From: a virus
IMG/VR virus record: IMGVR_UViG_3300042563_002756
Length of the DNA: 64,000 bases
Direction: 5' to 3' (one strand)
Positions within the stretch are counted from its first letter, which is position 1, and every line of letters begins with the position of its first letter. This document shows positions 1 to 64,000 of the stretch, piece after piece. The notes below the pieces were generated by a model, which had not been told where the DNA came from, searched no databases, and saw only the letters and a list, made by a program, of their open reading frames with translations. The position numbers and the translations under genes were made by a program.

Positions 1-26
1 TACTCATTTTTTATCCTTTTTAAATT

Positions 27-776
27 TTACCAACTGTTTTTTTCTATAACAACAGCCTTGTCGCCGTTCCTTATTAAAAATTTGTTATCTATCTTATTAA
101 TTTCGTAGCTGCCCATGTACTTGGCCAAAAAGAACATTTGACTTTGACTAGCTTCATCTAGACTTAATTTGCCTGGGACAGTATGCTTTACATCTTCATA
201 ATCACCGATTGCAATAAACTTGGCTTGTATATCACCGGCATAGGGACGTTTGAAAGTTAGCATATTGTTTTCATCTAATGTAACATCCATTGCACCTTGA
301 TCAAAGAATTCCTGTACATCGTTTTCTTTGATTGCTACTATTTTACTTTGATATGCTTCGGACGTCATGGGGATATGTGTTTTTACAGAGTCTTCGTTAA
401 ACTCTACACTGGTAGATTCTTTCTGATAACGGAATCTCCATTCGTTGAATCTGCATAAATGTCCAATTCCACCTAATAATTCTTGTAATTGATTTTTTAG
501 TTGGGGAGTTCTTTCAATTTCAACGAACACTTGATATTGTCCGTCGTTCTCTTCTCCTGCACTCATGTCGGCATCTAGAATAAAGTCGTAACCTTTTTCA
601 ATAAATTCCATTAGATCAATTGCGGGATGTTTTTCTCTAACACGGAAACTTAGTACAACGATATCAGTATCCTCTCCCATTTTGCTGCTGTATCTGTCAA
701 CGGTAAATGTCTCTGATACGTAGTTTTCTAAATCACCGTAGCGGAGACCTTCGTTTAAATTATGCTGTTTGGTCAT
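27..776 (-). CDS. hypothetical protein (ORF open to 818; preferred start at internal Met 776 preceded by GAGGAGG RBS)
   Basis: Long ORF in track (27..818); strong GAGGAGG 9 nt upstream of ATG at 776 removes 59-nt overlap with upstream gene. Confidence 0.5.
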   Translation of the reverse strand: MTKQHNLNEGLRYGDLENYVSETFTVDRYSSKMGEDTDIVVLSFRVREKHPAIDLMEFIEKGYDFILDADMSAGEENDGQYQVFVEIERTPQLKNQLQELLGGIGHLCRFNEWRFRYQKESTSVEFNEDSVKTHIPMTSEAYQSKIVAIKENDVQEFFDQGAMDVTLDENNMLTFKRPYAGDIQAKFIAIGDYEDVKHTVPGKLSLDEASQSQMFFLAKYMGSYEINKIDNKFLIRNGDKAVVIEKNSW

Positions 777-1290
777 TTGGTGCAACCTCCTCGGGTGTTT
801 CTTGTGCGACTGAATCAACGCTAACTTCTTGATTGCTGTATTTCATTAGCTCTGCCATTCTATTATTTTCTTTATTTTCCTTGCCTATGTAGATATCTTG
901 CATTAATTTTTTAGGCATTGTAATTTCCACAGTCCAAATAGGATGTGCATCAATCTTACCCTTCTTTGTGCCCGGGCGGTAGTCGCCAGGATCTTTAATC
1001 TTTCTGGGCAATAGCACTTCTTCTTTGGCAAATACAACTTGACATCCGTAATCCACTAAACGCTTTCCGCCTTTAGGATCTGGCATATCTGCCCTGGGCC
1101 ACATGAACTTACAGGTAACATCGTAACGATTTACGTCAGGCCCTTTAATAAGTTCTCCGTCTTCCCAGTTTGTAAAAACATAGATATCTAACTCATCAAG
1201 TACTCTCTCAAAGTCTTTTAGTACTTTAAATGCTGAGTTATTCTCGCTGAGTGTTTGTAAGTTTTTGATAACGTCTATAATGTCGTGCAT
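760..1290 (-). CDS. hypothetical protein (176 aa)
   Basis: Intact ORF, same strand/operon context. Confidence 0.5.
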   Translation of the reverse strand: MHDIIDVIKNLQTLSENNSAFKVLKDFERVLDELDIYVFTNWEDGELIKGPDVNRYDVTCKFMWPRADMPDPKGGKRLVDYGCQVVFAKEEVLLPRKIKDPGDYRPGTKKGKIDAHPIWTVEITMPKKLMQDIYIGKENKENNRMAELMKYSNQEVSVDSVAQETPEEVAPNDQTA

Positions 1291-1452
1291 TGCGGTTCTC
1301 TCTATTGAATATTTAGCTAAACGATACCTGGGACTCGTTTTTGGCCTATTATGTCGGGGATTTTAAGTTTGATCTTAAATACTTTGCAGGTTGATCAACA
1401 TGATCAGGAGGTAAAATTGCCTAGAGCCAAAAGAAGAGAAAGGGATTTTTCT

Positions 1453-2172
1453 ATGGAAAAAGACCCTAGATTCCAAAAGAGCGCCGAGAGTAACTTGATT
1501 CCCATCAAGCAATACTTGAAGCGAAACCAGCAAGTCAATATAGTTCCACGGAACTTGTCTCAAGAGCAGTACTTAGAACTGCTTAAAAATCCTAAAAAAT
1601 GTATAGTATTTGCCATCGGACCTGCGGGTACGGGTAAAACTATGCTGGCCGTGAAAATGGCTATTAAACTGTTCAAAGAGGGCATGGTTAAAAAGATCGT
1701 GGTTACTCGACCAGCAGTTAGTGTGGATGAAGAGCACGGGTTCTTGCCGGGAGACCTAAACGCTAAAATGGCGCCATGGACTCGACCTATATTCGATGTC
1801 TTCGAAGAATACTACCACCCGCGAGAAATTGCGAGTATGCTAGAAGATGGTTCAATAGAGATTAGTCCGTTAGCATATATGCGAGGCAGAACATTTAAAA
1901 ACGCCTTCATCGTTGCCGACGAAATGCAAAATGCCACACCATCACAGATGAAGATGCTGTTGACACGCATCGGAGATAACAGCCGAATGGTTGTTACAGG
2001 AGATTTAAATCAGGCTGACAGACCCAGAGAAAATGGGTTGCTAGAATTCTGCAATTTATACGGCCAAGGAGGTGATTATCGTATGATTGCTATGGCGGAG
2101 TTTGGTATACAAGATATCGAACGTCACCCTGTTGTCAAGGAAGTCTTGCGTATTTACAAAGAAGAAGATTAA
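1453..2172 (+). CDS. phoH: PhoH-like P-loop ATPase (ORF open from 1351; RBS-supported start 1453)
   Basis: Walker A GPAGTGKT, Walker B VADEMQN, PhoH-family layout; GAGAAAGGGA RBS before ATG 1453. Confidence 0.85.
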   Translation: MEKDPRFQKSAESNLIPIKQYLKRNQQVNIVPRNLSQEQYLELLKNPKKCIVFAIGPAGTGKTMLAVKMAIKLFKEGMVKKIVVTRPAVSVDEEHGFLPGDLNAKMAPWTRPIFDVFEEYYHPREIASMLEDGSIEISPLAYMRGRTFKNAFIVADEMQNATPSQMKMLLTRIGDNSRMVVTGDLNQADRPRENGLLEFCNLYGQGGDYRMIAMAEFGIQDIERHPVVKEVLRIYKEED

Positions 2173-2178
2173 GAGGGT

Positions 2179-2220
2179 AAACCGGGCGGCAGATCAACCT
2201 GCTCCACCTCCGCCCGGTTT
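2179..2220. terminator. bidirectional hairpin terminator between convergent phoH and clamp loader genes
   Basis: AAACCGGGCGG ... CCGCCCGGTTT 11-bp GC-rich stem, followed by T/A runs on both strands. Confidence 0.55.
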
Positions 2221-2222
2221 AA

Positions 2223-3146
2223 TTACTGAAGTCTTGCCAGTTTAACCAGCGTAGCCGCTAAGTTGATTTCTGCATCTGCAATCAACGTGTGATCAACTAG
2301 ACCTTGTTTAATGACCAGCAGTGCTGAATCTTTCTTTTCATCACTATCACCGAACAGTTCGAGATTGTCATACATCCAGCGATATATGTCTTCCATCTCT
2401 TCAGGACGGGCTTTACCACAGAGCAATTTACGTGCATCTTGGATTTTACCCTTCTTAAACAGTTCGACCATAGCAATCTTATAATCAGCACCACCACTAT
2501 CACCTGTAGTAGGTGCAGCCAACACATTATCTTCTGTTACGTTTTGCTGTACTAAATTGATACACTTACGCAGATCTGGGTAAGCAGTTTTAACATAGGT
2601 GTCAAGTGTGTCAAGATCAAAGTCAATATTCTCAGTTACTAAGATTGTAGCGACCCGAGCAGTGAATTCCGTTTGGTCGGTCTTCTCCACATGAAAACCC
2701 TGGCAACGACTATGCAGTGCAGGAATAATTTTATTCTTATAGTTGCAAGTTAAAATAAATCTTGCTGTATTAGAATAAGTTTCCATTAGCCCTCGCAAAA
2801 TAGCCTGTGCGTTAATGGACAAATAATCAGCTTCGTCTAATAGCACAACCTTAAACGGACCAAATGGGATCATTTGTACAAAGTTTGTAATCTTATGGCG
2901 TACATTGTCGACATCGTTATCTCGACTAGCGTTAATTTCCAATACATCAAATTCTTCAATACCTAGCTCGTTTAATAGAACTTTTGCCAATGTAGTCTTA
3001 CCAATACCAGCTGCACCACTTAGCAACAAGTGCGGAATGCTACCCTCCTTGATCCATGACTCAACCTGCCGCTTTTGTGAAGCATCTCGAAATACATAGT
3101 CTTCAACCTTTTTAGGTCGGTACTTTTCTACCCATAGTTCTTTCAT
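2223..3146 (-). CDS. 44: sliding clamp loader large ATPase subunit (T4 gp44 / RFC small subunit-like AAA+)
   Basis: EKYRPKK, SGAAGIGKTT Walker A, LLDEAD, SRC motif; collinear with T4 gp44. Confidence 0.85.
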   Translation of the reverse strand: MKELWVEKYRPKKVEDYVFRDASQKRQVESWIKEGSIPHLLLSGAAGIGKTTLAKVLLNELGIEEFDVLEINASRDNDVDNVRHKITNFVQMIPFGPFKVVLLDEADYLSINAQAILRGLMETYSNTARFILTCNYKNKIIPALHSRCQGFHVEKTDQTEFTARVATILVTENIDFDLDTLDTYVKTAYPDLRKCINLVQQNVTEDNVLAAPTTGDSGGADYKIAMVELFKKGKIQDARKLLCGKARPEEMEDIYRWMYDNLELFGDSDEKKDSALLVIKQGLVDHTLIADAEINLAATLVKLARLQ

Positions 3147-3238
3147 TCTTCTTTACCTTTTGCTACAACACACAATGATACTACCAACATGCCTAAATAA
3201 AAACCTATAAAAAGTCCACCTATAAATGACCAAATCAT
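3143..3238 (-). CDS. tiny hydrophobic ORF (31 aa) overlapping clamp loader start by ATGA
   Basis: MIWSFIGGLFIGFYLGMLVVSLCVVAKGKEE; TGA overlaps ATG of downstream gene; a second 25-aa hydrophobic ORF abuts it upstream. Confidence 0.25.
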   Translation of the reverse strand: MIWSFIGGLFIGFYLGMLVVSLCVVAKGKEE

Positions 3239-3533
3239 ACCAGTTCCTCAAAAATTCCAAACACTTCTGCTAAAATAATACAAACACCAGCCATTAGCAA
3301 ATTTCCCTGCATTAACCAGCAGCCTGCTCCTATGCGAATAACACTCTTTACAAGGCTGACATAAAAATGTCCCTTGCTTGTGTCTTTAGGTTGAATTTCC
3401 ACGGCGAAACCATCCTTTAATTGTTTGAAAGAGATTATAAAATCTAAAATGATAATTAGTCAGTATCGGTGGATGGTTAGGACACCTGCCTTGATTATAG
3501 TCGCATGAAGAACTATATTCTTTTTTACATAGA

Positions 3534-3737
3534 TCACACTTCATTAATTAAATCCTTTAGTGCAGAAAAAGTTTTGTCGTCCATGCACATATCAAATCGA
3601 GTACGTTCACTGTTTGGATCTTTGGCACCATCAAAGAAAGTTGATACTCGTAAGTATTTTGTTCCAGTTGGCATGTCGATGTCTCTAATCTCAACATAGG
3701 TCTTCATTCCACCTGTATCGCTAATTAATCGTTTCAT
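3534..3737 (-). CDS. hypothetical protein (67 aa)
   Basis: ORF in operon, ATGA-type coupling with neighbour. Confidence 0.4.
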   Translation of the reverse strand: MKRLISDTGGMKTYVEIRDIDMPTGTKYLRVSTFFDGAKDPNSERTRFDMCMDDKTFSALKDLINEV

Positions 3738-4141
3738 CGTAGTGCCTCCATTGTGATAATTTTGTCAATCTCTTTGCCAAAGTCTGCATCGTTGGTAATG
3801 ACATACAGACCGTTTGAACTACGATCAGTCTTTTTATCATAACGGCGTGTTTCTACAACACGACCACCGTTGGCGACATAAACTGTAAAGTGCAAGGCAC
3901 GTTCTGGTTGATCAATGCTAGCAGGCCCGGCACTGATTGCCATTGACCTAGAAAGTCTATTCACTGAAACTGCTGAGTCTTTTTCTTGATTTTGTCGCTT
4001 CTCCCATTCGGCACCTTCCATTAGTTTCTTAAGAAACCAACGTGCTAACACTCCCGGACGTTTAACTTTCTTTTGAACGTCCGGTCTAAAATCTGATTCT
4101 TCTGCGTATTTTTCTGACGCTGTTACTGCATATCCATTCAT
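3734..4141 (-). CDS. hypothetical protein (135 aa)
   Basis: ORF, translationally coupled to flanking genes. Confidence 0.45.
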   Translation of the reverse strand: MNGYAVTASEKYAEESDFRPDVQKKVKRPGVLARWFLKKLMEGAEWEKRQNQEKDSAVSVNRLSRSMAISAGPASIDQPERALHFTVYVANGGRVVETRRYDKKTDRSSNGLYVITNDADFGKEIDKIITMEALR

Positions 4142-4602
4142 TGCTTATTCCTTTCTGCTTCTGCTACACGTTTACGCAGGCTTGAACTACTAAAAGAATG
4201 ATCTCGTCCGTTGTAAACAATTTCAATTCCGCGCTTCATACAAATTTCTTTACCTGTAAACTCTTTGTCTGCATACTCTACACCTAATATTCTAACATCT
4301 ACTGGCAGAATAAGCAATAGGTCTTCAAGGTCTTTTTCTGTTTGATAGACAACAACTTCATCCACATTGCGATTTGTACTGACCTGTATTTGTCGTTCTA
4401 CAATAGTTTGTATAGGTGGATTCTTTGTGTCTGGTCGATCAATAGTTGGATCAGTTTGCAGTGCAGCAATTAGATAATCGCAATGGTTCTTAGCTTCTGC
4501 CAACATGGCAACATGCCCTGCATGGAATAGATCAAAACTGCTGAATACAATTCCTACCTTTAATCCATCTTCTTTTAGTTGTTTTATTTTATTGAATATC
4601 AT
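4138..4602 (-). CDS. cytidylyltransferase (nucleotidyltransferase, HxGH class; glycerol-3-phosphate cytidylyltransferase-like) paralog 1
   Basis: FHAGH (HxGH) motif near N-terminus, size ~150 aa, paralogous to 16421..16903. Confidence 0.7.
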   Translation of the reverse strand: MIFNKIKQLKEDGLKVGIVFSSFDLFHAGHVAMLAEAKNHCDYLIAALQTDPTIDRPDTKNPPIQTIVERQIQVSTNRNVDEVVVYQTEKDLEDLLLILPVDVRILGVEYADKEFTGKEICMKRGIEIVYNGRDHSFSSSSLRKRVAEAERNKQ

Positions 4603-4888
4603 CTTTAAGATAACTTATAATTTTTTTCTGTTCTTGTTCATTGAGCCACTCTGCTTCAGTGCTTCCAAAGTTGGGACACATTTTCATCATGTCGTCTAAG
4701 AACCATTTTAACTGATATAGATCCTGTTTAACACCCCAAGCAATGAATCCGTCGTTGCGAGCGTTAGAGCATTCTGAAACTGCTGCTCTAACCTGTTGGA
4801 ATGTTTCTATAATATTGTATGAATGTTTGTGGCCCATATAGATAGTATAGAGGTAAAAAAAGGGCCCGTCAAGACCCTTATTCCCCAA
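4589..4888 (-). CDS. hypothetical protein (99 aa)
   Basis: ORF. Confidence 0.4.
   Translation of the reverse strand: MGNKGLDGPFFYLYTIYMGHKHSYNIIETFQQVRAAVSECSNARNDGFIAWGVKQDLYQLKWFLDDMMKMCPNFGSTEAEWLNEQEQKKIISYLKDDIQ
4858..4886 (-). terminator. putative rho-independent terminator after GroES-like gene
   Basis: minus-strand AAGGG-tcttgacggg-CCCTT followed by T7. Confidence 0.35.
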
Positions 4889-4895
4889 TATCTTG

Positions 4896-5276
4896 TTAGA
4901 TTCCCGGGATATTAAAGTTTACATTCGAACCTGCTCCGATAGTTTTTCGAATATCTACATCGTCTGGTCTTTCTTCTGCACTCATCAAAATAGCAGTATT
5001 ATCTACTCGGCGTAGCTCAATAATGTTTCCATCTTCTTGTTCTACTTCAAAAGTTCGCGTCCATCTACCATGTTCGACACATATCCAGTCCCCTACAGAT
5101 ACTTCGTTCTGCTCTGGACCAATGGCCCATACCCGGCCCCATCTCGGCTTAACGCCTCGAGACTTTCCATTGTCTGATTGAATTACAATACCCGATGCAG
5201 TTTTTTGTACACCGAAATCCATATCAGAAACAATTACGTGATCTCTGATTGGGCGAATTTTGCCTTTAGTTACCAT
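4896..5276 (-). CDS. GroES (Cpn10)-like co-chaperonin
   Basis: IRPIRDHVIV ... SGIVI ... KSRGVK ... VSVGDWI pattern aligns with bacterial GroES (IRPLHDRVIV / GGIVL / KSTRGEV / VKVGDIV). Confidence 0.55.
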   Translation of the reverse strand: MVTKGKIRPIRDHVIVSDMDFGVQKTASGIVIQSDNGKSRGVKPRWGRVWAIGPEQNEVSVGDWICVEHGRWTRTFEVEQEDGNIIELRRVDNTAILMSAEERPDDVDIRKTIGAGSNVNFNIPGI

Positions 5277-5546
5277 TTATTCTCCAGTAGTTTTTGTTTT
5301 ATTAGATGCAACAATACCTGATTGTGCTTGTTTAACTTTAGAAGATTCTGGAATTGCTTTAGGGTTGTTTTCATAATACTCAGCAATAACTTCTTCGCGT
5401 TTGCGAACAATTTTTCCACCTGGGCCTAATTCGTCCCCTCTTGCATTTACTCTTGCGTTGCCGATAGCAGGCATAAGTTCATTTTGCGTCATGAGCTTAT
5501 CCATGTCTACTTCTTTACCCTGCATTGTTTTATACACTCTTCCCAT
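5277..5546 (-). CDS. hypothetical protein (89 aa)
   Basis: ORF. Confidence 0.4.
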   Translation of the reverse strand: MGRVYKTMQGKEVDMDKLMTQNELMPAIGNARVNARGDELGPGGKIVRKREEVIAEYYENNPKAIPESSKVKQAQSGIVASNKTKTTGE

Positions 5547-5556
5547 ATCTATCTCC

Positions 5557-6111
5557 TTATTTTAGGAATTCTTTTATATCTAGATCGTATTTAATGCTAT
5601 CAATTCGGTGAACTCCGATAAGATATAACACATAGCTTGCTACACTACTTCCACGACCGACTCCCCACACGATTTTATTCTCTCGCATAGTGTCTACTAA
5701 GTATTTAAGGTAGAACAACAAATCAAACATGCCATGTTGGATAAAAAGTAGTAGTTCTTGATCTACTCTTGCACGTTGTTGTTCTGTAGTGCATCGATCA
5801 TACAACCAATCGACTATAGGAAACTCACTGCATTCTTTGGGCATAAACCAAGTGCATTGATTTGCTTCATCAAAAAATGCCACATCTTCTTGGGGTTGCT
5901 GCCACTCTTGTAGTGGAACAAGGTTGTCTTTGTTAGTGTCGACAGCAGTATTGAACTGAACTACTGTGTTGCTATCGAGGTAGACGTTTTGTAAACTTTT
6001 GAGTTTGCCCGAATACAAGTGTTCAAATAGTTCACTAGGATCTAGAAAGACGGCACCGTATTCATTGATATTCATATTAACATTATACGCACCTACTGCA
6101 TACAATGTCAA
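5557..6111 (-). CDS. hypothetical protein (184 aa)
   Basis: ORF. Confidence 0.45.
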   Translation of the reverse strand: MTLYAVGAYNVNMNINEYGAVFLDPSELFEHLYSGKLKSLQNVYLDSNTVVQFNTAVDTNKDNLVPLQEWQQPQEDVAFFDEANQCTWFMPKECSEFPIVDWLYDRCTTEQQRARVDQELLLFIQHGMFDLLFYLKYLVDTMRENKIVWGVGRGSSVASYVLYLIGVHRIDSIKYDLDIKEFLK

Positions 6112-6389
6112 TTATCTACGTTAATAAAATCGTCTAAATTCTTATTTTGATTTGCCAACTTTTGATTGGCTTTGATGTGACGGGTAGACTGCTCGGCTTT
6201 GTATGCTTCGAGTATTACTGAAATTTGGGTGCATACTGCGCCCTGTCCGAATCTAGCAGCCAAGAAGTACTTTTTCATTAACTCGGTAATCTTATTGTCG
6301 ATATCTTCGTTTTTCAACGTAGACAAATCTGGTAATAACGGATTAAACATTATGATAACGTAACTGAGGTACCAGTAAATGCATACCAT
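6108..6389 (-). CDS. hypothetical protein (93 aa)
   Basis: ORF. Confidence 0.4.
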   Translation of the reverse strand: MVCIYWYLSYVIIMFNPLLPDLSTLKNEDIDNKITELMKKYFLAARFGQGAVCTQISVILEAYKAEQSTRHIKANQKLANQNKNLDDFINVDN

Positions 6390-6745
6390 GTGCCGCTATG
6401 ATAATATGCAGGTCTATTGTATGCTGCGTCTGCAACAAATACCAATGTTCCGTTTTCTACATTTCCGGTATCAGTTAACGCAGATAGCTCGCTTAGACTA
6501 TAATTTTTTAATACAATTGAACAATCTACTAAGGTTGCTTTTTTAATTTCATTTCCACCAAAATTATTTGAGCTAGATAGACTTACTAAGTTTACCTGAA
6601 GGTTGGAAATTTCTTCTCCTGTTGTAGACAGTGCTGATTGAATATTAGAAAAGTTAGTTCTAAAACCCTGAGAATCGTTATCAGATCCAGGAACTGGATA
6701 GTTGATGTTTATTAAATTGCTATAATCTGTAATAGTACTTGCCAC
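6350..6745 (-). CDS. small structural-module protein, paralog A (131 aa)
   Basis: N-terminus MASTITDYSNLININYPVPGSDNDSQGFRTNFSNIQ paralogous to 6758..7015; sits next to tail fibre genes. Confidence 0.5.
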   Translation of the reverse strand: MASTITDYSNLININYPVPGSDNDSQGFRTNFSNIQSALSTTGEEISNLQVNLVSLSSSNNFGGNEIKKATLVDCSIVLKNYSLSELSALTDTGNVENGTLVFVADAAYNRPAYYHSGTWYAFTGTSVTLS

Positions 6746-6757
6746 AATTAACTCCTG

Positions 6758-7015
6758 TTAAGATGAAGTGTAACTTTTTAATACAATGCTACAATTCACA
6801 ATAGTTGCATTAGTGACGGTGTTATCGTTAAAGTTATTATTATCAGTTAAGAACACTCCGTTTGTTTTTAATGCATTAATTTCTCTATTAGCAATTTCTA
6901 TGGAAGTTTTGATATTAGAAAAATTATCACGGAATTTTTGAAGGTCGTTGTCTGCACCCTGTACAGGGAAATTAATGTCAATTAAATTACTATAATTTGT
7001 GATAGTGCTAGTCAA
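6758..7015 (-). CDS. small structural-module protein, paralog B (85 aa)
   Basis: MTSTITNYSNLIDINFPVQGADNDLQKFRDNFSNIK paralog of 6350..6745; preceded by TATAAATA. Confidence 0.5.
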   Translation of the reverse strand: MTSTITNYSNLIDINFPVQGADNDLQKFRDNFSNIKTSIEIANREINALKTNGVFLTDNNNFNDNTVTNATIVNCSIVLKSYTSS

Positions 7016-7036
7016 GATTCAACTCCAGTGATGCTA

Positions 7037-7044
7037 TATTTATA
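7037..7044 (-). promoter_or_regulatory. T4-type late promoter TATAAATA
   Basis: exact TATAAATA on minus strand 22 nt upstream of ATG at 7015. Confidence 0.5.
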
Positions 7045-7052
7045 GACAAAAC

Positions 7053-10019
7053 TCACTTGAGTTTATTTTTAAGTTCTTTAACTTCTTTAGATAATTCTTT
7101 AACAGCTTCAATTAAAAGTGGCACTAGTTTTTCATACTTGACAGCTAGATATCCGTTGGTTCTTGTAGCAACAATTTCTGGTAAAATTGCTTCAATTTCT
7201 TGAGCAATAACACCTATGTCGTGTTTTCTTACAAAGAAATCATCTTCTCCACCACGACTTTCAATATATGAATCTGTCCAGTCAAAGCGTACACCCCTAA
7301 TTTGTTCAAGCATTTCGAGAGGGTTGCTTAATGATTGTACATTTTCTTTTAGTCTAGCATCAGATGAGTAGTAAGCAGTGATTTCGTTTTCTGCCCTGAT
7401 TTCACCAACTGCCCCGCTGTACCAACCACTTCCTACTGACAGTGTAGTAACAGTAATTGTACTTTGATATGCTGGTGCCGCCGCACCTCGACTTACTGCA
7501 ATTTGACCTATAGAGCCCGGACCGTAGAAAGCAGTTGTATCAGGAGCTGATTGATAAGGAACTTGACCAGCAGTACCACCTGCTAAGTTTGTAGAATTAC
7601 CTACAGTAACTGTGCTAGGTGCTTGCCATGTAGCAGTGCTCGAACCCGCAGTTAACACATATCCGTTAACACCTATTGGAATAAATGCTGTTCTTCCAGG
7701 ACCGCTTTGGATAGGAATGCTGCCAGCGGTACCACCTGCTAGGTTAGTTGCAGTTGTAGAATTACCTACAGTAACTGTGCTAGGTGCTTGCCATGTAGCA
7801 GTCGTTGCTCCGGCTGTTAATACATGTCCAGCTGTTCCTAGAGTAATAAATGCAGTACGTCCCGGTGCGCTTTGAATAGGCATTGCACCTTGTGAACCAC
7901 CTGCTAGATGAGTAGCAGTGGTTGCATTGCCCGCTGTTAAATCAGTTACCTGACTCCATTGTGGTGCTGTACCTCCTGAATTAACAGTTAGTATATAACC
8001 TGCAGAGCCGATGCCTAAGAAAGTTGTAGTACCTGCACCAGTTTGGTATACAATAGAACCTGCTAATCCACCACCAACATTGTCAGTGATTGCAGATCTT
8101 CCTACATATAAAGATGAAGTTGATATAAAGGACGGACCTGTTGCACTAGCACCGTTGCTTACTAAAACTTGTCCTGCTATACCCGGGCCTACAAAACTAG
8201 TAACACCTGATGTAGTTTGGAATGGTAACTGTCCAGTAGTACCGTTTTTCAAGTTTGTAGCAGTAGTTGCTTCGCCCGCTGCAACTCCTGCTAGTGTTTC
8301 CCAGCGAGGACCACTAGCACCAGCGACCAGTACATAACCTAATGCGCCCAGTGATAAAAATACTGTACTGTTGGCAGCATTTTGATAAGGAAGTGATCCA
8401 GCACTACCACCTACTAGGTCGTCTGCTAAAGTTGATCGTCCAACATATATACTACTTGTGTTAGTAAACACCGGACCAGTTGATGTGGTTCCTGCACTCA
8501 CTAGCAGTTGTCCTGCTGTTCCTGGGCCAAAGAAACTAGTCAATCCAGGGCTAGTTTGGAATGGAACTTGTCCTGTAGTACCGTTCTTCAAGTTAGTTGC
8601 AGTGGTTGCTTCACCTGTAGCAATACCACTTAGTGATGCCCATTGAGGTGCAGTTGCACCTGCGGTTAACACATAACCGTTAGTGCCTAGAGGTAAAAAT
8701 ACTGTGCTGTTAGCACCATCTTGATAGACTAAACCACCTGCACCACCACCGACGATGTCATCTGCTAGTACCGCTCTACCTACGTAGATGTTTGATGTGG
8801 AAACAAATTTAGGACCAGTTGCACTTGCACCGTCACTGGTTAATATTTCACCCGCTGTACCTGGACCAAAGAAACTAGTGTTATGAGGTGCTGTCTGGAA
8901 TGGAACTTGTCCCGTAGTACCGTTCCTTAAATTAGTAGACGAATTAGCACTTGATATAGATCCAGAAACAGTTGCGTATAATGTTCCGCCTACATACAAA
9001 TCTCCACCAATACCTGCACCACCTCCGACAATCAATGCACCGGTATTAGTTGATGTTGCATTTGTAGCATTGTTAGTTTGTATAATATCATCTGTGACTA
9101 TTAACGTTGTTGTAACAGTTGTTAATTGAATTGTTAATTTTTGAGCAACAATTTCACCACCAACATACAAATCGCCACCGATACCGACACCACCTACAAC
9201 TCTTAGAGCACCGGTTTGCGTAGAAGTTGCAATAGTTGTGTTGGTTATAGTTGACGCAGGTGTAGTTAGTATACCGTTGTTTGTATTAAACACGAGGTTA
9301 CCACTTGCACCTAATGTTGCATAAGCACTAGCACCGGCAACCATTGTCAAGTATCTTAACGGAGTTGCTTCGCTGGTGCCCAAGCTGGTAACGTATGTTT
9401 TTTCACTTTCAGCAGATTTACCTACAGATATTGTAGTTGTTGAAACAAAACTTGCAGTATTTGTCTGAGCTTGTAGTAAACTTCCTGCTGCACCGGCTGA
9501 TATAAATGTAGTAACACTGGTTGCAGATTGAATAGGGATCTCGCCTGCTGCACCGTTGTTTATGTTATTTGTGTCTGTAGGGCCAGATGGACCAGATGGC
9601 CCAGTTGGCCCAGTAACACCTTGCGGTCCTTGCGGACCGGGAGGTCCTGAAGGTCCTTGAACGCCTTGCGGTCCTTGTGGACCTGTAGCACCCCTAGGTC
9701 CTTGAACGCCTTGCGGTCCTTGTGGACCTTGCGGACCAGTAACGCCCTGTGGTCCTTGAACTCCTTGTGGTCCCTGCGGGCCTTGAACGCCTTGTGGTCC
9801 TTGGGGTCCCTGAACTCCCTGTGGTCCTTGTGGACCTGTAACACCTTGTGGTCCCTGTGGACCAGTGGCACCTATTTGATTTCCTAACCAAGTTCTAACT
9901 CTTGCTGGTTCGAGTTGTTGCTCAACACCGTCGTGCGCTACAATGAATACCGTTTGGTAATCAGTAGGATTCGTTAAGTTAGTCGATAAGACTTCAGAAA
10001 GAGATGCTCTAATAGACAT
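7053..10019 (-). CDS. tail fibre protein: collagen-like N-terminal region, internal tandem repeats, C-terminal S74-type intramolecular chaperone autoprocessing domain
   Basis: ~35 Gly-X-Y triplets (GPQGPQGVQ...); three ~113-aa repeats ([14 protein letters not shown]...IYVGR...); C-term SDARLKENV...RFDWTD matches the SDxRLKE peptidase S74 IMC signature. Confidence 0.8.
7590..8990 (-). repeat. in-frame tandem coding repeats inside tail fibre gene (three ~340-nt units plus three shorter ~150-nt units; boundaries approximate)
   Basis: near-identical DNA blocks around 8170-8290, 8506-8632, 8830-8950; repeated peptide blocks in translation. Confidence 0.6.
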
Positions 10020-10048
10020 GTGTAGTATCAGTACCCGATTTAATATGT

Positions 10049-10057
10049 TATTTATTA
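10049..10057 (-). promoter_or_regulatory. late-promoter-like TAATAAATA upstream of tail fibre gene
   Basis: TAATAAATA 30 nt upstream of ATG 10019; same variant precedes the next collagen gene. Confidence 0.3.
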
Positions 10058-10102
10058 TCTTTCAATAACAATAACATTGCGGTTGTTTGCTATTAAATCC
10101 TC

Positions 10103-11650
10103 TTAAACCCAGGATTGAATGTTGGAACCTGTAGTTCCTACTCTAATCCATGTATCAGTTGCTACACAAACGTAAAGAAAATTTGTGTCATAAGATACAA
10201 GCCCAGAAAAACCTGACGAGTTAGGAAGTTTTGATCCTGTTCCAACTGCTACAGTGCCTGGTGGTCCCGACGGACCTGATGCTCCAGTGGGTCCAGTAGC
10301 TCCACTAGGACCTTGTGGTCCTGTAGCGCCAGATGGTCCACTAGGTCCTGTAGCGCCTACTCCTGATGGTCCACTAGGACCTGATGGTCCTGTTGGTCCA
10401 GTTGGTCCAACAAAGCCAATTCCGTTGGCGCCCGATGGGCCTGACGGTCCTGTCGGTCCTGTACTACCTGCGGGACCCTGCGGTCCTGTGGCACCTGCGC
10501 CCGATGGCCCAGTCGGACCTGATGGTCCTGCAACAGCACTTGCTGGACCCGGAGGGCCTGACGGTCCTGTTGCACCTTCTGGTCCTGTTGGACCCGACGG
10601 TCCTTGTGGCCCTGTAGCACCTGCACCTGTGGGTCCTACGTCACCTGGAATTCCTTGAGCACCTGACGGTCCTTGTGGGCCTTGTGGTCCCGTAGTACCA
10701 CCGCCGGTGCCGCCTGATATTGTAACCCATTCGGTGTCATACTCAGTGTTTGATGCTTTGGCTAGAACTTGTCCAGTAAATCCACCTACTGCTATGCCTG
10801 TGCCTGTGCTTCCAGGTGCGCCTGATGGTCCTGATGGTCCTGATGGGCCTGGCAAACCGGGGCTTCCCGGACTACCTGCAGGGCCTTGTGGTCCAGTAGG
10901 CCCTGCACCAGCAGTTGTACTAGTGTTGACCCATTTAGTACCGTCGTACTTTAAAAACTCTCCGCTAATAGGACTTGTTAGTGTTACATCAGTTAACGAG
11001 CTTAATGCAGTTACTCCCGGTGTTGCAGAACCTAAATTTACAACTCCGAATGTACCATACATGTCACTACTGTTTTCTGCGGCATAATATAGTGTAGATG
11101 GAGCGCCTAACGGTACAGCAAATGTAATTGTTCCCGTGGCTGTGCCATTATTAGTTACACCACTATTATATGTATTTTCAGTTCCTGTAGTAGCCGCAGT
11201 TTTAATCCATAACGGATACCCAGCAGCATTAACACTGAAGTTATATGTAAATCCTCTTACAAGGTTTAATGTAGGATCATTGAATCCTTCGATAATATAG
11301 TCTAAACTACCGTTGTTAGTAATAGTATATGTAATTCCAAACCCGCCACCTTCTGGTCCAGTTGGACCAGCGTCACCTTGCGGCCCTTGAGGACCAGAAG
11401 GCCCAGTTGGACCAGGTACTGTACTAGCATCGCCCTGCGGACCTTGTGGTCCTGTTGCACCTTCTGGTCCTTGTGGTCCAGCGCCACCAGCTACTCCGCC
11501 ATAGGCAAGAGTAGCCCAGGTCGAAGTGCCGCTGCCTATTTTAAATTGCCCTGTATCTGTTTCTAGGGCCATTTCTCCTTCGGCCAGGACAGGGTTTGCA
11601 GAACTCCATTCTGCAGCGGTACCTCTTCTAAGTTGAATTTGAACAGCCAT
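10103..11650 (-). CDS. collagen-like tail fibre/structural protein (515 aa) with conserved phage fibre N-terminal domain
   Basis: N-term [32 protein letters not shown]; multiple Gly-X-Y runs. Confidence 0.7.
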
Positions 11651-11675
11651 GTTTGTATTCTTTCCGTATTATCAA

Positions 11676-11684
11676 TATTTATTA
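11676..11684 (-). promoter_or_regulatory. late-promoter-like TAATAAATA
   Basis: TAATAAATA 26 nt upstream of ATG 11650 (overlaps stop of upstream gene). Confidence 0.3.
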
Positions 11685-12104
11685 CACACCACCTGCATTG
11701 ATGGGTGTGATTCCACCATATATAGATGACGGTGTACCACCATCTAAATTTAAAATTCCTTCGCCACTTGCACCACTAGGACCCGATACTCCACTGGGAC
11801 CTGTAGGTCCAGGTACTCCTATTGGTCCTTGAGGACCCGTGGGACCTACAATACTATCGCCCTGTGGTCCTTGCGGACCTGTGGGACCAAAAACTCCCTG
11901 TGGTCCTTCTGGCCCTTGTGGTCCTTGCGGCCCTACAGGACCAGTAGGTCCTACAATCTGTATAGCAGCTTCGTTAACTAGAGTAATTAACTGCTCTAAT
12001 TCCATTTTCCTGGTTCTAGCAGGCTCGTAAGAGACATCAACAACTGGAACAATAAGTTGATCTGTTAATGTGCTTAAAAATGGTAAATTGGTGATTCTTG
12101 CCAT
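11682..12104 (-). CDS. small collagen-like structural protein (140 aa)
   Basis: [19 protein letters not shown]... Gly-X-Y run. Confidence 0.6.
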
Positions 12105-12107
12105 AAA

Positions 12108-13190
12108 TTATTCTCGTTGTAAAGGTTGGTTATTTTCATCATCAAGGCGTACCCAACCTTCTGGACCAAATAGGTAACCATCTATATCCATCAGATCCCC
12201 AACAGCATTTCTGTTGAATATTAGATATTTAGCTCCACTATTGTCTAAACTATTTTCCACAATTATTCGGTCAACTTCAAAATCAACAGTGTTAAACTTA
12301 AAATTATTAGATTTAATTCTATTTAGAATAATTCTGCTTTTATTAGGCAATGTGTAACATAAAGGAACAACCCTCATGTACGTCTTTGTTCTGTAATCAT
12401 TCGACTGCTGAGTTAACATAAATCTAGGCTGTAGTTGTTCATCTACGCTGATAGTCGACCAGTCTTGTAGTGTAATAGATTGTAGCTGTTTACGCATATT
12501 ATCTATACTTGCAGGGTAATATAATTCATCGTTGTGGTCAGTGTGTACTACAGAAGAGACGCTAATATCGGAATTATTAACTAATTCGTCAACTACTTCC
12601 ACATATATTAAATCGTATACGTGTGTTCCTGCAGAATTTTTAGCAATAGCGGATTTTACACCGCCTAATCTTATCTTCTTTTTATAAAAATTCTCTTGTA
12701 ATGCATATTGATATTCGTAGAGATTTAGTTGTTCTATACCAAAATCCAACGTTAGTTTAATACTTCTCTGGACTCCAAAGTTTGAATCGTAATATCTATA
12801 CATTAATAGCGGGTCAAATATAGTAGAGTCGTTGATAAAATTGTTAAATTGATTACGTTTAGTAACACTCAAAAAAGGTCTAATATAGATATCGGTATAC
12901 TTGATATTGTTGGGTTGCGTTACATTTAGAGTGAATGTCTGTGTTGATTCTTCGGTATTTGCAAGGTCAACAGCATTGATTATAAAAGTAAAGGTTCCCG
13001 AGGAATTATAATTTGCTCTACCAACTATGGTACCATCATGTTTTAAAGTTAGCCCGCTGGGAAGTTGCCCAGCTTTAAGCTCGTATTTTAACTCTGAACC
13101 TGACGATGTCTGTGTAGACTGCACAGAAATTTCACTAACATATCCAGTTTGAAGTGTACCTAGACTGCTAGTTGTCAACCATTTTAACAT
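12108..13190 (-). CDS. hypothetical structural-module protein (360 aa)
   Basis: ORF heading the collagen-like gene run; TATAAATC 22 nt upstream. Confidence 0.5.
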   Translation of the reverse strand: MLKWLTTSSLGTLQTGYVSEISVQSTQTSSGSELKYELKAGQLPSGLTLKHDGTIVGRANYNSSGTFTFIINAVDLANTEESTQTFTLNVTQPNNIKYTDIYIRPFLSVTKRNQFNNFINDSTIFDPLLMYRYYDSNFGVQRSIKLTLDFGIEQLNLYEYQYALQENFYKKKIRLGGVKSAIAKNSAGTHVYDLIYVEVVDELVNNSDISVSSVVHTDHNDELYYPASIDNMRKQLQSITLQDWSTISVDEQLQPRFMLTQQSNDYRTKTYMRVVPLCYTLPNKSRIILNRIKSNNFKFNTVDFEVDRIIVENSLDNSGAKYLIFNRNAVGDLMDIDGYLFGPEGWVRLDDENNQPLQRE

Positions 13191-13211
13191 TAAGAAATAC
13201 CCCTACGGTGA

Positions 13212-13219
13212 GATTTATA
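13212..13219 (-). promoter_or_regulatory. late-promoter-like TATAAATC
   Basis: one mismatch to TATAAATA, 22 nt upstream of ATG 13190. Confidence 0.3.
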
Positions 13220-13307
13220 GAGGTATTTACCTAAAAATACTCAAATAACAATAGCCTTAATTTTTAGAAAGTTAAATATATTATACTTTAATTAAAGGAA
13301 AAGTACC

Positions 13308-13676
13308 ATGGAAATTATTGTCGCAGTCGCAGTATTTGGCTTTGGATTATGGTGGGTCTTTTTAAGAACTCCTGCTGATACAAAACCATCTGCACCTTAT
13401 AAAATTGAAACTCCACCTGCACCGGAACCTGCTCCGGTTGTGGTAGAAACTGCACCTGCAGTTGTTACTGATACAGTAGTGGTAGTAGAAAATGCAGTCG
13501 TACCAGAAGCTGTAGTAGCAGAAGCTCCTGCTAAGAAGCCACGTACACCACGTGCTCCTAAAGTAGAAGCTCCTGTAGCAAAACCAGCCGCAAAAAAAGC
13601 AGCCCCTGTTAAGAAGGCTGCTGCTATTAAAGCTGCTCCTAAGAAACCAGCAACTCCGAGATCAAAGAAGGCTTAA
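13308..13676 (+). CDS. membrane-anchored low-complexity protein with histone H1/AlgP-like Lys-Ala-Pro repeat tail
   Basis: N-terminal hydrophobic helix (IIVAVAVFGFGLWWVFL), then APAPEPAPVVV and KKAAPVKKAAAIKAAPKKPATPRSKK repeats; AAAGGA RBS. Confidence 0.55.
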   Translation: MEIIVAVAVFGFGLWWVFLRTPADTKPSAPYKIETPPAPEPAPVVVETAPAVVTDTVVVVENAVVPEAVVAEAPAKKPRTPRAPKVEAPVAKPAAKKAAPVKKAAAIKAAPKKPATPRSKKA

Positions 13677-14690
13677 TTTTTTAGCTCGGTCGGCAAGGGC
13701 AACGCTCGCAAGGTTTTTGCCCTTTGCTTCTACCATAATATCATGGGTATCGAGGAAACTTAATGCCCATTCATTTACTGCGGTGTTCCACATAAAATTA
13801 CTGTGGGCTCGCAGTTTCTGCTTTTTGTGTCCGGCTTCTAATAGCTGTGCATAATCGGGCAGTGTTTTCTCACAATGTCCAGGTAGCCATTCTTCACGGC
13901 TAACAGAATAGTGCATAACGGGTCGAACACCCCGCCAGCTGTCAATCACACGTAGAACTCTATCGTCGGTGGGTTGAATGTAGTCTCCTGTACGGACCCA
14001 GTGATGGTGTACGTCAAGCACGAGGGCGCAATGTTTTTGCAGCTCAAGGCTGCTTTCGATTCCCCAGGCGTTCTCGTCGTTTTCAATTGTGATGCAGTTT
14101 CTTGCTTCGGGGGTAAGTCTTCCGAGTACATCCTTAATGCCTTGTGGACCTCTTCGACCCGAGATGTGGACGTTGATTTTAAAGTCTTGAAACGATTTAC
14201 CATATCCCATCCAGCGGGCCATATCCACATGATATTCAAACTCCTCTATCGACCTATTTACAATATCATCCGACTCACTTGCCAAGACAGTAAACTGACC
14301 AGGATGAAAGCTGAGCCTAACGCCGCCCTTGCGAGCCAGATCTCCCACGGCTCGAAATGCTCTTTCGCAATAGGCTCTAACATCGGATAGCCTGTAAAAG
14401 AACTGCCAATCGCGCTGAGTATACACAGGTAGTATATCGCTGCCGAGTCGTACCATTCTAAGATTTTCATCAAGTGCTCCTACACGTTCTACCAGTTTGC
14501 GAACAGCTTCAATGTTACCTTTAGTAAGGTCCCAAAGTTTTTCTTCTGCTACATTCTGGCTCTGTCTATTTAACCACGCAACGGTGGTAGAGCCAGTATT
14601 GTACTTTTTAGCATCGTCATTGGGCTTGATGCCATTAACTTGTGCAGGAGTGTCGATCCATTTGCAGGCAAATCCAATTTGTTTTTTCAT
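13662..14690 (-). CDS. uvdE: UV-damage endonuclease (UvdE/UvsE family TIM-barrel)
   Basis: SFHPGQFT, INVHISGRRG, ITIENDE, LVLDVHHHW, IMVEAKGKN blocks align with B. subtilis UvsE (SFHPNQFT, INIHIGGAYG, LTLENDD, FVFDFHHF, FMIEAKQKD). Confidence 0.8.
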   Translation of the reverse strand: MKKQIGFACKWIDTPAQVNGIKPNDDAKKYNTGSTTVAWLNRQSQNVAEEKLWDLTKGNIEAVRKLVERVGALDENLRMVRLGSDILPVYTQRDWQFFYRLSDVRAYCERAFRAVGDLARKGGVRLSFHPGQFTVLASESDDIVNRSIEEFEYHVDMARWMGYGKSFQDFKINVHISGRRGPQGIKDVLGRLTPEARNCITIENDENAWGIESSLELQKHCALVLDVHHHWVRTGDYIQPTDDRVLRVIDSWRGVRPVMHYSVSREEWLPGHCEKTLPDYAQLLEAGHKKQKLRAHSNFMWNTAVNEWALSFLDTHDIMVEAKGKNLASVALADRAKKLSLL

Positions 14691-15337
14691 GATATCAATC
14701 TTAAATGAGAGGGCGTTGTTATCCCAATTTCTGGAAAAAAGTTTTTTGTGTAAATGTCAAATGCAATTCCAACCCTTAAATTTCCCTGATAGGGCAATGT
14801 TTCGTGTGGCATAATGCAAGAAAAGAAATGTATGTCTCCTGTTTTATTTGGAATTTTTAAAATGTCTTTACCGTAATACACAGTATCACTAGGTGCATCA
14901 CCTTGTAAGAATAAGTTTCCACAGATTGTTTTAAACACATTCTTTTTAAACATGTCATTCTCAATAATCGGAGATGCATGGTGCATGTGTTTTTCTATTC
15001 TTTCTCCTTTTCGGAAAATATTAGCCCACATTTTAACATAGAATTCCTCCCCACCAATGATCTGTTTTGCAGATTCTAAAATCTTTTTAAGCAACGGATT
15101 TATTTGATTAGGAAGAAAATCAATTAAATTGTAATATTCGTGTCTAGTGGTAATAGAATTAACGGGTGCTTCTTTGTAATGTGACGGACCTAATCCAATA
15201 ATTTTACTTTCTAGTTTAACAATACTATCAGTAAGTGCATTACAATAAGTTTGATCTAGTACATTGACCCCGAGGATATTGTTTTTGAAATTCTCAATGC
15301 GGTCTTCGTAGACTATTTGGGTTTGTGCAACGACCAT
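14687..15337 (-). CDS. hypothetical protein, possible cupin/2OG-oxygenase-like fold (216 aa)
   Basis: HMHH ... E and PHE His-rich motifs; weak. Confidence 0.35.
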   Translation of the reverse strand: MVVAQTQIVYEDRIENFKNNILGVNVLDQTYCNALTDSIVKLESKIIGLGPSHYKEAPVNSITTRHEYYNLIDFLPNQINPLLKKILESAKQIIGGEEFYVKMWANIFRKGERIEKHMHHASPIIENDMFKKNVFKTICGNLFLQGDAPSDTVYYGKDILKIPNKTGDIHFFSCIMPHETLPYQGNLRVGIAFDIYTKNFFPEIGITTPSHLRLIS

Positions 15338-15480
15338 GAACCATCCTTGTTGTCAATCCATTCGAGGGTGTCGCCTTCTACCCAACCTTGCATATTGAGT
15401 AGTTCTTGAGGCAACGGCAAAATAAGATCCTTAGTATCGGGATCTTCTTCAAGTATTACTGTCCAAGAATGTTTAGTCAT
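15313..15480 (-). CDS. small ORF (55 aa) overlapping start of downstream gene
   Basis: MTKHSWTVILEEDPDTKDLILPLPQELLNMQGWVEGDTLEWIDNKDGSWSLHKPK; not in ORF track (<60 aa). Confidence 0.25.
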   Translation of the reverse strand: MTKHSWTVILEEDPDTKDLILPLPQELLNMQGWVEGDTLEWIDNKDGSWSLHKPK

Positions 15481-15488
15481 AGTATATT

Positions 15489-16424
15489 TTACACGATTGT
15501 ACGGAAATAGTCAATGGTTCTAACAAGTCCTTGTTCCAAATTGATTTTAGGTTCCCAATCGAGCATAGACTTTGCTACTGAAATATCCGGACGACGTTGC
15601 TTTGGATCGTCTTGAGGCAAAGGCATTTGAAGGATTTGGCTCTTGCTTCCGGTAAGTTCAATAACTTTATGTGCTAATTCCCACATGGTAAACTCTCCTG
15701 GATTGCCAGTATTGACAGGCCCGATAAAATTATCGTCGGTGTGGTTCATCATTGCCTGCATAGCATCCAAAAGATCATCAACATAGCAGAAACTACGAGT
15801 TTGCATACCATCACCGTAGATAGTAATGTCTTTGCCTTGTAGTGCTTGAACGATGAAATTACTAACTACTCTGCCATCATTTTGAGCCATTCTTGGGCCA
15901 TAAGTGTTGAAAATACGAACAATTTTGGCCTTAACATCGTGAGTACGGTAGTAGTCCATAAACAGTGTTTCTGCGGCACGTTTACCCTCATCGTAGCAAC
16001 TACGGATACCAATTGGATTTACATTGCCCCAATATGATTCCGGTTGTGGATGTACAGTTGGGTCACCGTAGCATTCACTGGTACTTGCCTGTAGAATCTT
16101 AGCACCAGTACGTTTGGCCAAACCTAGCATATTGTAGGCACCTAGCACACTGGTTTTCATTGTTTGGATAGGATCCCATTGATAATAATATGGACTTGCA
16201 GGGCAAGCCAAATTATAAATCTCATCAACTTCTACATATAATGGAAAGCAAACATCTTGTCGGATGACTTCAAAATTCTTGTTATCTAATAAATGAGCAA
16301 TATTGTTTTTGCTACCTGTAAAATAATTGTCCACACAAAGAACATGGTGTCCTTCGTTGACAAGCCGATCACATAAATGTGAACCTAAAAATCCTGCGCC
16401 GCCTGTTACTAATACTTTTTTCAT
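15489..16424 (-). CDS. UDP-glucuronate decarboxylase (UDP-xylose synthase, extended SDR)
   Basis: [26 protein letters not shown] catalytic motifs typical of UXS. Confidence 0.85.
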
Positions 16425-16903
16425 TTGTTTCCTTTAATTAAATTAGGTGAGTACTGTGGCAATACATTACTAACTTCTGTTTCTTTTTTATTTTCTAGTT
16501 TAACGGTTCTATCTCTAAGTTCGCTAGAACTATAAACATGTTCTCTTTTATGATAGTGTAATTCTATACCGTTGTCAATACACCATTGCTTGCCTGTAAA
16601 ATCTCTATTTAGATATTCGTCACTGAGAAACCGAATATGAATAGTCTGTGTCTTAAGTAATTGTAACAGATCGAATTCGGTTTCGTATATTAAAATTTCA
16701 TCCACATATTTGCAGGCCTGTAATTGCACATATCTTTCATAGGCACTTTGAACAGGTTTATTTTTAACTCCAGGTCTATCTATTGAAGGATCAATTTGAA
16801 GTGCAACAACAAGATAATCGCATAACTGTTTCTCCATTTTAAGCATGGTTACATGACCTGCATGTAACAGATCAAAACTACTACAGTTAAATCCTATCTT
16901 CAT
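16421..16903 (-). CDS. cytidylyltransferase paralog 2 (HxGH nucleotidyltransferase)
   Basis: LLHAGH motif; paralog of 4138..4602 over whole length. Confidence 0.7.
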
Positions 16904-17034
16904 TCTGCGTCCTTTGGCGCTACAATTCCATATTGTTCATACATCCATTTAATAAATCTTTCAATTTCTTTACTTGGGTATGGATACGCTTTGTATGCTA
17001 TGGTTACTCTTTCTAACCAATCTTTATCTGTCAT
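16900..17034 (-). CDS. small ORF (44 aa), ATGA-coupled to cytidylyltransferase
   Basis: [44 protein letters not shown]. Confidence 0.3.
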   Translation of the reverse strand: MTDKDWLERVTIAYKAYPYPSKEIERFIKWMYEQYGIVAPKDAE

Positions 17035-17189
17035 GTTAGTTCCAGTGCCTTAATACACCTGCTACTATAAAGCAGTTTGTTATTATGTATGATAGCACAA
17101 TAAATGTGCGAAAGCAAGCAATTAGATCTGATTCCGAATCTGTATTGCCTGCTTTTTCTCCAAGGGCCTTAGCCCATAGTCTCCAAATG

Positions 17190-17696
17190 TTACGCAAATA
17201 GGTCTTCATTCCATTCACGATGTCCTTCACGGAACGCCATATTGGCCTGTGTTTCGCGTACTTCCACACGATAGCACCAAAGTCTTGCCGCTTCGCCCGG
17301 TCCCCACATCTCTGGAATGTAAACGCCGTTGACATATTTGTAGAGCATGTCACTTAATGCTTCACAACCGAGTGCTGGTAGAATGACAATCTTAGCCATG
17401 TTCTTTTCTTGTAGCATTTTGAATACTTCCATTTGAGGATCGTCTTGTGCAACAATTAAAGTATGATCGAATTGATCCTCTAATGTTTTCTTTAGTTCTT
17501 TTAAACCACCATAGTCAGCTGCCCAATTGCGGACATCTAGGTCGTTGGTGCCAAAGTAGAATTTCATGCTAAATGAATAGCCGTGAATTAGATTACAATG
17601 ACTATCACTGCGCCATTGGCGGTATGCACAGGGAAATGCATCGTGATATTCTTTTGTGCTTGTGTACTTGTATAGTACGGGTTGTAGATTTGCCAT
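17190..17696 (-). CDS. 6-pyruvoyl-tetrahydropterin synthase / QueD-like T-fold enzyme
   Basis: C-x3-HG(Y) motif (HCNLIHGYSF), size 168 aa; AAAGGAGA RBS. Confidence 0.55.
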   Translation of the reverse strand: MANLQPVLYKYTSTKEYHDAFPCAYRQWRSDSHCNLIHGYSFSMKFYFGTNDLDVRNWAADYGGLKELKKTLEDQFDHTLIVAQDDPQMEVFKMLQEKNMAKIVILPALGCEALSDMLYKYVNGVYIPEMWGPGEAARLWCYRVEVRETQANMAFREGHREWNEDLFA

Positions 17697-17796
17697 CTCT
17701 AGTCTCCTTTGTAAGGTAGCAAGTTTGACGACATGCAGAGTTTATAAAGCGGGATGAATGTGCGTGAAAGTCCGCTGCCTACTATTTATTATAGGC

Positions 17797-18381
17797 TTAT
17801 CGACGTGAAACAATTTTGTCGCAAAGACCATAAGCCAGTGCTTCATCTGCGCTCATAAATGTATCTCGATCCATATCACGCTCAAAATCGGGATAGCTTT
17901 TACCGGCGGTATTGTGTTCAACATACAATTTGGTTAACATGGTTTTCATTTGTGTGATTTCTTTGTATTGAATTTCAATATCACTCTGCATACCACGAGC
18001 ACCACCACTAGGCTGATGAATCATGTGACGAGCATGTGGCAACATAAAACGTTTACCTGGATGTCCTGCCTGTGCTAGGAAACTACCCATTGAACAAGCC
18101 TGACCCATAACATAGGTACACACATTTGGTTTGACAAACTGCATAACGTCATAGATAGCCATGCCACTTGTAATTACACCGCCTGGACTATTAATGTAAA
18201 AGTGAATATCCTTTTCGCTGTCTGAACTTTCCAAATGTAGGATCTGTGCTACAATTAGATTACTACTGTGATCATCGACTGGTCCATTCAAGAACACAAT
18301 ACGCTCATTAAGCAAGCGGCTAAAAATATCAAAGGCTCTTTCGCCTTGTCCGGTCTTCTCGACCACCATTGGTACTAACAT
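17797..18381 (-). CDS. clpP: ATP-dependent Clp protease proteolytic subunit ClpP
   Basis: INSPGG, catalytic Ser in GQACSMGS, His in MIHQP; full-length similarity to ClpP. Confidence 0.9.
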
Positions 18382-18806
18382 TATTTGTATGCCTTATCAA
18401 GTGTTGTATTAGTCAGGCCAGCAATGACCTGGAAATTGTCCCACGCTTTTTTCACTGCGGGATTGCGATCTAGTTCTTCACTAGGTAAAACTGTTTCGAG
18501 CCATATTTCTGATCGACGAGCAGGATGTCTGCCAAACTTGCGAGGTTGGTGCAGTTTTCCATCTTCCCACAACATGATGCTGACACTACGGAACTTGTCC
18601 TCGTCGTCTTTATTGTTAAAGTCATAGTGACTCCACTCGGCATGGCTTGCACCTCCGAGGCAGTAGCCTTCCCAGATACCTGACCATTGTAGGTCATCTC
18701 GCGGGTCAAAATCTGTACGAGTAATTACTACCAGTACATCTTCTATGTCTACACGTTCTTCAACAATATCAAGAACGCAACGACTGTAACTTAGACCGAC
18801 TTTCAT
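18381..18806 (-). CDS. hypothetical protein (141 aa)
   Basis: ORF coupled to clpP. Confidence 0.45.
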
Positions 18807-19012
18807 TCTTTAACTCCGAAATATTGTTTCATGTACCACCCTACAGATACACTAGGATCGTATTGCTCGTATCCCTGTTCTTTCAATTCACCAATCTGAG
18901 CACATTTGCAAATAATCAATTCGGCAAACTTTTCGGCGTGTTCGATGCCCATCCATTTACCGCTCGTATCAGTTCCAGCCTGTTTCATAAGTGTTTCAAT
19001 TTGTTCTCTCAT
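18803..19012 (-). CDS. small protein, member of KFAELI-RKC ... FGV paralog family
   Basis: EKFAELIICKCAQ ... YFGVKE; paralogs at 58665..58883 and 58880..59113. Confidence 0.5.
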   Translation of the reverse strand: MREQIETLMKQAGTDTSGKWMGIEHAEKFAELIICKCAQIGELKEQGYEQYDPSVSVGWYMKQYFGVKE

Positions 19013-19434
19013 TCTTTAAATCTTTCTGCATAACGGGCATCTGATTCTGCCCTGTGTGTAGGACACAATGTTTTAATCCAACCTTTACCACCTGCTGTGC
19101 CAGGAGCACCGCAAGTTTCACAACTCTTGTCAGCCCATGCTTCTGCCATACGTACCATACCACTAATTTGATCGTCGCCACCTTGATAGTAGAACCGCAA
19201 TCCGCCAAACTTTTCTTTGATCTGTTCTACTACTACCTGTTCAATAACAGGGCGAGTTTCGCGGTTCTTATTCCACCAGTCAGTGTGGCTTTGGATATTG
19301 GCACATAGGCTTTCGATAATAGGCCACCATCCTTCACCTACAGCAAACCCACCGTAGGATTGTGAGAACATCTTTGGATACTTCTCTTCCATGCTTTTGG
19401 CAAATGCTTCGTACTTGTCTATATCACGATTCAT
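19009..19434 (-). CDS. hypothetical protein with C-terminal Cys/His cluster (141 aa)
   Basis: CETCGAPGTAGGKGWIKTLCPTH. Confidence 0.45.
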   Translation of the reverse strand: MNRDIDKYEAFAKSMEEKYPKMFSQSYGGFAVGEGWWPIIESLCANIQSHTDWWNKNRETRPVIEQVVVEQIKEKFGGLRFYYQGGDDQISGMVRMAEAWADKSCETCGAPGTAGGKGWIKTLCPTHRAESDARYAERFKE

Positions 19435-19669
19435 TTTCTTTATCCTGTTCGTAGGCTTTTACCATTCGATATAACGGTTCCATGCGTTCAGAAAATACAT
19501 CGGGGCAATTTTCAGCAGCTCGTTTCATATCCCACGCACTGGGATAATGTCTAAGACAATACCTAGCATTATCCTTAATGGCTTTAGGAACTCGAGGAGT
19601 ATTAAGAATTTCTACTAAAAACTCTTGAGTCCTTACTACTGCTCGATATCTTTCATCAGGTAATGTCAC
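19424..19669 (-). CDS. hypothetical protein (81 aa)
   Basis: ORF. Confidence 0.4.
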   Translation of the reverse strand: MTLPDERYRAVVRTQEFLVEILNTPRVPKAIKDNARYCLRHYPSAWDMKRAAENCPDVFSERMEPLYRMVKAYEQDKENES

Positions 19670-20219
19670 GACTGGCCTTCCATTGATCGGCCTTGTCCTT
19701 CATACCTTCTGGGTCACGCTTGTAGTCTTCAAGCACTGCTCGAAGAGCTTCTTCTATGAACTGGTTAAATGTCATATCACGTTCGTGTGCTAGCTTCATA
19801 TATTTTAACAGCTCTTCGTCTGTAAAGTCTACAGGAACACTAACACGAGTATCATAATCCTCGCCTGCGGCAATGGCCAGAGCCTTTTGCATAAAGTCGT
19901 CATCGGCCTCGAGATCTACATAGTTGACATCTTCCCAGGCCTCATCCGGCACCCTGCGATTAGCAGTTTCTTTTGCATGAGCCGAGGCATAGTCGGAATT
20001 GATCATACGGTAGGCTCGACCGTTACGGAAGTCGTGTGCCTCTACTTGATAAACTTCTTGAGTCTTAGTATCAAAGGTGATAGTAAAACTATGACCCTCT
20101 TGGTCACCATTCCAACTGTCGAGTTGATACACGTCATCTCCAAAACACCTCCACCCATAGGTGCTACCTTCGGTAATACGGTAATCGACAAGTTCCATCC
20201 ATTCTTTAACTGTTAGCAT
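19656..20219 (-). CDS. hypothetical protein (187 aa)
   Basis: ORF. Confidence 0.45.
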   Translation of the reverse strand: MLTVKEWMELVDYRITEGSTYGWRCFGDDVYQLDSWNGDQEGHSFTITFDTKTQEVYQVEAHDFRNGRAYRMINSDYASAHAKETANRRVPDEAWEDVNYVDLEADDDFMQKALAIAAGEDYDTRVSVPVDFTDEELLKYMKLAHERDMTFNQFIEEALRAVLEDYKRDPEGMKDKADQWKASRDIT

Positions 20220-20676
20220 TTTGCGGTTCCTTAGTTAGTTCGCACATTAAAATAAAATGTTCGTAGGCTTTACGAACTGCTTCATTAGAGTATAGCATCT
20301 TTGCTTCTTCTTGTAAAGCCTTTACACCAGCTTCGGCAATTTCTCTGGCACTGGGGATTTCCACATAGTAGCGGTCGTCACCGAATGCCTTGGCCATTGC
20401 TTCCCAAGCCTTCTTCTGCTTTTCAGTAATGGGCCTATTGTGTGGGCGCATCTCGCTAGCCTGCACCACTGCCTTACTAATAGCATCTTCAGCCACTCGG
20501 CTGGCCGCAATCAGCCCTGCATAATCCGGGTTGATATTAAAGCGGCGACTAGTGCCCCCAGGATAACACATAACCAAATGAGTACCCTTCGTATAACTAT
20601 CCATAAAATCGCTGTCGTACTCGGCGACAGGAACATATCTGCGGCCCTTTTTCTCATAGTATATCTTCTTGGTCAT
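20206..20676 (-). CDS. hypothetical protein (start chosen at internal Met to limit overlap; ORF open to 20817)
   Basis: ORF; 20654..20968 occupies the upstream part in another frame. Confidence 0.35.
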   Translation of the reverse strand: MTKKIYYEKKGRRYVPVAEYDSDFMDSYTKGTHLVMCYPGGTSRRFNINPDYAGLIAASRVAEDAISKAVVQASEMRPHNRPITEKQKKAWEAMAKAFGDDRYYVEIPSAREIAEAGVKALQEEAKMLYSNEAVRKAYEHFILMCELTKEPQNANS

Positions 20677-20968
20677 TTTGTAATCCGTTGCTGTGTCGGT
20701 CTGTAGTTTTTTCAACATCTTGGAATAGACGTTTTTCTTGTGCTGTAAGACTGTCTTTGTGGATATGTCGAGGATTCCCGCACATAGCACAACCTGGTCT
20801 GCCACAATCCATTGCATGATGCTTGGCCAAACGATGTGGCTCTTTTAGCACTTTGTTTTCATCAGCAAATGAATTGTGTTGTTTGGCAATTTTAAGTTGC
20901 TTCTTTACTGCTGTTTCATCTTTAAAACGTCTGCGGCTATTCAAATACTTTGCTTGTTCATTGGCCAT
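20654..20968 (-). CDS. hypothetical Cys/His-rich protein (104 aa)
   Basis: HHAMDCGRPGCAMCGNPRH zinc-binding-like cluster. Confidence 0.4.
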   Translation of the reverse strand: MANEQAKYLNSRRRFKDETAVKKQLKIAKQHNSFADENKVLKEPHRLAKHHAMDCGRPGCAMCGNPRHIHKDSLTAQEKRLFQDVEKTTDRHSNGLQNDQEDIL

Positions 20969-20977
20969 TATAACCTC

Positions 20978-21178
20978 TTATGTTGTTATTTTAGAAGATT
21001 GACGTTTTCGGCACTCCTCTCTAACCTTAGGAGGAATATCGGGATGCCATTCTGCCATTCCGCAGTCATATACTCGTTGCTGAGGTAAACTGTTTCCAAA
21101 AACTATAAGTCCAAACATTGCTAGAGATAACCCTACAACGATCATAGACAATCCGATCATTTGTAGAGTTTGCTTCAT
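20978..21178 (-). CDS. small membrane protein (66 aa)
   Basis: hydrophobic segment LSMIVVGLSLAMFGLIVFG. Confidence 0.4.
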   Translation of the reverse strand: MKQTLQMIGLSMIVVGLSLAMFGLIVFGNSLPQQRVYDCGMAEWHPDIPPKVREECRKRQSSKITT

Positions 21179-22395
21179 TTGTATACCTTTAGGATAACAG
21201 TATCTTCACTGAACCGGCCGTTGAGTTGAGTCTCTGTAGTTTTAACACTCTTAGCAAACCAAGTCTCAAAACGCTTCTGTGTATTCTGCTCTTTGAACTC
21301 TTTGATCTGCTCTGGCGGCTTACGCAGGGTCTTCTGAACACTCTTGTCAGTAAAGCCAGTTAGTGTGGTGCCTTTTACACCAAGTCCAACACTGCTGGTA
21401 GCAATGTAGTAACCGATCTTACGAGTCTTTACATTGAACACTGCTACACCACTTGCACCAATAATAGTAGCAGGCGGAGCACTGGTAATGCCAAGTTTAG
21501 TGTCGCTCAACATGAACTTGAGTTTAGCAACAATCTGTTCTGCAGGCTTGACCTTGGCAGCACGAGGCTTCTTCATAACCTTCTGTTCAGCCGCAATCTG
21601 CTCACATGCAGCCATAATGCTTTCGTAGAACTCGATCAGCTTCTTGACATTCTTACGTGGCAGGTGCTTGTAACCCTCACGAAGTTGCTCATCTGCGTTA
21701 CCGCTAGCCAACTCCATCAGTTCATCGTGACCTCGCTGGAAGTAACCTTTGATGATACGACTGTGAGCTGCCTTGGCACCCTTGCCTTTGAGCAAGTTCA
21801 CAACCTTAATGTCTTTAGGGTTAAACGCTTCTGGGTCTACGATAAAGCTGTCAATGGCTGCATCAATTTCCTCACTCATACCACCTGCGGCTTCACGCAG
21901 ACGATCTTGAATAGTAGGAACATATACATCAGCAGTCTTTACACTTTTAACAGAGTCGTCGCTCTCAACTTCGTCATCTGCACCTTGCTCGATTACTTTG
22001 GAAATTTCTTTGCCCAACCAAGTTGCAGTGTCACGCCCATTGTTAAACCCTGAATGAGTTGATGGCATACCTCGGAGCAAGCAAGCGGCTACTGCACCCA
22101 TAGTAGTACCACAGCGGCTGTCTTTAGTATCTTTAAATGCTTTAATAGTAGACTTGTCGTAGCCGTTAGCACCCATCCAGTTAATAACTGAGGGCTTCAA
22201 TTCTTTAGCAGACTTCTCCAAACGATACCAAGCCATTGCACCATGGAAGTGACGCATGAATTGATTGTCGCTCCACGATTCTGCACCATCCCACTTTGGG
22301 CTATAGTCGCGCTTGGCATTCTCACGGATGCTTACGCTAGTGATCTTTTCTTTTTTAACTTTGGGTTTAATCTTAATGCCTGCGACTGTAGCCAT
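21175..22395 (-). CDS. hypothetical protein (406 aa)
   Basis: long ORF. Confidence 0.5.
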   Translation of the reverse strand: MATVAGIKIKPKVKKEKITSVSIRENAKRDYSPKWDGAESWSDNQFMRHFHGAMAWYRLEKSAKELKPSVINWMGANGYDKSTIKAFKDTKDSRCGTTMGAVAACLLRGMPSTHSGFNNGRDTATWLGKEISKVIEQGADDEVESDDSVKSVKTADVYVPTIQDRLREAAGGMSEEIDAAIDSFIVDPEAFNPKDIKVVNLLKGKGAKAAHSRIIKGYFQRGHDELMELASGNADEQLREGYKHLPRKNVKKLIEFYESIMAACEQIAAEQKVMKKPRAAKVKPAEQIVAKLKFMLSDTKLGITSAPPATIIGASGVAVFNVKTRKIGYYIATSSVGLGVKGTTLTGFTDKSVQKTLRKPPEQIKEFKEQNTQKRFETWFAKSVKTTETQLNGRFSEDTVILKVYK

Positions 22396-22451
22396 TTTGT
22401 GCTCCTTGCTGTTTCAGTATAGTTATATTATACAGCCAGAACGGCTGTAAG

Positions 22452-22730
22452 TCAAGAGTCGGTAATACCAGTTTTGTCCAAATATTCCGAGTATTTCAAC
22501 AGGAACATAGTACGCTTTGGCTCGTTGTAAAAGTCCAAATAGATTGACTCTTTTAGATACTTATGTCCAAAATCTGGATCCATCTTCCATACCCTGTGGG
22601 TTCTGCTAGTAAAACCTAAAACCGATTTCATCTTATTTCGAATTAGTAATACACTAGGCGGGTAATCCTGAGCTATTTGATTATAGATTTTAAGCCATTG
22701 TGCCTCGGACAACACTATAGATCTGCTCAT
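22452..22730 (-). CDS. hypothetical protein (92 aa)
   Basis: ORF. Confidence 0.4.
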   Translation of the reverse strand: MSRSIVLSEAQWLKIYNQIAQDYPPSVLLIRNKMKSVLGFTSRTHRVWKMDPDFGHKYLKESIYLDFYNEPKRTMFLLKYSEYLDKTGITDS

Positions 22731-23269
22731 TAGAACTCATTATTTTGATCCACGACTATCCAACCAAGTCGTTTTAGGTCTTCTTGAATTTCGGCAGTGA
22801 CAACACTTTCCGGAACATACCCGTTTGGGAAGGCTATGTTTATTTTTGGATCGTAATTGTTGTCGTTTCGAATTCCACTACAATACCAATCGATATAGTC
22901 TCCTTCTTGTAGCATGTCTGCTACAATTCCGCCAGCACGTCTCCAAGATGCTCCCCAAGTTTGATTCTTGAGAATAGGCATAACGTCTAACTTTTGGAAG
23001 TCATTGTTGCAGATTGCGGCGTAGAGATTTTGAGCATATACATCACTTGTCCGTACCTTTTCCAAAATCCATTCAGTACTACGGAGATCGTACTCCATGT
23101 TATCCTTTTGCCATTCTGGATCAACCATATTTTCTTCATCCTGTTGTCGTGCAGATTTGTAAAGATTAAGGTAATCTTCACTCGGCACTTTACCTTCTTC
23201 TTCACAGCGTTTTATATACCCTTCGGCTTGAAAAGTATGTCGTTCAGGACTGCTTGATACTTTAGTCAT
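22730..23269 (-). CDS. hypothetical protein (179 aa)
   Basis: ORF. Confidence 0.45.
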   Translation of the reverse strand: MTKVSSSPERHTFQAEGYIKRCEEEGKVPSEDYLNLYKSARQQDEENMVDPEWQKDNMEYDLRSTEWILEKVRTSDVYAQNLYAAICNNDFQKLDVMPILKNQTWGASWRRAGGIVADMLQEGDYIDWYCSGIRNDNNYDPKINIAFPNGYVPESVVTAEIQEDLKRLGWIVVDQNNEF

Positions 23270-23520
23270 TGCAGATTTCGTTTGTCAGCTTCACCGAAGT
23301 CCTCGGCAAACATGCGGAGTTCTTCATCGCTAAGTTCATCAATAGGGACTGCTTTGTCGAACAATTCTCCACTTTGGATCAGTTGTCCAATTTCAGCCAT
23401 CAACTCATCGAGCTCTTCCTGGGAACCTTCAAAGCTGTCGAAACAGCCAGGTGCAAATACAACTTTGAGCTCTTTGCGCTCTTCTGGAGTCATATCTTGA
23501 GGAGTTTTCTTTTCAGTCAT
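23266..23520 (-). CDS. hypothetical acidic protein (84 aa)
   Basis: ORF. Confidence 0.4.
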   Translation of the reverse strand: MTEKKTPQDMTPEERKELKVVFAPGCFDSFEGSQEELDELMAEIGQLIQSGELFDKAVPIDELSDEELRMFAEDFGEADKRNLQ

Positions 23521-23668
23521 TATTTTCTTTCGGAGTTAAGGGTCGATTGTTACAATAAAAACATTCACGGTCGTTACAAATATCTTCTAACCATTCATTG
23601 CAGGTTTCGCAATAGTGAGCATCATACTCTTTCGAGTACGATTTTATGCAATCAAGTCCACAGGCCAT
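23513..23668 (-). CDS. small Cys-rich zinc-ribbon-like ORF (51 aa)
   Basis: MACGLDCIKSYSKEYDAHYCETCNEWLEDICNDRECFYCNN...; overlap-coupled to downstream gene. Confidence 0.3.
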   Translation of the reverse strand: MACGLDCIKSYSKEYDAHYCETCNEWLEDICNDRECFYCNNRPLTPKENND

Positions 23669-24524
23669 GACGCACCTTGATAAGACGGATCATCATTTCT
23701 TCATCTTCGGCTTCGTATGCCTGCTCAATTTCGTGAGTCTTCATAAGAGCAGCATCGCCTAAGGCACGAGTTTCTGGATTAGCACTTTCTTTCATAAAGC
23801 TAAGTCCAGTCTCGCCGTGTTCTTTGCGCTTGAGTTCACAGTACTCACTCCACCCGCCGGCATCGTGTGCGTCAGGACGGTTTGGATAAACATCTTTCCA
23901 CCAACGATATAGGTCAAGAACTTCCTGTGCCTTAACAGCCTGCGGAGTTGGCTTACCAATATTTGGATCACCTTCGGCCCAGCCACTATCTGTATCGTGG
24001 CGGAGACTTCGTTGCCAATCCAGATTGTCGAGTCCAGCTTGTGGACAACGCCAGGTTCTCCAACGGAACCAACCAGTTGCCCAGAATGGGGGATTATACT
24101 TAACACTGTCTGCCTTATCTGCCCAAGCAATTTGCCACCAAGCTAATTCGACTTCAACAAAGTCGACCAGCTCATTAAAAAGACAAGGAAGGAAACGATT
24201 ACCAACATCACACCACTGACCGGGTTTAATGTCTTTAGGGTGTGCAGTGAGACTATGAGTACGAGTAACCCACCGGTTATTAACATAATACTTGATATCA
24301 TAAATCTTCCTAACGGGCCAAGTGACAAAGTCTTGGAGGTGGCCGAGTGCTTCTTCCGCTAGCCAGTAACGGAAATTGTGTTTCATTTGAGCCGCAGTTG
24401 TCCAGTCGTCCCATTGTTCAGCTGTACCGGCACTAAGTTTCTTAGTACCACGAAGCCAATCTGCAAAAGGACTGCAACTCCAATATTTCGAGTGTTGTGC
24501 CATTTTAGTCTTTCTTTTCGCCAA
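23652..24524 (-). CDS. hypothetical Trp-rich protein (290 aa)
   Basis: ORF. Confidence 0.5.
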   Translation of the reverse strand: MAKRKTKMAQHSKYWSCSPFADWLRGTKKLSAGTAEQWDDWTTAAQMKHNFRYWLAEEALGHLQDFVTWPVRKIYDIKYYVNNRWVTRTHSLTAHPKDIKPGQWCDVGNRFLPCLFNELVDFVEVELAWWQIAWADKADSVKYNPPFWATGWFRWRTWRCPQAGLDNLDWQRSLRHDTDSGWAEGDPNIGKPTPQAVKAQEVLDLYRWWKDVYPNRPDAHDAGGWSEYCELKRKEHGETGLSFMKESANPETRALGDAALMKTHEIEQAYEAEDEEMMIRLIKVRHGLWT

Positions 24525-25191
24525 ACAGTTGTAGTAGGCTTAGGAACAAGTTAATAAAATTCAAATACAAGCTCAGTGCTCCGCGAATTTCGGCAACACC
24601 ATCATTTTCCATTGATACCTCTTCACGAATACGCTGTGTGTCGTAGGCAGTTAATCCAAGGAACACTAGAATAGCAATGGCCGAAATGACCATTTGAAAT
24701 ACTGTGCTACCAACAAAAATATTGATAACGCTGGCAATAATAATGGCAATCAATCCAATTAACAATAGTGATCCAAATCCACTAAGATCCTTTTTAGTAA
24801 AGTACCCGTATCCACTCATAACACCAAATAGGATCGCACCTCCCATAAAGGCCGATACAATACTGCCCATGTTGTACACCACAAAAATTGTAGCAAAACT
24901 AAGCCCCATGAGTGCTGAAAATATATACAAAAATATCTGTGAGCCCGTTTTACTAAACTTTTCACTGGCTACACTAAATGCCAAAATCAGTAAAAGAGGT
25001 GCAAAAATTACTATCCATTTCATAATACCAGTGAAGAAAAAGGCCATCAATGCTGCATTAGCACTGACCTGATAGCTAGTAAACATTGAAATCAATACCG
25101 CAATTGCCATGTGCCCATAGACCCGACCCATTGCAGAATTGATCTGCTCTGCGTTTCTATAGACACTATTTTCATAAGTTGTCGAATACAT
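24505..25191 (-). CDS. Bax inhibitor-1/YccA-family multipass membrane protein
   Basis: ~7 hydrophobic segments; C-terminal GALSLYLNFINLFLSLLQLFG resembles YccA/BI-1 signature end. Confidence 0.7.
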   Translation of the reverse strand: MYSTTYENSVYRNAEQINSAMGRVYGHMAIAVLISMFTSYQVSANAALMAFFFTGIMKWIVIFAPLLLILAFSVASEKFSKTGSQIFLYIFSALMGLSFATIFVVYNMGSIVSAFMGGAILFGVMSGYGYFTKKDLSGFGSLLLIGLIAIIIASVINIFVGSTVFQMVISAIAILVFLGLTAYDTQRIREEVSMENDGVAEIRGALSLYLNFINLFLSLLQLFGEKKD

Positions 25192-25205
25192 ATATATAAT
25201 CTCCT

Positions 25206-25445
25206 TTAACCTCTAATGGTTATTTGTGTTTTATTTACAACGGGACCGTCGCTAACGAAGTCTAATCCAGCCATCTTGCCTTCATAAACTTTACCGTTCC
25301 ATCTCATTGGCATCTTGATGCTTTTATTTAATACAACAGTTAGCCGATCTTTATCTTTAAATTCATAGACGGTAGCATCCACTAACTTACTAGTATTTGC
25401 CTGCCGCACTTTACATGTTTCACTATGCCTAATTATATCTGCCAT
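25206..25445 (-). CDS. hypothetical protein (79 aa)
   Basis: ORF. Confidence 0.4.
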   Translation of the reverse strand: MADIIRHSETCKVRQANTSKLVDATVYEFKDKDRLTVVLNKSIKMPMRWNGKVYEGKMAGLDFVSDGPVVNKTQITIRG

Positions 25446-25476
25446 ACGACTATTATATAGTAGATTGTACCAAAAG

Positions 25477-25848
25477 TCAATTGGTTTTGGTAATAAACGG
25501 AGTTAATTCTGGAGGCGTCCAGCCCAAAGGTTTAAGCACTTTTCCATCCTCGCGCTTACGCACCTTGCCTGTTTCTTTGTCAATTTTGGCAAAATTAGTT
25601 CTCATGACTTCTTTCCATGCACCCTCTGCATCTGCGCCCATGCTGTGTAATGCTCCTATTGTAACAACTAAAATATCGACTAGTGCATCGACGGTTTCGA
25701 CTTTATCGTGTTGGCCTACAGCTTCGCCTAATTCTCTACACTCTTCTTCTATTAGCGTCATGTAAAGGTTAAATTGATCTTCGTTAAAGTTATCAACGGT
25801 CTGGTCGCAGGCTCGCATAAACTTTTCCATATCTCTAAAAACATTCAT
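25477..25848 (-). CDS. mazG: MazG-like nucleoside triphosphate pyrophosphohydrolase
   Basis: EExxE ... D metal-binding helices (LIEEECRELGEA ... DALVDIL). Confidence 0.65.
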   Translation of the reverse strand: MNVFRDMEKFMRACDQTVDNFNEDQFNLYMTLIEEECRELGEAVGQHDKVETVDALVDILVVTIGALHSMGADAEGAWKEVMRTNFAKIDKETGKVRKREDGKVLKPLGWTPPELTPFITKTN

Positions 25849-25905
25849 ATTTGGTCCTTTTGTTTTTTATTTTTTCTATTTTGAGCAGCTAGTCTCATTT
25901 TTTCT

Positions 25906-26682
25906 TTAGTTTCGTCGGAATGTGTTTGTCATATATTCCTTGTTGTAAATTAAATTTTTAATACTTTGAGATCTACTCTTAGAACTCTTTTCCCCTAACA
26001 CTGCTACTGCAAACATAGTATCATTGTGCTTGACCAACATTACTAAGCATCTACCTGCTTTGCTGGTAAAGCCAGTTTTACTAATCAACACATTATAGTT
26101 TGTAATATCAGGATTAGTGTTTCTTACCTGTAATGTTACAGTCTTGTTCCTGTTATTGTCAAACTCTACTTTCTCATTTTCAGCCGATGAAATCTGTGTG
26201 ATTAGCGTGTATCTACGCAACCACCATACAAAATTTACTAGATCATTAGCTGTACTAACATTTCCGGCGCCTATACCACTAGCATCTTCAATACGAGTAT
26301 TTTTTAGACCGATGTCGCTTATATGTTCATTGACATAGTTTATAAAGGCAGCGTAGCCACCAGGATGAGCATGTGCTAAACTGTCAGCGGCCCGATTATC
26401 GCTGGCGATCAGCATGGCCTTGATAAGTTCTATTCGGAGAACCTTGGTCTTATTTGGAAATCGTCCTGTTGTAGATCCTTTGACAACGATTGATTCGTTG
26501 AGATCAACTCCACTGTCAATTACTGCCATTGCTGTAAATAGTTTAGTAACACTGGCAATTGGTACTACTTGATCTTCTCTAACCGCAGCCTCCATTACTG
26601 CATCGGTAAAATTATATAGTGCGGCAGTTGTGGCACCTGCGTTTAGAGAGCAGAACAGAAGAAGGATAGTTAGGATTTTCAT
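25906..26682 (-). CDS. D-alanyl-D-alanine carboxypeptidase (serine peptidase S11, PBP5-like) with signal peptide (ORF open to 26739)
   Basis: signal peptide MKILTILLLFCSLNAGA; SxxK (SVTK), SxN (SDN), KTG motifs. Confidence 0.8.
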   Translation of the reverse strand: MKILTILLLFCSLNAGATTAALYNFTDAVMEAAVREDQVVPIASVTKLFTAMAVIDSGVDLNESIVVKGSTTGRFPNKTKVLRIELIKAMLIASDNRAADSLAHAHPGGYAAFINYVNEHISDIGLKNTRIEDASGIGAGNVSTANDLVNFVWWLRRYTLITQISSAENEKVEFDNNRNKTVTLQVRNTNPDITNYNVLISKTGFTSKAGRCLVMLVKHNDTMFAVAVLGEKSSKSRSQSIKNLIYNKEYMTNTFRRN

Positions 26683-26686
26683 ACAT

Positions 26687-26980
26687 TTATTTAACTTGTC
26701 CCCAACGAAGATAAAACTCGGATAACTTCTTTGCTTCAAGTTCCGCCATAATAATATACCTATATCCCGTCCACATTGAATCCATATGTCTATGCCATTC
26801 TGGTTTATCTACAGCGTGTTTGAATACAAACTGCCCTGCTTCACTACGTTCCCAATCAAACATAGGCCCAGCAGCATATATGTCAGGATCGTCGACATCG
26901 GCAAGATTAAACTTATGCACAACAACCTTGTGAATCTTTTTCACAACATCGCCTTCTACAGTATATCTTACTGAGCCCAT
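26687..26980 (-). CDS. hypothetical protein (97 aa)
   Basis: ORF. Confidence 0.4.
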   Translation of the reverse strand: MGSVRYTVEGDVVKKIHKVVVHKFNLADVDDPDIYAAGPMFDWERSEAGQFVFKHAVDKPEWHRHMDSMWTGYRYIIMAELEAKKLSEFYLRWGQVK

Positions 26981-27297
26981 GATAGATGAAATACAGTTAT
27001 AAATTTTTCAGCATCACTGCGATTTTTAAAATCCCACATGTCCCAAGACATTCGCTTACAGTTGGGCCAATCTTTTAATTTTTCTTCTGTCCATCTAACA
27101 CAGTTGTCTAGATTTATTGAATGAAGATGGTCGTTTACAAATTCCTCTGCCTCGGACGAACCCCAGTCTTCTACAAGTTGTAGCCGCCACCATCTTACAC
27201 CGGTACCTGTTCCATCACAATTAAGTTTAGGTTTAATCACAGAAAGTTTTTTGCTCCACTGAAATATCACCGCCTGCAAATCATCAAGTGCGCTCAT
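26968..27297 (-). CDS. hypothetical protein (109 aa)
   Basis: ORF. Confidence 0.4.
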   Translation of the reverse strand: MSALDDLQAVIFQWSKKLSVIKPKLNCDGTGTGVRWWRLQLVEDWGSSEAEEFVNDHLHSINLDNCVRWTEEKLKDWPNCKRMSWDMWDFKNRSDAEKFITVFHLSWAQ

Positions 27298-27749
27298 GCC
27301 TTCTTCTTTTTAAAGTACCGACGCTTTGGTTTATTGTCTTTTAGATTTAAAGGAGCGTGTTCCATCTCCATTTGACTCTTCTGTAGAGCCGCATGTATTT
27401 CTTCCGTGCTAGGCCCTTCTTCTTCCTCAGATGAGTCAAGACTGGGATGATCATCAAATGCAAAACCAACAGTACTGGCAAATTTAATAGTAGATTCAAA
27501 ATTACCAAGGTTTCTTAAAGACCCCACCGGACCTTTTTCGTCTTGACTAATGTTATGCCACGTTCGAATCTCAAGAATAGGTTCAATGTGTGAAGGTACT
27601 TCGATAATATAGTGATCACCGACAGAGTACCCTGCTTCACTTAGGTCAATTACTTTAATAACCTTGCCCTGAACAGGCTTGGTATTGCTTCGGTTAATGC
27701 CATATATCCATACTGTATCACCTACTGCATATTGTTTTTTAACTGTCAT
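27294..27749 (-). CDS. hypothetical protein (151 aa)
   Basis: ORF. Confidence 0.45.
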   Translation of the reverse strand: MTVKKQYAVGDTVWIYGINRSNTKPVQGKVIKVIDLSEAGYSVGDHYIIEVPSHIEPILEIRTWHNISQDEKGPVGSLRNLGNFESTIKFASTVGFAFDDHPSLDSSEEEEGPSTEEIHAALQKSQMEMEHAPLNLKDNKPKRRYFKKKKA

Positions 27750-27912
27750 GTTTTTCCTTAACGCTTACGTTACCTTTAGACTCTAACATGTCCTTAATGA
27801 ACTTGATAGCTTTTCTATCGGTATCGTAAACGTATTCTGCGTCCTCGTCATCGGTCCGCAAAGTTACTACAACACCGTTTTTTACCTTACGGATCTCGAT
27901 TGACTCAAACAT
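27739..27912 (-). CDS. small ORF (57 aa)
   Basis: MFESIEIRKVKNGVVVTLRTDDEDAEYVYDTDRKAIKFIKDMLESKGNVSVKEKHDS; fills the gap between flanking genes. Confidence 0.3.
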   Translation of the reverse strand: MFESIEIRKVKNGVVVTLRTDDEDAEYVYDTDRKAIKFIKDMLESKGNVSVKEKHDS

Positions 27913-27924
27913 AAATTCACCTTT

Positions 27925-28656
27925 TTATTTAGGAACACTTAAATTGTAATTGAAGTGAAAGATTCCAATATGAGCTGTTTCACGACTCAACTCTTGATCA
28001 CACCAGATCTCGTAACCTGCTTTTTGTGCCTGTTGACAGAAGAAGATATCTTCACCGATTTCCAAATTAAGTTCTGGAATAAACTCTTGCAAGTAATGAG
28101 GCTGTGGGATTTTTTCATATACTTCACGCTTGCAAAGTACTAGACCGTGTGGTAGAACATCGATCAGTTCCATTGCTGGACTATTATCTGTAGTTTGGAA
28201 TTCACGGAAGTTTCCGCTAGATCCAACCATACCTGTGAAGTTTGCATTAGGGAAACGACGACGACGATAGTTAGCACCCACAATGTCTTTGTTCCGCTTG
28301 AGTAAACGAATAGGAGCATCGATTGGAAACTTCATATCACTGTCAACCCACCAAATATAATCAAAGTCACTCTTTAAAAAGATGTCAACTAGATTACGAC
28401 GAGCAATAGTAATAACTGATCCGATATTAAATGCACAATTAATCTTAATACCGTGTGCTACTAGATTAGCAGCCGACATGGCAAGATGTTGTGCAAACTC
28501 TGCATTGACCATTTCCATTGATGGAACAGCGATCATAATTGATGGCGGTTTACCTCCTGGCTGCGTTGGCATCGCAGTAGTAGTTGGTGCCGTCGGAGCC
28601 GTCGGGCGAGCCAAGTTAGTCGGGCGGCTTGGAATGTTTAATTTACCTTTTTTCAT
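27925..28656 (-). CDS. putative glycosyltransferase (DxD, GT-A-like) with Pro/Thr/Ala-rich N-terminus
   Basis: WWVDSDMKF DxD-type motif; low-complexity PTAPTAPTTTAMPTQP N-terminal linker. Confidence 0.4.
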   Translation of the reverse strand: MKKGKLNIPSRPTNLARPTAPTAPTTTAMPTQPGGKPPSIMIAVPSMEMVNAEFAQHLAMSAANLVAHGIKINCAFNIGSVITIARRNLVDIFLKSDFDYIWWVDSDMKFPIDAPIRLLKRNKDIVGANYRRRRFPNANFTGMVGSSGNFREFQTTDNSPAMELIDVLPHGLVLCKREVYEKIPQPHYLQEFIPELNLEIGEDIFFCQQAQKAGYEIWCDQELSRETAHIGIFHFNYNLSVPK

Positions 28657-28668
28657 TTTTATCCTTAA

Positions 28669-29367
28669 TTATCTAGGTGCGAACTCTTGTTGTAATTTGA
28701 TGTTATCAAAAAATTCTTTCTTTGTAGCTGGATCATCTCTAAATGATCCTTTGAGCACAGTTGTTTGAGTTAATGAACTATGCGCCATGATGCCACGATT
28801 CTCACAGCACCCGTGTACTGCTTGAATGTAGACTGCTACGTTTTCTGAGGCAGTAGCTTTACTAATTTCTCGGGCAATGTCGTTGCAAAGTTCCTCCTGG
28901 AGAGTCCCGCGACGAGCACACCACTGAGCAATACGAGTGTACTTGCTAAGACCAATAAGTTTTTCTGCGGCGATGATGCCAATGTAAGCGACACCGCTAA
29001 CGGGCTGATGATGATGACTGCACATAGAGCGCAACTCACTACGTACCACCAGCATACCTTCGTATCGGTCTTCTGAATCGTTTGGAAATGCTGTTGCGTC
29101 TGGTGCTGCTTCATATCTTCCTGCCATTATTTCATTGTAGTACATCTTGGCCAGTCTACGTGCTGTGCCTTTGCTGTTGGGGTCGGTTTCACGATCGATC
29201 AACAGTGAATCTAACACTTTTTCAAAGGCCTCTGTTGCTTCGTCAATAAGTTCAGGCATAACATTGTTGTCGACATAGTCGCTGATGTTGTCGCCTGCCC
29301 AGAAGCGTTTGTTATCTTGTTTCATTCGATCGCGGATAACTTGCGATAGATTTTTACTTGTATCCAT
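28669..29367 (-). CDS. folE: GTP cyclohydrolase I (FolE)
   Basis: CSHHHQPVSGVAYIGIIAAEKLIGLSKYTRIAQWCARRGTLQEEL and VHGCCENRG align with E. coli FolE. Confidence 0.9.
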   Translation of the reverse strand: MDTSKNLSQVIRDRMKQDNKRFWAGDNISDYVDNNVMPELIDEATEAFEKVLDSLLIDRETDPNSKGTARRLAKMYYNEIMAGRYEAAPDATAFPNDSEDRYEGMLVVRSELRSMCSHHHQPVSGVAYIGIIAAEKLIGLSKYTRIAQWCARRGTLQEELCNDIAREISKATASENVAVYIQAVHGCCENRGIMAHSSLTQTTVLKGSFRDDPATKKEFFDNIKLQQEFAPR

Positions 29368-29388
29368 TTATTCTCCGAGTTATTGTCG

Positions 29389-29398
29389 TGGATGACTT
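29389..29398 (-). promoter_or_regulatory. TATAATATAC promoter-like motif upstream of folE
   Basis: member of the recurrent TATAATATA(T)AC family. Confidence 0.4.
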
Positions 29399-29416
29399 GT
29401 ATATTATAATACATTA

Positions 29417-30250
29417 TTATTTAGGTTCAGTCAAGCGTAGTATTAGATTTTTCTTAACTGCGGAGTCCAAAACATTCATTTGCACACCTTGTTGTTCTGC
29501 GTATTTTAATAGAGCAGAAGTATCTTTTGGAAAGCACATACCACCAAATCCGAACTCGCCGTCGGGTCCTGGCACTTTCATATGACTATTGCCAATACGA
29601 CTATCCATTGTAATCATACTGGCAATCTTATTATAATCTTGCCCTGTTTTAGTAGCAAGGGCATATAACTCATTCATAAACGTAACCTTAGTCGATAGGA
29701 ATGAATTGATAGCATATTTGCTCAGTGCGGCTTCTTGGATAGTGCAATGCTGTACCTGTTCTAATGCAGTTTGCCCAAGCCGAATAATGCGTTCTGCATC
29801 ACGCTGATATGCACCTACGCTACCGCCGATAATGGCAAACTTGCCATTTATATAATCTCTCTCAGCATTGGCAGCAGTTAGAAACTCCGGAGCATGAACT
29901 AGATTAGGGTACTGATCATTTAGAGTTTGGTACACACTAGGTGGTGCAGTACACTTACTGATAATAACGCCTTTGTAATCTTTAAGTTTTTCTAAGACGT
30001 ACTCTAATATACTGGCATCGCATTTGCCATCGTCTCCCATTGGAGTAGGTACGCAGACAAACACGCCTTCGCAGTCGGCGAGATCTTTAAATGTGTGTGA
30101 ACCTTTTGTTGTATCTTTATCAACTAGTATAAGGTCAGTTGAGATTTCCATTGATCTAGCAATGGCACTGCCTACAAATCCTAGGCCCACAATGCCTATT
30201 TTTGGGTTATTTGAAAAAGGGAAATTCATAATATATGTATTTAATGTCAT
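29417..30250 (-). CDS. UDP-glucose/GDP-mannose dehydrogenase-family protein, short form (277 aa) lacking the C-terminal UDP-binding domain
   Basis: N-terminal Rossmann IGIVGLGFVGSA; catalytic GFGGMCFPKD Cys motif; ends ~50 aa after it. Confidence 0.65.
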   Translation of the reverse strand: MTLNTYIMNFPFSNNPKIGIVGLGFVGSAIARSMEISTDLILVDKDTTKGSHTFKDLADCEGVFVCVPTPMGDDGKCDASILEYVLEKLKDYKGVIISKCTAPPSVYQTLNDQYPNLVHAPEFLTAANAERDYINGKFAIIGGSVGAYQRDAERIIRLGQTALEQVQHCTIQEAALSKYAINSFLSTKVTFMNELYALATKTGQDYNKIASMITMDSRIGNSHMKVPGPDGEFGFGGMCFPKDTSALLKYAEQQGVQMNVLDSAVKKNLILRLTEPK

Positions 30251-30474
30251 TCACTGAGCCCCATAAAAATAAGTTCACGCTCTGTAACATTGGCAACAGG
30301 TTTGAGCCAACCGTGACGAATACATTCATTGATAATCATCTTGTATTCTTTTGGACAACTTTGATTGATCTCAAATCCTGCTCGAGGTGCCTGCATCAAT
30401 CCGTCGTAGATTACGAATTTAGGATCGCTCTGTTTGAGAGTGCGTATTTGACTTTTGTATAGAGTGTATGTCAT
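30247..30474 (-). CDS. hypothetical protein (75 aa)
   Basis: ORF. Confidence 0.4.
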   Translation of the reverse strand: MTYTLYKSQIRTLKQSDPKFVIYDGLMQAPRAGFEINQSCPKEYKMIINECIRHGWLKPVANVTERELIFMGLSE

Positions 30475-30505
30475 ACTGCCAGTATAGCAGTATTAACATT
30501 GCATG

Positions 30506-31240
30506 TCAACGGTCTATCCAGTCTTTATTACGGTAAGGTTTACCAATGGCTGCTTGCGGTAGATATCGAACTACTTTCTTTTTTAATCGTTGGATAATGG
30601 GATGGTTGTGATCGTGTTGGAATGCTCTTAAATACATTCTCCAACTGTTGTGACGTCGTCTGATGCCTTTTTGGTTTTCACTTAGGTAGTCGACGATTTG
30701 GTCCACATCACCTTTAAATTTGTCTATTAATTCACAAGCGATATTGAATCCGTATGCATCTATTTCATCGGAACAGCCCAAATAACTCTGCTCCATTTGC
30801 ACTTCTGTTTTGTTTGCAGTGCTGGCATAATCTGGAATAATTTTAAATTTACGCCTACGATACTGCCTCATGTGTATCAATTCGTGTAGTAGGGTGTCTG
30901 CTACTGTATAACACATTCCCTTGTAGCGTTTTTTAGTTATGCATATATGCTCGTCAAACAACGAATAAACAAATATTATCTCTACAGCCTTCTTTTTATC
31001 TTGGTCCCACTCACTATAATATGTTCCGCCCACCCAAACTTGATTGGATTCTACTTTAAAATTAGTACTTCGTTTAAACCTAACTGGCGCTAATTTTTTT
31101 AAATGATTGGTAATTTTGCTGTGGAATTTTTCTATAGTAAGCTGTTGCCCGACTAATTCCGGATAAAGAGAGTACAGGAAACCTGCAATAGTTTCTCGAT
31201 CTAGCATAGACCAATTAAATCGTACTCTTGGTGTAGTCAT
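30506..31240 (-). CDS. HExxH zinc-metallopeptidase-like protein (SprT/ImmA-like fold suspected)
   Basis: LLHELIHM HExxH motif; 244 aa; last gene before AT-rich island. Confidence 0.4.
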   Translation of the reverse strand: MTTPRVRFNWSMLDRETIAGFLYSLYPELVGQQLTIEKFHSKITNHLKKLAPVRFKRSTNFKVESNQVWVGGTYYSEWDQDKKKAVEIIFVYSLFDEHICITKKRYKGMCYTVADTLLHELIHMRQYRRRKFKIIPDYASTANKTEVQMEQSYLGCSDEIDAYGFNIACELIDKFKGDVDQIVDYLSENQKGIRRRHNSWRMYLRAFQHDHNHPIIQRLKKKVVRYLPQAAIGKPYRNKDWIDR

Positions 31241-31398
31241 ATTTCACCTTGTGATATATTTAGTTATCACTATCTGCTTTTCCTCAGTATTGTAGCTTAG
31301 TATTGTTTAGGGATACGGTCTAATAATTATTAACGGCATAAATTTTCCTTAATATATAGTAGCATTAAATACAATGCAGTACATTTATAGAGGACACT

Positions 31399-32310
31399 AT
31401 GCGATTTATTTTTTTTACAATTTTAATTTTTATCACTTCTATAGCTAATTCTACAGAACTAATTTGGATAAACTCACCTTATAGTGCAGGTCACAGCGGG
31501 CACAATTCTTTAGAAAAAGTACTTACAAAAGCTAACTCATCTCAACAAGACTATATTTTTAAAATTCAAATAAAACCTGGCGGCCAGGGAATAGTTGCAT
31601 TAAAAGAAACGGATATAAATCCGTCGTCTGCTCTAGCAATTGTACATGCTGCATTTGTTGACAATGTTGAGAAAAATTTAATTAAAAGAAATGATTATGT
31701 TGCTATCCACGGTATGGGAGATGCATGTTGGGCTGTTGTATCGTCAAACGGAATACAATCTGTTGGTGTTTCGAGTCTGCAACACACGTCCGAAATCGTA
31801 GTCGGAACAGTGGGAATTGGAAATGCTACTCATCTTACAGCATTAGAAATTGGTAGAAAATATAATATTCCAGTTAGATTAGTTCCATTTAAATCAAACT
31901 TCGATGCATTTGTCAATCTTGCAGGAAATAATGGAGTTAATTTTACTATAGAACGACTATCCACAGTTCAAAATTTTAAACAAAAGAATTCGAATATTAA
32001 AATTTTAGGACTTAGTTGTACGACAAGATCTCTCTACGAACCATCTATAAAAACTTTATCTGAACAGGGTATAAATGTTCCGTCAGTGTTTAATGTGATT
32101 GTTTCGAATAGACAAATGAGCGAAGCAAAACGAAAAACTATAGGAAGAATTTTAGACAAATCTACTAAAATAGTAGGCAATGATGAGATAATGAAACTTA
32201 GTGATATGAGAAGTCCAGTGTTTGACTCAATTAATGCTGAAGATTTTTTTAATGATAGGATTAATTCTATTTCAAATATTAGAAAACGCCATTCTCAGGC
32301 AATACAATAA
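31399..32310 (+). CDS. TctC/Bug-family periplasmic solute-binding protein-like, divergent (signal peptide)
   Basis: signal peptide; blocks NSPYSAGHSGHNSL, IKPGGQGIVA, VGTVGIGNATHLTALEI, RLVPFKSNFDAFVNL align to TctC conserved blocks. Confidence 0.55.
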   Translation: MRFIFFTILIFITSIANSTELIWINSPYSAGHSGHNSLEKVLTKANSSQQDYIFKIQIKPGGQGIVALKETDINPSSALAIVHAAFVDNVEKNLIKRNDYVAIHGMGDACWAVVSSNGIQSVGVSSLQHTSEIVVGTVGIGNATHLTALEIGRKYNIPVRLVPFKSNFDAFVNLAGNNGVNFTIERLSTVQNFKQKNSNIKILGLSCTTRSLYEPSIKTLSEQGINVPSVFNVIVSNRQMSEAKRKTIGRILDKSTKIVGNDEIMKLSDMRSPVFDSINAEDFFNDRINSISNIRKRHSQAIQ

Positions 32311-32317
32311 CCCTCTT

Positions 32318-32692
32318 TTAAAGTATGTCTGATATGTTCCAATTACCTTCGGGCAGAATAATTTCTTGTACAGTTCCGTCTTCGCTTGATATTTCAATAA
32401 TTTTTGCACCTGCGGTAATGCCTACTAAAGCATTATACTCGTCTCGTATGATCCAAAATGGATCCATTTCCGTATCGTGATCGTATTTGTGAAATTCCTC
32501 TAAATTTTCCCATTCGGCATAATAATTTAAAGTCAATTGGTCTTCACTCACATTATGCTCCCATTTAGTGATCTTTTCTTCTCCAATGTAATAATGCCAA
32601 CGAGTTAACCACTCATCGTCTGGCTGCATTACTTCATAATGCCAGAAAATTTCTGGCATTGGCCTATTAAATACTCTTTTAAAAATTATCAT
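32318..32692 (-). CDS. hypothetical protein (124 aa)
   Basis: ORF. Confidence 0.4.
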   Translation of the reverse strand: MIIFKRVFNRPMPEIFWHYEVMQPDDEWLTRWHYYIGEEKITKWEHNVSEDQLTLNYYAEWENLEEFHKYDHDTEMDPFWIIRDEYNALVGITAGAKIIEISSEDGTVQEIILPEGNWNISDIL

Positions 32693-32728
32693 AAATTCTC
32701 CTAGAAACGGTAGTAATCAATTTTATTT

Positions 32729-33709
32729 ATGCTAAATATGAGTGGTATAAAGGAGATTGATATGACCGCCAAACTAGTTAGATGGGTGCTTGCACACGAA
32801 CCTATTGAAATTTTTATTAGAGCTGCTGAAAAATTTGCTGAGATAGTAGAAGAAAGAGCTCCAGGAAGATTAAAAATTGAAGTATTAATGCTTAGTGAAT
32901 ATGCTGAAAAATATCAAAACGGTAAAAAAATAACCAAGCATGACTTACTTGATTTGATGGATAAAGATGAAATTGAAATGAGTCAAATGTATACCTACGT
33001 CTTGAGTAAGTTTAACAAAGACCTAAATGCATTGGACATGCCATTTTTATTCAACGATCACGATCATGCAGCTAGAGTATTTGAAGGACCTATTGGTGAT
33101 CAACTATTAAACGGTTATTCTAAAACTAACAGTAATATCAAAGGTTTGGCATTTACCTATAGTGGAGGATATAAGAATCTCCCGTTTAATAAAAAGATTA
33201 CTTCGTTAAGTGACTTAAAAGGTGCTAAGGTTAGAGTATCTAACAGTCCTGTATGCTTTGATACATTTAAAGCACTAGGGGCAGATCCTATTGTAATGGA
33301 TGTTGAAGAAATTACCCCTGCAATAAAAGATGGTAGAATTGATGCAGGTGAAAGCTCTTGGCCTAGAATTTACGGTTGCGATCAAAACACAGTTGCTAAA
33401 AGTATTTTTAACACAGGTCACAGTCTGTTATTAACTAATATTATTATCAACACTAAATTCTTTAATAGTTTAGATTACGAGATGCAGAATCTATTAAAGG
33501 AAGCAGCAGTAGAAGCTGGCCGATTCGAAAGAAAAATCAGTGTAGATGATGTTAGTCCTACAATTGATAAAGCACGAGCAGACGGAATCGAAGTAGTTGA
33601 TTTATCTCAGAAAGATCTAGAAACGTTTAAAGAGTTATCAAAAGAAATTTATTCAAAGTACGAAAATTTCTTCAGTAAAGGCTTGTTAGACAATATTAAG
33701 AAACACTAA
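32729..33709 (+). CDS. DctP-family TRAP-type solute-binding protein homolog lacking a signal peptide
   Basis: MPFLFNDHDHAARVFEGPIGDQLL, KGLAFTYSGGYKNL, LKGAKVRVSNSPVCFDTFKALGADPIVMDV match DctP blocks; no N-terminal signal sequence. Confidence 0.7.
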   Translation: MLNMSGIKEIDMTAKLVRWVLAHEPIEIFIRAAEKFAEIVEERAPGRLKIEVLMLSEYAEKYQNGKKITKHDLLDLMDKDEIEMSQMYTYVLSKFNKDLNALDMPFLFNDHDHAARVFEGPIGDQLLNGYSKTNSNIKGLAFTYSGGYKNLPFNKKITSLSDLKGAKVRVSNSPVCFDTFKALGADPIVMDVEEITPAIKDGRIDAGESSWPRIYGCDQNTVAKSIFNTGHSLLLTNIIINTKFFNSLDYEMQNLLKEAAVEAGRFERKISVDDVSPTIDKARADGIEVVDLSQKDLETFKELSKEIYSKYENFFSKGLLDNIKKH

Positions 33710-35013
33710 ACCCAATCTATTTTATAGTTCTTCAACCCGGCTTCAAAGTAACATTTGACTTCGGGTTGATCTATTTTTAAAACTCGATAATTTTCGTCCA
33801 GCGCCCATCTAGTATCTAGATCCTTCCAATTTTGTTTGTATACTCGAGCAATAATTACTGGCATAGATGGCATTTTTATTTTATTAAAAAAATAAAAATC
33901 GTTTTTATCAAATTTGTGCAGATAACATTTTGATGCCCACTTGTATGTACTTTGTGTAATGCCTTTAAGTTTTTCCCCGTTATTGTTATTATGCATACTC
34001 CATTGTTGATAATCTAAAGAACCGAACCAGCTTATTATGTCTTCAGTTAATATTGATTTAAAATTATCGTTAAGTCCGTAAACCATTGCAGGACGAACTG
34101 CACCCCAAACAAATCTAGGATTAAACATTGACCACCAGAAGAAATCATGCAAACTGTAAATCGGTACATTGACACTTTTTATATTGTTGTGTATTTTTTC
34201 ATAAAATAAATGTCCAAAATTTGCATCGTGAGAATTTTCAGAACTTATATTTTGTGGAACGTAGGGTATAGTTTTTAAAGAGTTTATGCCTCTCTTTAAT
34301 GCAGTATTAAAATAATATATTAAAATATCTCGATACTCAGAATAGTGCGTGTTTGAATCACTTACCTTGTTGTAAAGATGACTGAGATTTTTTCTACCGG
34401 CAGTCTGCATAGTTTCTTCAAGGTATTTCATTTGAGGATACAGTTTAACCCCCAATTCTGTTCCGTAAATGAAATCACCTAGATCAGCTGATATACAAAA
34501 ATGTTGTTTATTTTTTATAAAATCACTATAAAAATTTTTAGAAGAATCGATAATTTTAAATTTACCTTCGATGTGATTTGTATAGAAATATGGATTTTCT
34601 ATAATAGAATCAGCACTCATTGAAATTATTATTTTTTCTAAATATTCTTGTCCTAGATTTTTTATTAACGAGGCCATTACAACAGTACTGTCTATTCCTC
34701 CAGAATAAAATACAACACAGTTTTTACCTGTTTGATCGATAATATTTTTTATATCCATTGCCCTGCGGTCTGTTACTTCTTCAAATGATAGATTGAACTT
34801 TAAATCAAAAAGTGGAATCTCCCATCCGGACGGTACTACCGTATCCCAAGGATCACTCCATTCTCCGGCTCTTGACAAATATGCAGCGGGTGGATTTGCT
34901 CTTGCAATATTACAATAAAATCTTCCTCCTTCGTCGAGCTCGTCAAAAAATTTAGACAGAGTTGTTGCAACGCTGTAAGAATTAACCGAAGTGCTTTTAT
35001 ATAGTAGTTTCAT
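33706..35013 (-). CDS. PP-loop ATP-pyrophosphatase-family protein, paralog 1 (435 aa)
   Basis: SGGIDS PP-loop (VVFYSGGIDSTVV); paralogous to 35611, 40604, 42724. Confidence 0.65.
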   Translation of the reverse strand: MKLLYKSTSVNSYSVATTLSKFFDELDEGGRFYCNIARANPPAAYLSRAGEWSDPWDTVVPSGWEIPLFDLKFNLSFEEVTDRRAMDIKNIIDQTGKNCVVFYSGGIDSTVVMASLIKNLGQEYLEKIIISMSADSIIENPYFYTNHIEGKFKIIDSSKNFYSDFIKNKQHFCISADLGDFIYGTELGVKLYPQMKYLEETMQTAGRKNLSHLYNKVSDSNTHYSEYRDILIYYFNTALKRGINSLKTIPYVPQNISSENSHDANFGHLFYEKIHNNIKSVNVPIYSLHDFFWWSMFNPRFVWGAVRPAMVYGLNDNFKSILTEDIISWFGSLDYQQWSMHNNNNGEKLKGITQSTYKWASKCYLHKFDKNDFYFFNKIKMPSMPVIIARVYKQNWKDLDTRWALDENYRVLKIDQPEVKCYFEAGLKNYKIDWV

Positions 35014-35599
35014 ATTTTCTTAAATAGTTGTAGAAAGTTTGCCTATATGAATATAATGATGAACTCATATTGGTGTTTTCTTTGAAAATTTTTGATATTT
35101 TTTCTAAAGCCTCTTGCCTAGATGAAGAAAAATATAAAATATGATCTATATGCCAGAGAAAAGGTTTAGCCAGGCCGGTGTCGTCGGATAATGTTGATAG
35201 TGAAATATCATCGCTAACTAAGGATAATATATATTTTTGATCGCTAGAGTTTAAACTTGCATCAGTTAGTCTAGAAGACAACACAACATTATATGCAAAA
35301 TTGCAATAATTCTGATATTCTAAAAAAACATTCTGAGGAATATCCGGTGATCGTTCTCGAGTATCAAAAAGTTGATCTTCGATATGTTTTATTCGAGGAA
35401 TTGGTTTATCAAGCATTGCAATACTAGGATCTTTTATACCCCATGTGCTGCAATTATCATTATTGATACTGTTATTATTAAATTCAAATAAAGACAATAA
35501 AAATTTGGATGAAAGAATTTTACCAGTTTGTAAAGATATCCATCTGTCGTCTTTAACGAGTAGAAATCTTTCTAAGTTGTTTGAGTATATACCGATCAT
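34997..35599 (-). CDS. hypothetical protein (200 aa)
   Basis: ORF in island operon. Confidence 0.4.
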   Translation of the reverse strand: MIGIYSNNLERFLLVKDDRWISLQTGKILSSKFLLSLFEFNNNSINNDNCSTWGIKDPSIAMLDKPIPRIKHIEDQLFDTRERSPDIPQNVFLEYQNYCNFAYNVVLSSRLTDASLNSSDQKYILSLVSDDISLSTLSDDTGLAKPFLWHIDHILYFSSSRQEALEKISKIFKENTNMSSSLYSYRQTFYNYLRKYETTI

Positions 35600-35610
35600 C
35601 GCAATATTTA

Positions 35611-36495
35611 TTATAGTAAGTTTTTAGGTATTCTAAGTGTGGTTCCTATATAAGGGCTCCAATTAGCACTAGCTGTTTTTTGTAGGTGGTCCATGATTTT
35701 TGTTGCAACATCTGGATTTTTACCAAATACAAAGTTATCAGTTTTTTTCTTATAAACAGATTGATGATGATAATCGGGAAATATTATGCTCGACTTTGGT
35801 TCATAAAAAAATTTGAAATTAGTTCTTAATCTTGGATCTTTTAAAATATGATACCAAGTATTAAAATTTCTACTATAAAAATTACCTTCTCCTTGTTTAT
35901 TATAATGAGTTAAACATTGATTGTATAAAATTTCTGAGAGGTGCAAAGGTATGTAGATGTATTGATTATCAAAATCTTTAACCGAATTATTATAAATTGT
36001 AAGATATTTGTTGACATTATTTTTTTCTATATCCCCTTCTCCCATTATGATATAAAACTCTTTTGGTATAAATTTAGTTAGTATTGCACCTACCACATAT
36101 CCCGGAAACATAACAGGACAAATTTGAAATATTTCGTCGATAATATAATCAAAGATGTCATTAACTGTGATTTCGAAAATGTTAAGTTTTGTGTTGTGGT
36201 ACTGAGAAATTAATTTTGCTCCTTCGAGCATATTGTCATTTATATTTCGAATATGGAGGAAAAAATATTCGCAAGGAACTTTTAGTTTATATAAAGAATT
36301 AGCAATTAATTCACTATCTATACCCGAAAGGCACAATCCTATTTGATTGATGTTTTTTAATTTAGCATCATTATATAAGTCTGTAACTGATAAATCAATA
36401 GCCTCGAGGTAGTTGTTTGTAATAATTGGATCAAACTCGTTAACTGTATAAGTAAATTGACACGTTAATTTATTAAAATTAAAATTTCGTTTCAT
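35611..36495 (-). CDS. PP-loop-like paralog 2 with degenerate motif (294 aa)
   Basis: LCLSGIDSELI (SG-DS with one Gly lost); same fold family as neighbours. Confidence 0.5.
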   Translation of the reverse strand: MKRNFNFNKLTCQFTYTVNEFDPIITNNYLEAIDLSVTDLYNDAKLKNINQIGLCLSGIDSELIANSLYKLKVPCEYFFLHIRNINDNMLEGAKLISQYHNTKLNIFEITVNDIFDYIIDEIFQICPVMFPGYVVGAILTKFIPKEFYIIMGEGDIEKNNVNKYLTIYNNSVKDFDNQYIYIPLHLSEILYNQCLTHYNKQGEGNFYSRNFNTWYHILKDPRLRTNFKFFYEPKSSIIFPDYHHQSVYKKKTDNFVFGKNPDVATKIMDHLQKTASANWSPYIGTTLRIPKNLL

Positions 36496-36745
36496 AATAA
36501 TTAATAACTCTTTGTTTTTTTTCTTTTAATTCTGCACTAATTTCATTTTCTAATAAAATTTCCAATCCCCTTGAGCTCAACGTAAGATGGTATTCGATAA
36601 TATTTTTATTGTTAACAACTTTAAAAAACTCACTGGTTTCTTTTATTTCAATTATAATGTTGTCGTCTGAGACAGTTATATATTCATTTATTATATAACA
36701 GATAAGACCAGTCGCCTTATCTATAATTGCAAATTTTTTAATCAT
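36479..36745 (-). CDS. hypothetical small protein (88 aa)
   Basis: ORF. Confidence 0.35.
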   Translation of the reverse strand: MIKKFAIIDKATGLICYIINEYITVSDDNIIIEIKETSEFFKVVNNKNIIEYHLTLSSRGLEILLENEISAELKEKKQRVINYYETKF

Positions 36746-36756
36746 ATAAATACCTT

Positions 36757-38091
36757 ATGTATAATTTGTGTTCTGTAATTAACTATCAAAATTTAAATAA
36801 ACTTGCAATATCTAACGGAGCACAGTCATTAACATATAAAGAATTAAACAGTTTAGTTGGAAACTATGCCCACTATCTTAGTAGTATCGATCTAAAAAAT
36901 AAAAAAATATTTCTTGATATATCTAACCCTGTTGAATTTATTGCTGCTTATCTAGGAGTGTTAAAGTCAGGTAATATCAGTGTCCTTGTTAATAATAATT
37001 TATCAAAAGAAAAGAAAAAGCAAGTACTTTCTGATTTAGATATAGACTATAGGTTGTCTTCTAAAATATTTCAAGAGATTAACGATATACCAATTGTTGA
37101 AAGAAATGGTAGAGATCCATGCACTATTTTATTCACTTCTGGATCAATCAAATCTAAAGGAGTAATTGTACCCCATAATTTAAAAATTAATGTAGAAAGA
37201 ACTGTAAGTCCTCGAGGAACTAAAAGTTTAAAATTAATCAGTAGTCCCTTGTACCATTTAAACGGTTTATTTAATTGTTTATTAAGTTTAGCAAATGGCG
37301 GAACATTATTTACTGCTGAGAAATTTAGTATAAATTCATTTGAGACGTTTATAGATTCATATGCCATTAATAATATCGTGTGTGTTCCGACGGTAATTAA
37401 TATGTTAAACAATAATAAAATGTTTGATACTGTAAAATTAGTTCGTCTGACAAGTGCTCCGACAAGTTATTCCACTTTTCAAAAAGCTAAAAGAATATTT
37501 CCAAATGCGACTATTAGACTAGGCTACGGTCTTACTGAAGTTGGTTCTAGTTTATTTGGAAATCATCCGTTTTTACCTACTCCGGAAACAAGTGTTGGAT
37601 ATCCGTTTGCTGATATAGAATATAGATTGATCAATAATATACTTGAAATAAATAGCCCTTCTATGTTAATTGGATACACTGATTTAGATAAATCTAAAAT
37701 TACTAAAGATGGTTTTTTTGTTACTAATGATCTATTTGAAATAGATAAAGATGGATTTTATTATTTCATAGGCCGATTTGATGATATGTTTGCATGTGGC
37801 GGAGTAAAAATTTATCCGTCAGAAATAGAAAAAATTTTAGAACAATATGAAGGTGTTGAATCTGCAACGGTAATAAAGGTACAAGACAAAATAAAAGGAT
37901 TTAAACCGTATGCTTTTGTAAAATCTCAACATAATATTTCTCAATTAGATTTAGAAAATTATGTTAGAAGCAAGATGCCGTTTAGTCATTGCCCGAGAAA
38001 AATTTGGGTTGTAAAAGATTTTCCTTATAATAGTATAGGAAAAATTGACAAATTGTCTTTAACAAAAGAAGCTGAAAAATATATATGTTAA
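36757..38091 (+). CDS. ANL-superfamily adenylate-forming enzyme (acyl-CoA ligase / stand-alone adenylation domain)
   Basis: TSGSIKSKG (A3), YGLTE (A5), GGVKIYPSEIE, terminal IGKIDK lysine (A10). Confidence 0.75.
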   Translation: MYNLCSVINYQNLNKLAISNGAQSLTYKELNSLVGNYAHYLSSIDLKNKKIFLDISNPVEFIAAYLGVLKSGNISVLVNNNLSKEKKKQVLSDLDIDYRLSSKIFQEINDIPIVERNGRDPCTILFTSGSIKSKGVIVPHNLKINVERTVSPRGTKSLKLISSPLYHLNGLFNCLLSLANGGTLFTAEKFSINSFETFIDSYAINNIVCVPTVINMLNNNKMFDTVKLVRLTSAPTSYSTFQKAKRIFPNATIRLGYGLTEVGSSLFGNHPFLPTPETSVGYPFADIEYRLINNILEINSPSMLIGYTDLDKSKITKDGFFVTNDLFEIDKDGFYYFIGRFDDMFACGGVKIYPSEIEKILEQYEGVESATVIKVQDKIKGFKPYAFVKSQHNISQLDLENYVRSKMPFSHCPRKIWVVKDFPYNSIGKIDKLSLTKEAEKYIC

Positions 38092-38822
38092 AAAATAAAA
38101 TTGTTTTGATTGCTGGCGGAATGGGACAAATAGGATTAGAAGCAGCATCTAGATTATCAAATTTAGGTGCTATTGTTATTTGTTTAACTAGACAGGACCC
38201 TACTGAAGCAACTAATATTTTAAAAAATATTTCAATAAACTGCATAGCAGTTCAGTGCGATATTAAAAATACAACTATGATAAAAGATGTTGTACAGCAT
38301 ATTAGTAAAGAATATGGAAGAATAGATGTATTGATCAACAGTGCAGGTGTTACACATGATATTAAACTAGGAAATATTGAATCGATTACAGATGAAATAC
38401 TAGATAATATTATTGATACAAATCTAAAAGGATCTTTTAAATTAATAAGAGAATGTAAAGAACTTTTAGATAACTCAAGTAGTCCGCTAATTATTAATGT
38501 GTCATCGACATCAAGTTTACGGGCAAGTCGAAGTAACCCGATTTATGCTGCTTCGAAATCAGGTATTAACATACTGACCCAAACATTAGCATTACACCTT
38601 TCTCCGAGTATTAGGGTTGTTGGAATTGCGCCCGGCTACTTAGAAAAGGCTGTAGCAGGCGCTAATAAACCCAGTGAATATAATGACAAAATAGCACAGT
38701 CGTTACCCTTAAGACGAATTGGCACAGGAAAAGATGTAGTTGATGTGATAGAAAGTATTATTACCAAGATGACATGGATGACTGGAAATACTATTGTATT
38801 GGACGGAGGAATGACCATTTGA
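38085..38822 (+). CDS. short-chain dehydrogenase/reductase (SDR)
   Basis: IAGGMGQIG cofactor motif, NSAG, YAASK catalytic Tyr/Lys. Confidence 0.8.
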   Translation: MLKNKIVLIAGGMGQIGLEAASRLSNLGAIVICLTRQDPTEATNILKNISINCIAVQCDIKNTTMIKDVVQHISKEYGRIDVLINSAGVTHDIKLGNIESITDEILDNIIDTNLKGSFKLIRECKELLDNSSSPLIINVSSTSSLRASRSNPIYAASKSGINILTQTLALHLSPSIRVVGIAPGYLEKAVAGANKPSEYNDKIAQSLPLRRIGTGKDVVDVIESIITKMTWMTGNTIVLDGGMTI

Positions 38823-39691
38823 AAACTATAATAACATGTGCAATAACCGGAGCGTCGACTAGAAAAGATCAAACTCCTTATCTGCCAATTACTCCTGTAG
38901 AAATTGCCACCTCGGCGTTAGGGGCAGCATCAGCCGGTGCTGCTATTGTCCATTTACATGTAAGAGATCCTGAGACAGGCAATCCTAGCATGAGTTTTAA
39001 ATTATATGAAGAAGTTGTTTGTTTAATTAAAGAAAAAAATGACAAAGTTTTAATAAATTTAACAACGGGACCTGGTGCTCAATGGTTTCCTACTCCTGGT
39101 AATTTAGCGCAAGGAAGTCATCATAGCCTATTGCTCGGAGCCGCTGAGAGAGTGAATCATGTTGTAAAATTACGTCCCGATTTATGTAGTATAGACTTTA
39201 ATACAATGAATCAATCTAGCAACGGTGTTAGAATCAATCATAAACTAATTATAAAAGAAATGATTAAACTGATTCAAGATGCAGGCGTAAAACCTGAGCT
39301 AGAATTATTTGACAGTGGTGATTTAGTGTTGGCCAACGAATTTTATCAAGAAGGAATAATTGAAAAAAACCCATTTTGGCAATTTGCTATGGGGATCAAA
39401 TATGGTTGGGCTGCATCAACTAATACATTGATGTATGCACAACGAGAGTTGCCTTCGAGCGCAGTATGGAGTGCATTCGGAATAGGAAAAACTGAAATGC
39501 CTATATTGGCTCAAACTTCTATATTAGGTGGGCATGTAAGAGTGGGATTAGAAGATAATATCTATACAAAAAGAGGAAGATTAGCTGAATCAAATGCAGA
39601 GCTAGTTGAAATGGCTGTTAATATTATCGAGTTGCTAGGAGGAAATGTTGCAACTCCGGAAGACGCTAGATCTCTATTATCAATTATTTAA
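38819..39691 (+). CDS. BKACE/Kce-family beta-keto acid cleavage enzyme (DUF849); probable TTG start overlapping SDR stop (ORF open from 38774)
   Basis: AITGASTRKDQTPYLPITPVEIA...IVHLHVRD and GGHVRVGLEDNIY...LAESNAELV match Kce; TTGA overlap with GGAGGAA RBS. Confidence 0.8.
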   Translation: MKTIITCAITGASTRKDQTPYLPITPVEIATSALGAASAGAAIVHLHVRDPETGNPSMSFKLYEEVVCLIKEKNDKVLINLTTGPGAQWFPTPGNLAQGSHHSLLLGAAERVNHVVKLRPDLCSIDFNTMNQSSNGVRINHKLIIKEMIKLIQDAGVKPELELFDSGDLVLANEFYQEGIIEKNPFWQFAMGIKYGWAASTNTLMYAQRELPSSAVWSAFGIGKTEMPILAQTSILGGHVRVGLEDNIYTKRGRLAESNAELVEMAVNIIELLGGNVATPEDARSLLSII

Positions 39692-40595
39692 TCTTTCCTT
39701 CATCAATCAGATTGTTCTTTATGAGATATTCTAAAGTACTTTTATTAAATTCTTGAATAATTTGTGTATCGTTACCGTATTTGAGATAAGGCGTTATACC
39801 CAATCCTTTGATTCTTTTTTCAAAAGAAGCATCGAACTTATTTCTTATATCAAACAAAATTTTCTCTTTAATTTCAGCTGATAGACTTTTGCTAATTACA
39901 AGTCCCATTATATTTGATAGAGGAAATTTTTCTTTGAACTGTGTATCCCATAGAGGAACGTTTTCACTTATAGGGTTAGTGACTATTATTGCATTAAGCC
40001 TAGGATTAGTAAGGTGCTGTCTATGAACTGCATACTGGACCCACATACAGTTAATTTGATTACCTAGTAAGTCAAATAACGGTTTCCCTCCTCCAGCTGG
40101 ATATTGAACAATTATATGATTGTTTTTTGGAAGTTTATTTATAATCAATTGAGTAGTATAATGATCACCGGTTCCGACTCCAACTGAACCGAAGCTTAGA
40201 GATTTTTTATTATTCTGTAGATCTGTGAAATTCTTTATTCCTGTTTCGGCATTGCAAAACAATACCATAGGCATTACTCCGATCGATGCAATAATTTCTA
40301 GGTCTTCGGTTACAATTTTTTTAACATCGGGGTTCATTTTGTCAATTGACACAAAAGACATAATGGATGCAAATACCATAACGGCATTTTCTTTATGAAC
40401 GTGCCTAAGTGCAATCTGCGATGATCCGCCTGGCTTGTGTACCACAACGTAAGCAGGATCATTAAACGTTTCTTGAACTGACCTAGCAATTAAACTACCC
40501 GGACCGCCAGGTCCAAACGGAGCTACAATTTCTATTGTGGTTGCATAAAGGACTGAGTGAAACAGCATTATAGCAAGTAGTAATATTTTCTTCAT
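39684..40595 (-). CDS. TctC/Bug-family periplasmic solute-binding protein (signal peptide)
   Basis: IVAPFGPGGPGSLIARSV, VVVHKPGGSSQIA, FGSVGVGTGDHYTTQL, QYPAGGGKPLFDLLGNQINCMWVQ match TctC blocks. Confidence 0.75.
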   Translation of the reverse strand: MKKILLLAIMLFHSVLYATTIEIVAPFGPGGPGSLIARSVQETFNDPAYVVVHKPGGSSQIALRHVHKENAVMVFASIMSFVSIDKMNPDVKKIVTEDLEIIASIGVMPMVLFCNAETGIKNFTDLQNNKKSLSFGSVGVGTGDHYTTQLIINKLPKNNHIIVQYPAGGGKPLFDLLGNQINCMWVQYAVHRQHLTNPRLNAIIVTNPISENVPLWDTQFKEKFPLSNIMGLVISKSLSAEIKEKILFDIRNKFDASFEKRIKGLGITPYLKYGNDTQIIQEFNKSTLEYLIKNNLIDEGKIK

Positions 40596-40603
40596 AATCT
40601 TGT

Positions 40604-41857
40604 TTAGTCTAATAGCCAGTCCCCACCAAAGGGAAATGAATGTGTTGGTTTAAAATTAACAGCAGCATTATTCTTGTCGAAAGCTAAATATTCTCCATCT
40701 ATCCCATTTAGGTAACTCTTTACATAATAATTCCATTTGTCCTGTATTGGTTTAGTTTCATGATGGTCCCAGAATACCCAATCTTGCGGTTTTCCAACTT
40801 TTACCTGAGTTAGTATTTCGATATCTTTTTTTATTTGAAATCGATTAGTATTCCAAAATGGATACAGAACTTTTTTACATATTTCGTCTTTTAAGTACTG
40901 CGGAGTTTGATTTAGCAGCATCAGTGTTTTTTCTTTTGATAGATTATTAAACTTTGAAAGAGGATACAATAGCATTCTATCTTCTTTATTAGTTTTATAA
41001 TGGAGATAAACTTGATATGCCATTTCCACAGCTAGTAATGGGTAGTCTGGTGTTATATAAAAATACTCAGTACCGGTACCGCCAAAAGTCAAGTTGTGTT
41101 GCAGAGGCCAATCAACAAATCTCGAAACTACTTTATTAGGTTCTAATTCAGAAATATACAAGTTGGGTTTATCTGCTCCTTCGATAATGCCAACATTTAC
41201 ACCTTTGTCGAATAGAGTTTTTTCAAATTTAGAAAAATGCTGCATTCTATAAAAACTTATAGGGCTTAAATAGTGATTTTGTTTTTGAAACTGTGTATCA
41301 TCAATTCTTTTTTCTGTTGTAATATTTTCAAGCCAGTCGTCGACATAGATTTTTATGTCTGGATAATTTTTTGAAATCCAATCTAAGTCGGGTTTTATTA
41401 CATAGTCCCATTCACTTAATTCGTTCTTAGGACTGAAATTTAAATTGTTAGGGGTGTATAGATTTTTTGATTTAGCAGAAACTGGCCAATTAACATATAT
41501 TGCATCTAATTTTATATTGTTCTTTAAAAAAGTCATCAATACATTGTGACTGTCTGAACCGCCTGAATATTTTAAAATTAAATATTCATACTTGTCTCTT
41601 AATTGCATTGCACGATCTTTATATAAAACATTCAACGGAATTTGTCCACACAACGAATAGTTGAAGTTTTTCCATATGTCTGAATAATATCGAAATGCAA
41701 TACCTACATTAGTGTTTAATTTTTTTAATCGAGTAGCTTCGAGTAATGCCTCTACTTTGTTTAAGTAATCTTTGTAAAAATTATGATTACTTTTGTTATA
41801 TACTCTATAGCATCCAAAAGAGTTAAGTGATAGATCAGTAATTGTAGTATTAGTCAT
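40604..41857 (-). CDS. PP-loop ATP-pyrophosphatase-family protein, paralog 3 (417 aa)
   Basis: KYSGGSDSHNVL PP-loop. Confidence 0.65.
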   Translation of the reverse strand: MTNTTITDLSLNSFGCYRVYNKSNHNFYKDYLNKVEALLEATRLKKLNTNVGIAFRYYSDIWKNFNYSLCGQIPLNVLYKDRAMQLRDKYEYLILKYSGGSDSHNVLMTFLKNNIKLDAIYVNWPVSAKSKNLYTPNNLNFSPKNELSEWDYVIKPDLDWISKNYPDIKIYVDDWLENITTEKRIDDTQFQKQNHYLSPISFYRMQHFSKFEKTLFDKGVNVGIIEGADKPNLYISELEPNKVVSRFVDWPLQHNLTFGGTGTEYFYITPDYPLLAVEMAYQVYLHYKTNKEDRMLLYPLSKFNNLSKEKTLMLLNQTPQYLKDEICKKVLYPFWNTNRFQIKKDIEILTQVKVGKPQDWVFWDHHETKPIQDKWNYYVKSYLNGIDGEYLAFDKNNAAVNFKPTHSFPFGGDWLLD

Positions 41858-42700
41858 TTAGTTTAAATTAGAGCCTAACCAGTTGCCATAATGCACACAA
41901 TGATCCTCTAGTCTATTAGAAGATCGTGTGAGCGGATAGTGCGGTCCTTTCTGAGATTCAATCGCAGCAACATCTTCTCGAAAAACAGGTTCTATATAGT
42001 GTTCAAATTTTTCTCTTTGTCCTACATTGGTAGTTTTATCGAAATAATATTGTGTGATCCAATTAAAACCAAATTCACTTTCTGTATTGTGCGGGGTAGT
42101 ATAATTTAATGCTACACACCCCGGGCTCCATTCTATAAACGTATATGGATAAACAAATAACCACCAGCCTGTTGAACAGGTTTGCAAAATCCATCCGTCA
42201 CCGTCATACATTTCAATATCATTTAAATTTGTAATTTCTGCTAATTCAGGATGTACTACATCTTCACCTTGTCTAATATGTAGTAGGTCTGCCTGTATTT
42301 CCATCATCCAAAGCCAACTACCCTTTTCACTTGTTCCGTGTCTAGAATGGCTATATTCTAGATTAGTCTCTGTTGCAAGATCGTTGACCCATTGGTGATC
42401 TGGTTCTAAAAAGTTTTTAAATATTAATCCACTTTTTCCAGTTTGTGCAGATCCACATGCAATTTTTCGATCGTTGTTTATAGGATCTCCGTCCTTATTC
42501 CATTCAAATCCATGAAACTTGCATACTATATTTTCAACTATTGAACCCGGCTCTGCTAGCGGATACATACGATGGGGGCAATGGCGTCGAAAAAGATTTA
42601 TTTTATCTTGATTTTTATTAAGGATATAATCTGGTACAACAAAATTGCCAGCATCGAGGGCAGATGTATGGGCTAAAATTTTTGGTGGATTGTTGAACAT
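41858..42700 (-). CDS. Rieske [2Fe-2S] domain oxygenase-like protein (280 aa)
   Basis: CPHR ... CKFHG (CxH-x16-CxxH) Rieske signature; His-containing C-terminal domain. Confidence 0.65.
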   Translation of the reverse strand: MFNNPPKILAHTSALDAGNFVVPDYILNKNQDKINLFRRHCPHRMYPLAEPGSIVENIVCKFHGFEWNKDGDPINNDRKIACGSAQTGKSGLIFKNFLEPDHQWVNDLATETNLEYSHSRHGTSEKGSWLWMMEIQADLLHIRQGEDVVHPELAEITNLNDIEMYDGDGWILQTCSTGWWLFVYPYTFIEWSPGCVALNYTTPHNTESEFGFNWITQYYFDKTTNVGQREKFEHYIEPVFREDVAAIESQKGPHYPLTRSSNRLEDHCVHYGNWLGSNLN

Positions 42701-42723
42701 GTATTTTCTTTTTCTACAAATAT

Positions 42724-43641
42724 TTATTGTAATAACAAACGGTTTAATTCTTCTTCAGAATATTTAATTGTAGTATCGTCGATGTCTCTCATATATTTGT
42801 TATAAAAATCATTAATAAATTGAGGTCTATGAGCTACAGGATTATCTAATCCCTCGTATCCTACTAGTTTAGGTTTATATTCCATTGTAGGCCAAATGTA
42901 TTTGTGTATAGCAACTCTACTGCTGATATTACTAATCTTGCCCAAGTGCTCATCATTTAGTAGTTGCCTAACTAATGGAAGTTCTTTATAAGACATAATT
43001 ATTTCAGGAGTATATTCGTACCAATCACCTATAATAGTTCTCCCTATATTTTTAGCGTAGGTAGATACAGAATATCCATCCTCGTGTAATTGAAATAGCC
43101 AACGAGACTTTTTACTGTAATCATTTTCTAATTCACGACGCCAGTAAGGTTCGCCGTCGCAGAAGATAGGTATGTTGTCTAAGTAGTCAATAAATTTAAG
43201 TCTAGGCAGTCTCCCTGCCATTGGTATCAGTGTACTATTAAACAATTCCAATGCTTCTTCTTTAAAGAATTTTTCTACGTTAAAATCGACGATATTGTAA
43301 GGTATGTTTAGTTCGTTGCATAATTTTACAGCATTGTTTACGTCGCGAATATTGTAGTTATTTTCTAATCTAAAGATAAAAGTATTATGTTTAATACCAG
43401 CACTCTTAAATGTTCTGACAACTATTTCACTGTCTGTACCTCCACTAAGGCATACGTCAAACGGTTCTTTATAAGAATCTCGCATGATACGTGCATTATT
43501 AATGAGTGCGTCTTTATAAGAAGTTAACGGAGTACTGATCTTGTTGTTAAAATTTATAGATATAATACTATGTTTATCTTTTTTAACACCGTATTCAATA
43601 CCGTCAAAATTATAACTCATCCAGTTATTAAATCTTTGCAT
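42724..43641 (-). CDS. PP-loop ATP-pyrophosphatase-family protein, paralog 4 (305 aa)
   Basis: CLSGGTDSEIVV PP-loop. Confidence 0.65.
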   Translation of the reverse strand: MQRFNNWMSYNFDGIEYGVKKDKHSIISINFNNKISTPLTSYKDALINNARIMRDSYKEPFDVCLSGGTDSEIVVRTFKSAGIKHNTFIFRLENNYNIRDVNNAVKLCNELNIPYNIVDFNVEKFFKEEALELFNSTLIPMAGRLPRLKFIDYLDNIPIFCDGEPYWRRELENDYSKKSRWLFQLHEDGYSVSTYAKNIGRTIIGDWYEYTPEIIMSYKELPLVRQLLNDEHLGKISNISSRVAIHKYIWPTMEYKPKLVGYEGLDNPVAHRPQFINDFYNKYMRDIDDTTIKYSEEELNRLLLQ

Positions 43642-43649
43642 TGAATATT

Positions 43650-45128
43650 CTAATCTGATTTGTGTTGTAAGTTAAAAGTCTTTGATAGTTCTAACATATC
43701 ATTTACGTATATTTCGCATTCTTTCTTAATCAACGAGGGAATATTATATTTAGATATTATTTCTTTTCTGGATAAATTCAATAATTCCTTATCTGGAATT
43801 CCGAATCGTCTTAGGTAATTATAAGTAAATCCACCGAATTTAAATTTTGAAAACTTGTTAGATTTTTCTGTTATATTGTGAGCAATATCAAAGCACTGTG
43901 AGTAACTTAACCCTGTATTTTTATTATACCATCCTTCATCTGTAATTTCATAACCATACTTATCATGATTAATATCAAATTCAGAGTGGAAGTTTTTATT
44001 AGTTTTACTAAGAGGAGAAATACCTAAGGGATTTACATACCAGCTATCTAAATAATTTTTGTCTGAGAATAAAAATTCTTCAAGTTCGGTAAAAGTATCA
44101 AGCGTATCATGTGGTAATCCTAATATAAATCCTGAATTTAATATTACGTCTTTGAATTCATTTTGTTTTAATTCTTTTATAAATTCTAATTGATCGTAGG
44201 GATTTAAACCTTTACCAATAGATTTAGCAGATTGGTGATTAATACTTTCAATACCAAACATTGCCGATGTGAGCCCGGACTCTTTTAAGTACGGGATAGA
44301 CTCTGGAAATCGCATTAGTAAGTCAATCCTCAAATAACTAGAAAAATGAATTTTAAATTTAAGTTTAGAAAATACGTTATCATGTAAATATTTTAACTTG
44401 TCTAAACTATCATTATAGGTATCATCACTAAAAGTATAATAAGTTATTCCAAAATTTTCATAATTATAATTTAACTCATCTAATAAAACATTTCCGTGTT
44501 TTATCCACTCACCTTTTGTTTTTCCGTTTAATGGGAATGCACAAAACTTACATTTAAAAATGCAACCTCTGCTTATCTCAATTGGCAATGCATCTAAATT
44601 ACTAATCAGATCATTTTTAGTGTACGTTATTTGACTTGATGAAAAATCTTTAAATTCACTACCTTGAATTAATGTAGTACGAAAAGAAATATTAGATGAT
44701 TTGTTTGTCAAACACCATTCAGTGAATTCTATAATTTCTTTGTCACTATAGCTCTTGAATATCTTTACTCCATATTGTTCTAATGGAAAATATCTAGACC
44801 CACCTGATATTATTTTAACTTTGGGATTTAAATTCTTGATAAATTGTATAAAGTTAACAAACAGTTCATCGTTTGTAGTAGATTTAAACGTTAATCCAAG
44901 AAGTTTATCAAAAAATGTAGTACTAAATCCTACCCACAATGTGCTTGATGATATTGAATTTTTTAAGACTTCTTTTAGCTGTTCTAGTTTATTCACATAT
45001 TCAAATGCACTTAGATCAATGCACACAGTAGAATAATTATTCTTTCTCAGTTCGGATGATATTCTAAATACGCCGCCGTGCTTTTGTAGTGGCATTGGGG
45101 TACTACCGTATAATAAAATACAATTCAT
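43650..45128 (-). CDS. radical SAM enzyme with N-terminal B12-binding-like domain, paralog 1
   Basis: CxxxCxxC (RGCIFKCKFCAF); N-terminal Rossmann-like region; 492 aa. Confidence 0.7.
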   Translation of the reverse strand: MNCILLYGSTPMPLQKHGGVFRISSELRKNNYSTVCIDLSAFEYVNKLEQLKEVLKNSISSSTLWVGFSTTFFDKLLGLTFKSTTNDELFVNFIQFIKNLNPKVKIISGGSRYFPLEQYGVKIFKSYSDKEIIEFTEWCLTNKSSNISFRTTLIQGSEFKDFSSSQITYTKNDLISNLDALPIEISRGCIFKCKFCAFPLNGKTKGEWIKHGNVLLDELNYNYENFGITYYTFSDDTYNDSLDKLKYLHDNVFSKLKFKIHFSSYLRIDLLMRFPESIPYLKESGLTSAMFGIESINHQSAKSIGKGLNPYDQLEFIKELKQNEFKDVILNSGFILGLPHDTLDTFTELEEFLFSDKNYLDSWYVNPLGISPLSKTNKNFHSEFDINHDKYGYEITDEGWYNKNTGLSYSQCFDIAHNITEKSNKFSKFKFGGFTYNYLRRFGIPDKELLNLSRKEIISKYNIPSLIKKECEIYVNDMLELSKTFNLQHKSD

Positions 45129-45898
45129 GTTTTGATTACCTTAATAATTAGTCCAGCAATATCAAGTTCCCACCATTTCTTTTTGAACATATAGTCTTTA
45201 GGGTATCGATGATGATTATTGTGCCACGATTCCCCCCAACTAGGAATAGCCCATATCCAGTTGTTTGTGCTTTGATCGTTTATATTATAACTACGATATC
45301 CACCTAACCAATCAGGTTTATGACCTACGTAATTAACTACATTACTCATAATTCCAGTAATCAGCGACGGTGCCCAAAGTAAAAATATCATTAAATAAAA
45401 TCCACCAATCATAAACAATATCATGCTATACACAGCAATAATTGCAAAATAATAACGGTGTAAAAACTGTTGAAATTTATCCGTTACTATATTTCTCATA
45501 CGCCATTTAGTATTACTATCAATTTCATTTACGTAATCAAGTGTAAAGATTTTCAAGCCTTTATATAATGGACTGTGAGGATCACTTGGTTTGTCACTTT
45601 TTAAGTGATGATTAATATGAATAGCGACCCATGCTAATGGACTTCCTGTTCCTGCAAAACAGCCCATCACTGATAAAATTTTAGTTAATAAAGGATATGT
45701 AGTATAGCTATTATGAGTAAGGCTTCTATGGTATGTGACGACAATACCCAAACAACCGTATAAAAAATATCCTAACAATATAAGCAATACAGCGTTAGTC
45801 GTTAGACCATACCAAGTTATTCCAGAAATGGTACCTAGTAATGATAAAATCATGAATAGTTGGGAACCGCGTGTGCTAGATGATAGATATGTTGTCAT
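45125..45898 (-). CDS. acyl-CoA/acyl-lipid Delta9 fatty-acid desaturase-family membrane protein, paralog 1
   Basis: His boxes HRSLTH, HINHH...DPH, HNNHH with SCD-like spacing; multiple TM segments. Confidence 0.75.
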   Translation of the reverse strand: MTTYLSSSTRGSQLFMILSLLGTISGITWYGLTTNAVLLILLGYFLYGCLGIVVTYHRSLTHNSYTTYPLLTKILSVMGCFAGTGSPLAWVAIHINHHLKSDKPSDPHSPLYKGLKIFTLDYVNEIDSNTKWRMRNIVTDKFQQFLHRYYFAIIAVYSMILFMIGGFYLMIFLLWAPSLITGIMSNVVNYVGHKPDWLGGYRSYNINDQSTNNWIWAIPSWGESWHNNHHRYPKDYMFKKKWWELDIAGLIIKVIKT

Positions 45899-45928
45899 AA
45901 AGTTATGTAACTTATTATTTTAAGTTAT

Positions 45929-46522
45929 TTAATCTTGTTGTAGCGTACTCCAGGCATAATTGTAATATTTTAAATAGCTACGGTTAATCAAATGTTCGAA
46001 GTCATTGTTTGGTTCTCCGTATACCGCTAATAGACCCTTGCTACAATTAGGATCATATTTGGAAGAATGTTTTACTGGGCCGTCTAGATAATAAAAACTG
46101 TTAGTATCATTTGGCATCGTTAAGGTATAGGAACTAGTTTCATTTGTAAAATTCCATACAGGTTCTTGATAAGTGTTCCAGAGGAATGTTCGTATACTAG
46201 GGGTATTTCTTGTGTTATCAGAATGGGGGGATATCGTTTCTAAATTTTCTATCACTCTGATAAGTCCAATTTTAAATTTAACTGAATCTTGAATTTGTTT
46301 GCATAAGTCTATCACTACTGGATTCTGTTCAGCATATGGTGCTTGATAACTGGTAGGATGGCCACGAATTTTGTATAAGTCTAAGCCTCGCCAGTTTGAC
46401 GAAACGGTGTTGTGGTTCCTAATAGCTTTATGCATAACATCAGCAGTCTTCCAGGTACTCCACCATTCATTCCAATCATTGGGTACAATTTTAGGTATAT
46501 CTAACGGACAAACTAATATCAT
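45929..46522 (-). CDS. hypothetical protein (197 aa)
   Basis: ORF between the two desaturases. Confidence 0.4.
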   Translation of the reverse strand: MILVCPLDIPKIVPNDWNEWWSTWKTADVMHKAIRNHNTVSSNWRGLDLYKIRGHPTSYQAPYAEQNPVVIDLCKQIQDSVKFKIGLIRVIENLETISPHSDNTRNTPSIRTFLWNTYQEPVWNFTNETSSYTLTMPNDTNSFYYLDGPVKHSSKYDPNCSKGLLAVYGEPNNDFEHLINRSYLKYYNYAWSTLQQD

Positions 46523-46639
46523 TAATTATTAAACTTACTTTTTATCGATTTATAAGATTCTGTAGTTGACCCGAATGATAGCAAATATCTGACTTTGCGC
46601 CGACCTTTATTTGATACCCTATGAAATTGTTTAGTGCTA

Positions 46640-47446
46640 TCATGATTTTTTTCTAATAAAAATAATAAAATTTCCTAATGAGTCAACTTCCCACCATTTT
46701 ATTTTAGTGGTAAAATTTCCAGGATTTTTATGATGATTATTATGCCAGGCATCCCCGAGTATAAAGGGCCATAACCAGATGTTATTAGTACTAGTATCTC
46801 GAGTTTCGAAGTTTCTATGTCCGTGCATATGAGCAAAATAGTTAAAACAGTTTTGACTTAGCTGTACTAACATAACAGGTAATACCCATGTAAAATAAAT
46901 TAAATCGATATTGATAAAACTTAAAAAAACCAACCATGTAAATATTATAGCAAAATACCATTTATTAATAAAGAGATGTTCTTTGGTCATTAGCTCTTTT
47001 ACTAAAAATACTTTCATCTTACCACTATGAGTTTCGATGTGTTTAAATCCAAATAATTTAAATCCTAAGTTATGAGGACTATGCGGGTCCTCATGTTGAT
47101 CTGAGTAGGCATGATGTAATCGATGCACATATACCCAACCTAAGGGGCTTCCTCGACCAGTAAGTATTGCAATCAACGTACAGATCCATTTTAGCAGGTT
47201 ACTGTTAAATTCAAAAGATTTATGACTATAGTACCTATGCAACGTAAGACTTACACCTATAATACTATAGAGATAAAAACTTATAGTTGTTATTAGAATA
47301 TTTTGAAAAGTAAAATCAAAATAAAACAATCCAATAATTGCACATAGGCTTGTGGCTAGTTGAACTTTGGTAATTGTGGTTGCACTTGCTGAAAACATAT
47401 TGTATTTATGAACTAAATATTTTAAGGACACAAATATTCCTTGCAC
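46640..47446 (-). CDS. acyl-CoA/acyl-lipid Delta9 fatty-acid desaturase-family membrane protein, paralog 2
   Basis: HRYYSH, HRLHHAYSDQHEDPH, HNNHH His boxes. Confidence 0.75.
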   Translation of the reverse strand: MQGIFVSLKYLVHKYNMFSASATTITKVQLATSLCAIIGLFYFDFTFQNILITTISFYLYSIIGVSLTLHRYYSHKSFEFNSNLLKWICTLIAILTGRGSPLGWVYVHRLHHAYSDQHEDPHSPHNLGFKLFGFKHIETHSGKMKVFLVKELMTKEHLFINKWYFAIIFTWLVFLSFINIDLIYFTWVLPVMLVQLSQNCFNYFAHMHGHRNFETRDTSTNNIWLWPFILGDAWHNNHHKNPGNFTTKIKWWEVDSLGNFIIFIRKKS

Positions 47447-47488
47447 TTGTAGGAAGCATAAGTATAGTTATCTACTGAATTTATTCCT

Positions 47489-48094
47489 ATGAAAATTGTA
47501 CGTTACAGAGAATTGATCGACAATACTGAATTTTTTACTTTTTTAAAAACAGAGTCACTTGAAATAGATCAGCTAGCAAGCATAAATCTTTGGACAGAAG
47601 ATCAGCAATCTAACAGTCATACGCTATCTTATATTTTAACAAACACTAACCGGTTTGATGGAGTTAACGGTGACTTCTATATCCTTTATGATGGTAATAA
47701 TATAGTGGCATGTAGCGGCGTATACATAAGTGAATTTAGTAAAGATATTGTAATTGCAGGCGTGCGTACTTGGGTGAATAAAAATTACCGCCATTTAACA
47801 TTGAATAGAGACTATCTTTTAGCAGAACAAAAAAAATGGGCAATAGATAGAAATGCAAAAATAATAGCATTATCGTTTAATGAGTATAACAAAAACATTA
47901 TTCAAATTTTCAAGCGTAACCGGCTAGGAGAAAACTCAGGAAGAATTAACAGTCGGTTGCCCAAACATATTTTTTACAATGGTTTACAGGAAATTAAATT
48001 TCCGATAATAATTCAATATACTCCTCAGTGGGTAATCTACGAAAAATTAGATTCAAATTTTACATTTGACTGGACTACTATTAAATGGAAGTAA
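47489..48094 (+). CDS. hypothetical protein, possible GNAT-like fold (201 aa)
   Basis: weak acyl-CoA N-acyltransferase-like core; speculative. Confidence 0.3.
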   Translation: MKIVRYRELIDNTEFFTFLKTESLEIDQLASINLWTEDQQSNSHTLSYILTNTNRFDGVNGDFYILYDGNNIVACSGVYISEFSKDIVIAGVRTWVNKNYRHLTLNRDYLLAEQKKWAIDRNAKIIALSFNEYNKNIIQIFKRNRLGENSGRINSRLPKHIFYNGLQEIKFPIIIQYTPQWVIYEKLDSNFTFDWTTIKWK

Positions 48095-49554
48095 TATTAT
48101 TCACTGATGTTGCAGATACTATAGGTTACGGGAAATATGCCGGGACTTACAAAATAGCAACTGAAATTAGAAACTCAGGATACTCTTGTCAGGTAATAGA
48201 CTTATTCAGTTTTTATTCATATGAGCAATTAACAAATATCGTTGATAAGTTTGTTACTAACGAGACATTACTAATTGGATTTAGCTGCACACTAATGGAA
48301 AAACGTGAAGACAATAGTGTTAAAAATTTTGGAAGAGACACCGAAGAATTTGTATCTATTGTAAAGTACTCTAAATCTAAAAATTCAAAAGTCAAAGTTT
48401 GTCTCGGTGGTGCACGAATGACCTTGAATTCATATTGGTCGGGAGTTGATTATGTAGTAATAAACAAAGGTGATGTAGCTATAATAAAGTTGCTAGAGCA
48501 TCTATCTACAGGCGCTGATTTAAAAACTGTAAAGACTACTCCTTGCTATGTTATAGATGGCAGTGATTATTTTTATACTCAAGAGCAGTTTGCTACTAGT
48601 AGCATTATATATCAGCCACAGGATATTATTTTTACAGGGGAATCGTTACCTATAGAAATAGCTCGAGGTTGTATATTTCAATGTGCATTTTGCCACTTCG
48701 ATCTAATAGGAAAAAAAGTAGGCGATTGGCAAAAAGATGAACAAGTTTTGCAAGAAGAGTTGATAAGAAACTATGAACTCTTTGGAACAACTCACTATAT
48801 GTTTGCTGACGAATTGATCAATGAAAGTCTTCCTAAGATGGAAATGATCCATAGAGTGTTTACCAACTTACCTTTTAAAATTTCATACACTAGTTATGCA
48901 AGATTAGATTTGATTTGGAAGTTTCCCGAGATGCGAGAAATGCTATTAGAAAGTGGGGCAGCTAGTTTAGCATTCGGAATAGAAACTATGAATGATCGCG
49001 CTGGAAAGAAAATAGGAAAAGGTCTAGGAGAAAAGCGTATTAAAGAGACGCTAGCCTATTGTGGAGAGTTATGGAAGGGTAAGATTATTACCAGTAGCAA
49101 TTTTATTGTAGGATTACCTGGTGAAGATGAAAATAGTATATACAGGACGTTAGATTATTTGTTAAGCAATGAATGTTCTTTAGATGTATTTGGATTTCTA
49201 CCATTGTACATCAGATCAGATCATGACGGAAGAAGTACAAGCAAAATTGATCAAGACCCTAAGAAGTATGGATACTCGATTAAAATCAATCAGCCCTGGG
49301 AAAGTGATCAGATGAATTTTACAGAAGCATCTGCCCTTGTGCGTAAGATATATAATGATCCTAGACTACAACAACGTAGTAAGTTCAGTGCCGCTACCTG
49401 GATAGGTCGTATTATGAATCTAGGATATACGATTGAAGAAATATTTGAAATGATCAGTGATAAAGAAACTTCTTTTGATCAGCTCAATACACTATTAGTC
49501 AGTCGAAGTTTGCTATTGAAATCTCAATACTACAACAAACTAATGTCTCTTTAA
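48085..49554 (+). CDS. radical SAM enzyme with N-terminal B12-binding-like domain, paralog 2
   Basis: RGCIFQCAFCHF CxxxCxxC; collinear with 43650..45128. Confidence 0.7.
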   Translation: MEVILFTDVADTIGYGKYAGTYKIATEIRNSGYSCQVIDLFSFYSYEQLTNIVDKFVTNETLLIGFSCTLMEKREDNSVKNFGRDTEEFVSIVKYSKSKNSKVKVCLGGARMTLNSYWSGVDYVVINKGDVAIIKLLEHLSTGADLKTVKTTPCYVIDGSDYFYTQEQFATSSIIYQPQDIIFTGESLPIEIARGCIFQCAFCHFDLIGKKVGDWQKDEQVLQEELIRNYELFGTTHYMFADELINESLPKMEMIHRVFTNLPFKISYTSYARLDLIWKFPEMREMLLESGAASLAFGIETMNDRAGKKIGKGLGEKRIKETLAYCGELWKGKIITSSNFIVGLPGEDENSIYRTLDYLLSNECSLDVFGFLPLYIRSDHDGRSTSKIDQDPKKYGYSIKINQPWESDQMNFTEASALVRKIYNDPRLQQRSKFSAATWIGRIMNLGYTIEEIFEMISDKETSFDQLNTLLVSRSLLLKSQYYNKLMSL

Positions 49555-50057
49555 ATCTGTTCTACTGTTACTCCGGACTTTTCAAGGAATTTGACACCTG
49601 AATCATCCCTATAGTTTTCACCATAATATACACGACTAATGCCTGACTGATAAATGAGCTTGGCACAGTTGAGACAGGGCATGTGAGTAACAAATAAGTC
49701 AGCCCCAACACCACTGTTGTTAGACTTCGCCAATTTTGCAATAGCATTTGATTCTGCATGTAATACCTCAGGTTTAGTTTTTAATCCGTATCGAACATTT
49801 CGTTGAGCACCTTCGTGCCATCCTTCGTATGGATACTTGGCATCAAACTCTTCAGGGTCGAGCCAACCGCCTGCACCCGAATCCCATACTTGATCTTCGC
49901 AGTTGTTATCCCAACCTGCGGGCATGCCATTGTATCCGTAACTAATAACACTGTCATCTTTGACGATCACAGCACCTACTTGTAATCTACGAGCGTGGCT
50001 AAGTTCAGCAGCTCTTAAAGCCCAATCCATATACATGTCTATGTATTTTTCTTTCAT
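49551..50057 (-). CDS. cd: dCMP deaminase
   Basis: HAESNAI and PCLNCAK zinc-binding motifs of the cytidine/deoxycytidylate deaminase family; GC content returns to phage-like. Confidence 0.85.
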   Translation of the reverse strand: MKEKYIDMYMDWALRAAELSHARRLQVGAVIVKDDSVISYGYNGMPAGWDNNCEDQVWDSGAGGWLDPEEFDAKYPYEGWHEGAQRNVRYGLKTKPEVLHAESNAIAKLAKSNNSGVGADLFVTHMPCLNCAKLIYQSGISRVYYGENYRDDSGVKFLEKSGVTVEQI

Positions 50058-50809
50058 TGATAATCTCTGCCGTCTCTAGAGTGGTACTTTTTATCGGGAT
50101 CATAGTGGGCAAATTGATCATAATTTGGTTCGTTTGGTAACACTCTTTTACCTACGAACCACTCGCCTATGTGATTAATTAGTTTTCTTCCATAATAATT
50201 TCTAATATTCGCAGACACCATGCCGTACTGTTCGTGTAGTACTTTACCTACAAGCCCTTCATTTAAATTAAAATCGTAGAATTTTCTATAGTCCACCTTA
50301 ACCCTATCTAATGAATATAAACTTGCCATGGGACTAAAAATCAAGCTATTTTTTGTATAACGAAAATTCTTATAGATATGATCTGATCTGTCAGCAATCG
50401 GATCCGTTTCGTGACCGTACCATGCTTGTCTTGCTAACTGAACCTGTCCCAATTCTTGATCTTTTTGCAATAGCTCTATAAGGTCGGTGACTAGTACAGG
50501 TTCTAGTATTTCTACGTCATCTTCTTGGTGCCATATGTAGTCATAATCTCTTTCCTTCATTAGGTCCCAGAATTGACTCCATGTTACACTCAACCCTAGA
50601 TTTTCTGGATGCAAAATAATTTCATTATAGCCGTACAACTTAACCAGCTCTGTGATCATCAAATCGTTTCGAGTTTTAGGATAATCATCGATGAAAATTT
50701 TATGTACTTCGCATCCGTAATAATTTATATTACGCTGTGCTCTTAGTGTACGAGTCAAGTACTCTAGTCTGTTAGTTGAAAATATTACCTGACAAATTTT
50801 ATAGGTCAT
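50054..50809 (-). CDS. putative GT-A glycosyltransferase
   Basis: FIDDYP and HQEDDV DxD-like motifs. Confidence 0.45.
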   Translation of the reverse strand: MTYKICQVIFSTNRLEYLTRTLRAQRNINYYGCEVHKIFIDDYPKTRNDLMITELVKLYGYNEIILHPENLGLSVTWSQFWDLMKERDYDYIWHQEDDVEILEPVLVTDLIELLQKDQELGQVQLARQAWYGHETDPIADRSDHIYKNFRYTKNSLIFSPMASLYSLDRVKVDYRKFYDFNLNEGLVGKVLHEQYGMVSANIRNYYGRKLINHIGEWFVGKRVLPNEPNYDQFAHYDPDKKYHSRDGRDYQ

Positions 50810-51357
50810 TAGATTCTCTCAGTATTAAAGAAGAAAGTTTGGAAAAGTCTGCCAGTTTCGTTGCTGTATCCAAAATAATCTAAACTTGCGTGGTATAGAT
50901 CACCTCGATAGATTATCAGTCTGTTATACTTGTTTCCTACTCTATCAAATTGATCCCATTTGGTATAATCATAACCTTCGTGATCTTTGTTAGATCTTCT
51001 AAATTCTCCAGTTTCTTTGTGGCGGTAAAATGCAGTTCCACCTGTATGTGGAGCATCCGGAGTTAGGTAACAAACACCTGCCCACATATTATGATGGTCG
51101 GCATGTATCCATGTTCTGTCTTGAGCTGTGGCTAATTGAAAGGCTCCGGTGTAACCTTGATCTTCAAACCAGTAAGTAACCGGTCCTGCAAATGCCATCC
51201 AGTATTCGATACAGGATTTAACATCGTCCGGTAGATAAGGTTTAGTTCTCGATCCGGGATAATTTCCTTTTACCGAGAAGTCTTGAGACAATGCATAATT
51301 TCTAACAATGTCTGGGTTCTCATAAAAGTTATCGATAACTAATAATTCTAAATTCAT
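50809..51357 (-). CDS. putative Fe(II)/2OG oxygenase-like protein
   Basis: HADHH (HxD) and distal His; weak. Confidence 0.35.
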   Translation of the reverse strand: MNLELLVIDNFYENPDIVRNYALSQDFSVKGNYPGSRTKPYLPDDVKSCIEYWMAFAGPVTYWFEDQGYTGAFQLATAQDRTWIHADHHNMWAGVCYLTPDAPHTGGTAFYRHKETGEFRRSNKDHEGYDYTKWDQFDRVGNKYNRLIIYRGDLYHASLDYFGYSNETGRLFQTFFFNTERI

Positions 51358-52119
51358 TTAATACCTCATGTATGTTCCACTAACACCTTCCCAGCCATAT
51401 ATTTTCCAGTCAGTTTCTACTATGTCTTTTTCGTAAGGTCTAGTAAAGAAATATAACAAGGTTTCAAGATCATATGCTAGTCCGTTGGGATTATTTGTAA
51501 ATTCTGCAATCACTCTATAGATGTCTAGCATTTTTTCATGATACTCAGAAGTCCATCCATAAAGCACTGAGCAATATTGTCTAAGCGTGTTATCTTGCTG
51601 GGTACTTCGTCTATCTACCATTTCATAGGGCCAAGTATCCTGCCACTCAAATTTTAACGGATGTTTAAAAAACAATTTCCCTGTATTTTCATTTGTACAA
51701 TGAGTTAGGTTAAACGACCGATCAAAGAAATATCTTCCACTTAATTTAAAAAAGAAGTCATATTCTTTGAGCAAATCTTTATATCTATTAAAGAATGCAA
51801 GTTGTAATATTGTTTCACAGTGACTCTTGTGAGAGTGTGTTCTAATAATATCAAATAAGTCGGGAAATTCTTCTGCTACATTAATAAAAACAAGATTTGG
51901 TTGGTAGGCAAGTACTGCTTTGTAGTGTGCAGAATTTTTAGATGAGTCAACTAAAAATATAGTTGTTTCGTCGTCTATTATTCTATCTAAAGATGATAGA
52001 GTAAAAATAGTTTGTCTTAATCGTTCTTCATTACTGAAGATAGATCTTACATTACTGTAGGTAAGTGGATAGGTATTATCAACATCAATGACGCTGGTAA
52101 CCAGTATTGCTTTCTTCAT
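51358..52119 (-). CDS. hypothetical protein (253 aa), possible glycosyltransferase-associated
   Basis: ORF in GT operon. Confidence 0.35.
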   Translation of the reverse strand: MKKAILVTSVIDVDNTYPLTYSNVRSIFSNEERLRQTIFTLSSLDRIIDDETTIFLVDSSKNSAHYKAVLAYQPNLVFINVAEEFPDLFDIIRTHSHKSHCETILQLAFFNRYKDLLKEYDFFFKLSGRYFFDRSFNLTHCTNENTGKLFFKHPLKFEWQDTWPYEMVDRRSTQQDNTLRQYCSVLYGWTSEYHEKMLDIYRVIAEFTNNPNGLAYDLETLLYFFTRPYEKDIVETDWKIYGWEGVSGTYMRY

Positions 52120-53138
52120 GATCTATAAAAGTTGCCTGTTAATAATTTTTTAAAATATTCATCGAGTTGTTTATGTACAACTTCTTCAGAGTAGTGTTTC
52201 ATTGCCCAGTCTCGGCAAACTTTGGGGTCTATCTTGTCAATGTTATTCAATGCGTCGACAAATTCTTTAAACTCTCTACAACGGAATCCAGTTACACCTT
52301 GTACAACTGTTTCTGTAAAGCCCCCCCAGTCTGTGGTAATAGCTGGGGTGCCGGAGAAGTAGCCTTCAGCAACCATATTGCCAAAAGGTTCAACGTAGTA
52401 AGTCGGTCCTATGATCGCCTTTGCATCTCGCATTAATACTTTACGCTGTTCTGCATTTGCCACACCAAACACTTCTACATGACTAGGAATTTCAGAATAA
52501 CCCATGTCTGCTAGATCTCCGGGACCTGCTACAATCAATTTATGTCCTGTTTCTTTTGTAGCTTGTATAGCAATATTAAGACCTTTGTTTTCAATAACTC
52601 TACCAAAGTAAAGAATATAATCTTTCTTTGCCTTAGAGAATTCAAACTCGTCTGGTGAAAATGCATTTGGTATAACAGCGTCATACCAGCTAGGAGCCAT
52701 TAACATCTTTCTCTCACCGTAGAACATGTGCATTTGGGCATAGCTGACAAATACTCTATAAGGTGCGAACACTGCCTTAGTGTCGTAGCCTATGCTAGGT
52801 TCGATGATAATAAGATCGTTATTGGCTTCGGCGGCAACTTGATTTTCCCAACCATGAAAGCAAACTATAATATCTCCGGGAGATTTTCGGGATTTAATTT
52901 CACCGGCTGCTCTTATATTGTATTTGTCTATACAAGAATTTCTGTGTGGGTATATCTCATCTAAACAAATTACAGTTTCACAATCTACTTTACAGCCCAC
53001 TATACCGTAATGGATACAGTCCCATCCTAGAGGCATCATGTTGTTGATAAATTTTATTACCGCTATAGAAAAGGGATCGGTCCTGTTATTAATATGAACA
53101 GGACCGGTTGGATTGCTTAATATATGAATTGTAGGCAT
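52116..53138 (-). CDS. GT-B (GT4-like) glycosyltransferase
   Basis: EPFGNMVAE ... GTP motif region typical of GT4 retaining transferases. Confidence 0.7.
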   Translation of the reverse strand: MPTIHILSNPTGPVHINNRTDPFSIAVIKFINNMMPLGWDCIHYGIVGCKVDCETVICLDEIYPHRNSCIDKYNIRAAGEIKSRKSPGDIIVCFHGWENQVAAEANNDLIIIEPSIGYDTKAVFAPYRVFVSYAQMHMFYGERKMLMAPSWYDAVIPNAFSPDEFEFSKAKKDYILYFGRVIENKGLNIAIQATKETGHKLIVAGPGDLADMGYSEIPSHVEVFGVANAEQRKVLMRDAKAIIGPTYYVEPFGNMVAEGYFSGTPAITTDWGGFTETVVQGVTGFRCREFKEFVDALNNIDKIDPKVCRDWAMKHYSEEVVHKQLDEYFKKLLTGNFYRS

Positions 53139-53142
53139 AGAG

Positions 53143-53316
53143 TTAATTAGATGCTTTTGATTTTTGTAGCCGCAATTTATTAAGTTGATCTTCTAACATT
53201 TTAATATAATGTACAGAAAATCTTCTTCTTAGTTCTACGGGAAAATCTTTTGATGCAAGTCTGTACTTTTGAATCTCTTCTTCTTTGAGAAAAATAAGTT
53301 TATCGATATCATTCAT
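53143..53316 (-). CDS. small ORF (57 aa)
   Basis: MNDIDKLIFLKEEEIQKYRLASKDFPVELRRRFSVHYIKMLEDQLNKLRLQKSKASN. Confidence 0.3.
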   Translation of the reverse strand: MNDIDKLIFLKEEEIQKYRLASKDFPVELRRRFSVHYIKMLEDQLNKLRLQKSKASN

Positions 53317-53495
53317 TGTGTACTATTTAATCGATCAATCTCATCGGCTGCTTCTTCTAACAAATCTGCAATACGGTCTGGCGTGCCTTCCTGTACTGAT
53401 TTACGGTCTTTGATCTGTCTGCGAATCTCTGCTCGCTTGCGTAGGCGGAATATAAGACTCTGTTCACTTACTGGTAAATGACTTTCGTCTTTCAT
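53313..53495 (-). CDS. hypothetical protein (60 aa)
   Basis: ORF, ATGA-coupled. Confidence 0.35.
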   Translation of the reverse strand: MKDESHLPVSEQSLIFRLRKRAEIRRQIKDRKSVQEGTPDRIADLLEEAADEIDRLNSTQ

Positions 53496-53716
53496 TTTAT
53501 ATCAAGCCCCTGTGTTTCTGGACTATAGTCCAATGTGCCGCCGTCTTTGTCATTAGGGTAGAAGTAAGCATCCTCATCTACTATTGTAACTTCTAAATCA
53601 CCATGACGCAGGTCATAGTCCGTGAATCCACCTTTGTCGTGATATACACGGAATACATATCCGTTCAGTGTGTCCAGAATAAATCCTCGTGTGCCCACAG
53701 CGTTTTCGATTTTCAT
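53492..53716 (-). CDS. hypothetical protein (74 aa)
   Basis: ORF. Confidence 0.4.
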   Translation of the reverse strand: MKIENAVGTRGFILDTLNGYVFRVYHDKGGFTDYDLRHGDLEVTIVDEDAYFYPNDKDGGTLDYSPETQGLDIK

Positions 53717-53835
53717 TTTTCTACCACCTTATATCCTGAGTAGGGATAGTGTTCTTGCAACCATTCCAACATGCCTGGTTCATTGGGCAGTCGGATTGAA
53801 TCGTATTTGTTTGTGATATACACTATGCTTTCTCT

Positions 53836-53859
53836 GAAAAAGGGCCGTGACAGCCCTTG
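53836..53859 (-). terminator. rho-independent terminator downstream of SPFH gene
   Basis: minus-strand AAGGGC-tgtcacg-GCCCTT followed by TTTTT. Confidence 0.55.
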
Positions 53860-53876
53860 TTCTTCTTTTTGTCTAA

Positions 53877-54674
53877 TTACTTAGGCATCATCAATGCATT
53901 GAAGTTGCTTGGAACAACAATGGTCTGTACTTGTCCATTCTTGATACCTTCTGAGATATTCAACATGGCTTGTGCCTGCATGAATGCAATACTAGCACCT
54001 GAGTTATTTGCAAGTGCTGCCATACGACGGCTTTCAGCTTCGGCAGTCTTAACTTCAACTTCCTTCTGCTTGAGTTCGTTCTTACTACGAACCAATGCGT
54101 TAGCCGACTCAACAACAGTATCACTTGGCAGTACATTACGAATCATAACCTGACTGATCATAATGGAACCGTCCAACTTTTCTTCAGAAAGGTTGCGAAC
54201 AATTTCTTCCTTAATGTAGTTTTCCATGTCAGTGCGGTTGTCTGCCATATCCAATGCTTCGTACTTTCGTGCGGCTTTGTAGATAGCATTACGAGCATTC
54301 TGAACCACATAGTTGTACATCACATAAGTGTCACCTTTGAATTCAGCGTGGAACGATTTGTTCTTGGTTGAATAAAGTTCGGCAACATTCTGTGAATTGA
54401 TGTTGTAAACAACTACAGCATCAAAGTCTTTCATGGTTGAGTTGTCCTTGGCCACCGGAGTCATATTCTCCAAGACCACGTTAACATCCTTGACCGGGAA
54501 TGTAAGCACATCACCGATGAATGTCTGATTGAACGAACCAGGCAACAACTCACCTGGTTGTACCTGTTTATCAAAACCAACTCGCACACCGACCTCACCA
54601 GTCTCAATACGAGTACAAGCACTAGTTAGAGCAACTGCGGTCAAAACCAAACCAACTTTAATAAAACGCATCAT
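53877..54674 (-). CDS. SPFH/band-7 (HflC/prohibitin-like) lipoprotein
   Basis: signal peptide + lipobox-like LTSAC; PHB-domain length and coiled-coil C-terminus (AEAESRRMAALANN). Confidence 0.65.
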   Translation of the reverse strand: MMRFIKVGLVLTAVALTSACTRIETGEVGVRVGFDKQVQPGELLPGSFNQTFIGDVLTFPVKDVNVVLENMTPVAKDNSTMKDFDAVVVYNINSQNVAELYSTKNKSFHAEFKGDTYVMYNYVVQNARNAIYKAARKYEALDMADNRTDMENYIKEEIVRNLSEEKLDGSIMISQVMIRNVLPSDTVVESANALVRSKNELKQKEVEVKTAEAESRRMAALANNSGASIAFMQAQAMLNISEGIKNGQVQTIVVPSNFNALMMPK

Positions 54675-54769
54675 TTAGATAACTCCAGTGGAAAAAAGAT
54701 AAAAACAAACAACAAAACCCAAAGCAAAATACAAGGGCCTTAGCCAACGATCATTGATCATACAATACC

Positions 54770-54946
54770 TTAAAAAAGAATTACAAGCACTGTCATCAAC
54801 ATTACTGCTGCCAGTGATACAAGTATACTATAGCCTATGCTTTTTGTCAAGGCCAATTGTTCCTTGCCTTCCATATTTCTCATAGCACGAATGCCAAAAT
54901 GTATCAGAACAGCAAGGATAGCAAATGCAAACCAAAGTTTAATCAT
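54770..54946 (-). CDS. small two-helix membrane protein (58 aa)
   Basis: MIKLWFAFAILAVLIHFGIRAMRNMEGKEQLALTKSIGYSILVSLAAVMLMTVLVILF; AAAGGA RBS. Confidence 0.4.
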   Translation of the reverse strand: MIKLWFAFAILAVLIHFGIRAMRNMEGKEQLALTKSIGYSILVSLAAVMLMTVLVILF

Positions 54947-54951
54947 TTTGA

Positions 54952-56007
54952 TTATCCTTTAGTTGGGAAAGGCCAATCACTGCCTTGTGCCCTAAACACA
55001 GTTCCAGGAGGTGGTGTCACCTTACCATCAGTATTGCGAGTCCAACCAGTTGGTGGCACATAACGATACCGTGCTGGATCACCGTTTTCGCGATCTTCCA
55101 CACCGGCCTCGTATCCAACGTCATATGCATTGTGTTCTCTGGAACCATAGTTGTATGAATTGCTATAGTCTGCACCAGAGAAGCCGTCACTATAACCACG
55201 CTTATGGATACTTGAACCGACTCGGACTTCTGGCGCAGGCTTAGCCGCACGTACAGTTTCAGTACTGTTGGCATTGCTCTGTACAGGCTTGTCAAAAGCA
55301 TCCCTTGCTTCACCGCCCATTTCACCAATAACTTCATATCGGCAAGCACGACCCTTGGCACCATTGTAGTCACTTGGGATTGAAACAACATCAGCTGGAT
55401 CAATCTTAACAATTACCACACGGCTGTCATTACCACCAAAGTGGTCCAAGTAACTCAAACCGCAGAAGTGGAGACCAGTACTGCAAGTTTGATCCTTGTT
55501 GTCGTCAACAGCGTTGCGTTCCATTTCGACAACAGTACCCGGGCTATTGTCCATAGTACCACTGTGAATGTCTTTGAAGTCTCGGCGTACTTTCTTGTAG
55601 GCAAGGAAGTAACCATCGGGAGTGATGGGCAAACTGTTCTTTTCCAAGAAGCCATAGAGTTCATCTACTGAACGCTTTGAAGGGTTCTTCATCAAGTTGT
55701 GCATGAACAGAACCATTGGCTCAATAGTAAAGCCATCCTGCAACATGGTAATCATACGGCTTGCCAATACACCTGCAAAAGGTTGTCCTTTCCAGAACAG
55801 TTGTTCGCCTTTGACAGAGATGTTGCCAGCACCGTAGTTCAGCACAACCTTGACTGGGTCAATAATGTTTTTAACAGTGTCCCAGTCTTGTGCTTTAATA
55901 GCATCAACTACCTTTTGGTAAGTGACGTGGGTCTTAGAAATCGTATGTGGTTTGCCGTCAATAACGACAGTAACATTCGAACCTTGAAGAATAAACGGAT
56001 AACTCAT
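54952..56007 (-). CDS. rIIB: rIIB-like protein (ORF open to 56031)
   Basis: immediately downstream of rIIA with 1-nt spacing, size ~350 aa; assignment by synteny. Confidence 0.5.
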   Translation of the reverse strand: MSYPFILQGSNVTVVIDGKPHTISKTHVTYQKVVDAIKAQDWDTVKNIIDPVKVVLNYGAGNISVKGEQLFWKGQPFAGVLASRMITMLQDGFTIEPMVLFMHNLMKNPSKRSVDELYGFLEKNSLPITPDGYFLAYKKVRRDFKDIHSGTMDNSPGTVVEMERNAVDDNKDQTCSTGLHFCGLSYLDHFGGNDSRVVIVKIDPADVVSIPSDYNGAKGRACRYEVIGEMGGEARDAFDKPVQSNANSTETVRAAKPAPEVRVGSSIHKRGYSDGFSGADYSNSYNYGSREHNAYDVGYEAGVEDRENGDPARYRYVPPTGWTRNTDGKVTPPPGTVFRAQGSDWPFPTKG

Positions 56008-56008
56008 T

Positions 56009-58186
56009 TTAAATACCTTTCTTTGCATCAATTAAATTTACATACTCGGCAATATCGCTTGCCTCTACGCGGTAAGTACTCAAACTAGTCAACAACGGAT
56101 AACGGCTGTTAACTGTGTTGAGTTCTGTTTGATACTTGGTCACAAGTGCTTCTGGGCTAAGGTTAGCTGTAGGAGCAAACTTGCGGAACAGTCTATCAAT
56201 ATTGTAGCGGTTTCCTGTGAACTTGTCAACCTTTACAAACACTGAAACCAGTTTAGCGTAAGGACTGTTGGCATCAATTTCAGCCAAAATATCTTTATTG
56301 TGGATGCCGTTGATAACATCGGCCCCCTCTAATGCACTCTTAACCAAACTCATCAACAGTTTGGAATTGTCCTTAGCAGCCAACTGATCAACAATGTGTT
56401 CTTCAAAGTTTTTCCAGTTTGGCTTCTTCTTGATATCTTCAATGTCGCTCTTACGCACACCATAGATTTCACCATTGAACAAATTGTGCAAGCTCTTGAC
56501 ATCTTCATGCATGTCCTTACCGCTAGTATAGCCTTTGGCACTTAGCATTGTGAAGCCGCTCAATGGTACATAGTAGTAGGTTTCTGTAGTGACAAACTTG
56601 CTAGTATCGCCTGCGGCACGCCAGACCATATCTTGCTCATCACGACGATAGCCACCGCCACCACGACGTTCCAACTTGAGAATTGAAACGTTCTTACCCA
56701 TGTTCTCACGTTCACGTTGCTTCAAGGTACTTGCGACAAAGCGACGAGCAAGCGGAGGTTCTTGGATAGCGGCAAAGAAAGACTTGGTATCCATGTCCTT
56801 AGTCTTGTCTGCCTTTTCCAAAATCCAGATAGCACGGCTGTAAACACCGCAACCAGTTTCACGATAGTGATAACGAGCACGTTCGCCGGCACCGGTCTTT
56901 AAATCATTGATGATGAAGTGACTGGCGTCATCAACCTGCACATGCCATTCTTGCCAAGTGATGTAATGTCCGGCAGCATTTTTTGCATGTCCGGGAGCGT
57001 ACTCTGTAGTGCTCTTACCAGTGGTCACAGCCTTGTTATGACGAGTCTGATGCAACTGTCGAATCTGGATGTTATAGTTAGCAGCCAAGTCCTCTACTTT
57101 AAACTCAAACCGCTTCAAACGGTTGTACTGTTTGTCGTCATAAGTAGGCAAAGCAGTGTCTTGAGCATACTTGCTCACAGCCGCGGTCCACAGTCGATGC
57201 TCTTTCTTCTTGAACAAGAACACAGCACGATCCCACAGGTTCTCAATAGCATCTGCTTCCTTGGCAATGACCACAGTCAACGCCGCATTGACTGCTTCCA
57301 ATTTACGTTTGATAGCCGCAACAGTTGATGGGATGTAACTGAGGCCTTCGCGGCTGGCTTGGAAGTCCAGTTCGCCAATACCAAAGTGCATTTCCAAACC
57401 GCAGACCAGCAACTGCTTCAACTCAGGCGGAATAGATCCGTCAGCGTTAGGCACCTCGATAGGATAAGCAATATTGCCCATAATGGCTGCACTGTTACTG
57501 CGATCCTTGAAACTATGCACACCGGGAACAATGTCGCGGCTTTCGTACTCAGCATCAACAAACTGGAAATCGGAACTGCCAGAAACAACCGGACGGAGAG
57601 CAAAGTGTTTGTAGACAACTCGAGCTTCTTGTCGGAACTTGTCAAAGTCGTAACGATCGTTGACGGAAAACTTAACTTCAACACCAGCAGGCTCTTCTGT
57701 AGCTTCCTGCATCATCAAGGCAATGCTGGGCACGCCTTCCCCGTTGATAAAAGCTGAGTAGATACCCTTAACGCCGTTTTGGATAGCAGTCACAGTGAAG
57801 TTGTCAGTGTAGCTGAACGGACTCTTTGAACCCAACCCCAGCGCACCAATAAACTCGTTGGAGTTTGTTTTAGTACTTTCAAAGTAAGTGGTGTAGATTT
57901 GGGTAACTTGCTGATGACTCAAGCCAGTGCCGTAGTCACGGATGGCAAAGTGCGGCTCCAATGTGTTGGGCAAATGCACATCAAACGGAGTGTCTTTCTT
58001 ACCTGCGGCTGCATGGCTGTCCACAGCATTGCAACTCAATTCGCGGATGATAGCACGGATCTTGTTAGCATACAAGCCCGAACTCAAAATGCTGAACGCT
58101 TTGGCAGAATTGCGAATACGGAACTCGCCAATTTCTGCTACGTTAGAAACAATAGCTTCGTTAACTGGAGCATTGTTGAGAATCAT
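56009..58186 (-). CDS. rIIA: rIIA-like protein with N-terminal GHKL ATPase-like domain
   Basis: KIRAIIRELSCNAVDSHA and GLGSKSPFSYTD match T4 rIIA (KIRAVVRELITN, GLGSKSPFSYTD). Confidence 0.85.
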   Translation of the reverse strand: MILNNAPVNEAIVSNVAEIGEFRIRNSAKAFSILSSGLYANKIRAIIRELSCNAVDSHAAAGKKDTPFDVHLPNTLEPHFAIRDYGTGLSHQQVTQIYTTYFESTKTNSNEFIGALGLGSKSPFSYTDNFTVTAIQNGVKGIYSAFINGEGVPSIALMMQEATEEPAGVEVKFSVNDRYDFDKFRQEARVVYKHFALRPVVSGSSDFQFVDAEYESRDIVPGVHSFKDRSNSAAIMGNIAYPIEVPNADGSIPPELKQLLVCGLEMHFGIGELDFQASREGLSYIPSTVAAIKRKLEAVNAALTVVIAKEADAIENLWDRAVFLFKKKEHRLWTAAVSKYAQDTALPTYDDKQYNRLKRFEFKVEDLAANYNIQIRQLHQTRHNKAVTTGKSTTEYAPGHAKNAAGHYITWQEWHVQVDDASHFIINDLKTGAGERARYHYRETGCGVYSRAIWILEKADKTKDMDTKSFFAAIQEPPLARRFVASTLKQRERENMGKNVSILKLERRGGGGYRRDEQDMVWRAAGDTSKFVTTETYYYVPLSGFTMLSAKGYTSGKDMHEDVKSLHNLFNGEIYGVRKSDIEDIKKKPNWKNFEEHIVDQLAAKDNSKLLMSLVKSALEGADVINGIHNKDILAEIDANSPYAKLVSVFVKVDKFTGNRYNIDRLFRKFAPTANLSPEALVTKYQTELNTVNSRYPLLTSLSTYRVEASDIAEYVNLIDAKKGI

Positions 58187-58218
58187 GTAAAACCTTTCAG
58201 TAGTGTGTTTGTCTGTAT

Positions 58219-58230
58219 GTATATATTATA
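58219..58230 (-). promoter_or_regulatory. TATAATATATAC promoter-like motif upstream of rIIA
   Basis: extended sigma70 -10-like element ~38 nt upstream of ATG, AAAGG RBS. Confidence 0.45.
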
Positions 58231-58270
58231 CAAGAAAAAACCAACCCTGTCAAGAGTTGGTTTGTCCAAA

Positions 58271-58474
58271 TTATCTACCCACTGCAATCAATCGAATTCG
58301 TAATGCGTTCAAACTTGACTGGATAGTCATAAGTTCTGCCAACGCTTTAGTGTAGTGACCATTGGGATGTTTATCATGTCCCAATTTACGATCCACACCC
58401 AGAGCCATTTTAACACTGGCAATGGCTGTGTCAACTGCTTCAATTCGTGCTTCGAGTTTTTCTAAGTCTGTCAT
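58271..58474 (-). CDS. hypothetical protein (67 aa)
   Basis: ORF. Confidence 0.4.
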   Translation of the reverse strand: MTDLEKLEARIEAVDTAIASVKMALGVDRKLGHDKHPNGHYTKALAELMTIQSSLNALRIRLIAVGR

Positions 58475-58668
58475 GTTGTTTCCTTTTCAATACACTGTTC
58501 CACATCCTGCAAGATACGCCGGAGTTCGGCAATATTGACTTCCAACATATGAGCCATAGTCTCTCGGATCGACTTGGTCAGGATGCTGGGATTCCGGTAG
58601 GTCTCCAACAGCATTTCCTTGCCGGCGATTGTGTTACGCAGATTACTTGCTACGGTTTGGATGTTCAT
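58471..58668 (-). CDS. hypothetical protein (65 aa)
   Basis: ORF, ATGA-coupled. Confidence 0.4.
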   Translation of the reverse strand: MNIQTVASNLRNTIAGKEMLLETYRNPSILTKSIRETMAHMLEVNIAELRRILQDVEQCIEKETT

Positions 58669-58883
58669 TCTTCAACTCCGAAATGTTCTAATTTTTCATT
58701 TAAGAGATTCCAACTGACACTATCAACTACGAACATATCACGGCAATCCTTAATACATTTCCGCACAATCAACTCGGCGAACTTTTCCATTACTATCTCG
58801 CCGTACATTTTGCCCTTTCGGTCAAATATCTCATCGGCAGCAGCCTCAGCCTGAATTTGAAGTTCTTTAATTCGTTCATTCAT
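58665..58883 (-). CDS. small protein, KFAELIVRKC ... HFGV family paralog
   Basis: MNERIKELQIQAEAA ... EKFAELIVRKC ... EHFGVEE. Confidence 0.5.
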   Translation of the reverse strand: MNERIKELQIQAEAAADEIFDRKGKMYGEIVMEKFAELIVRKCIKDCRDMFVVDSVSWNLLNEKLEHFGVEE

Positions 58884-59113
58884 TTTCCAACTCCGAAATG
58901 TTCTAAAATCTGTTCTCGGGCGGCGCCTAGCACAGCACTATCTCCACCATCAACATCTTCCAAGTTAGTATTGCTGGCAATGGCAGCACATTTTTTCACA
59001 ATCAACTCGGCGAACTTTTTACGGAAAATAAATTCCCATTCATCTAAGTCAGTCGTTTCCCGACTAGCATATTGACTAGCCTGGTCTTCAAGTTCTTTAA
59101 TTTGTTCGTTCAT
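58880..59113 (-). CDS. small protein, KFAELIVKKC ... HFGV family paralog
   Basis: MNEQIKELEDQASQ ... KKFAELIVKKC ... EHFGVGK; tandem with previous. Confidence 0.5.
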   Translation of the reverse strand: MNEQIKELEDQASQYASRETTDLDEWEFIFRKKFAELIVKKCAAIASNTNLEDVDGGDSAVLGAAREQILEHFGVGK

Positions 59114-59319
59114 TTCTTTTTTCCAATCTTGGTTACAACATCAGCCTTGCTCTGTAGCAGTTGGGCACGGAAGCGACGATATACTCGCAATGAGGCAATG
59201 CTCATAGGATCTTCCTTGCCTTCCAACTCTGCTATCTTAGCATCCAGTTCGGCTTCATGGGCACGATGACGTTCGACATCTGCCTTGAGCCCTTTAGTCT
59301 CGCCCCAAAAGAATTTCAT
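59110..59319 (-). CDS. hypothetical protein (69 aa)
   Basis: ORF. Confidence 0.4.
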   Translation of the reverse strand: MKFFWGETKGLKADVERHRAHEAELDAKIAELEGKEDPMSIASLRVYRRFRAQLLQSKADVVTKIGKKK

Positions 59320-59320
59320 A

Positions 59321-59614
59321 TCATCCCCACTTTAACATAAAGAACATAGCGTCCTTTTCGTTTTTGAATCTATACTCAAAAGGTCCAGGACTCCAACGAG
59401 GATTGTTATATCCGTCATTTCTGTGTCCAAACTGCTTCGAGCACCACTCTGTCATAGCATCCTTTTCTTCCCACCAATCACCGCCTGAATAATACACAGT
59501 GTATTTCTGGGGAGCAAGTTCTTCACGCACTCGCATTTCGAGAGTCCGAGGTCGTTTAGTAAACCAGTTCATAGGAGTATGCGGATAAAAACTATTAACG
59601 TCTAAATCAATCAT
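59321..59614 (-). CDS. hypothetical protein (97 aa)
   Basis: ORF. Confidence 0.4.
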   Translation of the reverse strand: MIDLDVNSFYPHTPMNWFTKRPRTLEMRVREELAPQKYTVYYSGGDWWEEKDAMTEWCSKQFGHRNDGYNNPRWSPGPFEYRFKNEKDAMFFMLKWG

Positions 59615-60147
59615 ACACCTACGAACCGGCTGGCTTCGGCGTGCAACCCTGCGTCACCCTTGGTCATCACAGCCAACAACAATCTCTTTTCCTCCAAGTA
59701 GGTCTTGGCGAAAGCAGGATCGTGAGCCATGATGCTACGGCTGTTAGAGATCAAATCTGCCAACTTGATGGTTTGTGCTTCAGCGGGAGCTTCGGCAGTG
59801 TGAGCACGGTCTATTGCCTTGCGGTGGGCACGATTGCCATCATGTGGTTGACTAACATCAGTCAACCATCCAACCAAGGTAGCAATGTCGATGCCAAAAG
59901 CCATATGGATGTCAGTAAAAGTACAACCAGTGTCTTCCACAACATCATGCAACCAAGCAGCCGCCACCATGTCCGGAGTTGAACCTGGAACGCCTGCTAC
60001 GATCTTGGCAACTTCAGCCGGGTGGACAATGTAGGGTTCGTTAGTGTACTTACGCCTCTGTCCAACTGCGGCGTGAGCAGCCATGGCATAGACTTGCGCC
60101 TTACGGACTACATCAAATCCGCTGAGATCCATTGTAAAATCTTCCAT
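59611..60147 (-). CDS. HD-domain phosphohydrolase, (p)ppGpp hydrolase (Mesh1/SpoT-HD)-like
   Basis: H ... HD metal-binding pattern (HPAEVA ... WLHDVVEDT). Confidence 0.7.
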   Translation of the reverse strand: MEDFTMDLSGFDVVRKAQVYAMAAHAAVGQRRKYTNEPYIVHPAEVAKIVAGVPGSTPDMVAAAWLHDVVEDTGCTFTDIHMAFGIDIATLVGWLTDVSQPHDGNRAHRKAIDRAHTAEAPAEAQTIKLADLISNSRSIMAHDPAFAKTYLEEKRLLLAVMTKGDAGLHAEASRFVGV

Positions 60148-60167
60148 GCTGCTCTCCTTGTTAATAA

Positions 60168-60179
60168 GTATATATTATA
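60168..60179 (-). promoter_or_regulatory. TATAATATATAC motif plus conserved RBS cassette upstream of HD gene
   Basis: ATAATATATACTTATTAACAAGGAGAGCAGCATGGAAG nearly identical to the cassette upstream of 60218..60826. Confidence 0.45.
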
Positions 60180-60217
60180 GCATGGATTTACCATGCTGTC
60201 AACCGGGATTTGACATC

Positions 60218-60826
60218 TTATTTAAATTTTGGACCCACTGCCCAGAATACAATTGATTTACGAACCCCACTGGTCAATGGTGTTACTCGATGATGAATGT
60301 ATGACGGGAATGATATAATTCTTCCTTTTTCTTGCGGAATAATTATTGGAGCATCGACATTGTCAGTAATTATTTCAAAGTCACCTCCTGTATAATCTGT
60401 ATTATCCGATAGTACTAAACTAAATGATAGTTTTCTTGGATTCCGCAACTCAACGGCTGAACTTAAACCAAATGCCATATCTGTATGATATGCATAATGT
60501 GATCCAATTTGGTTGTATACAGTATACTGAAATCGATCAAATCCAATTAAATCAAATTGAAAATTCTTATCATTTATAATATTTGCAACATATTCTAAAA
60601 TATCAAAAATCCACCCATTAGCATCGTTGATAAAATGAAATTTTGTTTCTGATATTCTAATATCTTTATTTTGATCTCGATTACCTATTGTAGCAGGATT
60701 TGTGCCTTGTTGGCTACAATATTTTTCAATGGCATCTAATATACTTAGATCAATCAAATTATCAGAAATTACATAAGGATATGTAATGTGATTTCTAATA
60801 ACTGGCATTTCAATTAGTGCTTCCAT
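60218..60826 (-). CDS. Fe(II)/2-oxoglutarate-dependent oxygenase (prolyl 4-hydroxylase-like)
   Basis: HTD (HxD), distal HHR, RKS 2OG-binding motif. Confidence 0.7.
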   Translation of the reverse strand: MEALIEMPVIRNHITYPYVISDNLIDLSILDAIEKYCSQQGTNPATIGNRDQNKDIRISETKFHFINDANGWIFDILEYVANIINDKNFQFDLIGFDRFQYTVYNQIGSHYAYHTDMAFGLSSAVELRNPRKLSFSLVLSDNTDYTGGDFEIITDNVDAPIIIPQEKGRIISFPSYIHHRVTPLTSGVRKSIVFWAVGPKFK

Positions 60827-60848
60827 GCTACTCTCCTTGCTAATAAGT

Positions 60849-60858
60849 GTATATTATA
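60849..60858 (-). promoter_or_regulatory. TATAATATAC motif plus conserved RBS cassette upstream of 2OG oxygenase gene
   Basis: ATAATATACACTTATTAGCAAGGAGAGTAGCATGGAAG. Confidence 0.45.
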
Positions 60859-60993
60859 ACATTGAAAGCAGGGCGTGTCAACCAGAATAGCAAACTAGAT
60901 TCTTATGAGCTTGTGTGCATCTAGCGCAAAAGAATCGCTGTAAAACGTTCTTCGGTGCTGATTTGTGTACTAAAGTTTATCTAAACTGTAAAC

Positions 60994-61224
60994 TCAAGTA
61001 CTAGTTTTGACTACTTCTAAAACGGTAATTTCCACAACCAAATGCTTACGCAGTAGCATGAACTTTTTGAACTTGGCTTCTATGTCCGCCCGAATGTACT
61101 CGTCATGATAAGGCATAGTAGCAACGTCCTCATAGGGTTCATCGTTTTCGTTTAACGCTATGAAACTGAGCTTTACTGTGCCCTGTTCGGGATCTTTGAA
61201 CATTTTAACAAATTTGTTGAACAT
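60994..61224 (-). CDS. hypothetical protein (76 aa)
   Basis: ORF. Confidence 0.4.
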   Translation of the reverse strand: MFNKFVKMFKDPEQGTVKLSFIALNENDEPYEDVATMPYHDEYIRADIEAKFKKFMLLRKHLVVEITVLEVVKTST

Positions 61225-61232
61225 GCAAATAT

Positions 61233-61778
61233 TTAGTGATGCCCTTTAATTTCGTTATCTTTAATCATACGAACTGCCCGATCCATGGTGATTACAATTT
61301 CCCCAGTTGAGTCCATACCCACATCCATGCAACGATATTTTTCCATCCCTGTAGTGCCACCGTGCAAGTGACCGTGAAAGTGCAGAGCACCACGATGCAT
61401 CTGATCCCATTCATAGATAGGATAGTGAAACATCACGCACTTGTGTCCGTCATAGGTAACATCCAAATACTTATGTACTTCAACAAATGCATCGCGGAAT
61501 GTTACATCCATTAGGGTCTTGCGGTCATGGTTGCCTTCTACAAGGATCTTATCTCCGTTCAACCGATTCATCATTCGTCCAGCATCACTTCCTGACATAA
61601 ACGCTACATCGCCTAAGATGTAGACTAAATCACCTGGCTCCACTTTGGCATTCCATTCTTCTACCATTGCGCTATTCATATAGCCGACATCGTCACGGAA
61701 TCGTGCTCGTGTTTGTGGACAGAACTTCATGATGTTCTTGTGCCCGAAATGGAGATCCGAAGTAATCCAAGTTTTCAT
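61233..61778 (-). CDS. calcineurin-like metallophosphoesterase
   Basis: DLHFGH, GDVAF, GNHD, GHLHG phosphoesterase motifs. Confidence 0.85.
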   Translation of the reverse strand: MKTWITSDLHFGHKNIMKFCPQTRARFRDDVGYMNSAMVEEWNAKVEPGDLVYILGDVAFMSGSDAGRMMNRLNGDKILVEGNHDRKTLMDVTFRDAFVEVHKYLDVTYDGHKCVMFHYPIYEWDQMHRGALHFHGHLHGGTTGMEKYRCMDVGMDSTGEIVITMDRAVRMIKDNEIKGHH

Positions 61779-61813
61779 ATTATTTCCTATTATACAGCCA
61801 GTGACCTATACCG

Positions 61814-62278
61814 TCAACTGGCATACCAAATTTCTTTAAACCCTTCTTCCTCAGTGGGCTCTTCCCAACTGGCAATCATGCTGGCAATAACATGATCCGG
61901 AATCTCTTTGCCAGGGCGGCTCATCAATCGGCGCATAAGTTCTTTGTGTTCAGGTGTCTTAAACACTATTGCAATATGCTCATAGTCAGGTAACATGTTA
62001 AACTTGCGAGTACGACTTGCAAGAGTAGTACTAGTTTGATCCCAGATAATATCTCGATTCATTTCACGAGCCGCAACAACTTCCTTGGCCATAAGGTCTA
62101 CAGCAGTGGGCATAAAGTCTACAAACACTTCGCTGTAGGTGCGTCCTACTTCCTTTGCGTAGATTTCAACCCACTTGTCTGTGCTAATACAAGAGCAGGT
62201 TAACGCCCAGTCTTGTTCAGCCACCCAAGTACTTTTACCTGAACCAGGCACTCCAATCAATTGATAACATTTTGCCAT
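61814..62278 (-). CDS. polynucleotide 5'-kinase domain protein (T4 Pnk kinase-like P-loop NTPase)
   Basis: LIGVPGSGKSTW matches T4 Pnk TIGCPGSGKSTW; later blocks DQTSTTLASR and RPGKEIPDHVIASM parallel Pnk. Confidence 0.7.
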   Translation of the reverse strand: MAKCYQLIGVPGSGKSTWVAEQDWALTCSCISTDKWVEIYAKEVGRTYSEVFVDFMPTAVDLMAKEVVAAREMNRDIIWDQTSTTLASRTRKFNMLPDYEHIAIVFKTPEHKELMRRLMSRPGKEIPDHVIASMIASWEEPTEEEGFKEIWYAS

Positions 62279-62746
62279 TTAATCTACACTCCTAAAAGTT
62301 CGCCAATCATCTACATTTGGCTTTTCATCTTCATCATAAGTCCAACCCAGAGACTTCATCATGCGATGTTTGACCAACAGGTTAGGACTACGGAATCGAC
62401 CAGTGTCATCGAAGCCCATCATGACTCCAACTTCGCACACTGCGCCACTACGGCAAATGCCTGCAAAGCAGTGAACAACTACATTCATACGGTTGGCTAG
62501 TGCATGTTGTAGCAGTCGAACAAGCTCGTTAGCCTGCTCTTGACTACACCGCATGGCTTCTTCAAGAACAACATCATTCTTTTCCACATCTAGAAATTCA
62601 AAATTATGAATCTCTTTGAACTTGTGTGCGGGCACAGGGCGCCAGCTGGCCGGATCAACAATGCTGATCAGCATACTGTTCTCACCTGCCTCATGATGAA
62701 ACCTAGTTGGTATATCAGCGGCTGCTACATTTTCAATCCATGGCAT
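62279..62746 (-). CDS. Cys-based (CX5R) protein phosphatase, dual-specificity/PTP-like
   Basis: VHCFAGICRSG CX5R(S) P-loop. Confidence 0.75.
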   Translation of the reverse strand: MPWIENVAAADIPTRFHHEAGENSMLISIVDPASWRPVPAHKFKEIHNFEFLDVEKNDVVLEEAMRCSQEQANELVRLLQHALANRMNVVVHCFAGICRSGAVCEVGVMMGFDDTGRFRSPNLLVKHRMMKSLGWTYDEDEKPNVDDWRTFRSVD

Positions 62747-62817
62747 GTGGTTCTCCTTTTAAACTCTTTCTAATTATAGCATAACTTTACCACTTAGTCA
62801 AGCTAGTAAATAATAGT

Positions 62818-63042
62818 ATGGTCAATCCCAAAACTCGAATCCAAGAAAAGTTAGACGATTTAAACGAACTACTGAACCACTATACGTATCCTACAAAAGG
62901 AGAAACACTGGCGGCACAAAAGGGTCTAATGTTAGGTTGGTTGGCTAGATTAGCTTCAACTGACTATATTGTTGCTCAGGAACTAGAGGCCCGGTTGCAT
63001 TTGGCTAAGCAGAAGAATTTATCCTCAAAAGGTACATCGTAA
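62818..63042 (+). CDS. hypothetical protein (74 aa)
   Basis: ORF, one of few plus-strand genes. Confidence 0.4.
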   Translation: MVNPKTRIQEKLDDLNELLNHYTYPTKGETLAAQKGLMLGWLARLASTDYIVAQELEARLHLAKQKNLSSKGTS

Positions 63043-63262
63043 CTTCAGGCCCGTCAACTTTGACAAGATCTCCAGGATACTTGTTACTACCAGTATACCA
63101 TTTACTTGCACCTCGTCCTGCTTCGATAACCGTAATCAGTTTAGGATTAAGTTTCTTTACAGTGCCTAGTTCTAGACTATTGTGGCTAGGATAGCAGACA
63201 GCATCGCCCACTGCCAACATTCGTCCTAGTTTGTCTCGGTGTTCTGGTTGTGCCTTTGCCAC
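63005..63262 (-). CDS. hypothetical protein (85 aa)
   Basis: ORF. Confidence 0.4.
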   Translation of the reverse strand: MAKAQPEHRDKLGRMLAVGDAVCYPSHNSLELGTVKKLNPKLITVIEAGRGASKWYTGSNKYPGDLVKVDGPEVTMYLLRINSSA

Positions 63263-63263
63263 G

Positions 63264-63491
63264 TTAAACTCTTTCTCTCTTCATGCCGCCAATACGGCTC
63301 GCTTTGTTCCAATCGTAGGCAACACCATCTGGGCACAGCCCATCCTTCACGCTATCTACACCGAACATACCTACGATTTCAAAATCTGGTCCTGTGATAG
63401 ACACAAACTCGTTCATCTCTTTGGCAGTGTGCATTGCTTCTTCTAATGAAGCAACTTCGGAAATTATATCTTTACCTTTTACTTTATACAT
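63264..63491 (-). CDS. hypothetical protein (75 aa), possibly leaderless
   Basis: TATAATATATAG directly abuts ATG (TSS predicted at A of ATG). Confidence 0.4.
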   Translation of the reverse strand: MYKVKGKDIISEVASLEEAMHTAKEMNEFVSITGPDFEIVGMFGVDSVKDGLCPDGVAYDWNKASRIGGMKRERV

Positions 63492-63528
63492 CTATATATT
63501 ATACTTTCTTTTCAACATTTAGTCAAGA

Positions 63529-63554
63529 GAAAGCCCTACCGAAGTAGGGCTTAT
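63529..63554 (-). terminator. rho-independent terminator after tRNA-Gly
   Basis: AAGCCCTAC-cgaa-GTAGGGCTT perfect 9-bp stem, then T-rich run on minus strand. Confidence 0.65.
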
Positions 63555-63629
<75 letters not shown>

Positions 63630-63770
63630 TTATCTTGTGAATTTTCTTACTAGTTTTAGCCAGTAGTATTTAACTCCGCGGAATGATGGAGGCCAATCCA
63701 TTCCGAAACTAGGAGTTATTTCTTTTGGGACATTACCGTATGCTTTGTCAAGCGTTTCTTTTACTTTCAT
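63630..63770 (-). CDS. small ORF (46 aa) immediately upstream of tRNA-Gly
   Basis: AAAGGAG RBS 5 nt before ATG; MKVKETLDKAYGNVPKEITPSFGMDWPPSFRGVKYYWLKLVRKFTR. Confidence 0.4.
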   Translation of the reverse strand: MKVKETLDKAYGNVPKEITPSFGMDWPPSFRGVKYYWLKLVRKFTR

Positions 63771-63804
63771 GTCTACTCCTTTAGTTAACAGGTTCTCATT
63801 TTAT

Positions 63805-63862
63805 GTGCTACCACTACACCAACACCGCTGACCAAGCAGTGCCCAGGATTCGAACCTGGCCC
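63805..63862 (-). other. tRNA-like fragments in non-canonical order (T-arm GGCCAGGTTCGAATCCTGG followed by a 5'-half-like GCGGTGTTGGTGTAGTGGTAGCAC)
   Basis: canonical T-loop and D-arm-like segments on minus strand but permuted; no intact cloverleaf found. Confidence 0.3.
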
Positions 63863-64000
63863 GTCTTTTTTACAGAAAGTTTAATAAGATTGCTGAAAAG
63901 AACCTAAATGGTCAAACCATTTGTTATATTGTAGATTTTATCAGTTTATTGTTCTACAACCTCACGACGCCATGGCAGCTATACTGCCGCACTGCTCGAT

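Follow-up and report, generated by a model that had tools for sequence, protein, structure and literature searches.

The stretch of DNA analysed here (the window) comprises 64,000 nucleotides from IMG/VR virus record IMGVR_UViG_3300042563_002756 and derives from a large T4-related environmental phage. The clamp loader it encodes is closest to that of PA5oct, and a megablast search of cultured phages with the window gave no match. An earlier, sequence-only reading had proposed that the window carries a set of nucleotide-sugar genes. All of the ORFs that it named are present at the positions given and all lie on the minus strand, with the Ugd-like, UXS, nucleotidyltransferase and glycosyltransferase genes spread over positions 4138-53138, and the E-values behind the gene calls are far beyond chance.

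The UXS gene (15489..16424) encodes a protein that matches human UXS1 (2b69/4gll) over its full length with an E-value of 1.7e-119, the next-best family reaching only 1e-38, and that possesses a YDEGKR motif together with the catalytic TSE and YxxxK residues. Judged by this similarity the protein is a true ortholog of human UXS1, in keeping with its earlier description as a clear UDP-glucuronate decarboxylase, and differs from 2b69 in being encoded by a phage gene located in a variable cargo slot between genes for PTPS and UvdE. The start of UXS overlaps, by the sequence ATGA, the end of a gene encoding an HxGH nucleotidyltransferase (NT2, 16421..16903; PF01467, 47.7 bits), to which UXS is predicted to be translationally coupled. 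The two genes are adjacent in many relatives, and PTPS lies upstream of the pair; a scan for promoters and terminators around the UXS operon found no signal above background.

A paralog of NT2 (NT1, 4138..4602; PF01467, 38.5 bits) is encoded elsewhere in the window. Both proteins exceed the PF01467 cut-off of 21 bits, so that the suspicion that their motifs might not align to the cytidylyltransferase family is not borne out, and they share 48% identity and the HAGH form of the motif, as expected of the HxGH paralogs they had been taken to be. Of the NCBIfam models, RfaE domain II is the best match of each (NT1 71 bits, NT2 62 bits, cut-off 181.5), with TagD at 47 and 43 bits, respectively (cut-off 165.4). 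Neither protein reaches any equivalog cut-off. Like RfaE/HldE domain II, TagD and ECT, NT1 and NT2 are proteins of ~150 amino acids with PF01467 and HxGH, and have a C-terminal R..SSS where RTxGISTT lies in the known enzymes, but they are standalone, without a kinase domain. Their partners are not heptose or glycerol-phosphate genes but UXS, RmlC- and RmlD-like genes, a PMI cupin and the short Ugd described below; NT2 orthologs are either flanked by RmlC-like and RmlD-like genes or adjoin UXS. The earlier suggestion that these enzymes make CDP-glycerol, CDP-ribitol or CMP-sugars sits poorly with such partners and with a best score to RfaE domain II, a sugar-1-phosphate adenylyltransferase. A CDP-glycerol or teichoic-acid reading was rejected, given these sugar-nucleotide partners and the lack of any TagF-like family match in the scanned ORFs. 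We know of no HxGH-superfamily enzyme that makes UDP-glucose.

The Ugd-like protein (UgdS, 29417..30250; 277 amino acids) has two domains only. Pfam searches detect the N-terminal NAD-binding domain (PF03721, partial, 48 bits) and the central domain (PF00984, 84 bits) but not the C-terminal UDP-sugar-binding domain (PF03720), and the score against NCBIfam TIGR03026 is 142.9 bits, below the cut-off of 189.8. That the protein keeps the NAD fold and the catalytic cysteine and lacks the C-terminal domain had been recognised from the sequence, as had the early stop, although this falls 34 rather than about 50 residues after the GFGGMCFPKD motif (residues 234-243) and 9 residues past the conserved asparagine N268. 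The start codon is probably Met8 (30229), since close homologs are 270 amino acids long. The sequence-only reading had itself raised the possibility of a frameshifted pseudogene. This is ruled out: two stop codons in tandem (TAATAA) close the ORF, a 49-nt spacer separates it from the start of FolE (GTP cyclohydrolase I) at 29367, and a tblastn search of the window in six frames with the C-terminal domain of full-length Ugd found nothing (best E 2.5). A neighbouring ORF that might supply the missing domain likewise finds no support from Pfam, NCBIfam or tblastn; for a 78 amino acid ORF the check was by six-frame tblastn only. One other ORF close by, orf244, has an HExxH motif but no family match. 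UgdS is therefore an intact gene whose product consists of just the NAD-binding and central catalytic domains.

Comparison with canonical Ugd/UGDH/HasB enzymes (3gg2, 1dli, 2q3e) reveals a common Rossmann GxGxxG NAD domain and central helical domain, and a common set of catalytic residues: the glutamate of PEFL, the lysine and asparagine of KYxxN and the cysteine and aspartate of GFGGxCFPKD. Across the UgdS family the Rossmann residues G22, G24, G27 and D44 are invariant, as are E122, K178, N182 and C239, and D243 is retained by 90% or more of the sequences. The AlphaFold2 model has a pLDDT of 95, and the best 50 PDB matches in a fold search are all UGDH (TMq ~0.8). Unlike the canonical enzymes, UgdS lacks both the C-terminal UDP-binding domain of ~140 amino acids and a ~30 amino acid segment of the N-terminal domain containing PIYEPGL, and has a 4 amino acid VPGPDG insertion and an invariant histidine ahead of the catalytic loop. 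In canonical UGDH most contacts to UDP come from the C-terminal domain and, because this is absent, action of UgdS on UDP-glucose is a prediction only. Nucleotide binding is probably provided by the family-specific loop VPGPDGxxGFGG with its histidine, by an associated partner (a nucleotidyltransferase or UXS), or by both.

The sequence-only reading missed how widespread the short Ugd is. Homology searches place UgdS in a large and diverse family of 250-300 amino acid proteins encoded mostly on phage contigs: there are thousands of phage sequences, homologs form 631 clusters (50% identity) at E<=1e-30, nearly all of the best 150 are 250-300 amino acids long, and at 72 viral loci the complete short Ugd ORFs all encode 256-289 amino acids. 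This is a conserved family, neither a remnant nor an oddity of one genome. Searching the literature for phage Ugd proteins described as short or two-domain turned up no paper remarking on this form, and it is the two-domain Ugd that is the interesting lead here. It is a very common phage enzyme, routinely annotated as 'UDP-glucose dehydrogenase' despite lacking the UDP-binding domain. If inactive, thousands of database annotations are wrong; if active, it would define the minimal catalytic unit of the UGDH family.

Family members occur in several natural fusions: with GalU (P0267; E 5e-53 to 3juj), with an NTP_transferase domain (P0238), with UXS (P0248; E 6e-93, on one contig only) and with a nucleotidyltransferase domain 45% identical to NT2 (P0168; an identical protein on 13 contigs). 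Neighbouring genes also point towards sugar metabolism. UgdS adjoins a UDP-GlcA-4-epimerase-like SDR in phage C48C1 and GalE-like SDRs in ~18 loci. In Microbacterium phage Ariadne its gene overlaps one for a glycosyltransferase, and it belongs to clusters of cell-surface glycan genes in both a SAR86 single-cell assembly and a Dehalococcoidia MAG. In the window UgdS adjoins FolE, and in phage CP220 the short Ugd is the second gene downstream of one that is QueE-like, associations that do not favour the pathway set out below.

Two of the three glycosyltransferases noted earlier are confirmed by Pfam: a GT4 (GT-B) enzyme (52116..53138; PF00534, 55.2 bits, cut-off 26.4; PF13692, 51 bits) and a GT2-family enzyme (50054..50809; a weak match to PF00535, 27.4 bits, cut-off 23.3), both conserved in relatives. 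Between them, on the same strand, lie genes for a DUF6445 protein (50809-51357; PF20043, 64 bits), homologs of which adjoin UXS in other contigs, and orf253 (51358-52119), the block being syntenic in relatives. The third, orf243 (27925..28656), is the second gene downstream of UgdS and follows FolE, a synteny that relatives retain, and is plausible as a glycosyltransferase from its predicted fold only. It has no Pfam or NCBIfam match, but its AlphaFold2 model (pLDDT 62, medium confidence) retrieves COLGALT1, STIV A197, XXT1, Mimivirus R699 and GtrB in Foldseek searches at E 4e-6 to 1e-4, the GT-A matches having TM 0.4-0.5 at E ~1e-5 alongside nucleotidyltransferases of the same fold. With an invariant DSD (D105-S-D107), the protein is a probable GT-A fold glycosyltransferase.

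These genes look dispersed because an island of 18.45 kb (31272-49722) splits an ancestral cluster comprising GT4, orf253, DUF6445, GT2, dCMP deaminase, orf244, the short Ugd, FolE and orf243. The sequence-only reading missed this insertion. Before the island arrived, UgdS was no more than 5 kb away from GT4 and GT2.

The nucleotide-sugar toolkit is real, and we consider it fairly probable that it forms a phage-borne supply line, most likely ending in UDP-xylose, that feeds the phage glycosyltransferases. The route would run from hexose-1-phosphate through NDP- or UDP-glucose and UDP-GlcA to UDP-xylose. An HxGH nucleotidyltransferase (NT2 and possibly NT1) would activate the hexose-1-phosphate; UgdS, as the fusions and synteny suggest, would turn the activated glucose into glucuronate by oxidation at C6, relying on its conserved Cys, Lys, Asn, Asp and Glu; UXS, on the strong support of orthology, would decarboxylate UDP-GlcA to UDP-xylose; and GT4, GT2 and the GT-A-like orf243 would build the glycan. 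A xylose-containing product, one of those suggested earlier, remains the best reading. The alternative offered with it, a polyol-phosphate or teichoic-acid-like glycan, has nothing to support it: no glycerophosphotransferase family was matched by any of the ~67 ORFs of the window that Pfam or PHROGs scans covered, a set that leaves out ~25 mostly small ORFs. Several observations count against the pathway, namely that NT1, NT2 and UgdS all score below their NCBIfam cut-offs, that phosphoglucomutase and GalU are both absent from the window, that UgdS and UXS are 13 kb apart and that their fusion is known from a single contig. If active, UgdS would also provide a compact cassette of three genes for making UDP-GlcA and UDP-xylose.

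The acceptor is most likely either the host envelope or the phage's own collagen-like tail fibres, which contain long GPQ/GPT/GPS runs and whose genes lie 3-9 kb away from the UXS operon. The Bacillus protein BclA is a collagen-like glycoprotein, and Freeman et al. are said to have reported virion protein glycosylation in mycobacteriophages in 2023 (cited via PMC12619734); as in such virion glycosylation systems, phage glycosyltransferase genes here accompany structural proteins, the fibres in this case being collagen-like, and glycosylation of the fibres is a lead only. Hydroxylation of collagen lysines followed by glycosylation was considered and rejected, no lysine being found in the collagen-like runs; for the same reason the matches of orf243 to COLGALT1, LH3 and R699 are best read as generic GT-A similarity. 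Phage sugar pathways decide which glycans are carried by virions, DNA or infected cells, and so affect host range, immune recognition and evasion of defences.

A bolder, rather unlikely reading would have UgdS as a minimal UGDH that manages without a nucleotide-binding domain of its own either by working within a channeling complex with NT or UXS, as the three kinds of natural fusion would suggest, or by acting before activation (Glc-1-P to GlcA-1-P). On both versions the HxGH transferase would be a non-orthologous substitute for GalU or a UDP-sugar pyrophosphorylase, and the result would be a new route to UDP-GlcA and UDP-Xyl, widespread in phages. It is quite improbable that UgdS is no UDP-glucose dehydrogenase at all, oxidising instead a sugar-1-phosphate (Glc-1-P to GlcA-1-P, activated afterwards by the HxGH transferase) or a hexose already on its acceptor. 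The complete absence of the UDP-binding domain and of the PIYEPGL segment would fit such a substrate, as would the sub-threshold TIGR03026 score, and the nucleotidyltransferase fusions suit either order of reactions; however, the GalU fusion joins UgdS to an enzyme that forms UDP-glucose, UDP-glucose dehydrogenases are what both the sugar-site residues and the nearest structures point to, and UXS, similar to human UXS1 over its full length, should need UDP-GlcA.

We give somewhat less credence still to the genes being independent auxiliaries with no common pathway, UXS drawing on host UDP-GlcA, the transferases making ADP-heptose, CDP-glycerol or the like to remodel LPS or teichoic acid of the host for superinfection exclusion, and UgdS perturbing host UDP-sugar pools. 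Pelagimyophages and cyanomyophages, aquatic T4-like phages of a different lineage from this larger phage, carry rfaE-like, UDP-glucose 6-dehydrogenase and glycosyltransferase genes near the tail-fibre/host-recognition region, where they are read as modifying the O-chain (Zaragoza-Solas et al. 2020, PMC7029224), and capsule interference has been proposed for a Campylobacter phage (PMC3322345). Similar rfaE/Ugd/glycosyltransferase sets are already reported as auxiliary genes in aquatic myophages, so the toolkit itself is ordinary. The former paper stays at the level of annotation, and the passages of it covered here mention neither the Ugd truncation nor UXS nor fusions. The dispersal of the genes over the window would fit independence, but it is partly explained by the recent island; transferase, UgdS and UXS are connected two by two through fusions and operon links, and the scanned ORFs include no TagF-like or heptosyltransferase family.

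Glycosyl hypermodification of the phage DNA, as in T-even phages, SP-15 and the arabinosyl-5-hydroxycytosine phages, is very unlikely. GT2 abuts dCMP deaminase, with a MazG-like gene nearby, and Bacillus phage SP-15, which carries glucuronolactone phosphate on a modified uracil, resembles the window in encoding Ugd, glycosyltransferases and dCMP deaminase, its glucuronolactone-bearing base being predicted to require Ugd, GalU (a uridylyltransferase) and glycosyltransferases (PMC5977210). In the window, by contrast, no base-modifying enzyme was found, the scanned ORFs including neither a base kinase nor a thymidylate-synthase-like hydroxymethylase or hydroxylase. Arabinosylation, as far as its pathway is known, depends on another set of enzymes (PMC13326640), comprising MurU-like transferases, an arabinose-5-P isomerase, a kinase and a HAD phosphatase, none of which is seen here. 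Least credible of all is a glycosylated pterin or 7-deazapurine made by UgdS and the transferase/UXS pair with the adjacent FolE and PTPS/QueD, for which the position of PTPS upstream of NT2-UXS, the QueE-like gene of CP220 and the UgdS-FolE adjacency in 14 loci might be cited. That adjacency occurs in a single related clade only (65-100% identity), whereas elsewhere UgdS is paired with SDRs, glycosyltransferases and aminotransferases, and the variable cargo slot seems to have PTPS and UvdE as its fixed flanks.

The short Ugd gene (29417-30250, minus strand) encodes two domains of the UDP-glucose/GDP-mannose dehydrogenase family, the NAD-binding domain (a partial Pfam match) and the central domain; a Pfam scan of this ORF did not match the C-terminal UDP-binding domain. 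The ORF ends in TAATAA and is followed, after a 49-nt spacer, by the gene for GTP cyclohydrolase I (FolE, 28669-29367). When the C-terminal domain of full-length Ugd was searched by tblastn against all frames of the window, nothing was found (best E 2.5). The sequence-only reading, which had described the truncation, allowed that the gene might be a frameshifted pseudogene; the TAATAA end and the tblastn result rule this out and the truncation is therefore genuine. An AlphaFold2 model of the protein is confident (pLDDT 95) and its top 50 fold matches in the PDB are all UDP-glucose dehydrogenases, each of at least 377 aa, of which the model spans around half (TMq ~0.8, TMt ~0.5).

The short form is typical of a family. 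The best 120 database homologues are 262-329 aa in length and all 120 possess the two N-terminal Pfam domains only. Searched exhaustively with phmmer, 1.84 billion cluster representatives yielded 631 clusters at E<=1e-30, and of the top 150 nearly all measure 250-300 aa; at the 72 IMG/VR loci that encode a relative, every complete ORF is 256-289 aa long. Down to 33% identity, the GxGxxG motif and residues D44, T101, E122 (in PEFL), K178, N182, C239, K242 and D243 are invariant or nearly so. Compared with canonical Ugd, the family constantly lacks ~30 aa containing PIYEPGL, has an extra 4 aa (VPGPDGxxGFGG) and an invariant His immediately ahead of the catalytic Cys, and ends 5-9 residues past the conserved Asn...Arg, with ~140 aa gone. 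In P0258, a homologue of 465 aa, the stretch right after the catalytic region resembles an intein splicing domain, though only weakly and below the Pfam threshold (21 bits; cut-off 36).

Short forms are also encoded by the cultured phages Campylobacter CP220 (gp019, 256 aa), Microbacterium Ariadne (gp94, 259 aa) and C48C1, where they are annotated 'UDP-glucose dehydrogenase' with no further remark. Among up to 600 pattern matches from species-representative cellular genomes, the best 80 reach no more than 36% identity and are for the most part full-length; a few short forms among those listed occur in single-cell and metagenome assemblies, within glycan clusters. The gene is mentioned in Campylobacter (PMC3322345) and Microbacterium phage papers, but our literature search found no paper noting the missing domain or tying the short Ugd to UXS, the UDP-glucuronate decarboxylase, and the transferase. 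The two-domain Ugd family is a hitherto undescribed variation on a well-known enzyme and offers enzymology a testable lead. The toolkit as a whole is a known kind of phage gene set: Zaragoza-Solas et al. (PMC7029224) count rfaE, UDP-glucose 6-dehydrogenase and glycosyltransferase genes among the auxiliary genes carried by pelagi- and cyanomyophages.

All the ORFs named in the sequence-only reading are present where it placed them, and most of its assignments hold. The product of 15489-16424 is indeed a clear UDP-glucuronate decarboxylase, aligning end to end with human UXS1 (E 1.7e-119; next family 1e-38) and retaining the TSE and YxxxK motifs. The two HxGH proteins, NT1 (4138-4602) and NT2 (16421-16903), are 48% identical and are paralogues within the cytidylyltransferase superfamily, as had been proposed; among curated families they score best with RfaE domain II and next with TagD, all scores falling far short of the equivalog cut-offs, and the nearest solved structures are ECT and TagD. 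Two of the three claimed glycosyltransferases, GT4 (52116-53138) and GT2 (50054-50809), exceed Pfam thresholds. The third, orf243 (27925-28656), matches no family, shows 77% identity or more among the best 120 cluster representatives, has an invariant D-S-D, and yields a medium-confidence model resembling GT-A glycosyltransferases and also GT-A-like nucleotidyltransferases; it is a probable transferase, as judged from the model.

Gene fusions, operon structure, synteny and ancestral clustering all say that these parts are linked. Short Ugd is joined to GalU in P0267 (E 5e-53), to an NTP_transferase domain in the similar fusion P0238, to UXS in P0248 (E 6e-93; a single contig only) and, in P0168, to a transferase domain 45% identical to NT2, a protein that recurs unchanged on 13 contigs of separate assemblies. 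The stop codon of NT2 and the start codon of UXS overlap (ATGA), and the pair lie side by side in many relatives. NT2 orthologues (>590 viral matches, the best 80 at 81-100% identity) are flanked by RmlC-like and RmlD-like genes. Short Ugd itself adjoins a UDP-GlcA-4-epimerase-like SDR in C48C1 and GalE-like SDRs at ~18 loci, overlaps a glycosyltransferase gene in Ariadne and elsewhere has a transferase-PMI-cupin fusion, a CAP59-like glycosyltransferase and a DegT aminotransferase in its vicinity. In relatives, GT4, orf253, DUF6445, GT2, dCMP deaminase, orf244, a 78-aa ORF, short Ugd, FolE and orf243 form an unbroken series that is interrupted in the window by an 18.45-kb low-GC island (31272-49722).

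A 255-256 aa phage protein that recurs at L024, L026, L036, L166 and other loci combines an HxGH cytidylyltransferase-like domain with a type-II phosphomannose-isomerase cupin. The arrangement is like that of ManC/AlgA, although the transferase fold differs, and the gene is found within a few genes of both short Ugd and NT2 orthologues.

On the evidence of the fusions and synteny, an HxGH transferase would supply an activated hexose and short Ugd would oxidise UDP-glucose to UDP-GlcA. The conversion of UDP-GlcA to UDP-Xyl by UXS is strongly supported by orthology; gene context suggests that the glycosyltransferases consume the products. Lacking a UDP-binding domain, short Ugd might hold its substrate by means of a family-specific loop, by associating with a partner, or both. 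A live alternative has the enzyme act on a sugar that carries no nucleotide: the absence of the UDP-binding domain speaks for it, whilst the GalU fusion and the expected need of UXS for UDP-GlcA speak against. The CDP-glycerol/ribitol, CMP-sugar and teichoic-acid-like chemistry suggested earlier finds no support, as the NT partners are sugar-nucleotide enzymes; no glycerophosphotransferase family was matched by Pfam or PHROGs among the ~67 window ORFs scanned.

As to where the sugars go, virion glycosylation is attractive because the variable slot between PTPS and UvdE that houses the UXS cassette adjoins the tail-fibre module and the fibres carry long collagen-like runs. In three consecutive proteins of this region (7053-10019, 10103-11650 and 11682-12104), as many as 33 G-X-Y triplets (GPQ/GPT/GPS) follow one another, with Pro at X, Gln/Thr/Ser at Y and no Lys. 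Remodelling of the host envelope is the usual reading in the literature, as in PMC7029224. DNA glycosylation is possible but unsupported here; in SP-15, Ugd is predicted to serve DNA modification (PMC5977210).

The window is part of a large T4-related phage genome, encoding rIIA/rIIB, PhoH, tail fibres and a clamp loader that shares 61% identity with its counterpart in the Pseudomonas jumbo phage PA5oct. Relatives with ~87% protein identity lie on 72- and 367-kb metagenomic contigs; DNA-level comparison with cultured phages gave no match to the window.

The island (28-36% GC) is missing from the otherwise 97-99% identical IMG/VR contigs L005 and L006, and its right-hand boundary falls within the dCMP deaminase ORF. 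It carries a TRAP DctP protein, two TctC-like solute-binding proteins, an AMP-binding ligase, an SDR, a BKACE enzyme, a Rieske protein, a PP-loop ATPase, two fatty-acid desaturases and two large radical-SAM proteins, one with a B12-binding domain. Upstream of short Ugd, the conserved orf244 (30506-31240) matches no family and contains a metalloprotease-like HELIH (HExxH) motif.

The PTPS-UvdE interval (13662-17696 in the window; loci L077-L156) is a variable cargo slot in ~80 related contigs, its swapped contents including UXS, NT2, RmlC-like and RmlD-like proteins, a cupin, 2OG-Fe(II) oxygenases, a DAO-type FAD oxidoreductase, GT2, a weak GT47/RXYLT1-like match, WYL_2 and a GIY-YIG homing endonuclease. 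FolE, immediately downstream of short Ugd, and the PTPS/QueD homologue (17190-17696), upstream of NT2-UXS, correspond to the first two steps toward pterins or 7-deazaguanine. QueE, QueC and DpdA were not recognised among the window ORFs scanned; in CP220, a QueE-like gene lies two genes upstream of short Ugd. The window also encodes a Cpn10/gp31-like co-chaperonin (4896-5276), a ClpP protease (17797-18381), a Bax1-inhibitor-like membrane protein (24505-25191), an SPFH/Band-7 protein (53877-54674) and a fragment-sized ORF of 184 aa (5557-6111) matching the DNA polymerase III alpha NTPase domain.

Follow-up and report, generated by a model that had tools for sequence, protein, structure and literature searches.

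The gene at positions 7053 to 10019 of the window (the whole stretch of 64,000 nucleotides that was analysed) very probably encodes a virion fibre, a homotrimer that most likely belongs to the tail of an uncultured jumbo myovirus, itself a distant relative of Pseudomonas phage PA5oct. The fibre is of an ordinary phage type, composed of a collagen-like stalk, ten repeats of about 55 residues and a C-terminal folding domain that is predicted to cleave itself off. The three-part reading of an earlier note (collagen-like stalk, in-frame repeats, C-terminal S74 chaperone) survived the checks that were proposed with it, and the 988-residue open reading frame on which it was based is present on the minus strand in the list of open reading frames. 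The features of the locus are these:

7053 to 10019, minus strand: fibre gene, 988 codons plus the stop codon at 7053 to 7055 (open reading frame list).
9873 to 10019, minus strand: N-terminal domain, residues 1–49, with the pattern M..RA.LSEVL....P....FIV....L...LG.
9576 to 9872, minus strand: collagen-like triple-helix segment, residues 50–148, mostly GPQ and GVQ (triplet count and Pfam).
9396 to 9566, minus strand: repeat unit 1, residues 152–208, a single copy directly after the collagen segment (unit profile, E 9.5e-24, the profile including unit 1 itself).
8934 to 9395, minus strand: middle region, residues 209–362, with two copies of a 20-letter motif 57 residues apart.
7911 to 8933, minus strand: units 2–7, forming three A+B pairs, residues 363–703 (segment BLAST, profile and 339-nt spacing).
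7434 to 7910, minus strand: units 8–10, residues 704–862 (unit profile and Tandem Repeats Finder).
7365 to 7433, minus strand: predicted C-terminal tip of the mature fibre, the 23 residues 863–885 (homologue conservation).
7056 to 7364, minus strand: Peptidase_S74 intramolecular chaperone domain, residues 886–988 (103 residues), with predicted release by self-cleavage before Ser886.
7362 to 7364, minus strand: codon of Ser886, the predicted nucleophile and scissile-site serine (translation, and invariant in alignment A1).
7347 to 7349, minus strand: codon of Lys891, the predicted general base at Ser+5 (translation and alignment).
6350 to 7015, minus strand: two small paralogous genes directly downstream, at 6758 to 7015 (85 residues) and 6350 to 6745 (131 residues) (synteny).

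The identical protein is recorded on three contigs, the longest of which is NCBI GCA_043533235.1 JBFDNU010003781.1 with 207,946 bp. The start codon is backed by orthologues with N-termini of the form MTVRAPLSEVL..., and a scan for promoters and terminators around the gene gave nothing over background. The phage is placed by other genes of the window: the clamp loader shares 61% identity with its counterpart in Pseudomonas jumbo phage PA5oct (Arenbergviridae) and 49% with the one in Agrobacterium phage Atu_ph07, the gene order chaperonin, clamp loader, PhoH is common to PA5oct and the window, and both rIIA and rIIB were found. An origin in a eukaryotic virus was considered and rejected because the clamp loader, PhoH and rIIA/rIIB are all phage-type. 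When the first 25 kb of the window were compared by megablast with 50,697 phage records, no DNA-level relative came up. No close cultured relative is available. For the fibre gene, no record in the phage collection covers 80% of the protein, the best single match reaching 33%, and there is no match at the DNA level.

The N-terminal domain of 49 residues matches no family model in Pfam or NCBIfam; its pattern is common to the syntenic orthologues (P0003, P0013 and P0005), and we presume that it attaches the fibre to the virion. Directly behind it, the collagen segment is formed by 33 uninterrupted Gly-X-Y triplets, with proline at the X position in 23 of the 33 and glutamine at the Y position in 21. 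Pfam Collagen (PF01391) matches with an E-value of 1.3e-13 and 51 bits against a cut-off of 27.2, so the collagen proposed earlier is there, and the earlier count of about 35 triplets becomes 33. The middle region between unit 1 and the array holds a duplication that the first reading had overlooked: the GAL residues of its motif lie at 270 and 327, and the duplication appears in the DNA as a direct repeat (D6) with a spacing of 171 nt. In many homologues, this GAL motif is placed just ahead of the chaperone domain. The PHROG tail fibre family phrog_5073 spans residues 49–273.

The remainder, up to the tip, is built from one unit of 52–58 residues with the consensus NLxGGtxGxxPxQxxpgxTxFxgxGxaGxvLt...P.W, present in ten copies: the single copy after the collagen, also overlooked in the first reading, and a contiguous array of nine. 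The units start at residues 152, 363, 420, 476, 533, 589, 646, 704, 759 and 811. A unit profile matches each of the ten with E-values between 1e-23 and 1e-29, values that express mutual consistency only since the profile was built from these same units. Independent support comes from BLASTP of one repeat segment against the remaining sequence, with E-values from about 1e-8 to 1e-46; the segment-against-whole search is needed, as BLAST of the whole protein against itself returned the identity match only.

The array had been described as three repeats of about 113 residues followed by three of about 47, and profile and segment BLAST reveal the long and the short repeats to be one and the same unit. 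The long repeats are found at residues 363–475, 476–588 and 589–703; each is not itself the basic unit but a pair of diverged units, A and B. That they are in frame, as had been claimed, follows from their DNA spacing of exactly 339 nt, and they are 58–69% identical in protein and 62–67% in DNA. The three short copies are likewise found, with lengths of 55, 52 and about 52 residues (704–758, 759–810 and 811–862) instead of the 47 proposed, and their reported visibility at the DNA level applies to units 8 and 9 and not to the third. For units 8 and 9, Tandem Repeats Finder gives a period of 165 with 2.0 copies and 77% matches; they are 75% identical in protein and 76% in DNA, and their longest exact shared run is 48 nt, compared with at most 17 nt in other pairs of units. 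By this measure, units 8 and 9 are the youngest duplicates. In the AlphaFold2 monomer model (mean pLDDT 66), each unit is formed by four short β-strands with a pLDDT of about 64–84; this fold, modelled at moderate confidence, had no structural match.

The unit is widely distributed, and it is the sole element of the protein that is not yet curated. Run against 1.84 billion proteins, its profile matches 4,135 representatives of clusters formed at 50% identity (E-values up to 0.001), and single proteins contain as many as 26–29 copies. The whole protein matches more than 5,262 proteins at E-values up to 1e-10, the best of them only 58% identical, and in the top 120 homologues 1–16 units are combined with collagen, Mtd_N and S74 modules in varying patterns of presence and absence. 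Nevertheless, residues 149–885 have no match in Pfam at E-values up to 1 and none in NCBIfam, the repeats of homologues with 15–26 units are without a Pfam match, and the unit profile finds nothing among PDB sequences at E-values up to 10. PF11901 (DM9), which is listed for three homologues, was rejected as the family of the unit, the match being partial (positions 4–24 of 115) and no stretch being significant alone.

How the array changes can be followed at four syntenic loci on related phage contigs of 208–270 kb: the window itself and three others (L002/L003, L004 with a contig of 270 kb and L005 with one of 264 kb). They share the order UvdE, fibre gene, small protein, DNA polymerase III alpha fragment of 171–174 residues, cpn10, clamp loader and PhoH. 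Their four fibres follow a common blueprint, composed of an N-terminal domain of about 45 residues, 30–34 collagen triplets (the position of the run being unchanged in the orthologues), one unit, the middle region with the GAL motif, and the array; the totals are 10 units in the window and 14, 9 and 12 in the others. One orthologue has an extra domain of 300 residues ahead of the chaperone; in another, 61 triplets form a second run of collagen. Unit 1 is nearest to unit 1 of the orthologues (55–69% identity), which indicates that it is ancestral and fixed in position. Units 2–6, 8 and 9, in contrast, are nearest to other units of their own protein, as are most array units of this protein and of P0003 and 23 of the 45 units overall. 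From this we conclude that each lineage either enlarged its array on its own, through in-frame duplication, or had the units made alike by gene conversion. The comparison of repeat copy number across relatives suggested in the earlier note thus yields 9–14 units in the syntenic orthologues, as against 1–16 in the top 120 homologues, and its idea of the array as a likely hotspot of variation gains comparative support at the evolutionary level, from the spread in copy number and from the nearest units lying in the same protein. Such changes may arise by recombination, and they might alter host range.

The C-terminal domain matches Peptidase_S74 (PF13884) over residues 886–950 with an E-value of 1.7e-14 and 54.3 bits against a cut-off of 22, and the SDARLKENV signature recognised earlier starts exactly at residue 886. 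The predicted catalytic Ser–Lys dyad is also in place: in S886-D-A-R-L-K891 the i/i+5 spacing equals that of Ser1264/Lys1269 in T5 pb1 (PMC4690869). There, Lys1269 activates the scissile Ser1264, and the chain is cut between Thr1263 and Ser1264 after trimer folding, a mechanism common to K1F endosialidase (PMC4690869). For both T5 pb1 and K1F, the literature documents a serine with a lysine at i+5, a cut before the serine and release once the trimer has folded (PMC4690869; PMC7289586), and the intramolecular chaperones at the C-termini of K1F, phi29/GA-1, T5 and S16 fibres have been well characterised (PMC7289586). S886, D887, R889, L890 and K891 are invariant in a colinear alignment of 18 homologue fragments that spans three units, the tip and the chaperone. 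When PDB sequences were searched with phmmer, an 11-residue stretch containing SSDARLK aligned to VSSDRRIKKDI of S16 gp37 (6f45; E 2.7e-9), the best PDB sequence match to the domain; the MyRF ICA domain (7dc3) was matched as well. The predicted fold of the domain agrees with that of solved chaperone domains, a mixed α/β part followed by a long C-terminal helix of the kind that builds a trimeric coiled coil.

The predicted tip, residues 863–885, directly follows the last unit and is conserved among homologues, including the 14 letters with which it ends: in the same 18 fragments, I874, E879 and A882 do not vary and EITAYY hardly does, and the model gives these 23 residues a pLDDT below 50. Many homologues have 100–540 additional residues between the array and the chaperone; in this protein, there is no separate receptor-binding domain at that place, a point against the preferred reading.

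Immediately downstream lie the two small genes, whose products of 85 and 131 residues are 54% identical to each other, the shorter being a truncated paralogue. At each of the four syntenic loci, the gene next to the fibre gene encodes a homologue of the small protein (110, 108 and, in L005, 496 residues in the other three), with conserved N-terminal and C-terminal parts and a variable middle. For the 131-residue protein, 30 homologues were found; it has no Pfam, PHROG or NCBIfam match, and its homologues are without a Pfam domain. Its confident model (pLDDT 82) consists of a long helix and a small α/β domain, for which Foldseek found no match in the PDB (best E about 1). In phage S16 the gp38 adaptor sits on gp37, and there too a small gene follows the fibre gene; the proteins here differ from the S16 case in having no match to any family or fold. 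By synteny, the downstream proteins are candidate fibre-associated proteins, and one may speculate that the 131-residue protein is a tip adaptor or an assembly factor. A wider reading, which we hold possible though unlikely, would take the 55-residue unit as a perhaps widespread fibre-shaft module, never curated or solved, and would have the release of the chaperone expose the ...EITAYYS tip as the docking site of the small protein, so that host specificity would reside in the adaptor or in the sides of the array and not in the tip of the fibre.

The wider neighbourhood consists of genes for replication and repair (UvdE, DNA polymerase III alpha fragment, cpn10, clamp loader), with no recognisable tail module, and the fibre gene lies in a variable island between UvdE and the DNA polymerase III alpha fragment. 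Three further fibre-type genes adjoin it, encoding a protein with Mtd_N plus collagen, a collagen-like protein of 140 residues and an Ig-like He_PIG protein. A target of a diversity-generating retroelement was considered here and rejected: the Mtd_N of the neighbour is only an N-terminal fibre domain, and no reverse transcriptase was found among the part of the open reading frames that was scanned.

Since the gene stands outside any tail module and PA5oct has no fibre gene at the corresponding position, the tail role is drawn from family names only, and the same architecture and maturation might belong to a head, neck or whisker-type fibre, or to a decoration used for reversible first contact or environmental adhesion instead of committed receptor binding. 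The three adjoining fibre-type genes, which suggest an accessory fibre set, point in this direction, as does the presence of S74 domains on the neck appendages of GA-1 and phi29 (3gud is among the structure matches). Weighing against it, families of tail fibres and other tail proteins make up the majority of the 25 PHROG families shown, under the names tail fibre, long tail fibre distal subunit and baseplate (annotations that are mostly transferred), and the best PDB sequence match, S16 gp37, is itself a long tail fibre distal subunit. We regard a fibre elsewhere on the virion as improbable.

Whether the chaperone leaves the fibre is a separate question. In T5, Arg1250, an arginine from the neighbouring chain located upstream of the scissile bond, acts as a folding sensor and as an oxyanion-hole partner. 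An invariant counterpart was not found in the 18 colinear fragments: R875, 11 residues upstream of Ser886, is N or Y in many homologues. Furthermore, the orthologue P0005 has SDASMK in place of SDxRxK, so the motif tolerates change. The S74 domain could, on these grounds, be a trimerisation and folding module only, which stays attached and leaves a mature protein of the full 988 residues. Yet Ser886 and Lys891 are found in 18 of the 18 aligned fragments, P0005 keeps both, and the domain is released in every characterised case with an intact dyad (PMC4690869; PMC7289586), which makes its retention here still less probable than a fibre outside the tail. Finally, it is scarcely credible that the product is a non-virion protein, made in or on the host as a collagen-like adhesin or surface protein and comparable to the collagen-like proteins that prophages carry in pathogens: the gene does lie among non-structural genes and NCBIfam reports similarity to SclA/B and Lcl, but these matches are below threshold (58–73 bits against cut-offs of 325–500) and confined to the GXY segment, no cell-wall-anchored or other adhesin family is matched beyond the collagen repeats in Pfam or NCBIfam, and outside the collagen the protein resembles phage fibre families and has a fibre-specific chaperone domain at its end.

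For the homotrimeric, probably tail-borne fibre that we prefer, the identities of the domains, the Ser–Lys pair, the fold, the anatomy of the repeats and the differences in copy number among the orthologues are direct results, whereas we infer trimerisation, direction of folding, cleavage, site of attachment and receptor binding. The S74 domain of 103 residues would set three chains in register at their C-termini and so nucleate trimerisation, and folding would advance from there towards the N-terminus, first along the nine units of the array, next along the middle region and unit 1, and last along the collagen helix of 33 triplets, for which 0.29 nm per residue gives a length of about 28 nm. 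After correct folding of the trimer, Ser886, activated by Lys891, would cut the Ser885–Ser886 bond and release the chaperone, leaving a mature chain of 885 residues that ends in ...EITAYYS. The N-terminal 49 residues would hold the fibre on the virion, and the repeat array would form the shaft and the distal part, with a length that may shift through in-frame duplication and loss of units.

The likeness to T5 pb1 and K1F endosialidase is confined to the C-terminus, where all have a Peptidase_S74 domain of about 100–130 residues, a serine with a lysine five residues downstream and a cut, here predicted, just before the serine after trimer folding. The upstream parts are unrelated: instead of the bullet-shaped receptor-binding domain or the sialidase β-propeller, there is a collagen helix and an array of 55-residue units. 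The T5 chaperone has 133 residues in comparison with 103 here, and in this protein only 23 residues separate the chaperone from the last repeat. S16 gp37 has neither the collagen segment nor the units; MyRF is a eukaryotic membrane-bound transcription factor whose cleavage serves a different biological role. Collagen and Peptidase_S74 in one fibre is a combination already published, for Stx2 phages of enteroaggregative haemorrhagic E. coli (PMC4122784) and for polinton-like viruses (PMC12220804); those fibres have other intervening modules (e.g., laminin G, phage tail repeat-like and adenovirus fibre domains), and an array of 55-residue units is not described in them. The units themselves are shared with tail fibre-like proteins of the Synechococcus phages S-B43, RB11-B and S-B05 (32–40% identity over residues 362–553), and the last unit plus chaperone with a protein of Pelagibacter phage HTVC008M that is annotated as a baseplate wedge initiator (49% over residues 831–973), although these matches span at most 19% of the protein.

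In essence, these findings leave the current understanding of fibre assembly unchanged, and the outcome is that one fibre gene of an uncultured PA5oct-like jumbo phage is now annotated correctly and in detail. The independent in-frame expansions in the syntenic orthologues provide a clean example of how the length and the surface of a fibre evolve. Beyond this phage, thousands of fibre proteins from metagenomes are built on a single uncurated unit of about 55 residues, and with a family model or a solved structure of it, receptor-binding proteins of environmental phages could be annotated better.

Directly upstream of the 988-aa fibre gene (7053-10019, minus strand), which carries the collagen-like stalk, the repeat array and the C-terminal Peptidase_S74 domain, lie three further fibre-type genes:

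within 10103-13190, minus strand: protein of 515 aa, Mtd_N domain plus five collagen stretches
within 10103-13190, minus strand: 140-aa collagen-like protein
within 10103-13190, minus strand: protein of 360 aa, Ig-like He_PIG domain

All three are absent from the corresponding position in the three other syntenic loci, those of related phages, so the fibre island is enlarged in the source phage. At 9560-9891 and 10254-11566, on both strands, the collagen-coding segments are overlapped by several further ORFs (60-134 aa) that are read in a different frame or from the complementary strand; these are probably a product of GGN-CCN periodicity rather than genes.

The genome also bears a glycine tRNA:

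63556-63629, minus strand: tRNA-Gly, anticodon GCC

Glycine makes up 15-23% of the fibre gene products in this genome, and in the 988-aa gene GGT and GGC together account for 108 of the 154 glycine codons.

On the downstream side, the fibre gene is followed in every syntenic locus by a homologue of one small protein (108-496 aa), represented here by a paralogous pair:

6350-7015, minus strand: 131-aa gene and truncated 85-aa gene, directly downstream of the fibre gene

The two are 54% identical and belong to a family of only about 30 members, with no match of the 131- and 85-aa proteins to any known family or fold; the predicted model has a long helix (residues 25-52) and a small alpha/beta domain. 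Further downstream are a polymerase-like ORF and a co-chaperonin gene:

5557-6111, minus strand: stand-alone DNA polymerase III alpha-like ORF, 184 aa, PF07733 match
4896-5276, minus strand: gene for a co-chaperonin resembling GroES/cpn10 (Pfam Cpn10, E 5e-7)

The former, 184 aa here versus 172 aa as called on the contig itself, aligns with positions 16-94 only of the DNA polymerase III alpha domain model and is kept at 171-174 aa in all four syntenic loci; one possibility is a polymerase gene that is split or fragmentary. The co-chaperonin gene is common to the syntenic loci and PA5oct, a distantly related Pseudomonas jumbo phage.

An auxiliary gene set (13662-18381, minus strand) adjoins the fibre island and includes:

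UV-damage endonuclease UvdE
2OG-Fe(II) oxygenase-like protein (Pfam score under the cut-off)
GDP-mannose dehydratase/epimerase
cytidylyltransferase-like protein
PTPS (QueD-like)
ClpP protease

GC content is 0.28-0.36 at about 32000-50000, versus about 0.39-0.46 elsewhere, and this stretch is possibly a modification or glycan island that was acquired:

within about 32000-50000: two radical SAM enzymes, of which one has a B12-binding domain
within about 32000-50000: AMP-binding enzyme
52116-53138, just past the stretch: group-1 glycosyltransferase

Finally, both rII genes are present:

within 54952-58186, minus strand: rIIA homologue, 725 aa
within 54952-58186, minus strand: rIIB homologue, 359 aa

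Their presence fits the lifestyle of a large T4-like or jumbo myovirus.

Follow-up and report, generated by a model that had tools for sequence, protein, structure and literature searches.

Protein-maintenance genes in an uncultured jumbo phage

We analyzed a 64,000-nucleotide stretch of viral DNA (IMG/VR record IMGVR_UViG_3300042563_002756), termed the window. The presence of rIIA, rIIB, tail fibre and QueD genes identifies it as phage DNA, and its source is an uncultured freshwater jumbo myovirus. A first-pass annotation had proposed that a ClpP, a YccA of the Bax inhibitor-1 (BI-1) family and an HflC-like SPFH lipoprotein could together retune host proteostasis. All three ORFs were recovered where it had placed them, on the minus strand (Table 1), and all three match the respective family profiles (CLP_protease, Bax1-I and Band_7). 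The annotation was right on the families and, in general terms, on proteostasis as a theme, which extends further than had been seen: the window also encodes a GroES-like co-chaperonin, and DnaJ, a peptide deformylase (Def) and a ClpA-type unfoldase lie 3–6.6 kb past its left end in the same phage. The latter three are found on contig L416, which is 100% identical to window positions 1..13146 and reaches on to DnaJ, Def and a 763-aa ClpA-type protein. This phage would carry a large set of cellular-type genes that may "keep the host working". The gene for the GroES-like protein, whose NCBIfam GroES matches are weak, was absent from the first-pass gene list; its homologues adjoin BI-1 in two related loci (L079 and L007).

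Table 1. Coordinates of the genes and promoter matches discussed in the text.
Feature	Position	Strand	Evidence or context
GroES-like co-chaperonin, 126 aa	4896..5276	-	Pfam Cpn10, 30.1 bits (gathering cut-off 21.1)
ClpP proteolytic subunit, cellular type, 194 aa	17797..18381	-	Pfam CLP_protease, E 7.9e-76; NCBIfam NF001368
p290, 290 aa, unknown family	23652..24524	-	Downstream flank of BI-1 slot; overlaps BI-1 3' end
YbhL/YetJ-like BI-1 (TMBIM), seven-helix inner-membrane protein, 228 aa	24505..25191	-	Pfam Bax1-I
Sigma-70-like promoter match TTGACT-17-TATAAT, 11/12	25452..25480	-	Gap before p79-BI-1-p290 unit; consensus match only
PRA-PH/MazG-like pyrophosphohydrolase	25477..25848	-	Upstream flank of BI-1 slot; Pfam PRA-PH, E 3.6e-11
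SPFH/Band-7 lipoprotein, 265 aa	53877..54674	-	Pfam Band_7; phrog_200 "lipoprotein"
tm58, 58 aa, two predicted TM helices	54770..54946	-	Upstream partner of SPFH; conserved adjacency
rIIA (56009..58186) and rIIB (54952..56031)	54952..58186	-	Directly upstream of tm58-SPFH; PHROG 612 and 609
Perfect sigma-70-like promoter match TTGACA-17-TATAAT	58225..58253	-	Upstream of rIIA; consensus match only

ClpP and a putative phage-encoded partner

The phage ClpP scores 290 bits against the NCBIfam ClpP subfamily, above the cut-off of 249, and can be aligned over its entire length with E. coli ClpP (1TYF; E 1.6e-70), to which it is 58.5% identical. The protein begins where mature E. coli ClpP does and has no propeptide. 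The Ser-His-Asp triad expected of a full ClpP is present (Ser97, His122 and Asp173), as are G68 and M98, and the N-terminal (axial) loop is near-identical to that of E. coli. In the docking site for the partner ATPase, Y62, F82, M92, F112, L114 and R192 are unchanged relative to E. coli, and three residues differ (Y60H, I90Y and L189V). The phage ClpP is predicted to be a catalytically competent protease subunit of the cytoplasm. Against TIGR02639 the ClpA-type protein scores 876 bits in one match over the full length. It shares 44.6% identity with E. coli ClpA, whose docking loop (IGL617-619) aligns with a VGF in the phage protein. From this docking motif, and bearing in mind the three altered ClpP residues, we infer that ClpP most likely partners the phage's own ClpA-type unfoldase, alongside the phage DnaJ, peptide deformylase and GroES-like protein. 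Its likely roles would be the degradation of host proteins and the quality control of phage proteins.

The combination of ClpA and ClpP is common to this phage, PA5oct and Atu_ph07. The Clp set of this phage recalls those of PA5oct, Atu_ph07 and Rak2-like jumbo phages. Across these phages and Phosso, identity to the proteins studied here is 50–65% for ClpP and about 42% for ClpA, and such phages have been described to carry ClpP, ClpA, ClpX, ClpS and DnaJ (PMC6102473, PMC7824862). All of them lack BI-1, however, which is present in this phage. Kinship to these phages is distant, with an rIIA 28% identical to that of PA5oct and no match by megablast.

BI-1 is an old, phage-specific accessory gene

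The BI-1 protein scores 181.5 bits against Pfam Bax1-I (cut-off 34.1), covers profile positions 2–207 of 207, and contains the C-terminal motif GALSLYLNFINLFLSLLQLFG quoted in the first-pass annotation. Its membership in the BI-1 superfamily is therefore borne out, but the more specific label of YccA is not: the protein stays far below the cut-off of the NCBIfam YccA equivalog (45.5 versus 353 bits), and in blastp YbhL scores 155 bits, over the full length, and YccA 60. E. coli YbhL is 38% identical across its full length, and the only structures matched by the AF2 model (pLDDT 80) are those of BsYetJ (TM-score 0.74–0.82), a protein that is also matched at the sequence level. YbhL/YetJ and the phage BI-1 share the motifs TAYDTQ and LYL(D/N)FINLF, including the Asp equivalent to YetJ D171. 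D184 is invariant, and position 211, which corresponds to the second sensor Asp of YetJ (D195), is Asp in 125/178 clade members and Asn in this phage and in 53/178. Unlike YbhL/YetJ, the protein is phage-encoded, and its clade has no cellular member above 48% identity; the nearest cellular relatives (at most 47–48% identical) are alphaproteobacterial.

At least 222 IMG/VR contigs carry a BI-1 relative. Cultured phages are essentially without one, as only eight dubious fragments match among 50,697 phage records, and no report of a phage TMBIM was found in the searchable literature. Poxvirus vGAAP and HCMV US21 are likewise virus-encoded channels of the BI-1 family, which modulate Ca2+ and block host cell death (PMC5451544, PMC10470750, PMC6163359); these are recent captures from animal hosts, whereas the phage clade is old, with no close donor.

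Among close relatives BI-1 is either present or absent at a fixed slot between PRA-PH and p290, and it is missing from about half of those that retain ClpP. Its most frequent neighbor is p290 (39/87 sources), for which searches of Pfam, PHROG and PADLOC gave no match and which is retained in relatives without BI-1. PRA-PH adjoins BI-1 in 24/87 sources and abuts p290 directly where BI-1 is missing. The promoter matches before the BI-1 and rIIA units are near-consensus and of early type, and are to be read as consensus matches only. BI-1 would act as a YbhL/YetJ-like TMBIM channel inserted in the host inner membrane, and is probably expressed early. Its most likely role is cytoprotective, in that it would stabilize the membrane ion balance; by family precedent it would also occupy or inhibit the FtsH of the host. 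Such action would keep the infected cell alive over a long infection.

The SPFH gene forms a conserved pair with a gene for a small predicted membrane protein

The SPFH protein scores 60.3 bits against Pfam Band_7 (cut-off 23.6) and matches phrog_200 with an E-value of 5e-31. As had been claimed, it carries a signal peptide followed by a Cys, ending at the lipobox LTSA-C20. A lipobox is found in 233/240 family members, 219 of which have Thr at +2. In the AF2 model the architecture of a cage protomer is complete, comprising lipid anchor, SPFH core, long coiled-coil helix and C-terminal helix. Foldseek ranks prohibitin (PHB1/2), HflK/C, stomatin, erlin and QmcA about equally, with prohibitin at the top, and the best sequence-profile match in the PDB is QmcA. 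The description "HflC-like" is thus correct for the fold but not for HflC specifically, since hhalign gives a probability of 4% for E. coli HflC (27% for HflK). Moreover, the protein is lipid-anchored rather than TM-anchored and has no HflK-like paralogue.

In 82/100 SPFH-bearing loci tm58 lies 10–124 bp upstream of SPFH on the same strand, whatever the wider context (four or more). Equivalent small TM ORFs precede SPFH in the phages BUCT-ZZ01, S-CREM1 and AbTZA1 and on the chromosome of Parvibium lacunae. The pair occurs in Kyanoviridae, in Straboviridae (T4-like) phages and on that one bacterial chromosome. The phrog_200 family, represented in 193 phage records, includes lipoproteins of Ackermannviridae and of Acinetobacter and cyanobacterial myoviruses with a conserved lipobox, and there are phage families that have the SPFH module with neither ClpP nor BI-1 nearby. 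The order rIIA-rIIB-SPFH is kept in at least 10 loci, in which rIIA is 54–100% identical. The arrangement echoes bacterial SPFH/NfeD operons (QmcA-YbbJ), which also encode a small membrane partner; however, the anchor of the phage protein is a lipid and not a TM helix, and tm58 has no NfeD/OB domain and belongs to no Pfam family. The two genes would constitute an independent, mobile envelope module, whose probable product is an SPFH ring or cage facing the periplasm.

Three separable modules or one system

In related phages these genes are frequently found near, and in some cases right next to, ClpX, GroEL, DnaJ or ClpA. ClpP directly adjoins BI-1 in L005/L006 and L057-L060, and tm58-SPFH adjoins it in L049. 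ClpX and GroEL are close to BI-1 in the order BI-1-p510-ClpX-GroEL (L022 and L066), and the order SPFH-ClpP-Lig-BI-1 is found in L002, L278 and L331. At least one such protease or chaperone gene lies within 10 kb of BI-1 in 24/32 loci with full flanks and in 15/20 arrangement classes. However, the control genes DNA ligase, UvdE and QueD co-localize as often as or more often than the proteostasis genes, and the linkage is therefore synteny rather than a specific operon. That protease and chaperone genes recur near BI-1 might be due to a genuine functional link, which these controls cannot tell apart from shared ancestry. The proposal that the three genes form one coherent system did not hold up, since BI-1 is dispensable in close relatives, SPFH occurs elsewhere without ClpP or BI-1, and controls co-localize equally. 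We favor the reading, with a probability of roughly 0.55, that ClpP, BI-1 and tm58-SPFH are three separable modules in a wider protein-maintenance toolkit.

Alternatively, tm58-SPFH might be a superinfection-exclusion or lysis-timing module and BI-1 might counter membrane-depolarizing abortive-infection effectors, neither being tied to proteolysis. We consider this unlikely. Llp of T5 and Cor are well-known examples of phage lipoproteins that act in exclusion, and the presence/absence pattern of BI-1 is typical of counter-defence and moron genes. The block of cell death by the TMBIM proteins vGAAP and US21 of eukaryotic viruses points the same way (PMC5451544, PMC10470750), as does the order rIIA-rIIB-tm58-SPFH, kept across phages in spite of the divergence of rIIA. 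In Kuttervirus phages the SPFH gene adjoins one annotated as superinfection exclusion (PMC3220722), although this label is the annotation of a neighboring gene and not a tested function. Moreover, PADLOC and other defence-related profiles gave no match, in T4-like phages the SPFH pair does not adjoin rII, it is also an ordinary bacterial chromosomal gene pair, and the recurrent neighbors of BI-1 are chaperone and protease genes.

Still less probable is the interpretation of the first-pass annotation, in which BI-1 is a YccA-like decoy and SPFH an HflKC-like cage that jointly retune host FtsH, with ClpP as a second proteolytic arm of one coordinated program, so that membrane proteins or phage regulators would be stabilized. 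The suggested FtsH link draws on two independent precedents from other organisms, E. coli YccA/HflKC/FtsH and mitochondrial TMBIM5/PHB1-2/AFG3L2 (m-AAA), in which a BI-1-family protein binds and inhibits an FtsH-type protease seated in an SPFH cage (PMC7876416, PMC9379554). The E. coli system comprises the same two superfamilies, each of which faces the inner membrane or is embedded in it, and HflK/C protomers superpose with the phage SPFH model (E 2e-10); together with prohibitin they are its top structural matches. The alphaproteobacterial origin of the nearest cellular BI-1 relatives and the contiguity or adjacency of the genes in several relatives fit as well. A search of 5.3 Mb of related phage DNA turned up no phage-encoded FtsH, and any FtsH involved would therefore be that of the host. 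Nevertheless, BI-1 is of the YbhL type, for which no FtsH link is known, and SPFH gives no specific HflC or HflK profile signal. E. coli has a TM-anchored HflK/HflC heteropair, whereas the phage has one lipoprotein accompanied by a small two-TM protein, and the Thr at +2 would by the E. coli sorting rule place the lipoprotein in the outer membrane, apart from FtsH. The mitochondrial parallel exists at the family level only, and co-inheritance of the two phage genes is not seen. BI-1 is missing from about half of the close relatives in which ClpP is retained, SPFH is widespread without BI-1 or ClpP, and co-localization is no stronger than that of unrelated genes.

Finally, it is very improbable that ClpP is a prohead protease unrelated to host proteostasis, as its best PHROG match (phrog_94 "head maturation protease", E 5e-48) and the RefSeq labels of its Atu_ph07 and PA5oct homologues would have it, because cellular ClpP is matched far better, the score for NF045542, a head-maturation model related to ClpP, stays below the cut-off (100 versus 120 bits), the axial loop and most residues of the AAA+ partner docking site are kept, the neighbors are QueD, UvdE and other auxiliary genes rather than a structural module, and a putatively docking-competent ClpA is encoded nearby.

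A member of an abundant uncultured jumbo-phage clade

The window contains phage genes such as rIIA, rIIB, collagen-repeat tail fibres, QueD and UvdE, together with one tRNA-Gly; a greedy ORF set counts 101 ORFs, 84 of them on one strand. Two window segments, compared by megablast with 50,697 phage records, gave no match, so the phage has no close cultured relative, and rIIA shares only 28% identity with its counterpart in the PA5oct jumbo phages. Since proteins identical to its BI-1 and SPFH proteins are present on many metagenomic contigs of 0.2–0.38 Mb, and since relatives in IMG/VR number in the hundreds, we assign the phage to an abundant uncultured jumbo-phage clade. The habitat of this clade is probably freshwater; the pointers are the sample identifiers of its contigs, which we take to be freshwater ones, and the freshwater source of a related bacterial homologue.

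Extension to the right of the window yielded short contigs only, with nothing relevant. On the left, L416, a contig that is 100% identical to window positions 1..13146 and runs on leftward, carries a DnaJ gene (3.0–3.8 kb beyond the window end), a peptide deformylase gene above the TIGR00079 cut-off and a gene for a 763-aa ClpA-type protein (4.3–6.6 kb past the end). The window itself holds a GroES-like ORF; neither ClpX nor GroEL was found within it.

Coordinates of the features discussed in the text (window positions unless a comparison contig is named)
Feature	Position	Strand	Description
ClpP	17797..18381	minus	194 aa
BI-1	24505..25191	minus	228 aa
SPFH lipoprotein	53877..54674	minus	265 aa
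tm58	54770..54946		58 aa, two predicted TM helices
p290	23652..24524		Trp-rich, no detectable family, overlaps BI-1 stop codon
GroES-like ORF	4896..5276		Pfam Cpn10 30.1 bits (cut-off 21.1)
DnaJ, peptide deformylase, ClpA-type unfoldase with VGF loop, in a row	L416 16135..19752		3.0-6.6 kb beyond window position 1
Two-TM ORF of Parvibium lacunae	L421 7805..7987		60 aa
p510 in relatives	L049 11219..12751; L022 11486..13045		510-580 aa
DD-carboxypeptidase	25906..26739		Peptidase_S11, E 2.5e-34
Low-GC island	31272..49722		18.45 kb
QueD-like PTPS	17190..17696
GTP cyclohydrolase I	28669..29367
Weak QueC-like ORF	42724..43641
Glycosyltransferase/epimerase genes	49551..53138; 29417..30250; 15489..16903
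Tail-fibre proteins	7053..11650		two large proteins
Internal repeat	7589..7919		~165 bp, 78% identity

A cellular-type ClpP and a ClpA-type unfoldase on one phage genome

The first-pass annotation had proposed a full ClpP, a YccA-type seven-helix protein and an HflC-like SPFH lipoprotein, and all three ORFs are present with the boundaries it gave. For ClpP, the Pfam CLP_protease profile scores 254 bits (cut-off 20.2, E 7.9e-76) and the NCBIfam ClpP subfamily NF001368 290.3 bits, above its cut-off of 249; the strict equivalog TIGR00493 scores 270.7 bits, under its cut-off of 308.6. Its identity to E. coli ClpP is 58.5%, and the alignment with 1TYF runs over the entire length. The phage protein has no propeptide: its first residue falls where the mature E. 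coli enzyme begins. S97, H122 and D173 of the phage protein align with the E. coli triad residues S97, H122 and D171, the oxyanion residues G68 and M98 are kept at the matching E. coli positions, and the axial N-terminal loop (residues 2–20) is nearly identical to the E. coli loop. With its triad intact, the phage ClpP is predicted to be catalytically competent. Six of the nine residues that we take to form the docking site of E. coli ClpP are unchanged, and three differ (Y60H, I90Y and L189V).

The ClpA-type protein matches TIGR02639 in one full-length stretch (876 bits) and ClpB models in two stretches, the latter indicating that it lacks the middle domain. Identity to E. coli ClpA is 44.6%, and a VGF tripeptide aligns with the ClpP-docking IGL of residues 617–619; VGF is the docking variant found in ClpC. 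The first-pass annotation had asked whether ClpP depends on a host ClpX or ClpA. Because a ClpA-type gene with this loop is present on the same genome, the phage most likely has a ClpAP protease of its own, a pairing that we infer from the two sequences. The ClpP/ClpA/chaperone component is of a kind already known in jumbo phages: PA5oct, Atu_ph07, Phosso and Rak2-like phages likewise have both ClpP and ClpA, and such sets have been described (PMC6102473, PMC7824862).

BI-1 is an old, accessory phage gene

Membership of the BI-1 family was confirmed by the Bax1-I profile (181.5 bits, cut-off 34.1; profile positions 2–207 of 207), and the seven-helix architecture by an AlphaFold (AF2) model with seven long helices (pLDDT 80, pTM 0.78). 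The identification as YccA did not hold. The NCBIfam YccA equivalog NF007765 scores 45.5 bits against a cut-off of 353, blastp aligns the phage protein over its full length with E. coli YbhL (155 bits, 38% identity) compared to 60 bits for YccA, and the motifs TAYDTQ and LYLDFINLF, which phage BI-1 has in common with YbhL and BsYetJ, are missing from YccA. The nearest solved relative is BsYetJ (E 1e-10), a pH-gated Ca2+-leak channel, and YetJ entries are the only significant Foldseek matches of the model (TM-score 0.74–0.82). Across 178 clade sequences, D184, the equivalent of YetJ D171, is invariant, and position 211, the equivalent of D195, is Asp in 125 and Asn in the window phage and 53 others. 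The di-aspartyl pH sensor (YetJ D171/D195) is incomplete in the window protein, in which one of the two Asp is kept. As modelled, the phage BI-1 would be a YetJ-fold channel protein with one of the two sensor aspartates.

A tblastn search with BI-1 against the 50,697 phage records gave eight matches, all of them short unannotated fragments, and the datasets that hold them also carry cellular-type ClpP. Relatives that are 62–93% identical are encoded on at least 222 IMG/VR contigs. Among the matches listed for GTDB species genomes, the closest cellular homologues are mostly from Alphaproteobacteria (39–47% identity), and in an exhaustive HMMER search of 1.84 billion cluster representatives the representative of the phage clade itself was the only full-length relative to exceed 48%. 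We conclude that this phage gene family is old. We reject a recent capture from a host, and likewise contamination, in view of the identity range within the clade, the strongly conserved motifs and the lack of any cellular relative above 48%.

Close relatives, defined by a ClpP at least 82% identical, show two arrangements: BI-1 lies between the PRA-PH/MazG-like gene and p290, a gene 3' of BI-1, or these two abut with a gap of only 5–150 bp. About half of the close relatives with ClpP have no BI-1 in the slot. Because it is present or absent in a fixed slot among close relatives, BI-1 is an accessory gene. p290 is its commonest neighbour and is kept where BI-1 is absent. Near the BI-1 unit there is also a DD-carboxypeptidase with a hydrophobic N-terminus, a peptidoglycan-remodelling enzyme.

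No published report of a phage TMBIM gene was found: the TMBIM entry in a 2018 survey of viral transport proteins is poxvirus GAAP only, and a jumbo-phage review mentions neither BI-1 nor SPFH nor FtsH. As far as we could find, BI-1 is a phage gene family without earlier description. The parallel with the TMBIM proteins of poxviruses and herpesviruses is suggestive, and a widespread BI-1/TMBIM gene in uncultured phages would mean that cell-survival proteins of the TMBIM family are encoded by phages as well as by eukaryotic viruses.

The SPFH lipoprotein and its partner gene tm58

The SPFH protein matches the Band_7 profile with 60.3 bits (cut-off 23.6) and PHROG 200 'lipoprotein' with an E of 5e-31, and the proposed signal peptide plus Cys was borne out as a predicted lipoprotein signal, MMRFIKVGLVLTAVALTSA-C20. 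Of 240 family members, 233 have a lipobox and 219 have Thr at +2; a lipobox is likewise present in 8/9 diverse phage SPFH homologues. At the sequence level the 'HflC-like' label fails, as there is no HflC-specific profile signal. Neither blastp against HflK/HflC nor NCBIfam gave a match, and phmmer against solved structures gave nothing meaningful; hhalign probabilities are 4% for HflC and 27% for HflK, and a profile search of the PDB returned weak matches to QmcA (E 0.012), stomatin (0.1) and HflC (0.14). Judged from sequence, the family is remote from characterised SPFH proteins. The label does stand for the cage-protomer architecture. The AlphaFold model (pLDDT 77, core ~90) has the complete layout of anchor, SPFH core, 39-residue helix (185–223) and C-terminal helix, and Foldseek retrieves full-length prohibitin (E 8e-11), HflK/C (2e-10), stomatin, erlin and QmcA (range 8e-11 to 3e-7). 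Since all of these are matched about equally, 'HflC-like' is true of the architecture only. Moreover, HflC and HflK have a TM anchor and a paired paralogue, whereas the phage protein has a lipobox signal peptide, a single gene and a 58-aa two-TM neighbour.

The SPFH lipoprotein belongs to an already known, uncharacterised phage family, found in 193 phage records of large myoviruses (Ackermannviridae, Acinetobacter phages, cyanophages); neither ClpP nor BI-1 was seen near SPFH in those myovirus families.

In 82 of 100 SPFH-bearing loci, SPFH is preceded at a distance of 10–124 bp, and in the same orientation, by a homologue of the neighbour, tm58, and the pairing holds whether the two genes follow rIIB or DNA ligase, or precede ClpP or BI-1. 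Small TM ORFs of an equivalent kind precede the SPFH gene in the phages BUCT-ZZ01, S-CREM1 and AbTZA1. Parvibium lacunae (QPGB01000006.1), a freshwater bacterium, has a chromosomal SPFH lipoprotein homologue that stands among housekeeping and envelope genes; 13 bp upstream of it is a two-TM ORF that lacks annotation and is probably a gene missed there. Pfam searches with tm58, the other flanking small ORFs and a 60-aa ORF between SPFH and ClpP in L002 detected no NfeD and no significant family. We conclude that tm58 is a conserved partner gene of SPFH; the pairing and its occurrence in bacteria are new here, and the two-gene unit is common to several families of large myoviruses and bacteria. 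In L258–L264, where the context is ligase-tm58-SPFH-p510-ClpX, SPFH is 92–97% identical to the window copy and tm58 only 41–52%. A diverged tm58 beside a near-identical SPFH suggests either recombination within the pair or very fast evolution of tm58.

Linkage of the three genes is largely shared synteny

In the window the set is dispersed: ClpP lies 6.1 kb downstream of BI-1, and 28.7 kb separate SPFH from BI-1, of which 10.2 kb are left once the variable island is discounted. Relatives often have the three genes far nearer to each other. Three comparison loci (L002, L278, L331) show the order (rIIA-rIIB)-tm58-SPFH-ClpP-ligase-(PRA-PH)-BI-1-p290 inside ~5 kb. Directly upstream of BI-1 stands ClpP in L005/L006 and L057–L060, and tm58-SPFH in L049. 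The order BI-1-p510-ClpX is found in L022, L049, L066 and L075, followed by GroEL in L022 and L066, and in L079 a GroES-like gene adjoins BI-1, with DnaJ-ClpA ~4 kb off.

We counted neighbours in the 32 BI-1-anchored loci that have flanks of 8 kb or more on each side; these loci are not phylogenetically independent. One or more protease or chaperone genes lie within 10 kb in 24 of them, and in 15 of 20 distinct arrangement classes. Control genes around BI-1 in the 32 loci were p290 (19), ligase (15), QueD (12) and p406 (12), compared to 18 for ClpP. Around ClpP, QueD, UvdE and p406 were each found in 28/32 loci versus 8/32 for BI-1 and 1/32 for SPFH; around ClpX, the counts were 48/48 for ligase and 38/48 for UvdE versus 8 for BI-1 and 4 for SPFH, and GroEL was beside ClpX in none of the 48 ClpX-anchored loci, so that the ClpX-GroEL order of L022 and L066 is not the rule. 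Since control genes co-localise as often, the clustering is largely shared synteny of the auxiliary-gene region. Each of ClpP, BI-1 and SPFH also occurs without the others, SPFH being present without BI-1 in the 193 phage records. The proteostasis theme of the first-pass annotation persists in its families, and gains ClpA, DnaJ, deformylase and GroES-like partners; co-inheritance or specific linkage of the three genes was not observed.

In relatives, p510 has N-terminal TM helices, a coiled-coil region and weak DUF4407 and tetraspanin matches. Of the 48 ClpX-anchored loci, 44 have the p510 gene immediately upstream of phage ClpX, a conserved placement that hints at a partner of ClpX at the membrane.

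Possible roles in infection

We favour, with a probability of roughly 0.55, the reading that the three genes represent separable modules for host maintenance. Second, and already rather unlikely, is a role of tm58-SPFH and BI-1 in envelope defence; PADLOC, run on the three flagged proteins and six neighbours, returned no defence match.

Ranked just below it, and somewhat more doubtful, is a coordinated retuning of FtsH by ClpP, BI-1 and SPFH. E. coli YccA is a substrate and inhibitor of FtsH inside the HflKC complex (summarised in PMC7876416), and mitochondrial TMBIM5 binds and inhibits the FtsH homologue AFG3L2, itself prohibitin-associated (PMC9379554). By analogy, such family precedent might extend to the phage proteins. 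However, phage BI-1 is of the YbhL type, not the YccA type, and we know of no FtsH link for YbhL-type proteins. In E. coli, a +2 residue such as Thr sorts lipoproteins to the outer membrane, where the Thr at +2 would route the SPFH lipoprotein. A search of 5.3 Mb of related phage DNA detected no FtsH encoded by a phage, only AAA-domain cross-matches to ClpX, and the search for phage HflK/HflC gave one weak HflK-like match (L197); any FtsH target would therefore be the host enzyme.

A broader version is more speculative still: phage BI-1, carried by freshwater jumbo phages, would be the first equivalent in bacteriophages of the TMBIM proteins by which poxviruses and herpesviruses prevent cell death, and would act as a decoy and inhibitor of host FtsH; tm58-SPFH would build an HflKC/prohibitin-like cage, and together with phage ClpAP and chaperones they would form one viral programme. 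If true, this programme would take over membrane and cytoplasmic protein quality control and keep slow-growing hosts alive through a long infection.

That the ClpP gene encodes a prohead protease is highly improbable: PHROG labels the protein 'head maturation protease', a label unlikely to be correct, as the ClpP-related head-maturation model scores 100 bits, under its cut-off of 120, against 290 bits for cellular ClpP, and the gene lies within a conserved auxiliary block, p406-(SPFH)-ClpP-QueD-UvdE, and not in a structural module.

Sigma-70-type promoter matches, scored against the consensus only, lie directly upstream of rIIA (12/12) and of the p79-BI-1-p290 unit (11/12), and such near-consensus matches would fit early expression of both units. 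Phage BI-1 and tm58-SPFH are cloneable candidates for studying phage control of host membrane homeostasis, possibly of FtsH, in nutrient-poor natural hosts.

Other features of the window

The low-GC island (32.0% GC compared to 41.3% elsewhere; mixed strands) is replaced by 187 bp in L001, which is otherwise 98–99.7% identical. Besides two radical-SAM enzymes, one of which bears a B12-binding domain, its genes specify an AMP-binding enzyme, a BKACE beta-keto-acid cleavage enzyme, a TctC-like protein and a TRAP-type DctP solute-binding protein; the island looks like a strain-variable metabolic cassette. A polysaccharide-cluster reading of the 31–50 kb island was rejected.

The QueD-like, GTP cyclohydrolase I and QueC-like genes suggest a 7-deazaguanine (queuosine-type) pathway, possibly for DNA modification. 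Sugar-nucleotide or hypermodification potential comes from a cluster that comprises glycosyltransferases (GT1, GT2), an NAD-dependent epimerase, UDP-glucose dehydrogenase, dCMP deaminase, DUF6445 and cytidylyltransferase-like genes. Finally, the tail-fibre proteins combine collagen repeats and an Mtd_N domain with a C-terminal Peptidase_S74 chaperone domain.
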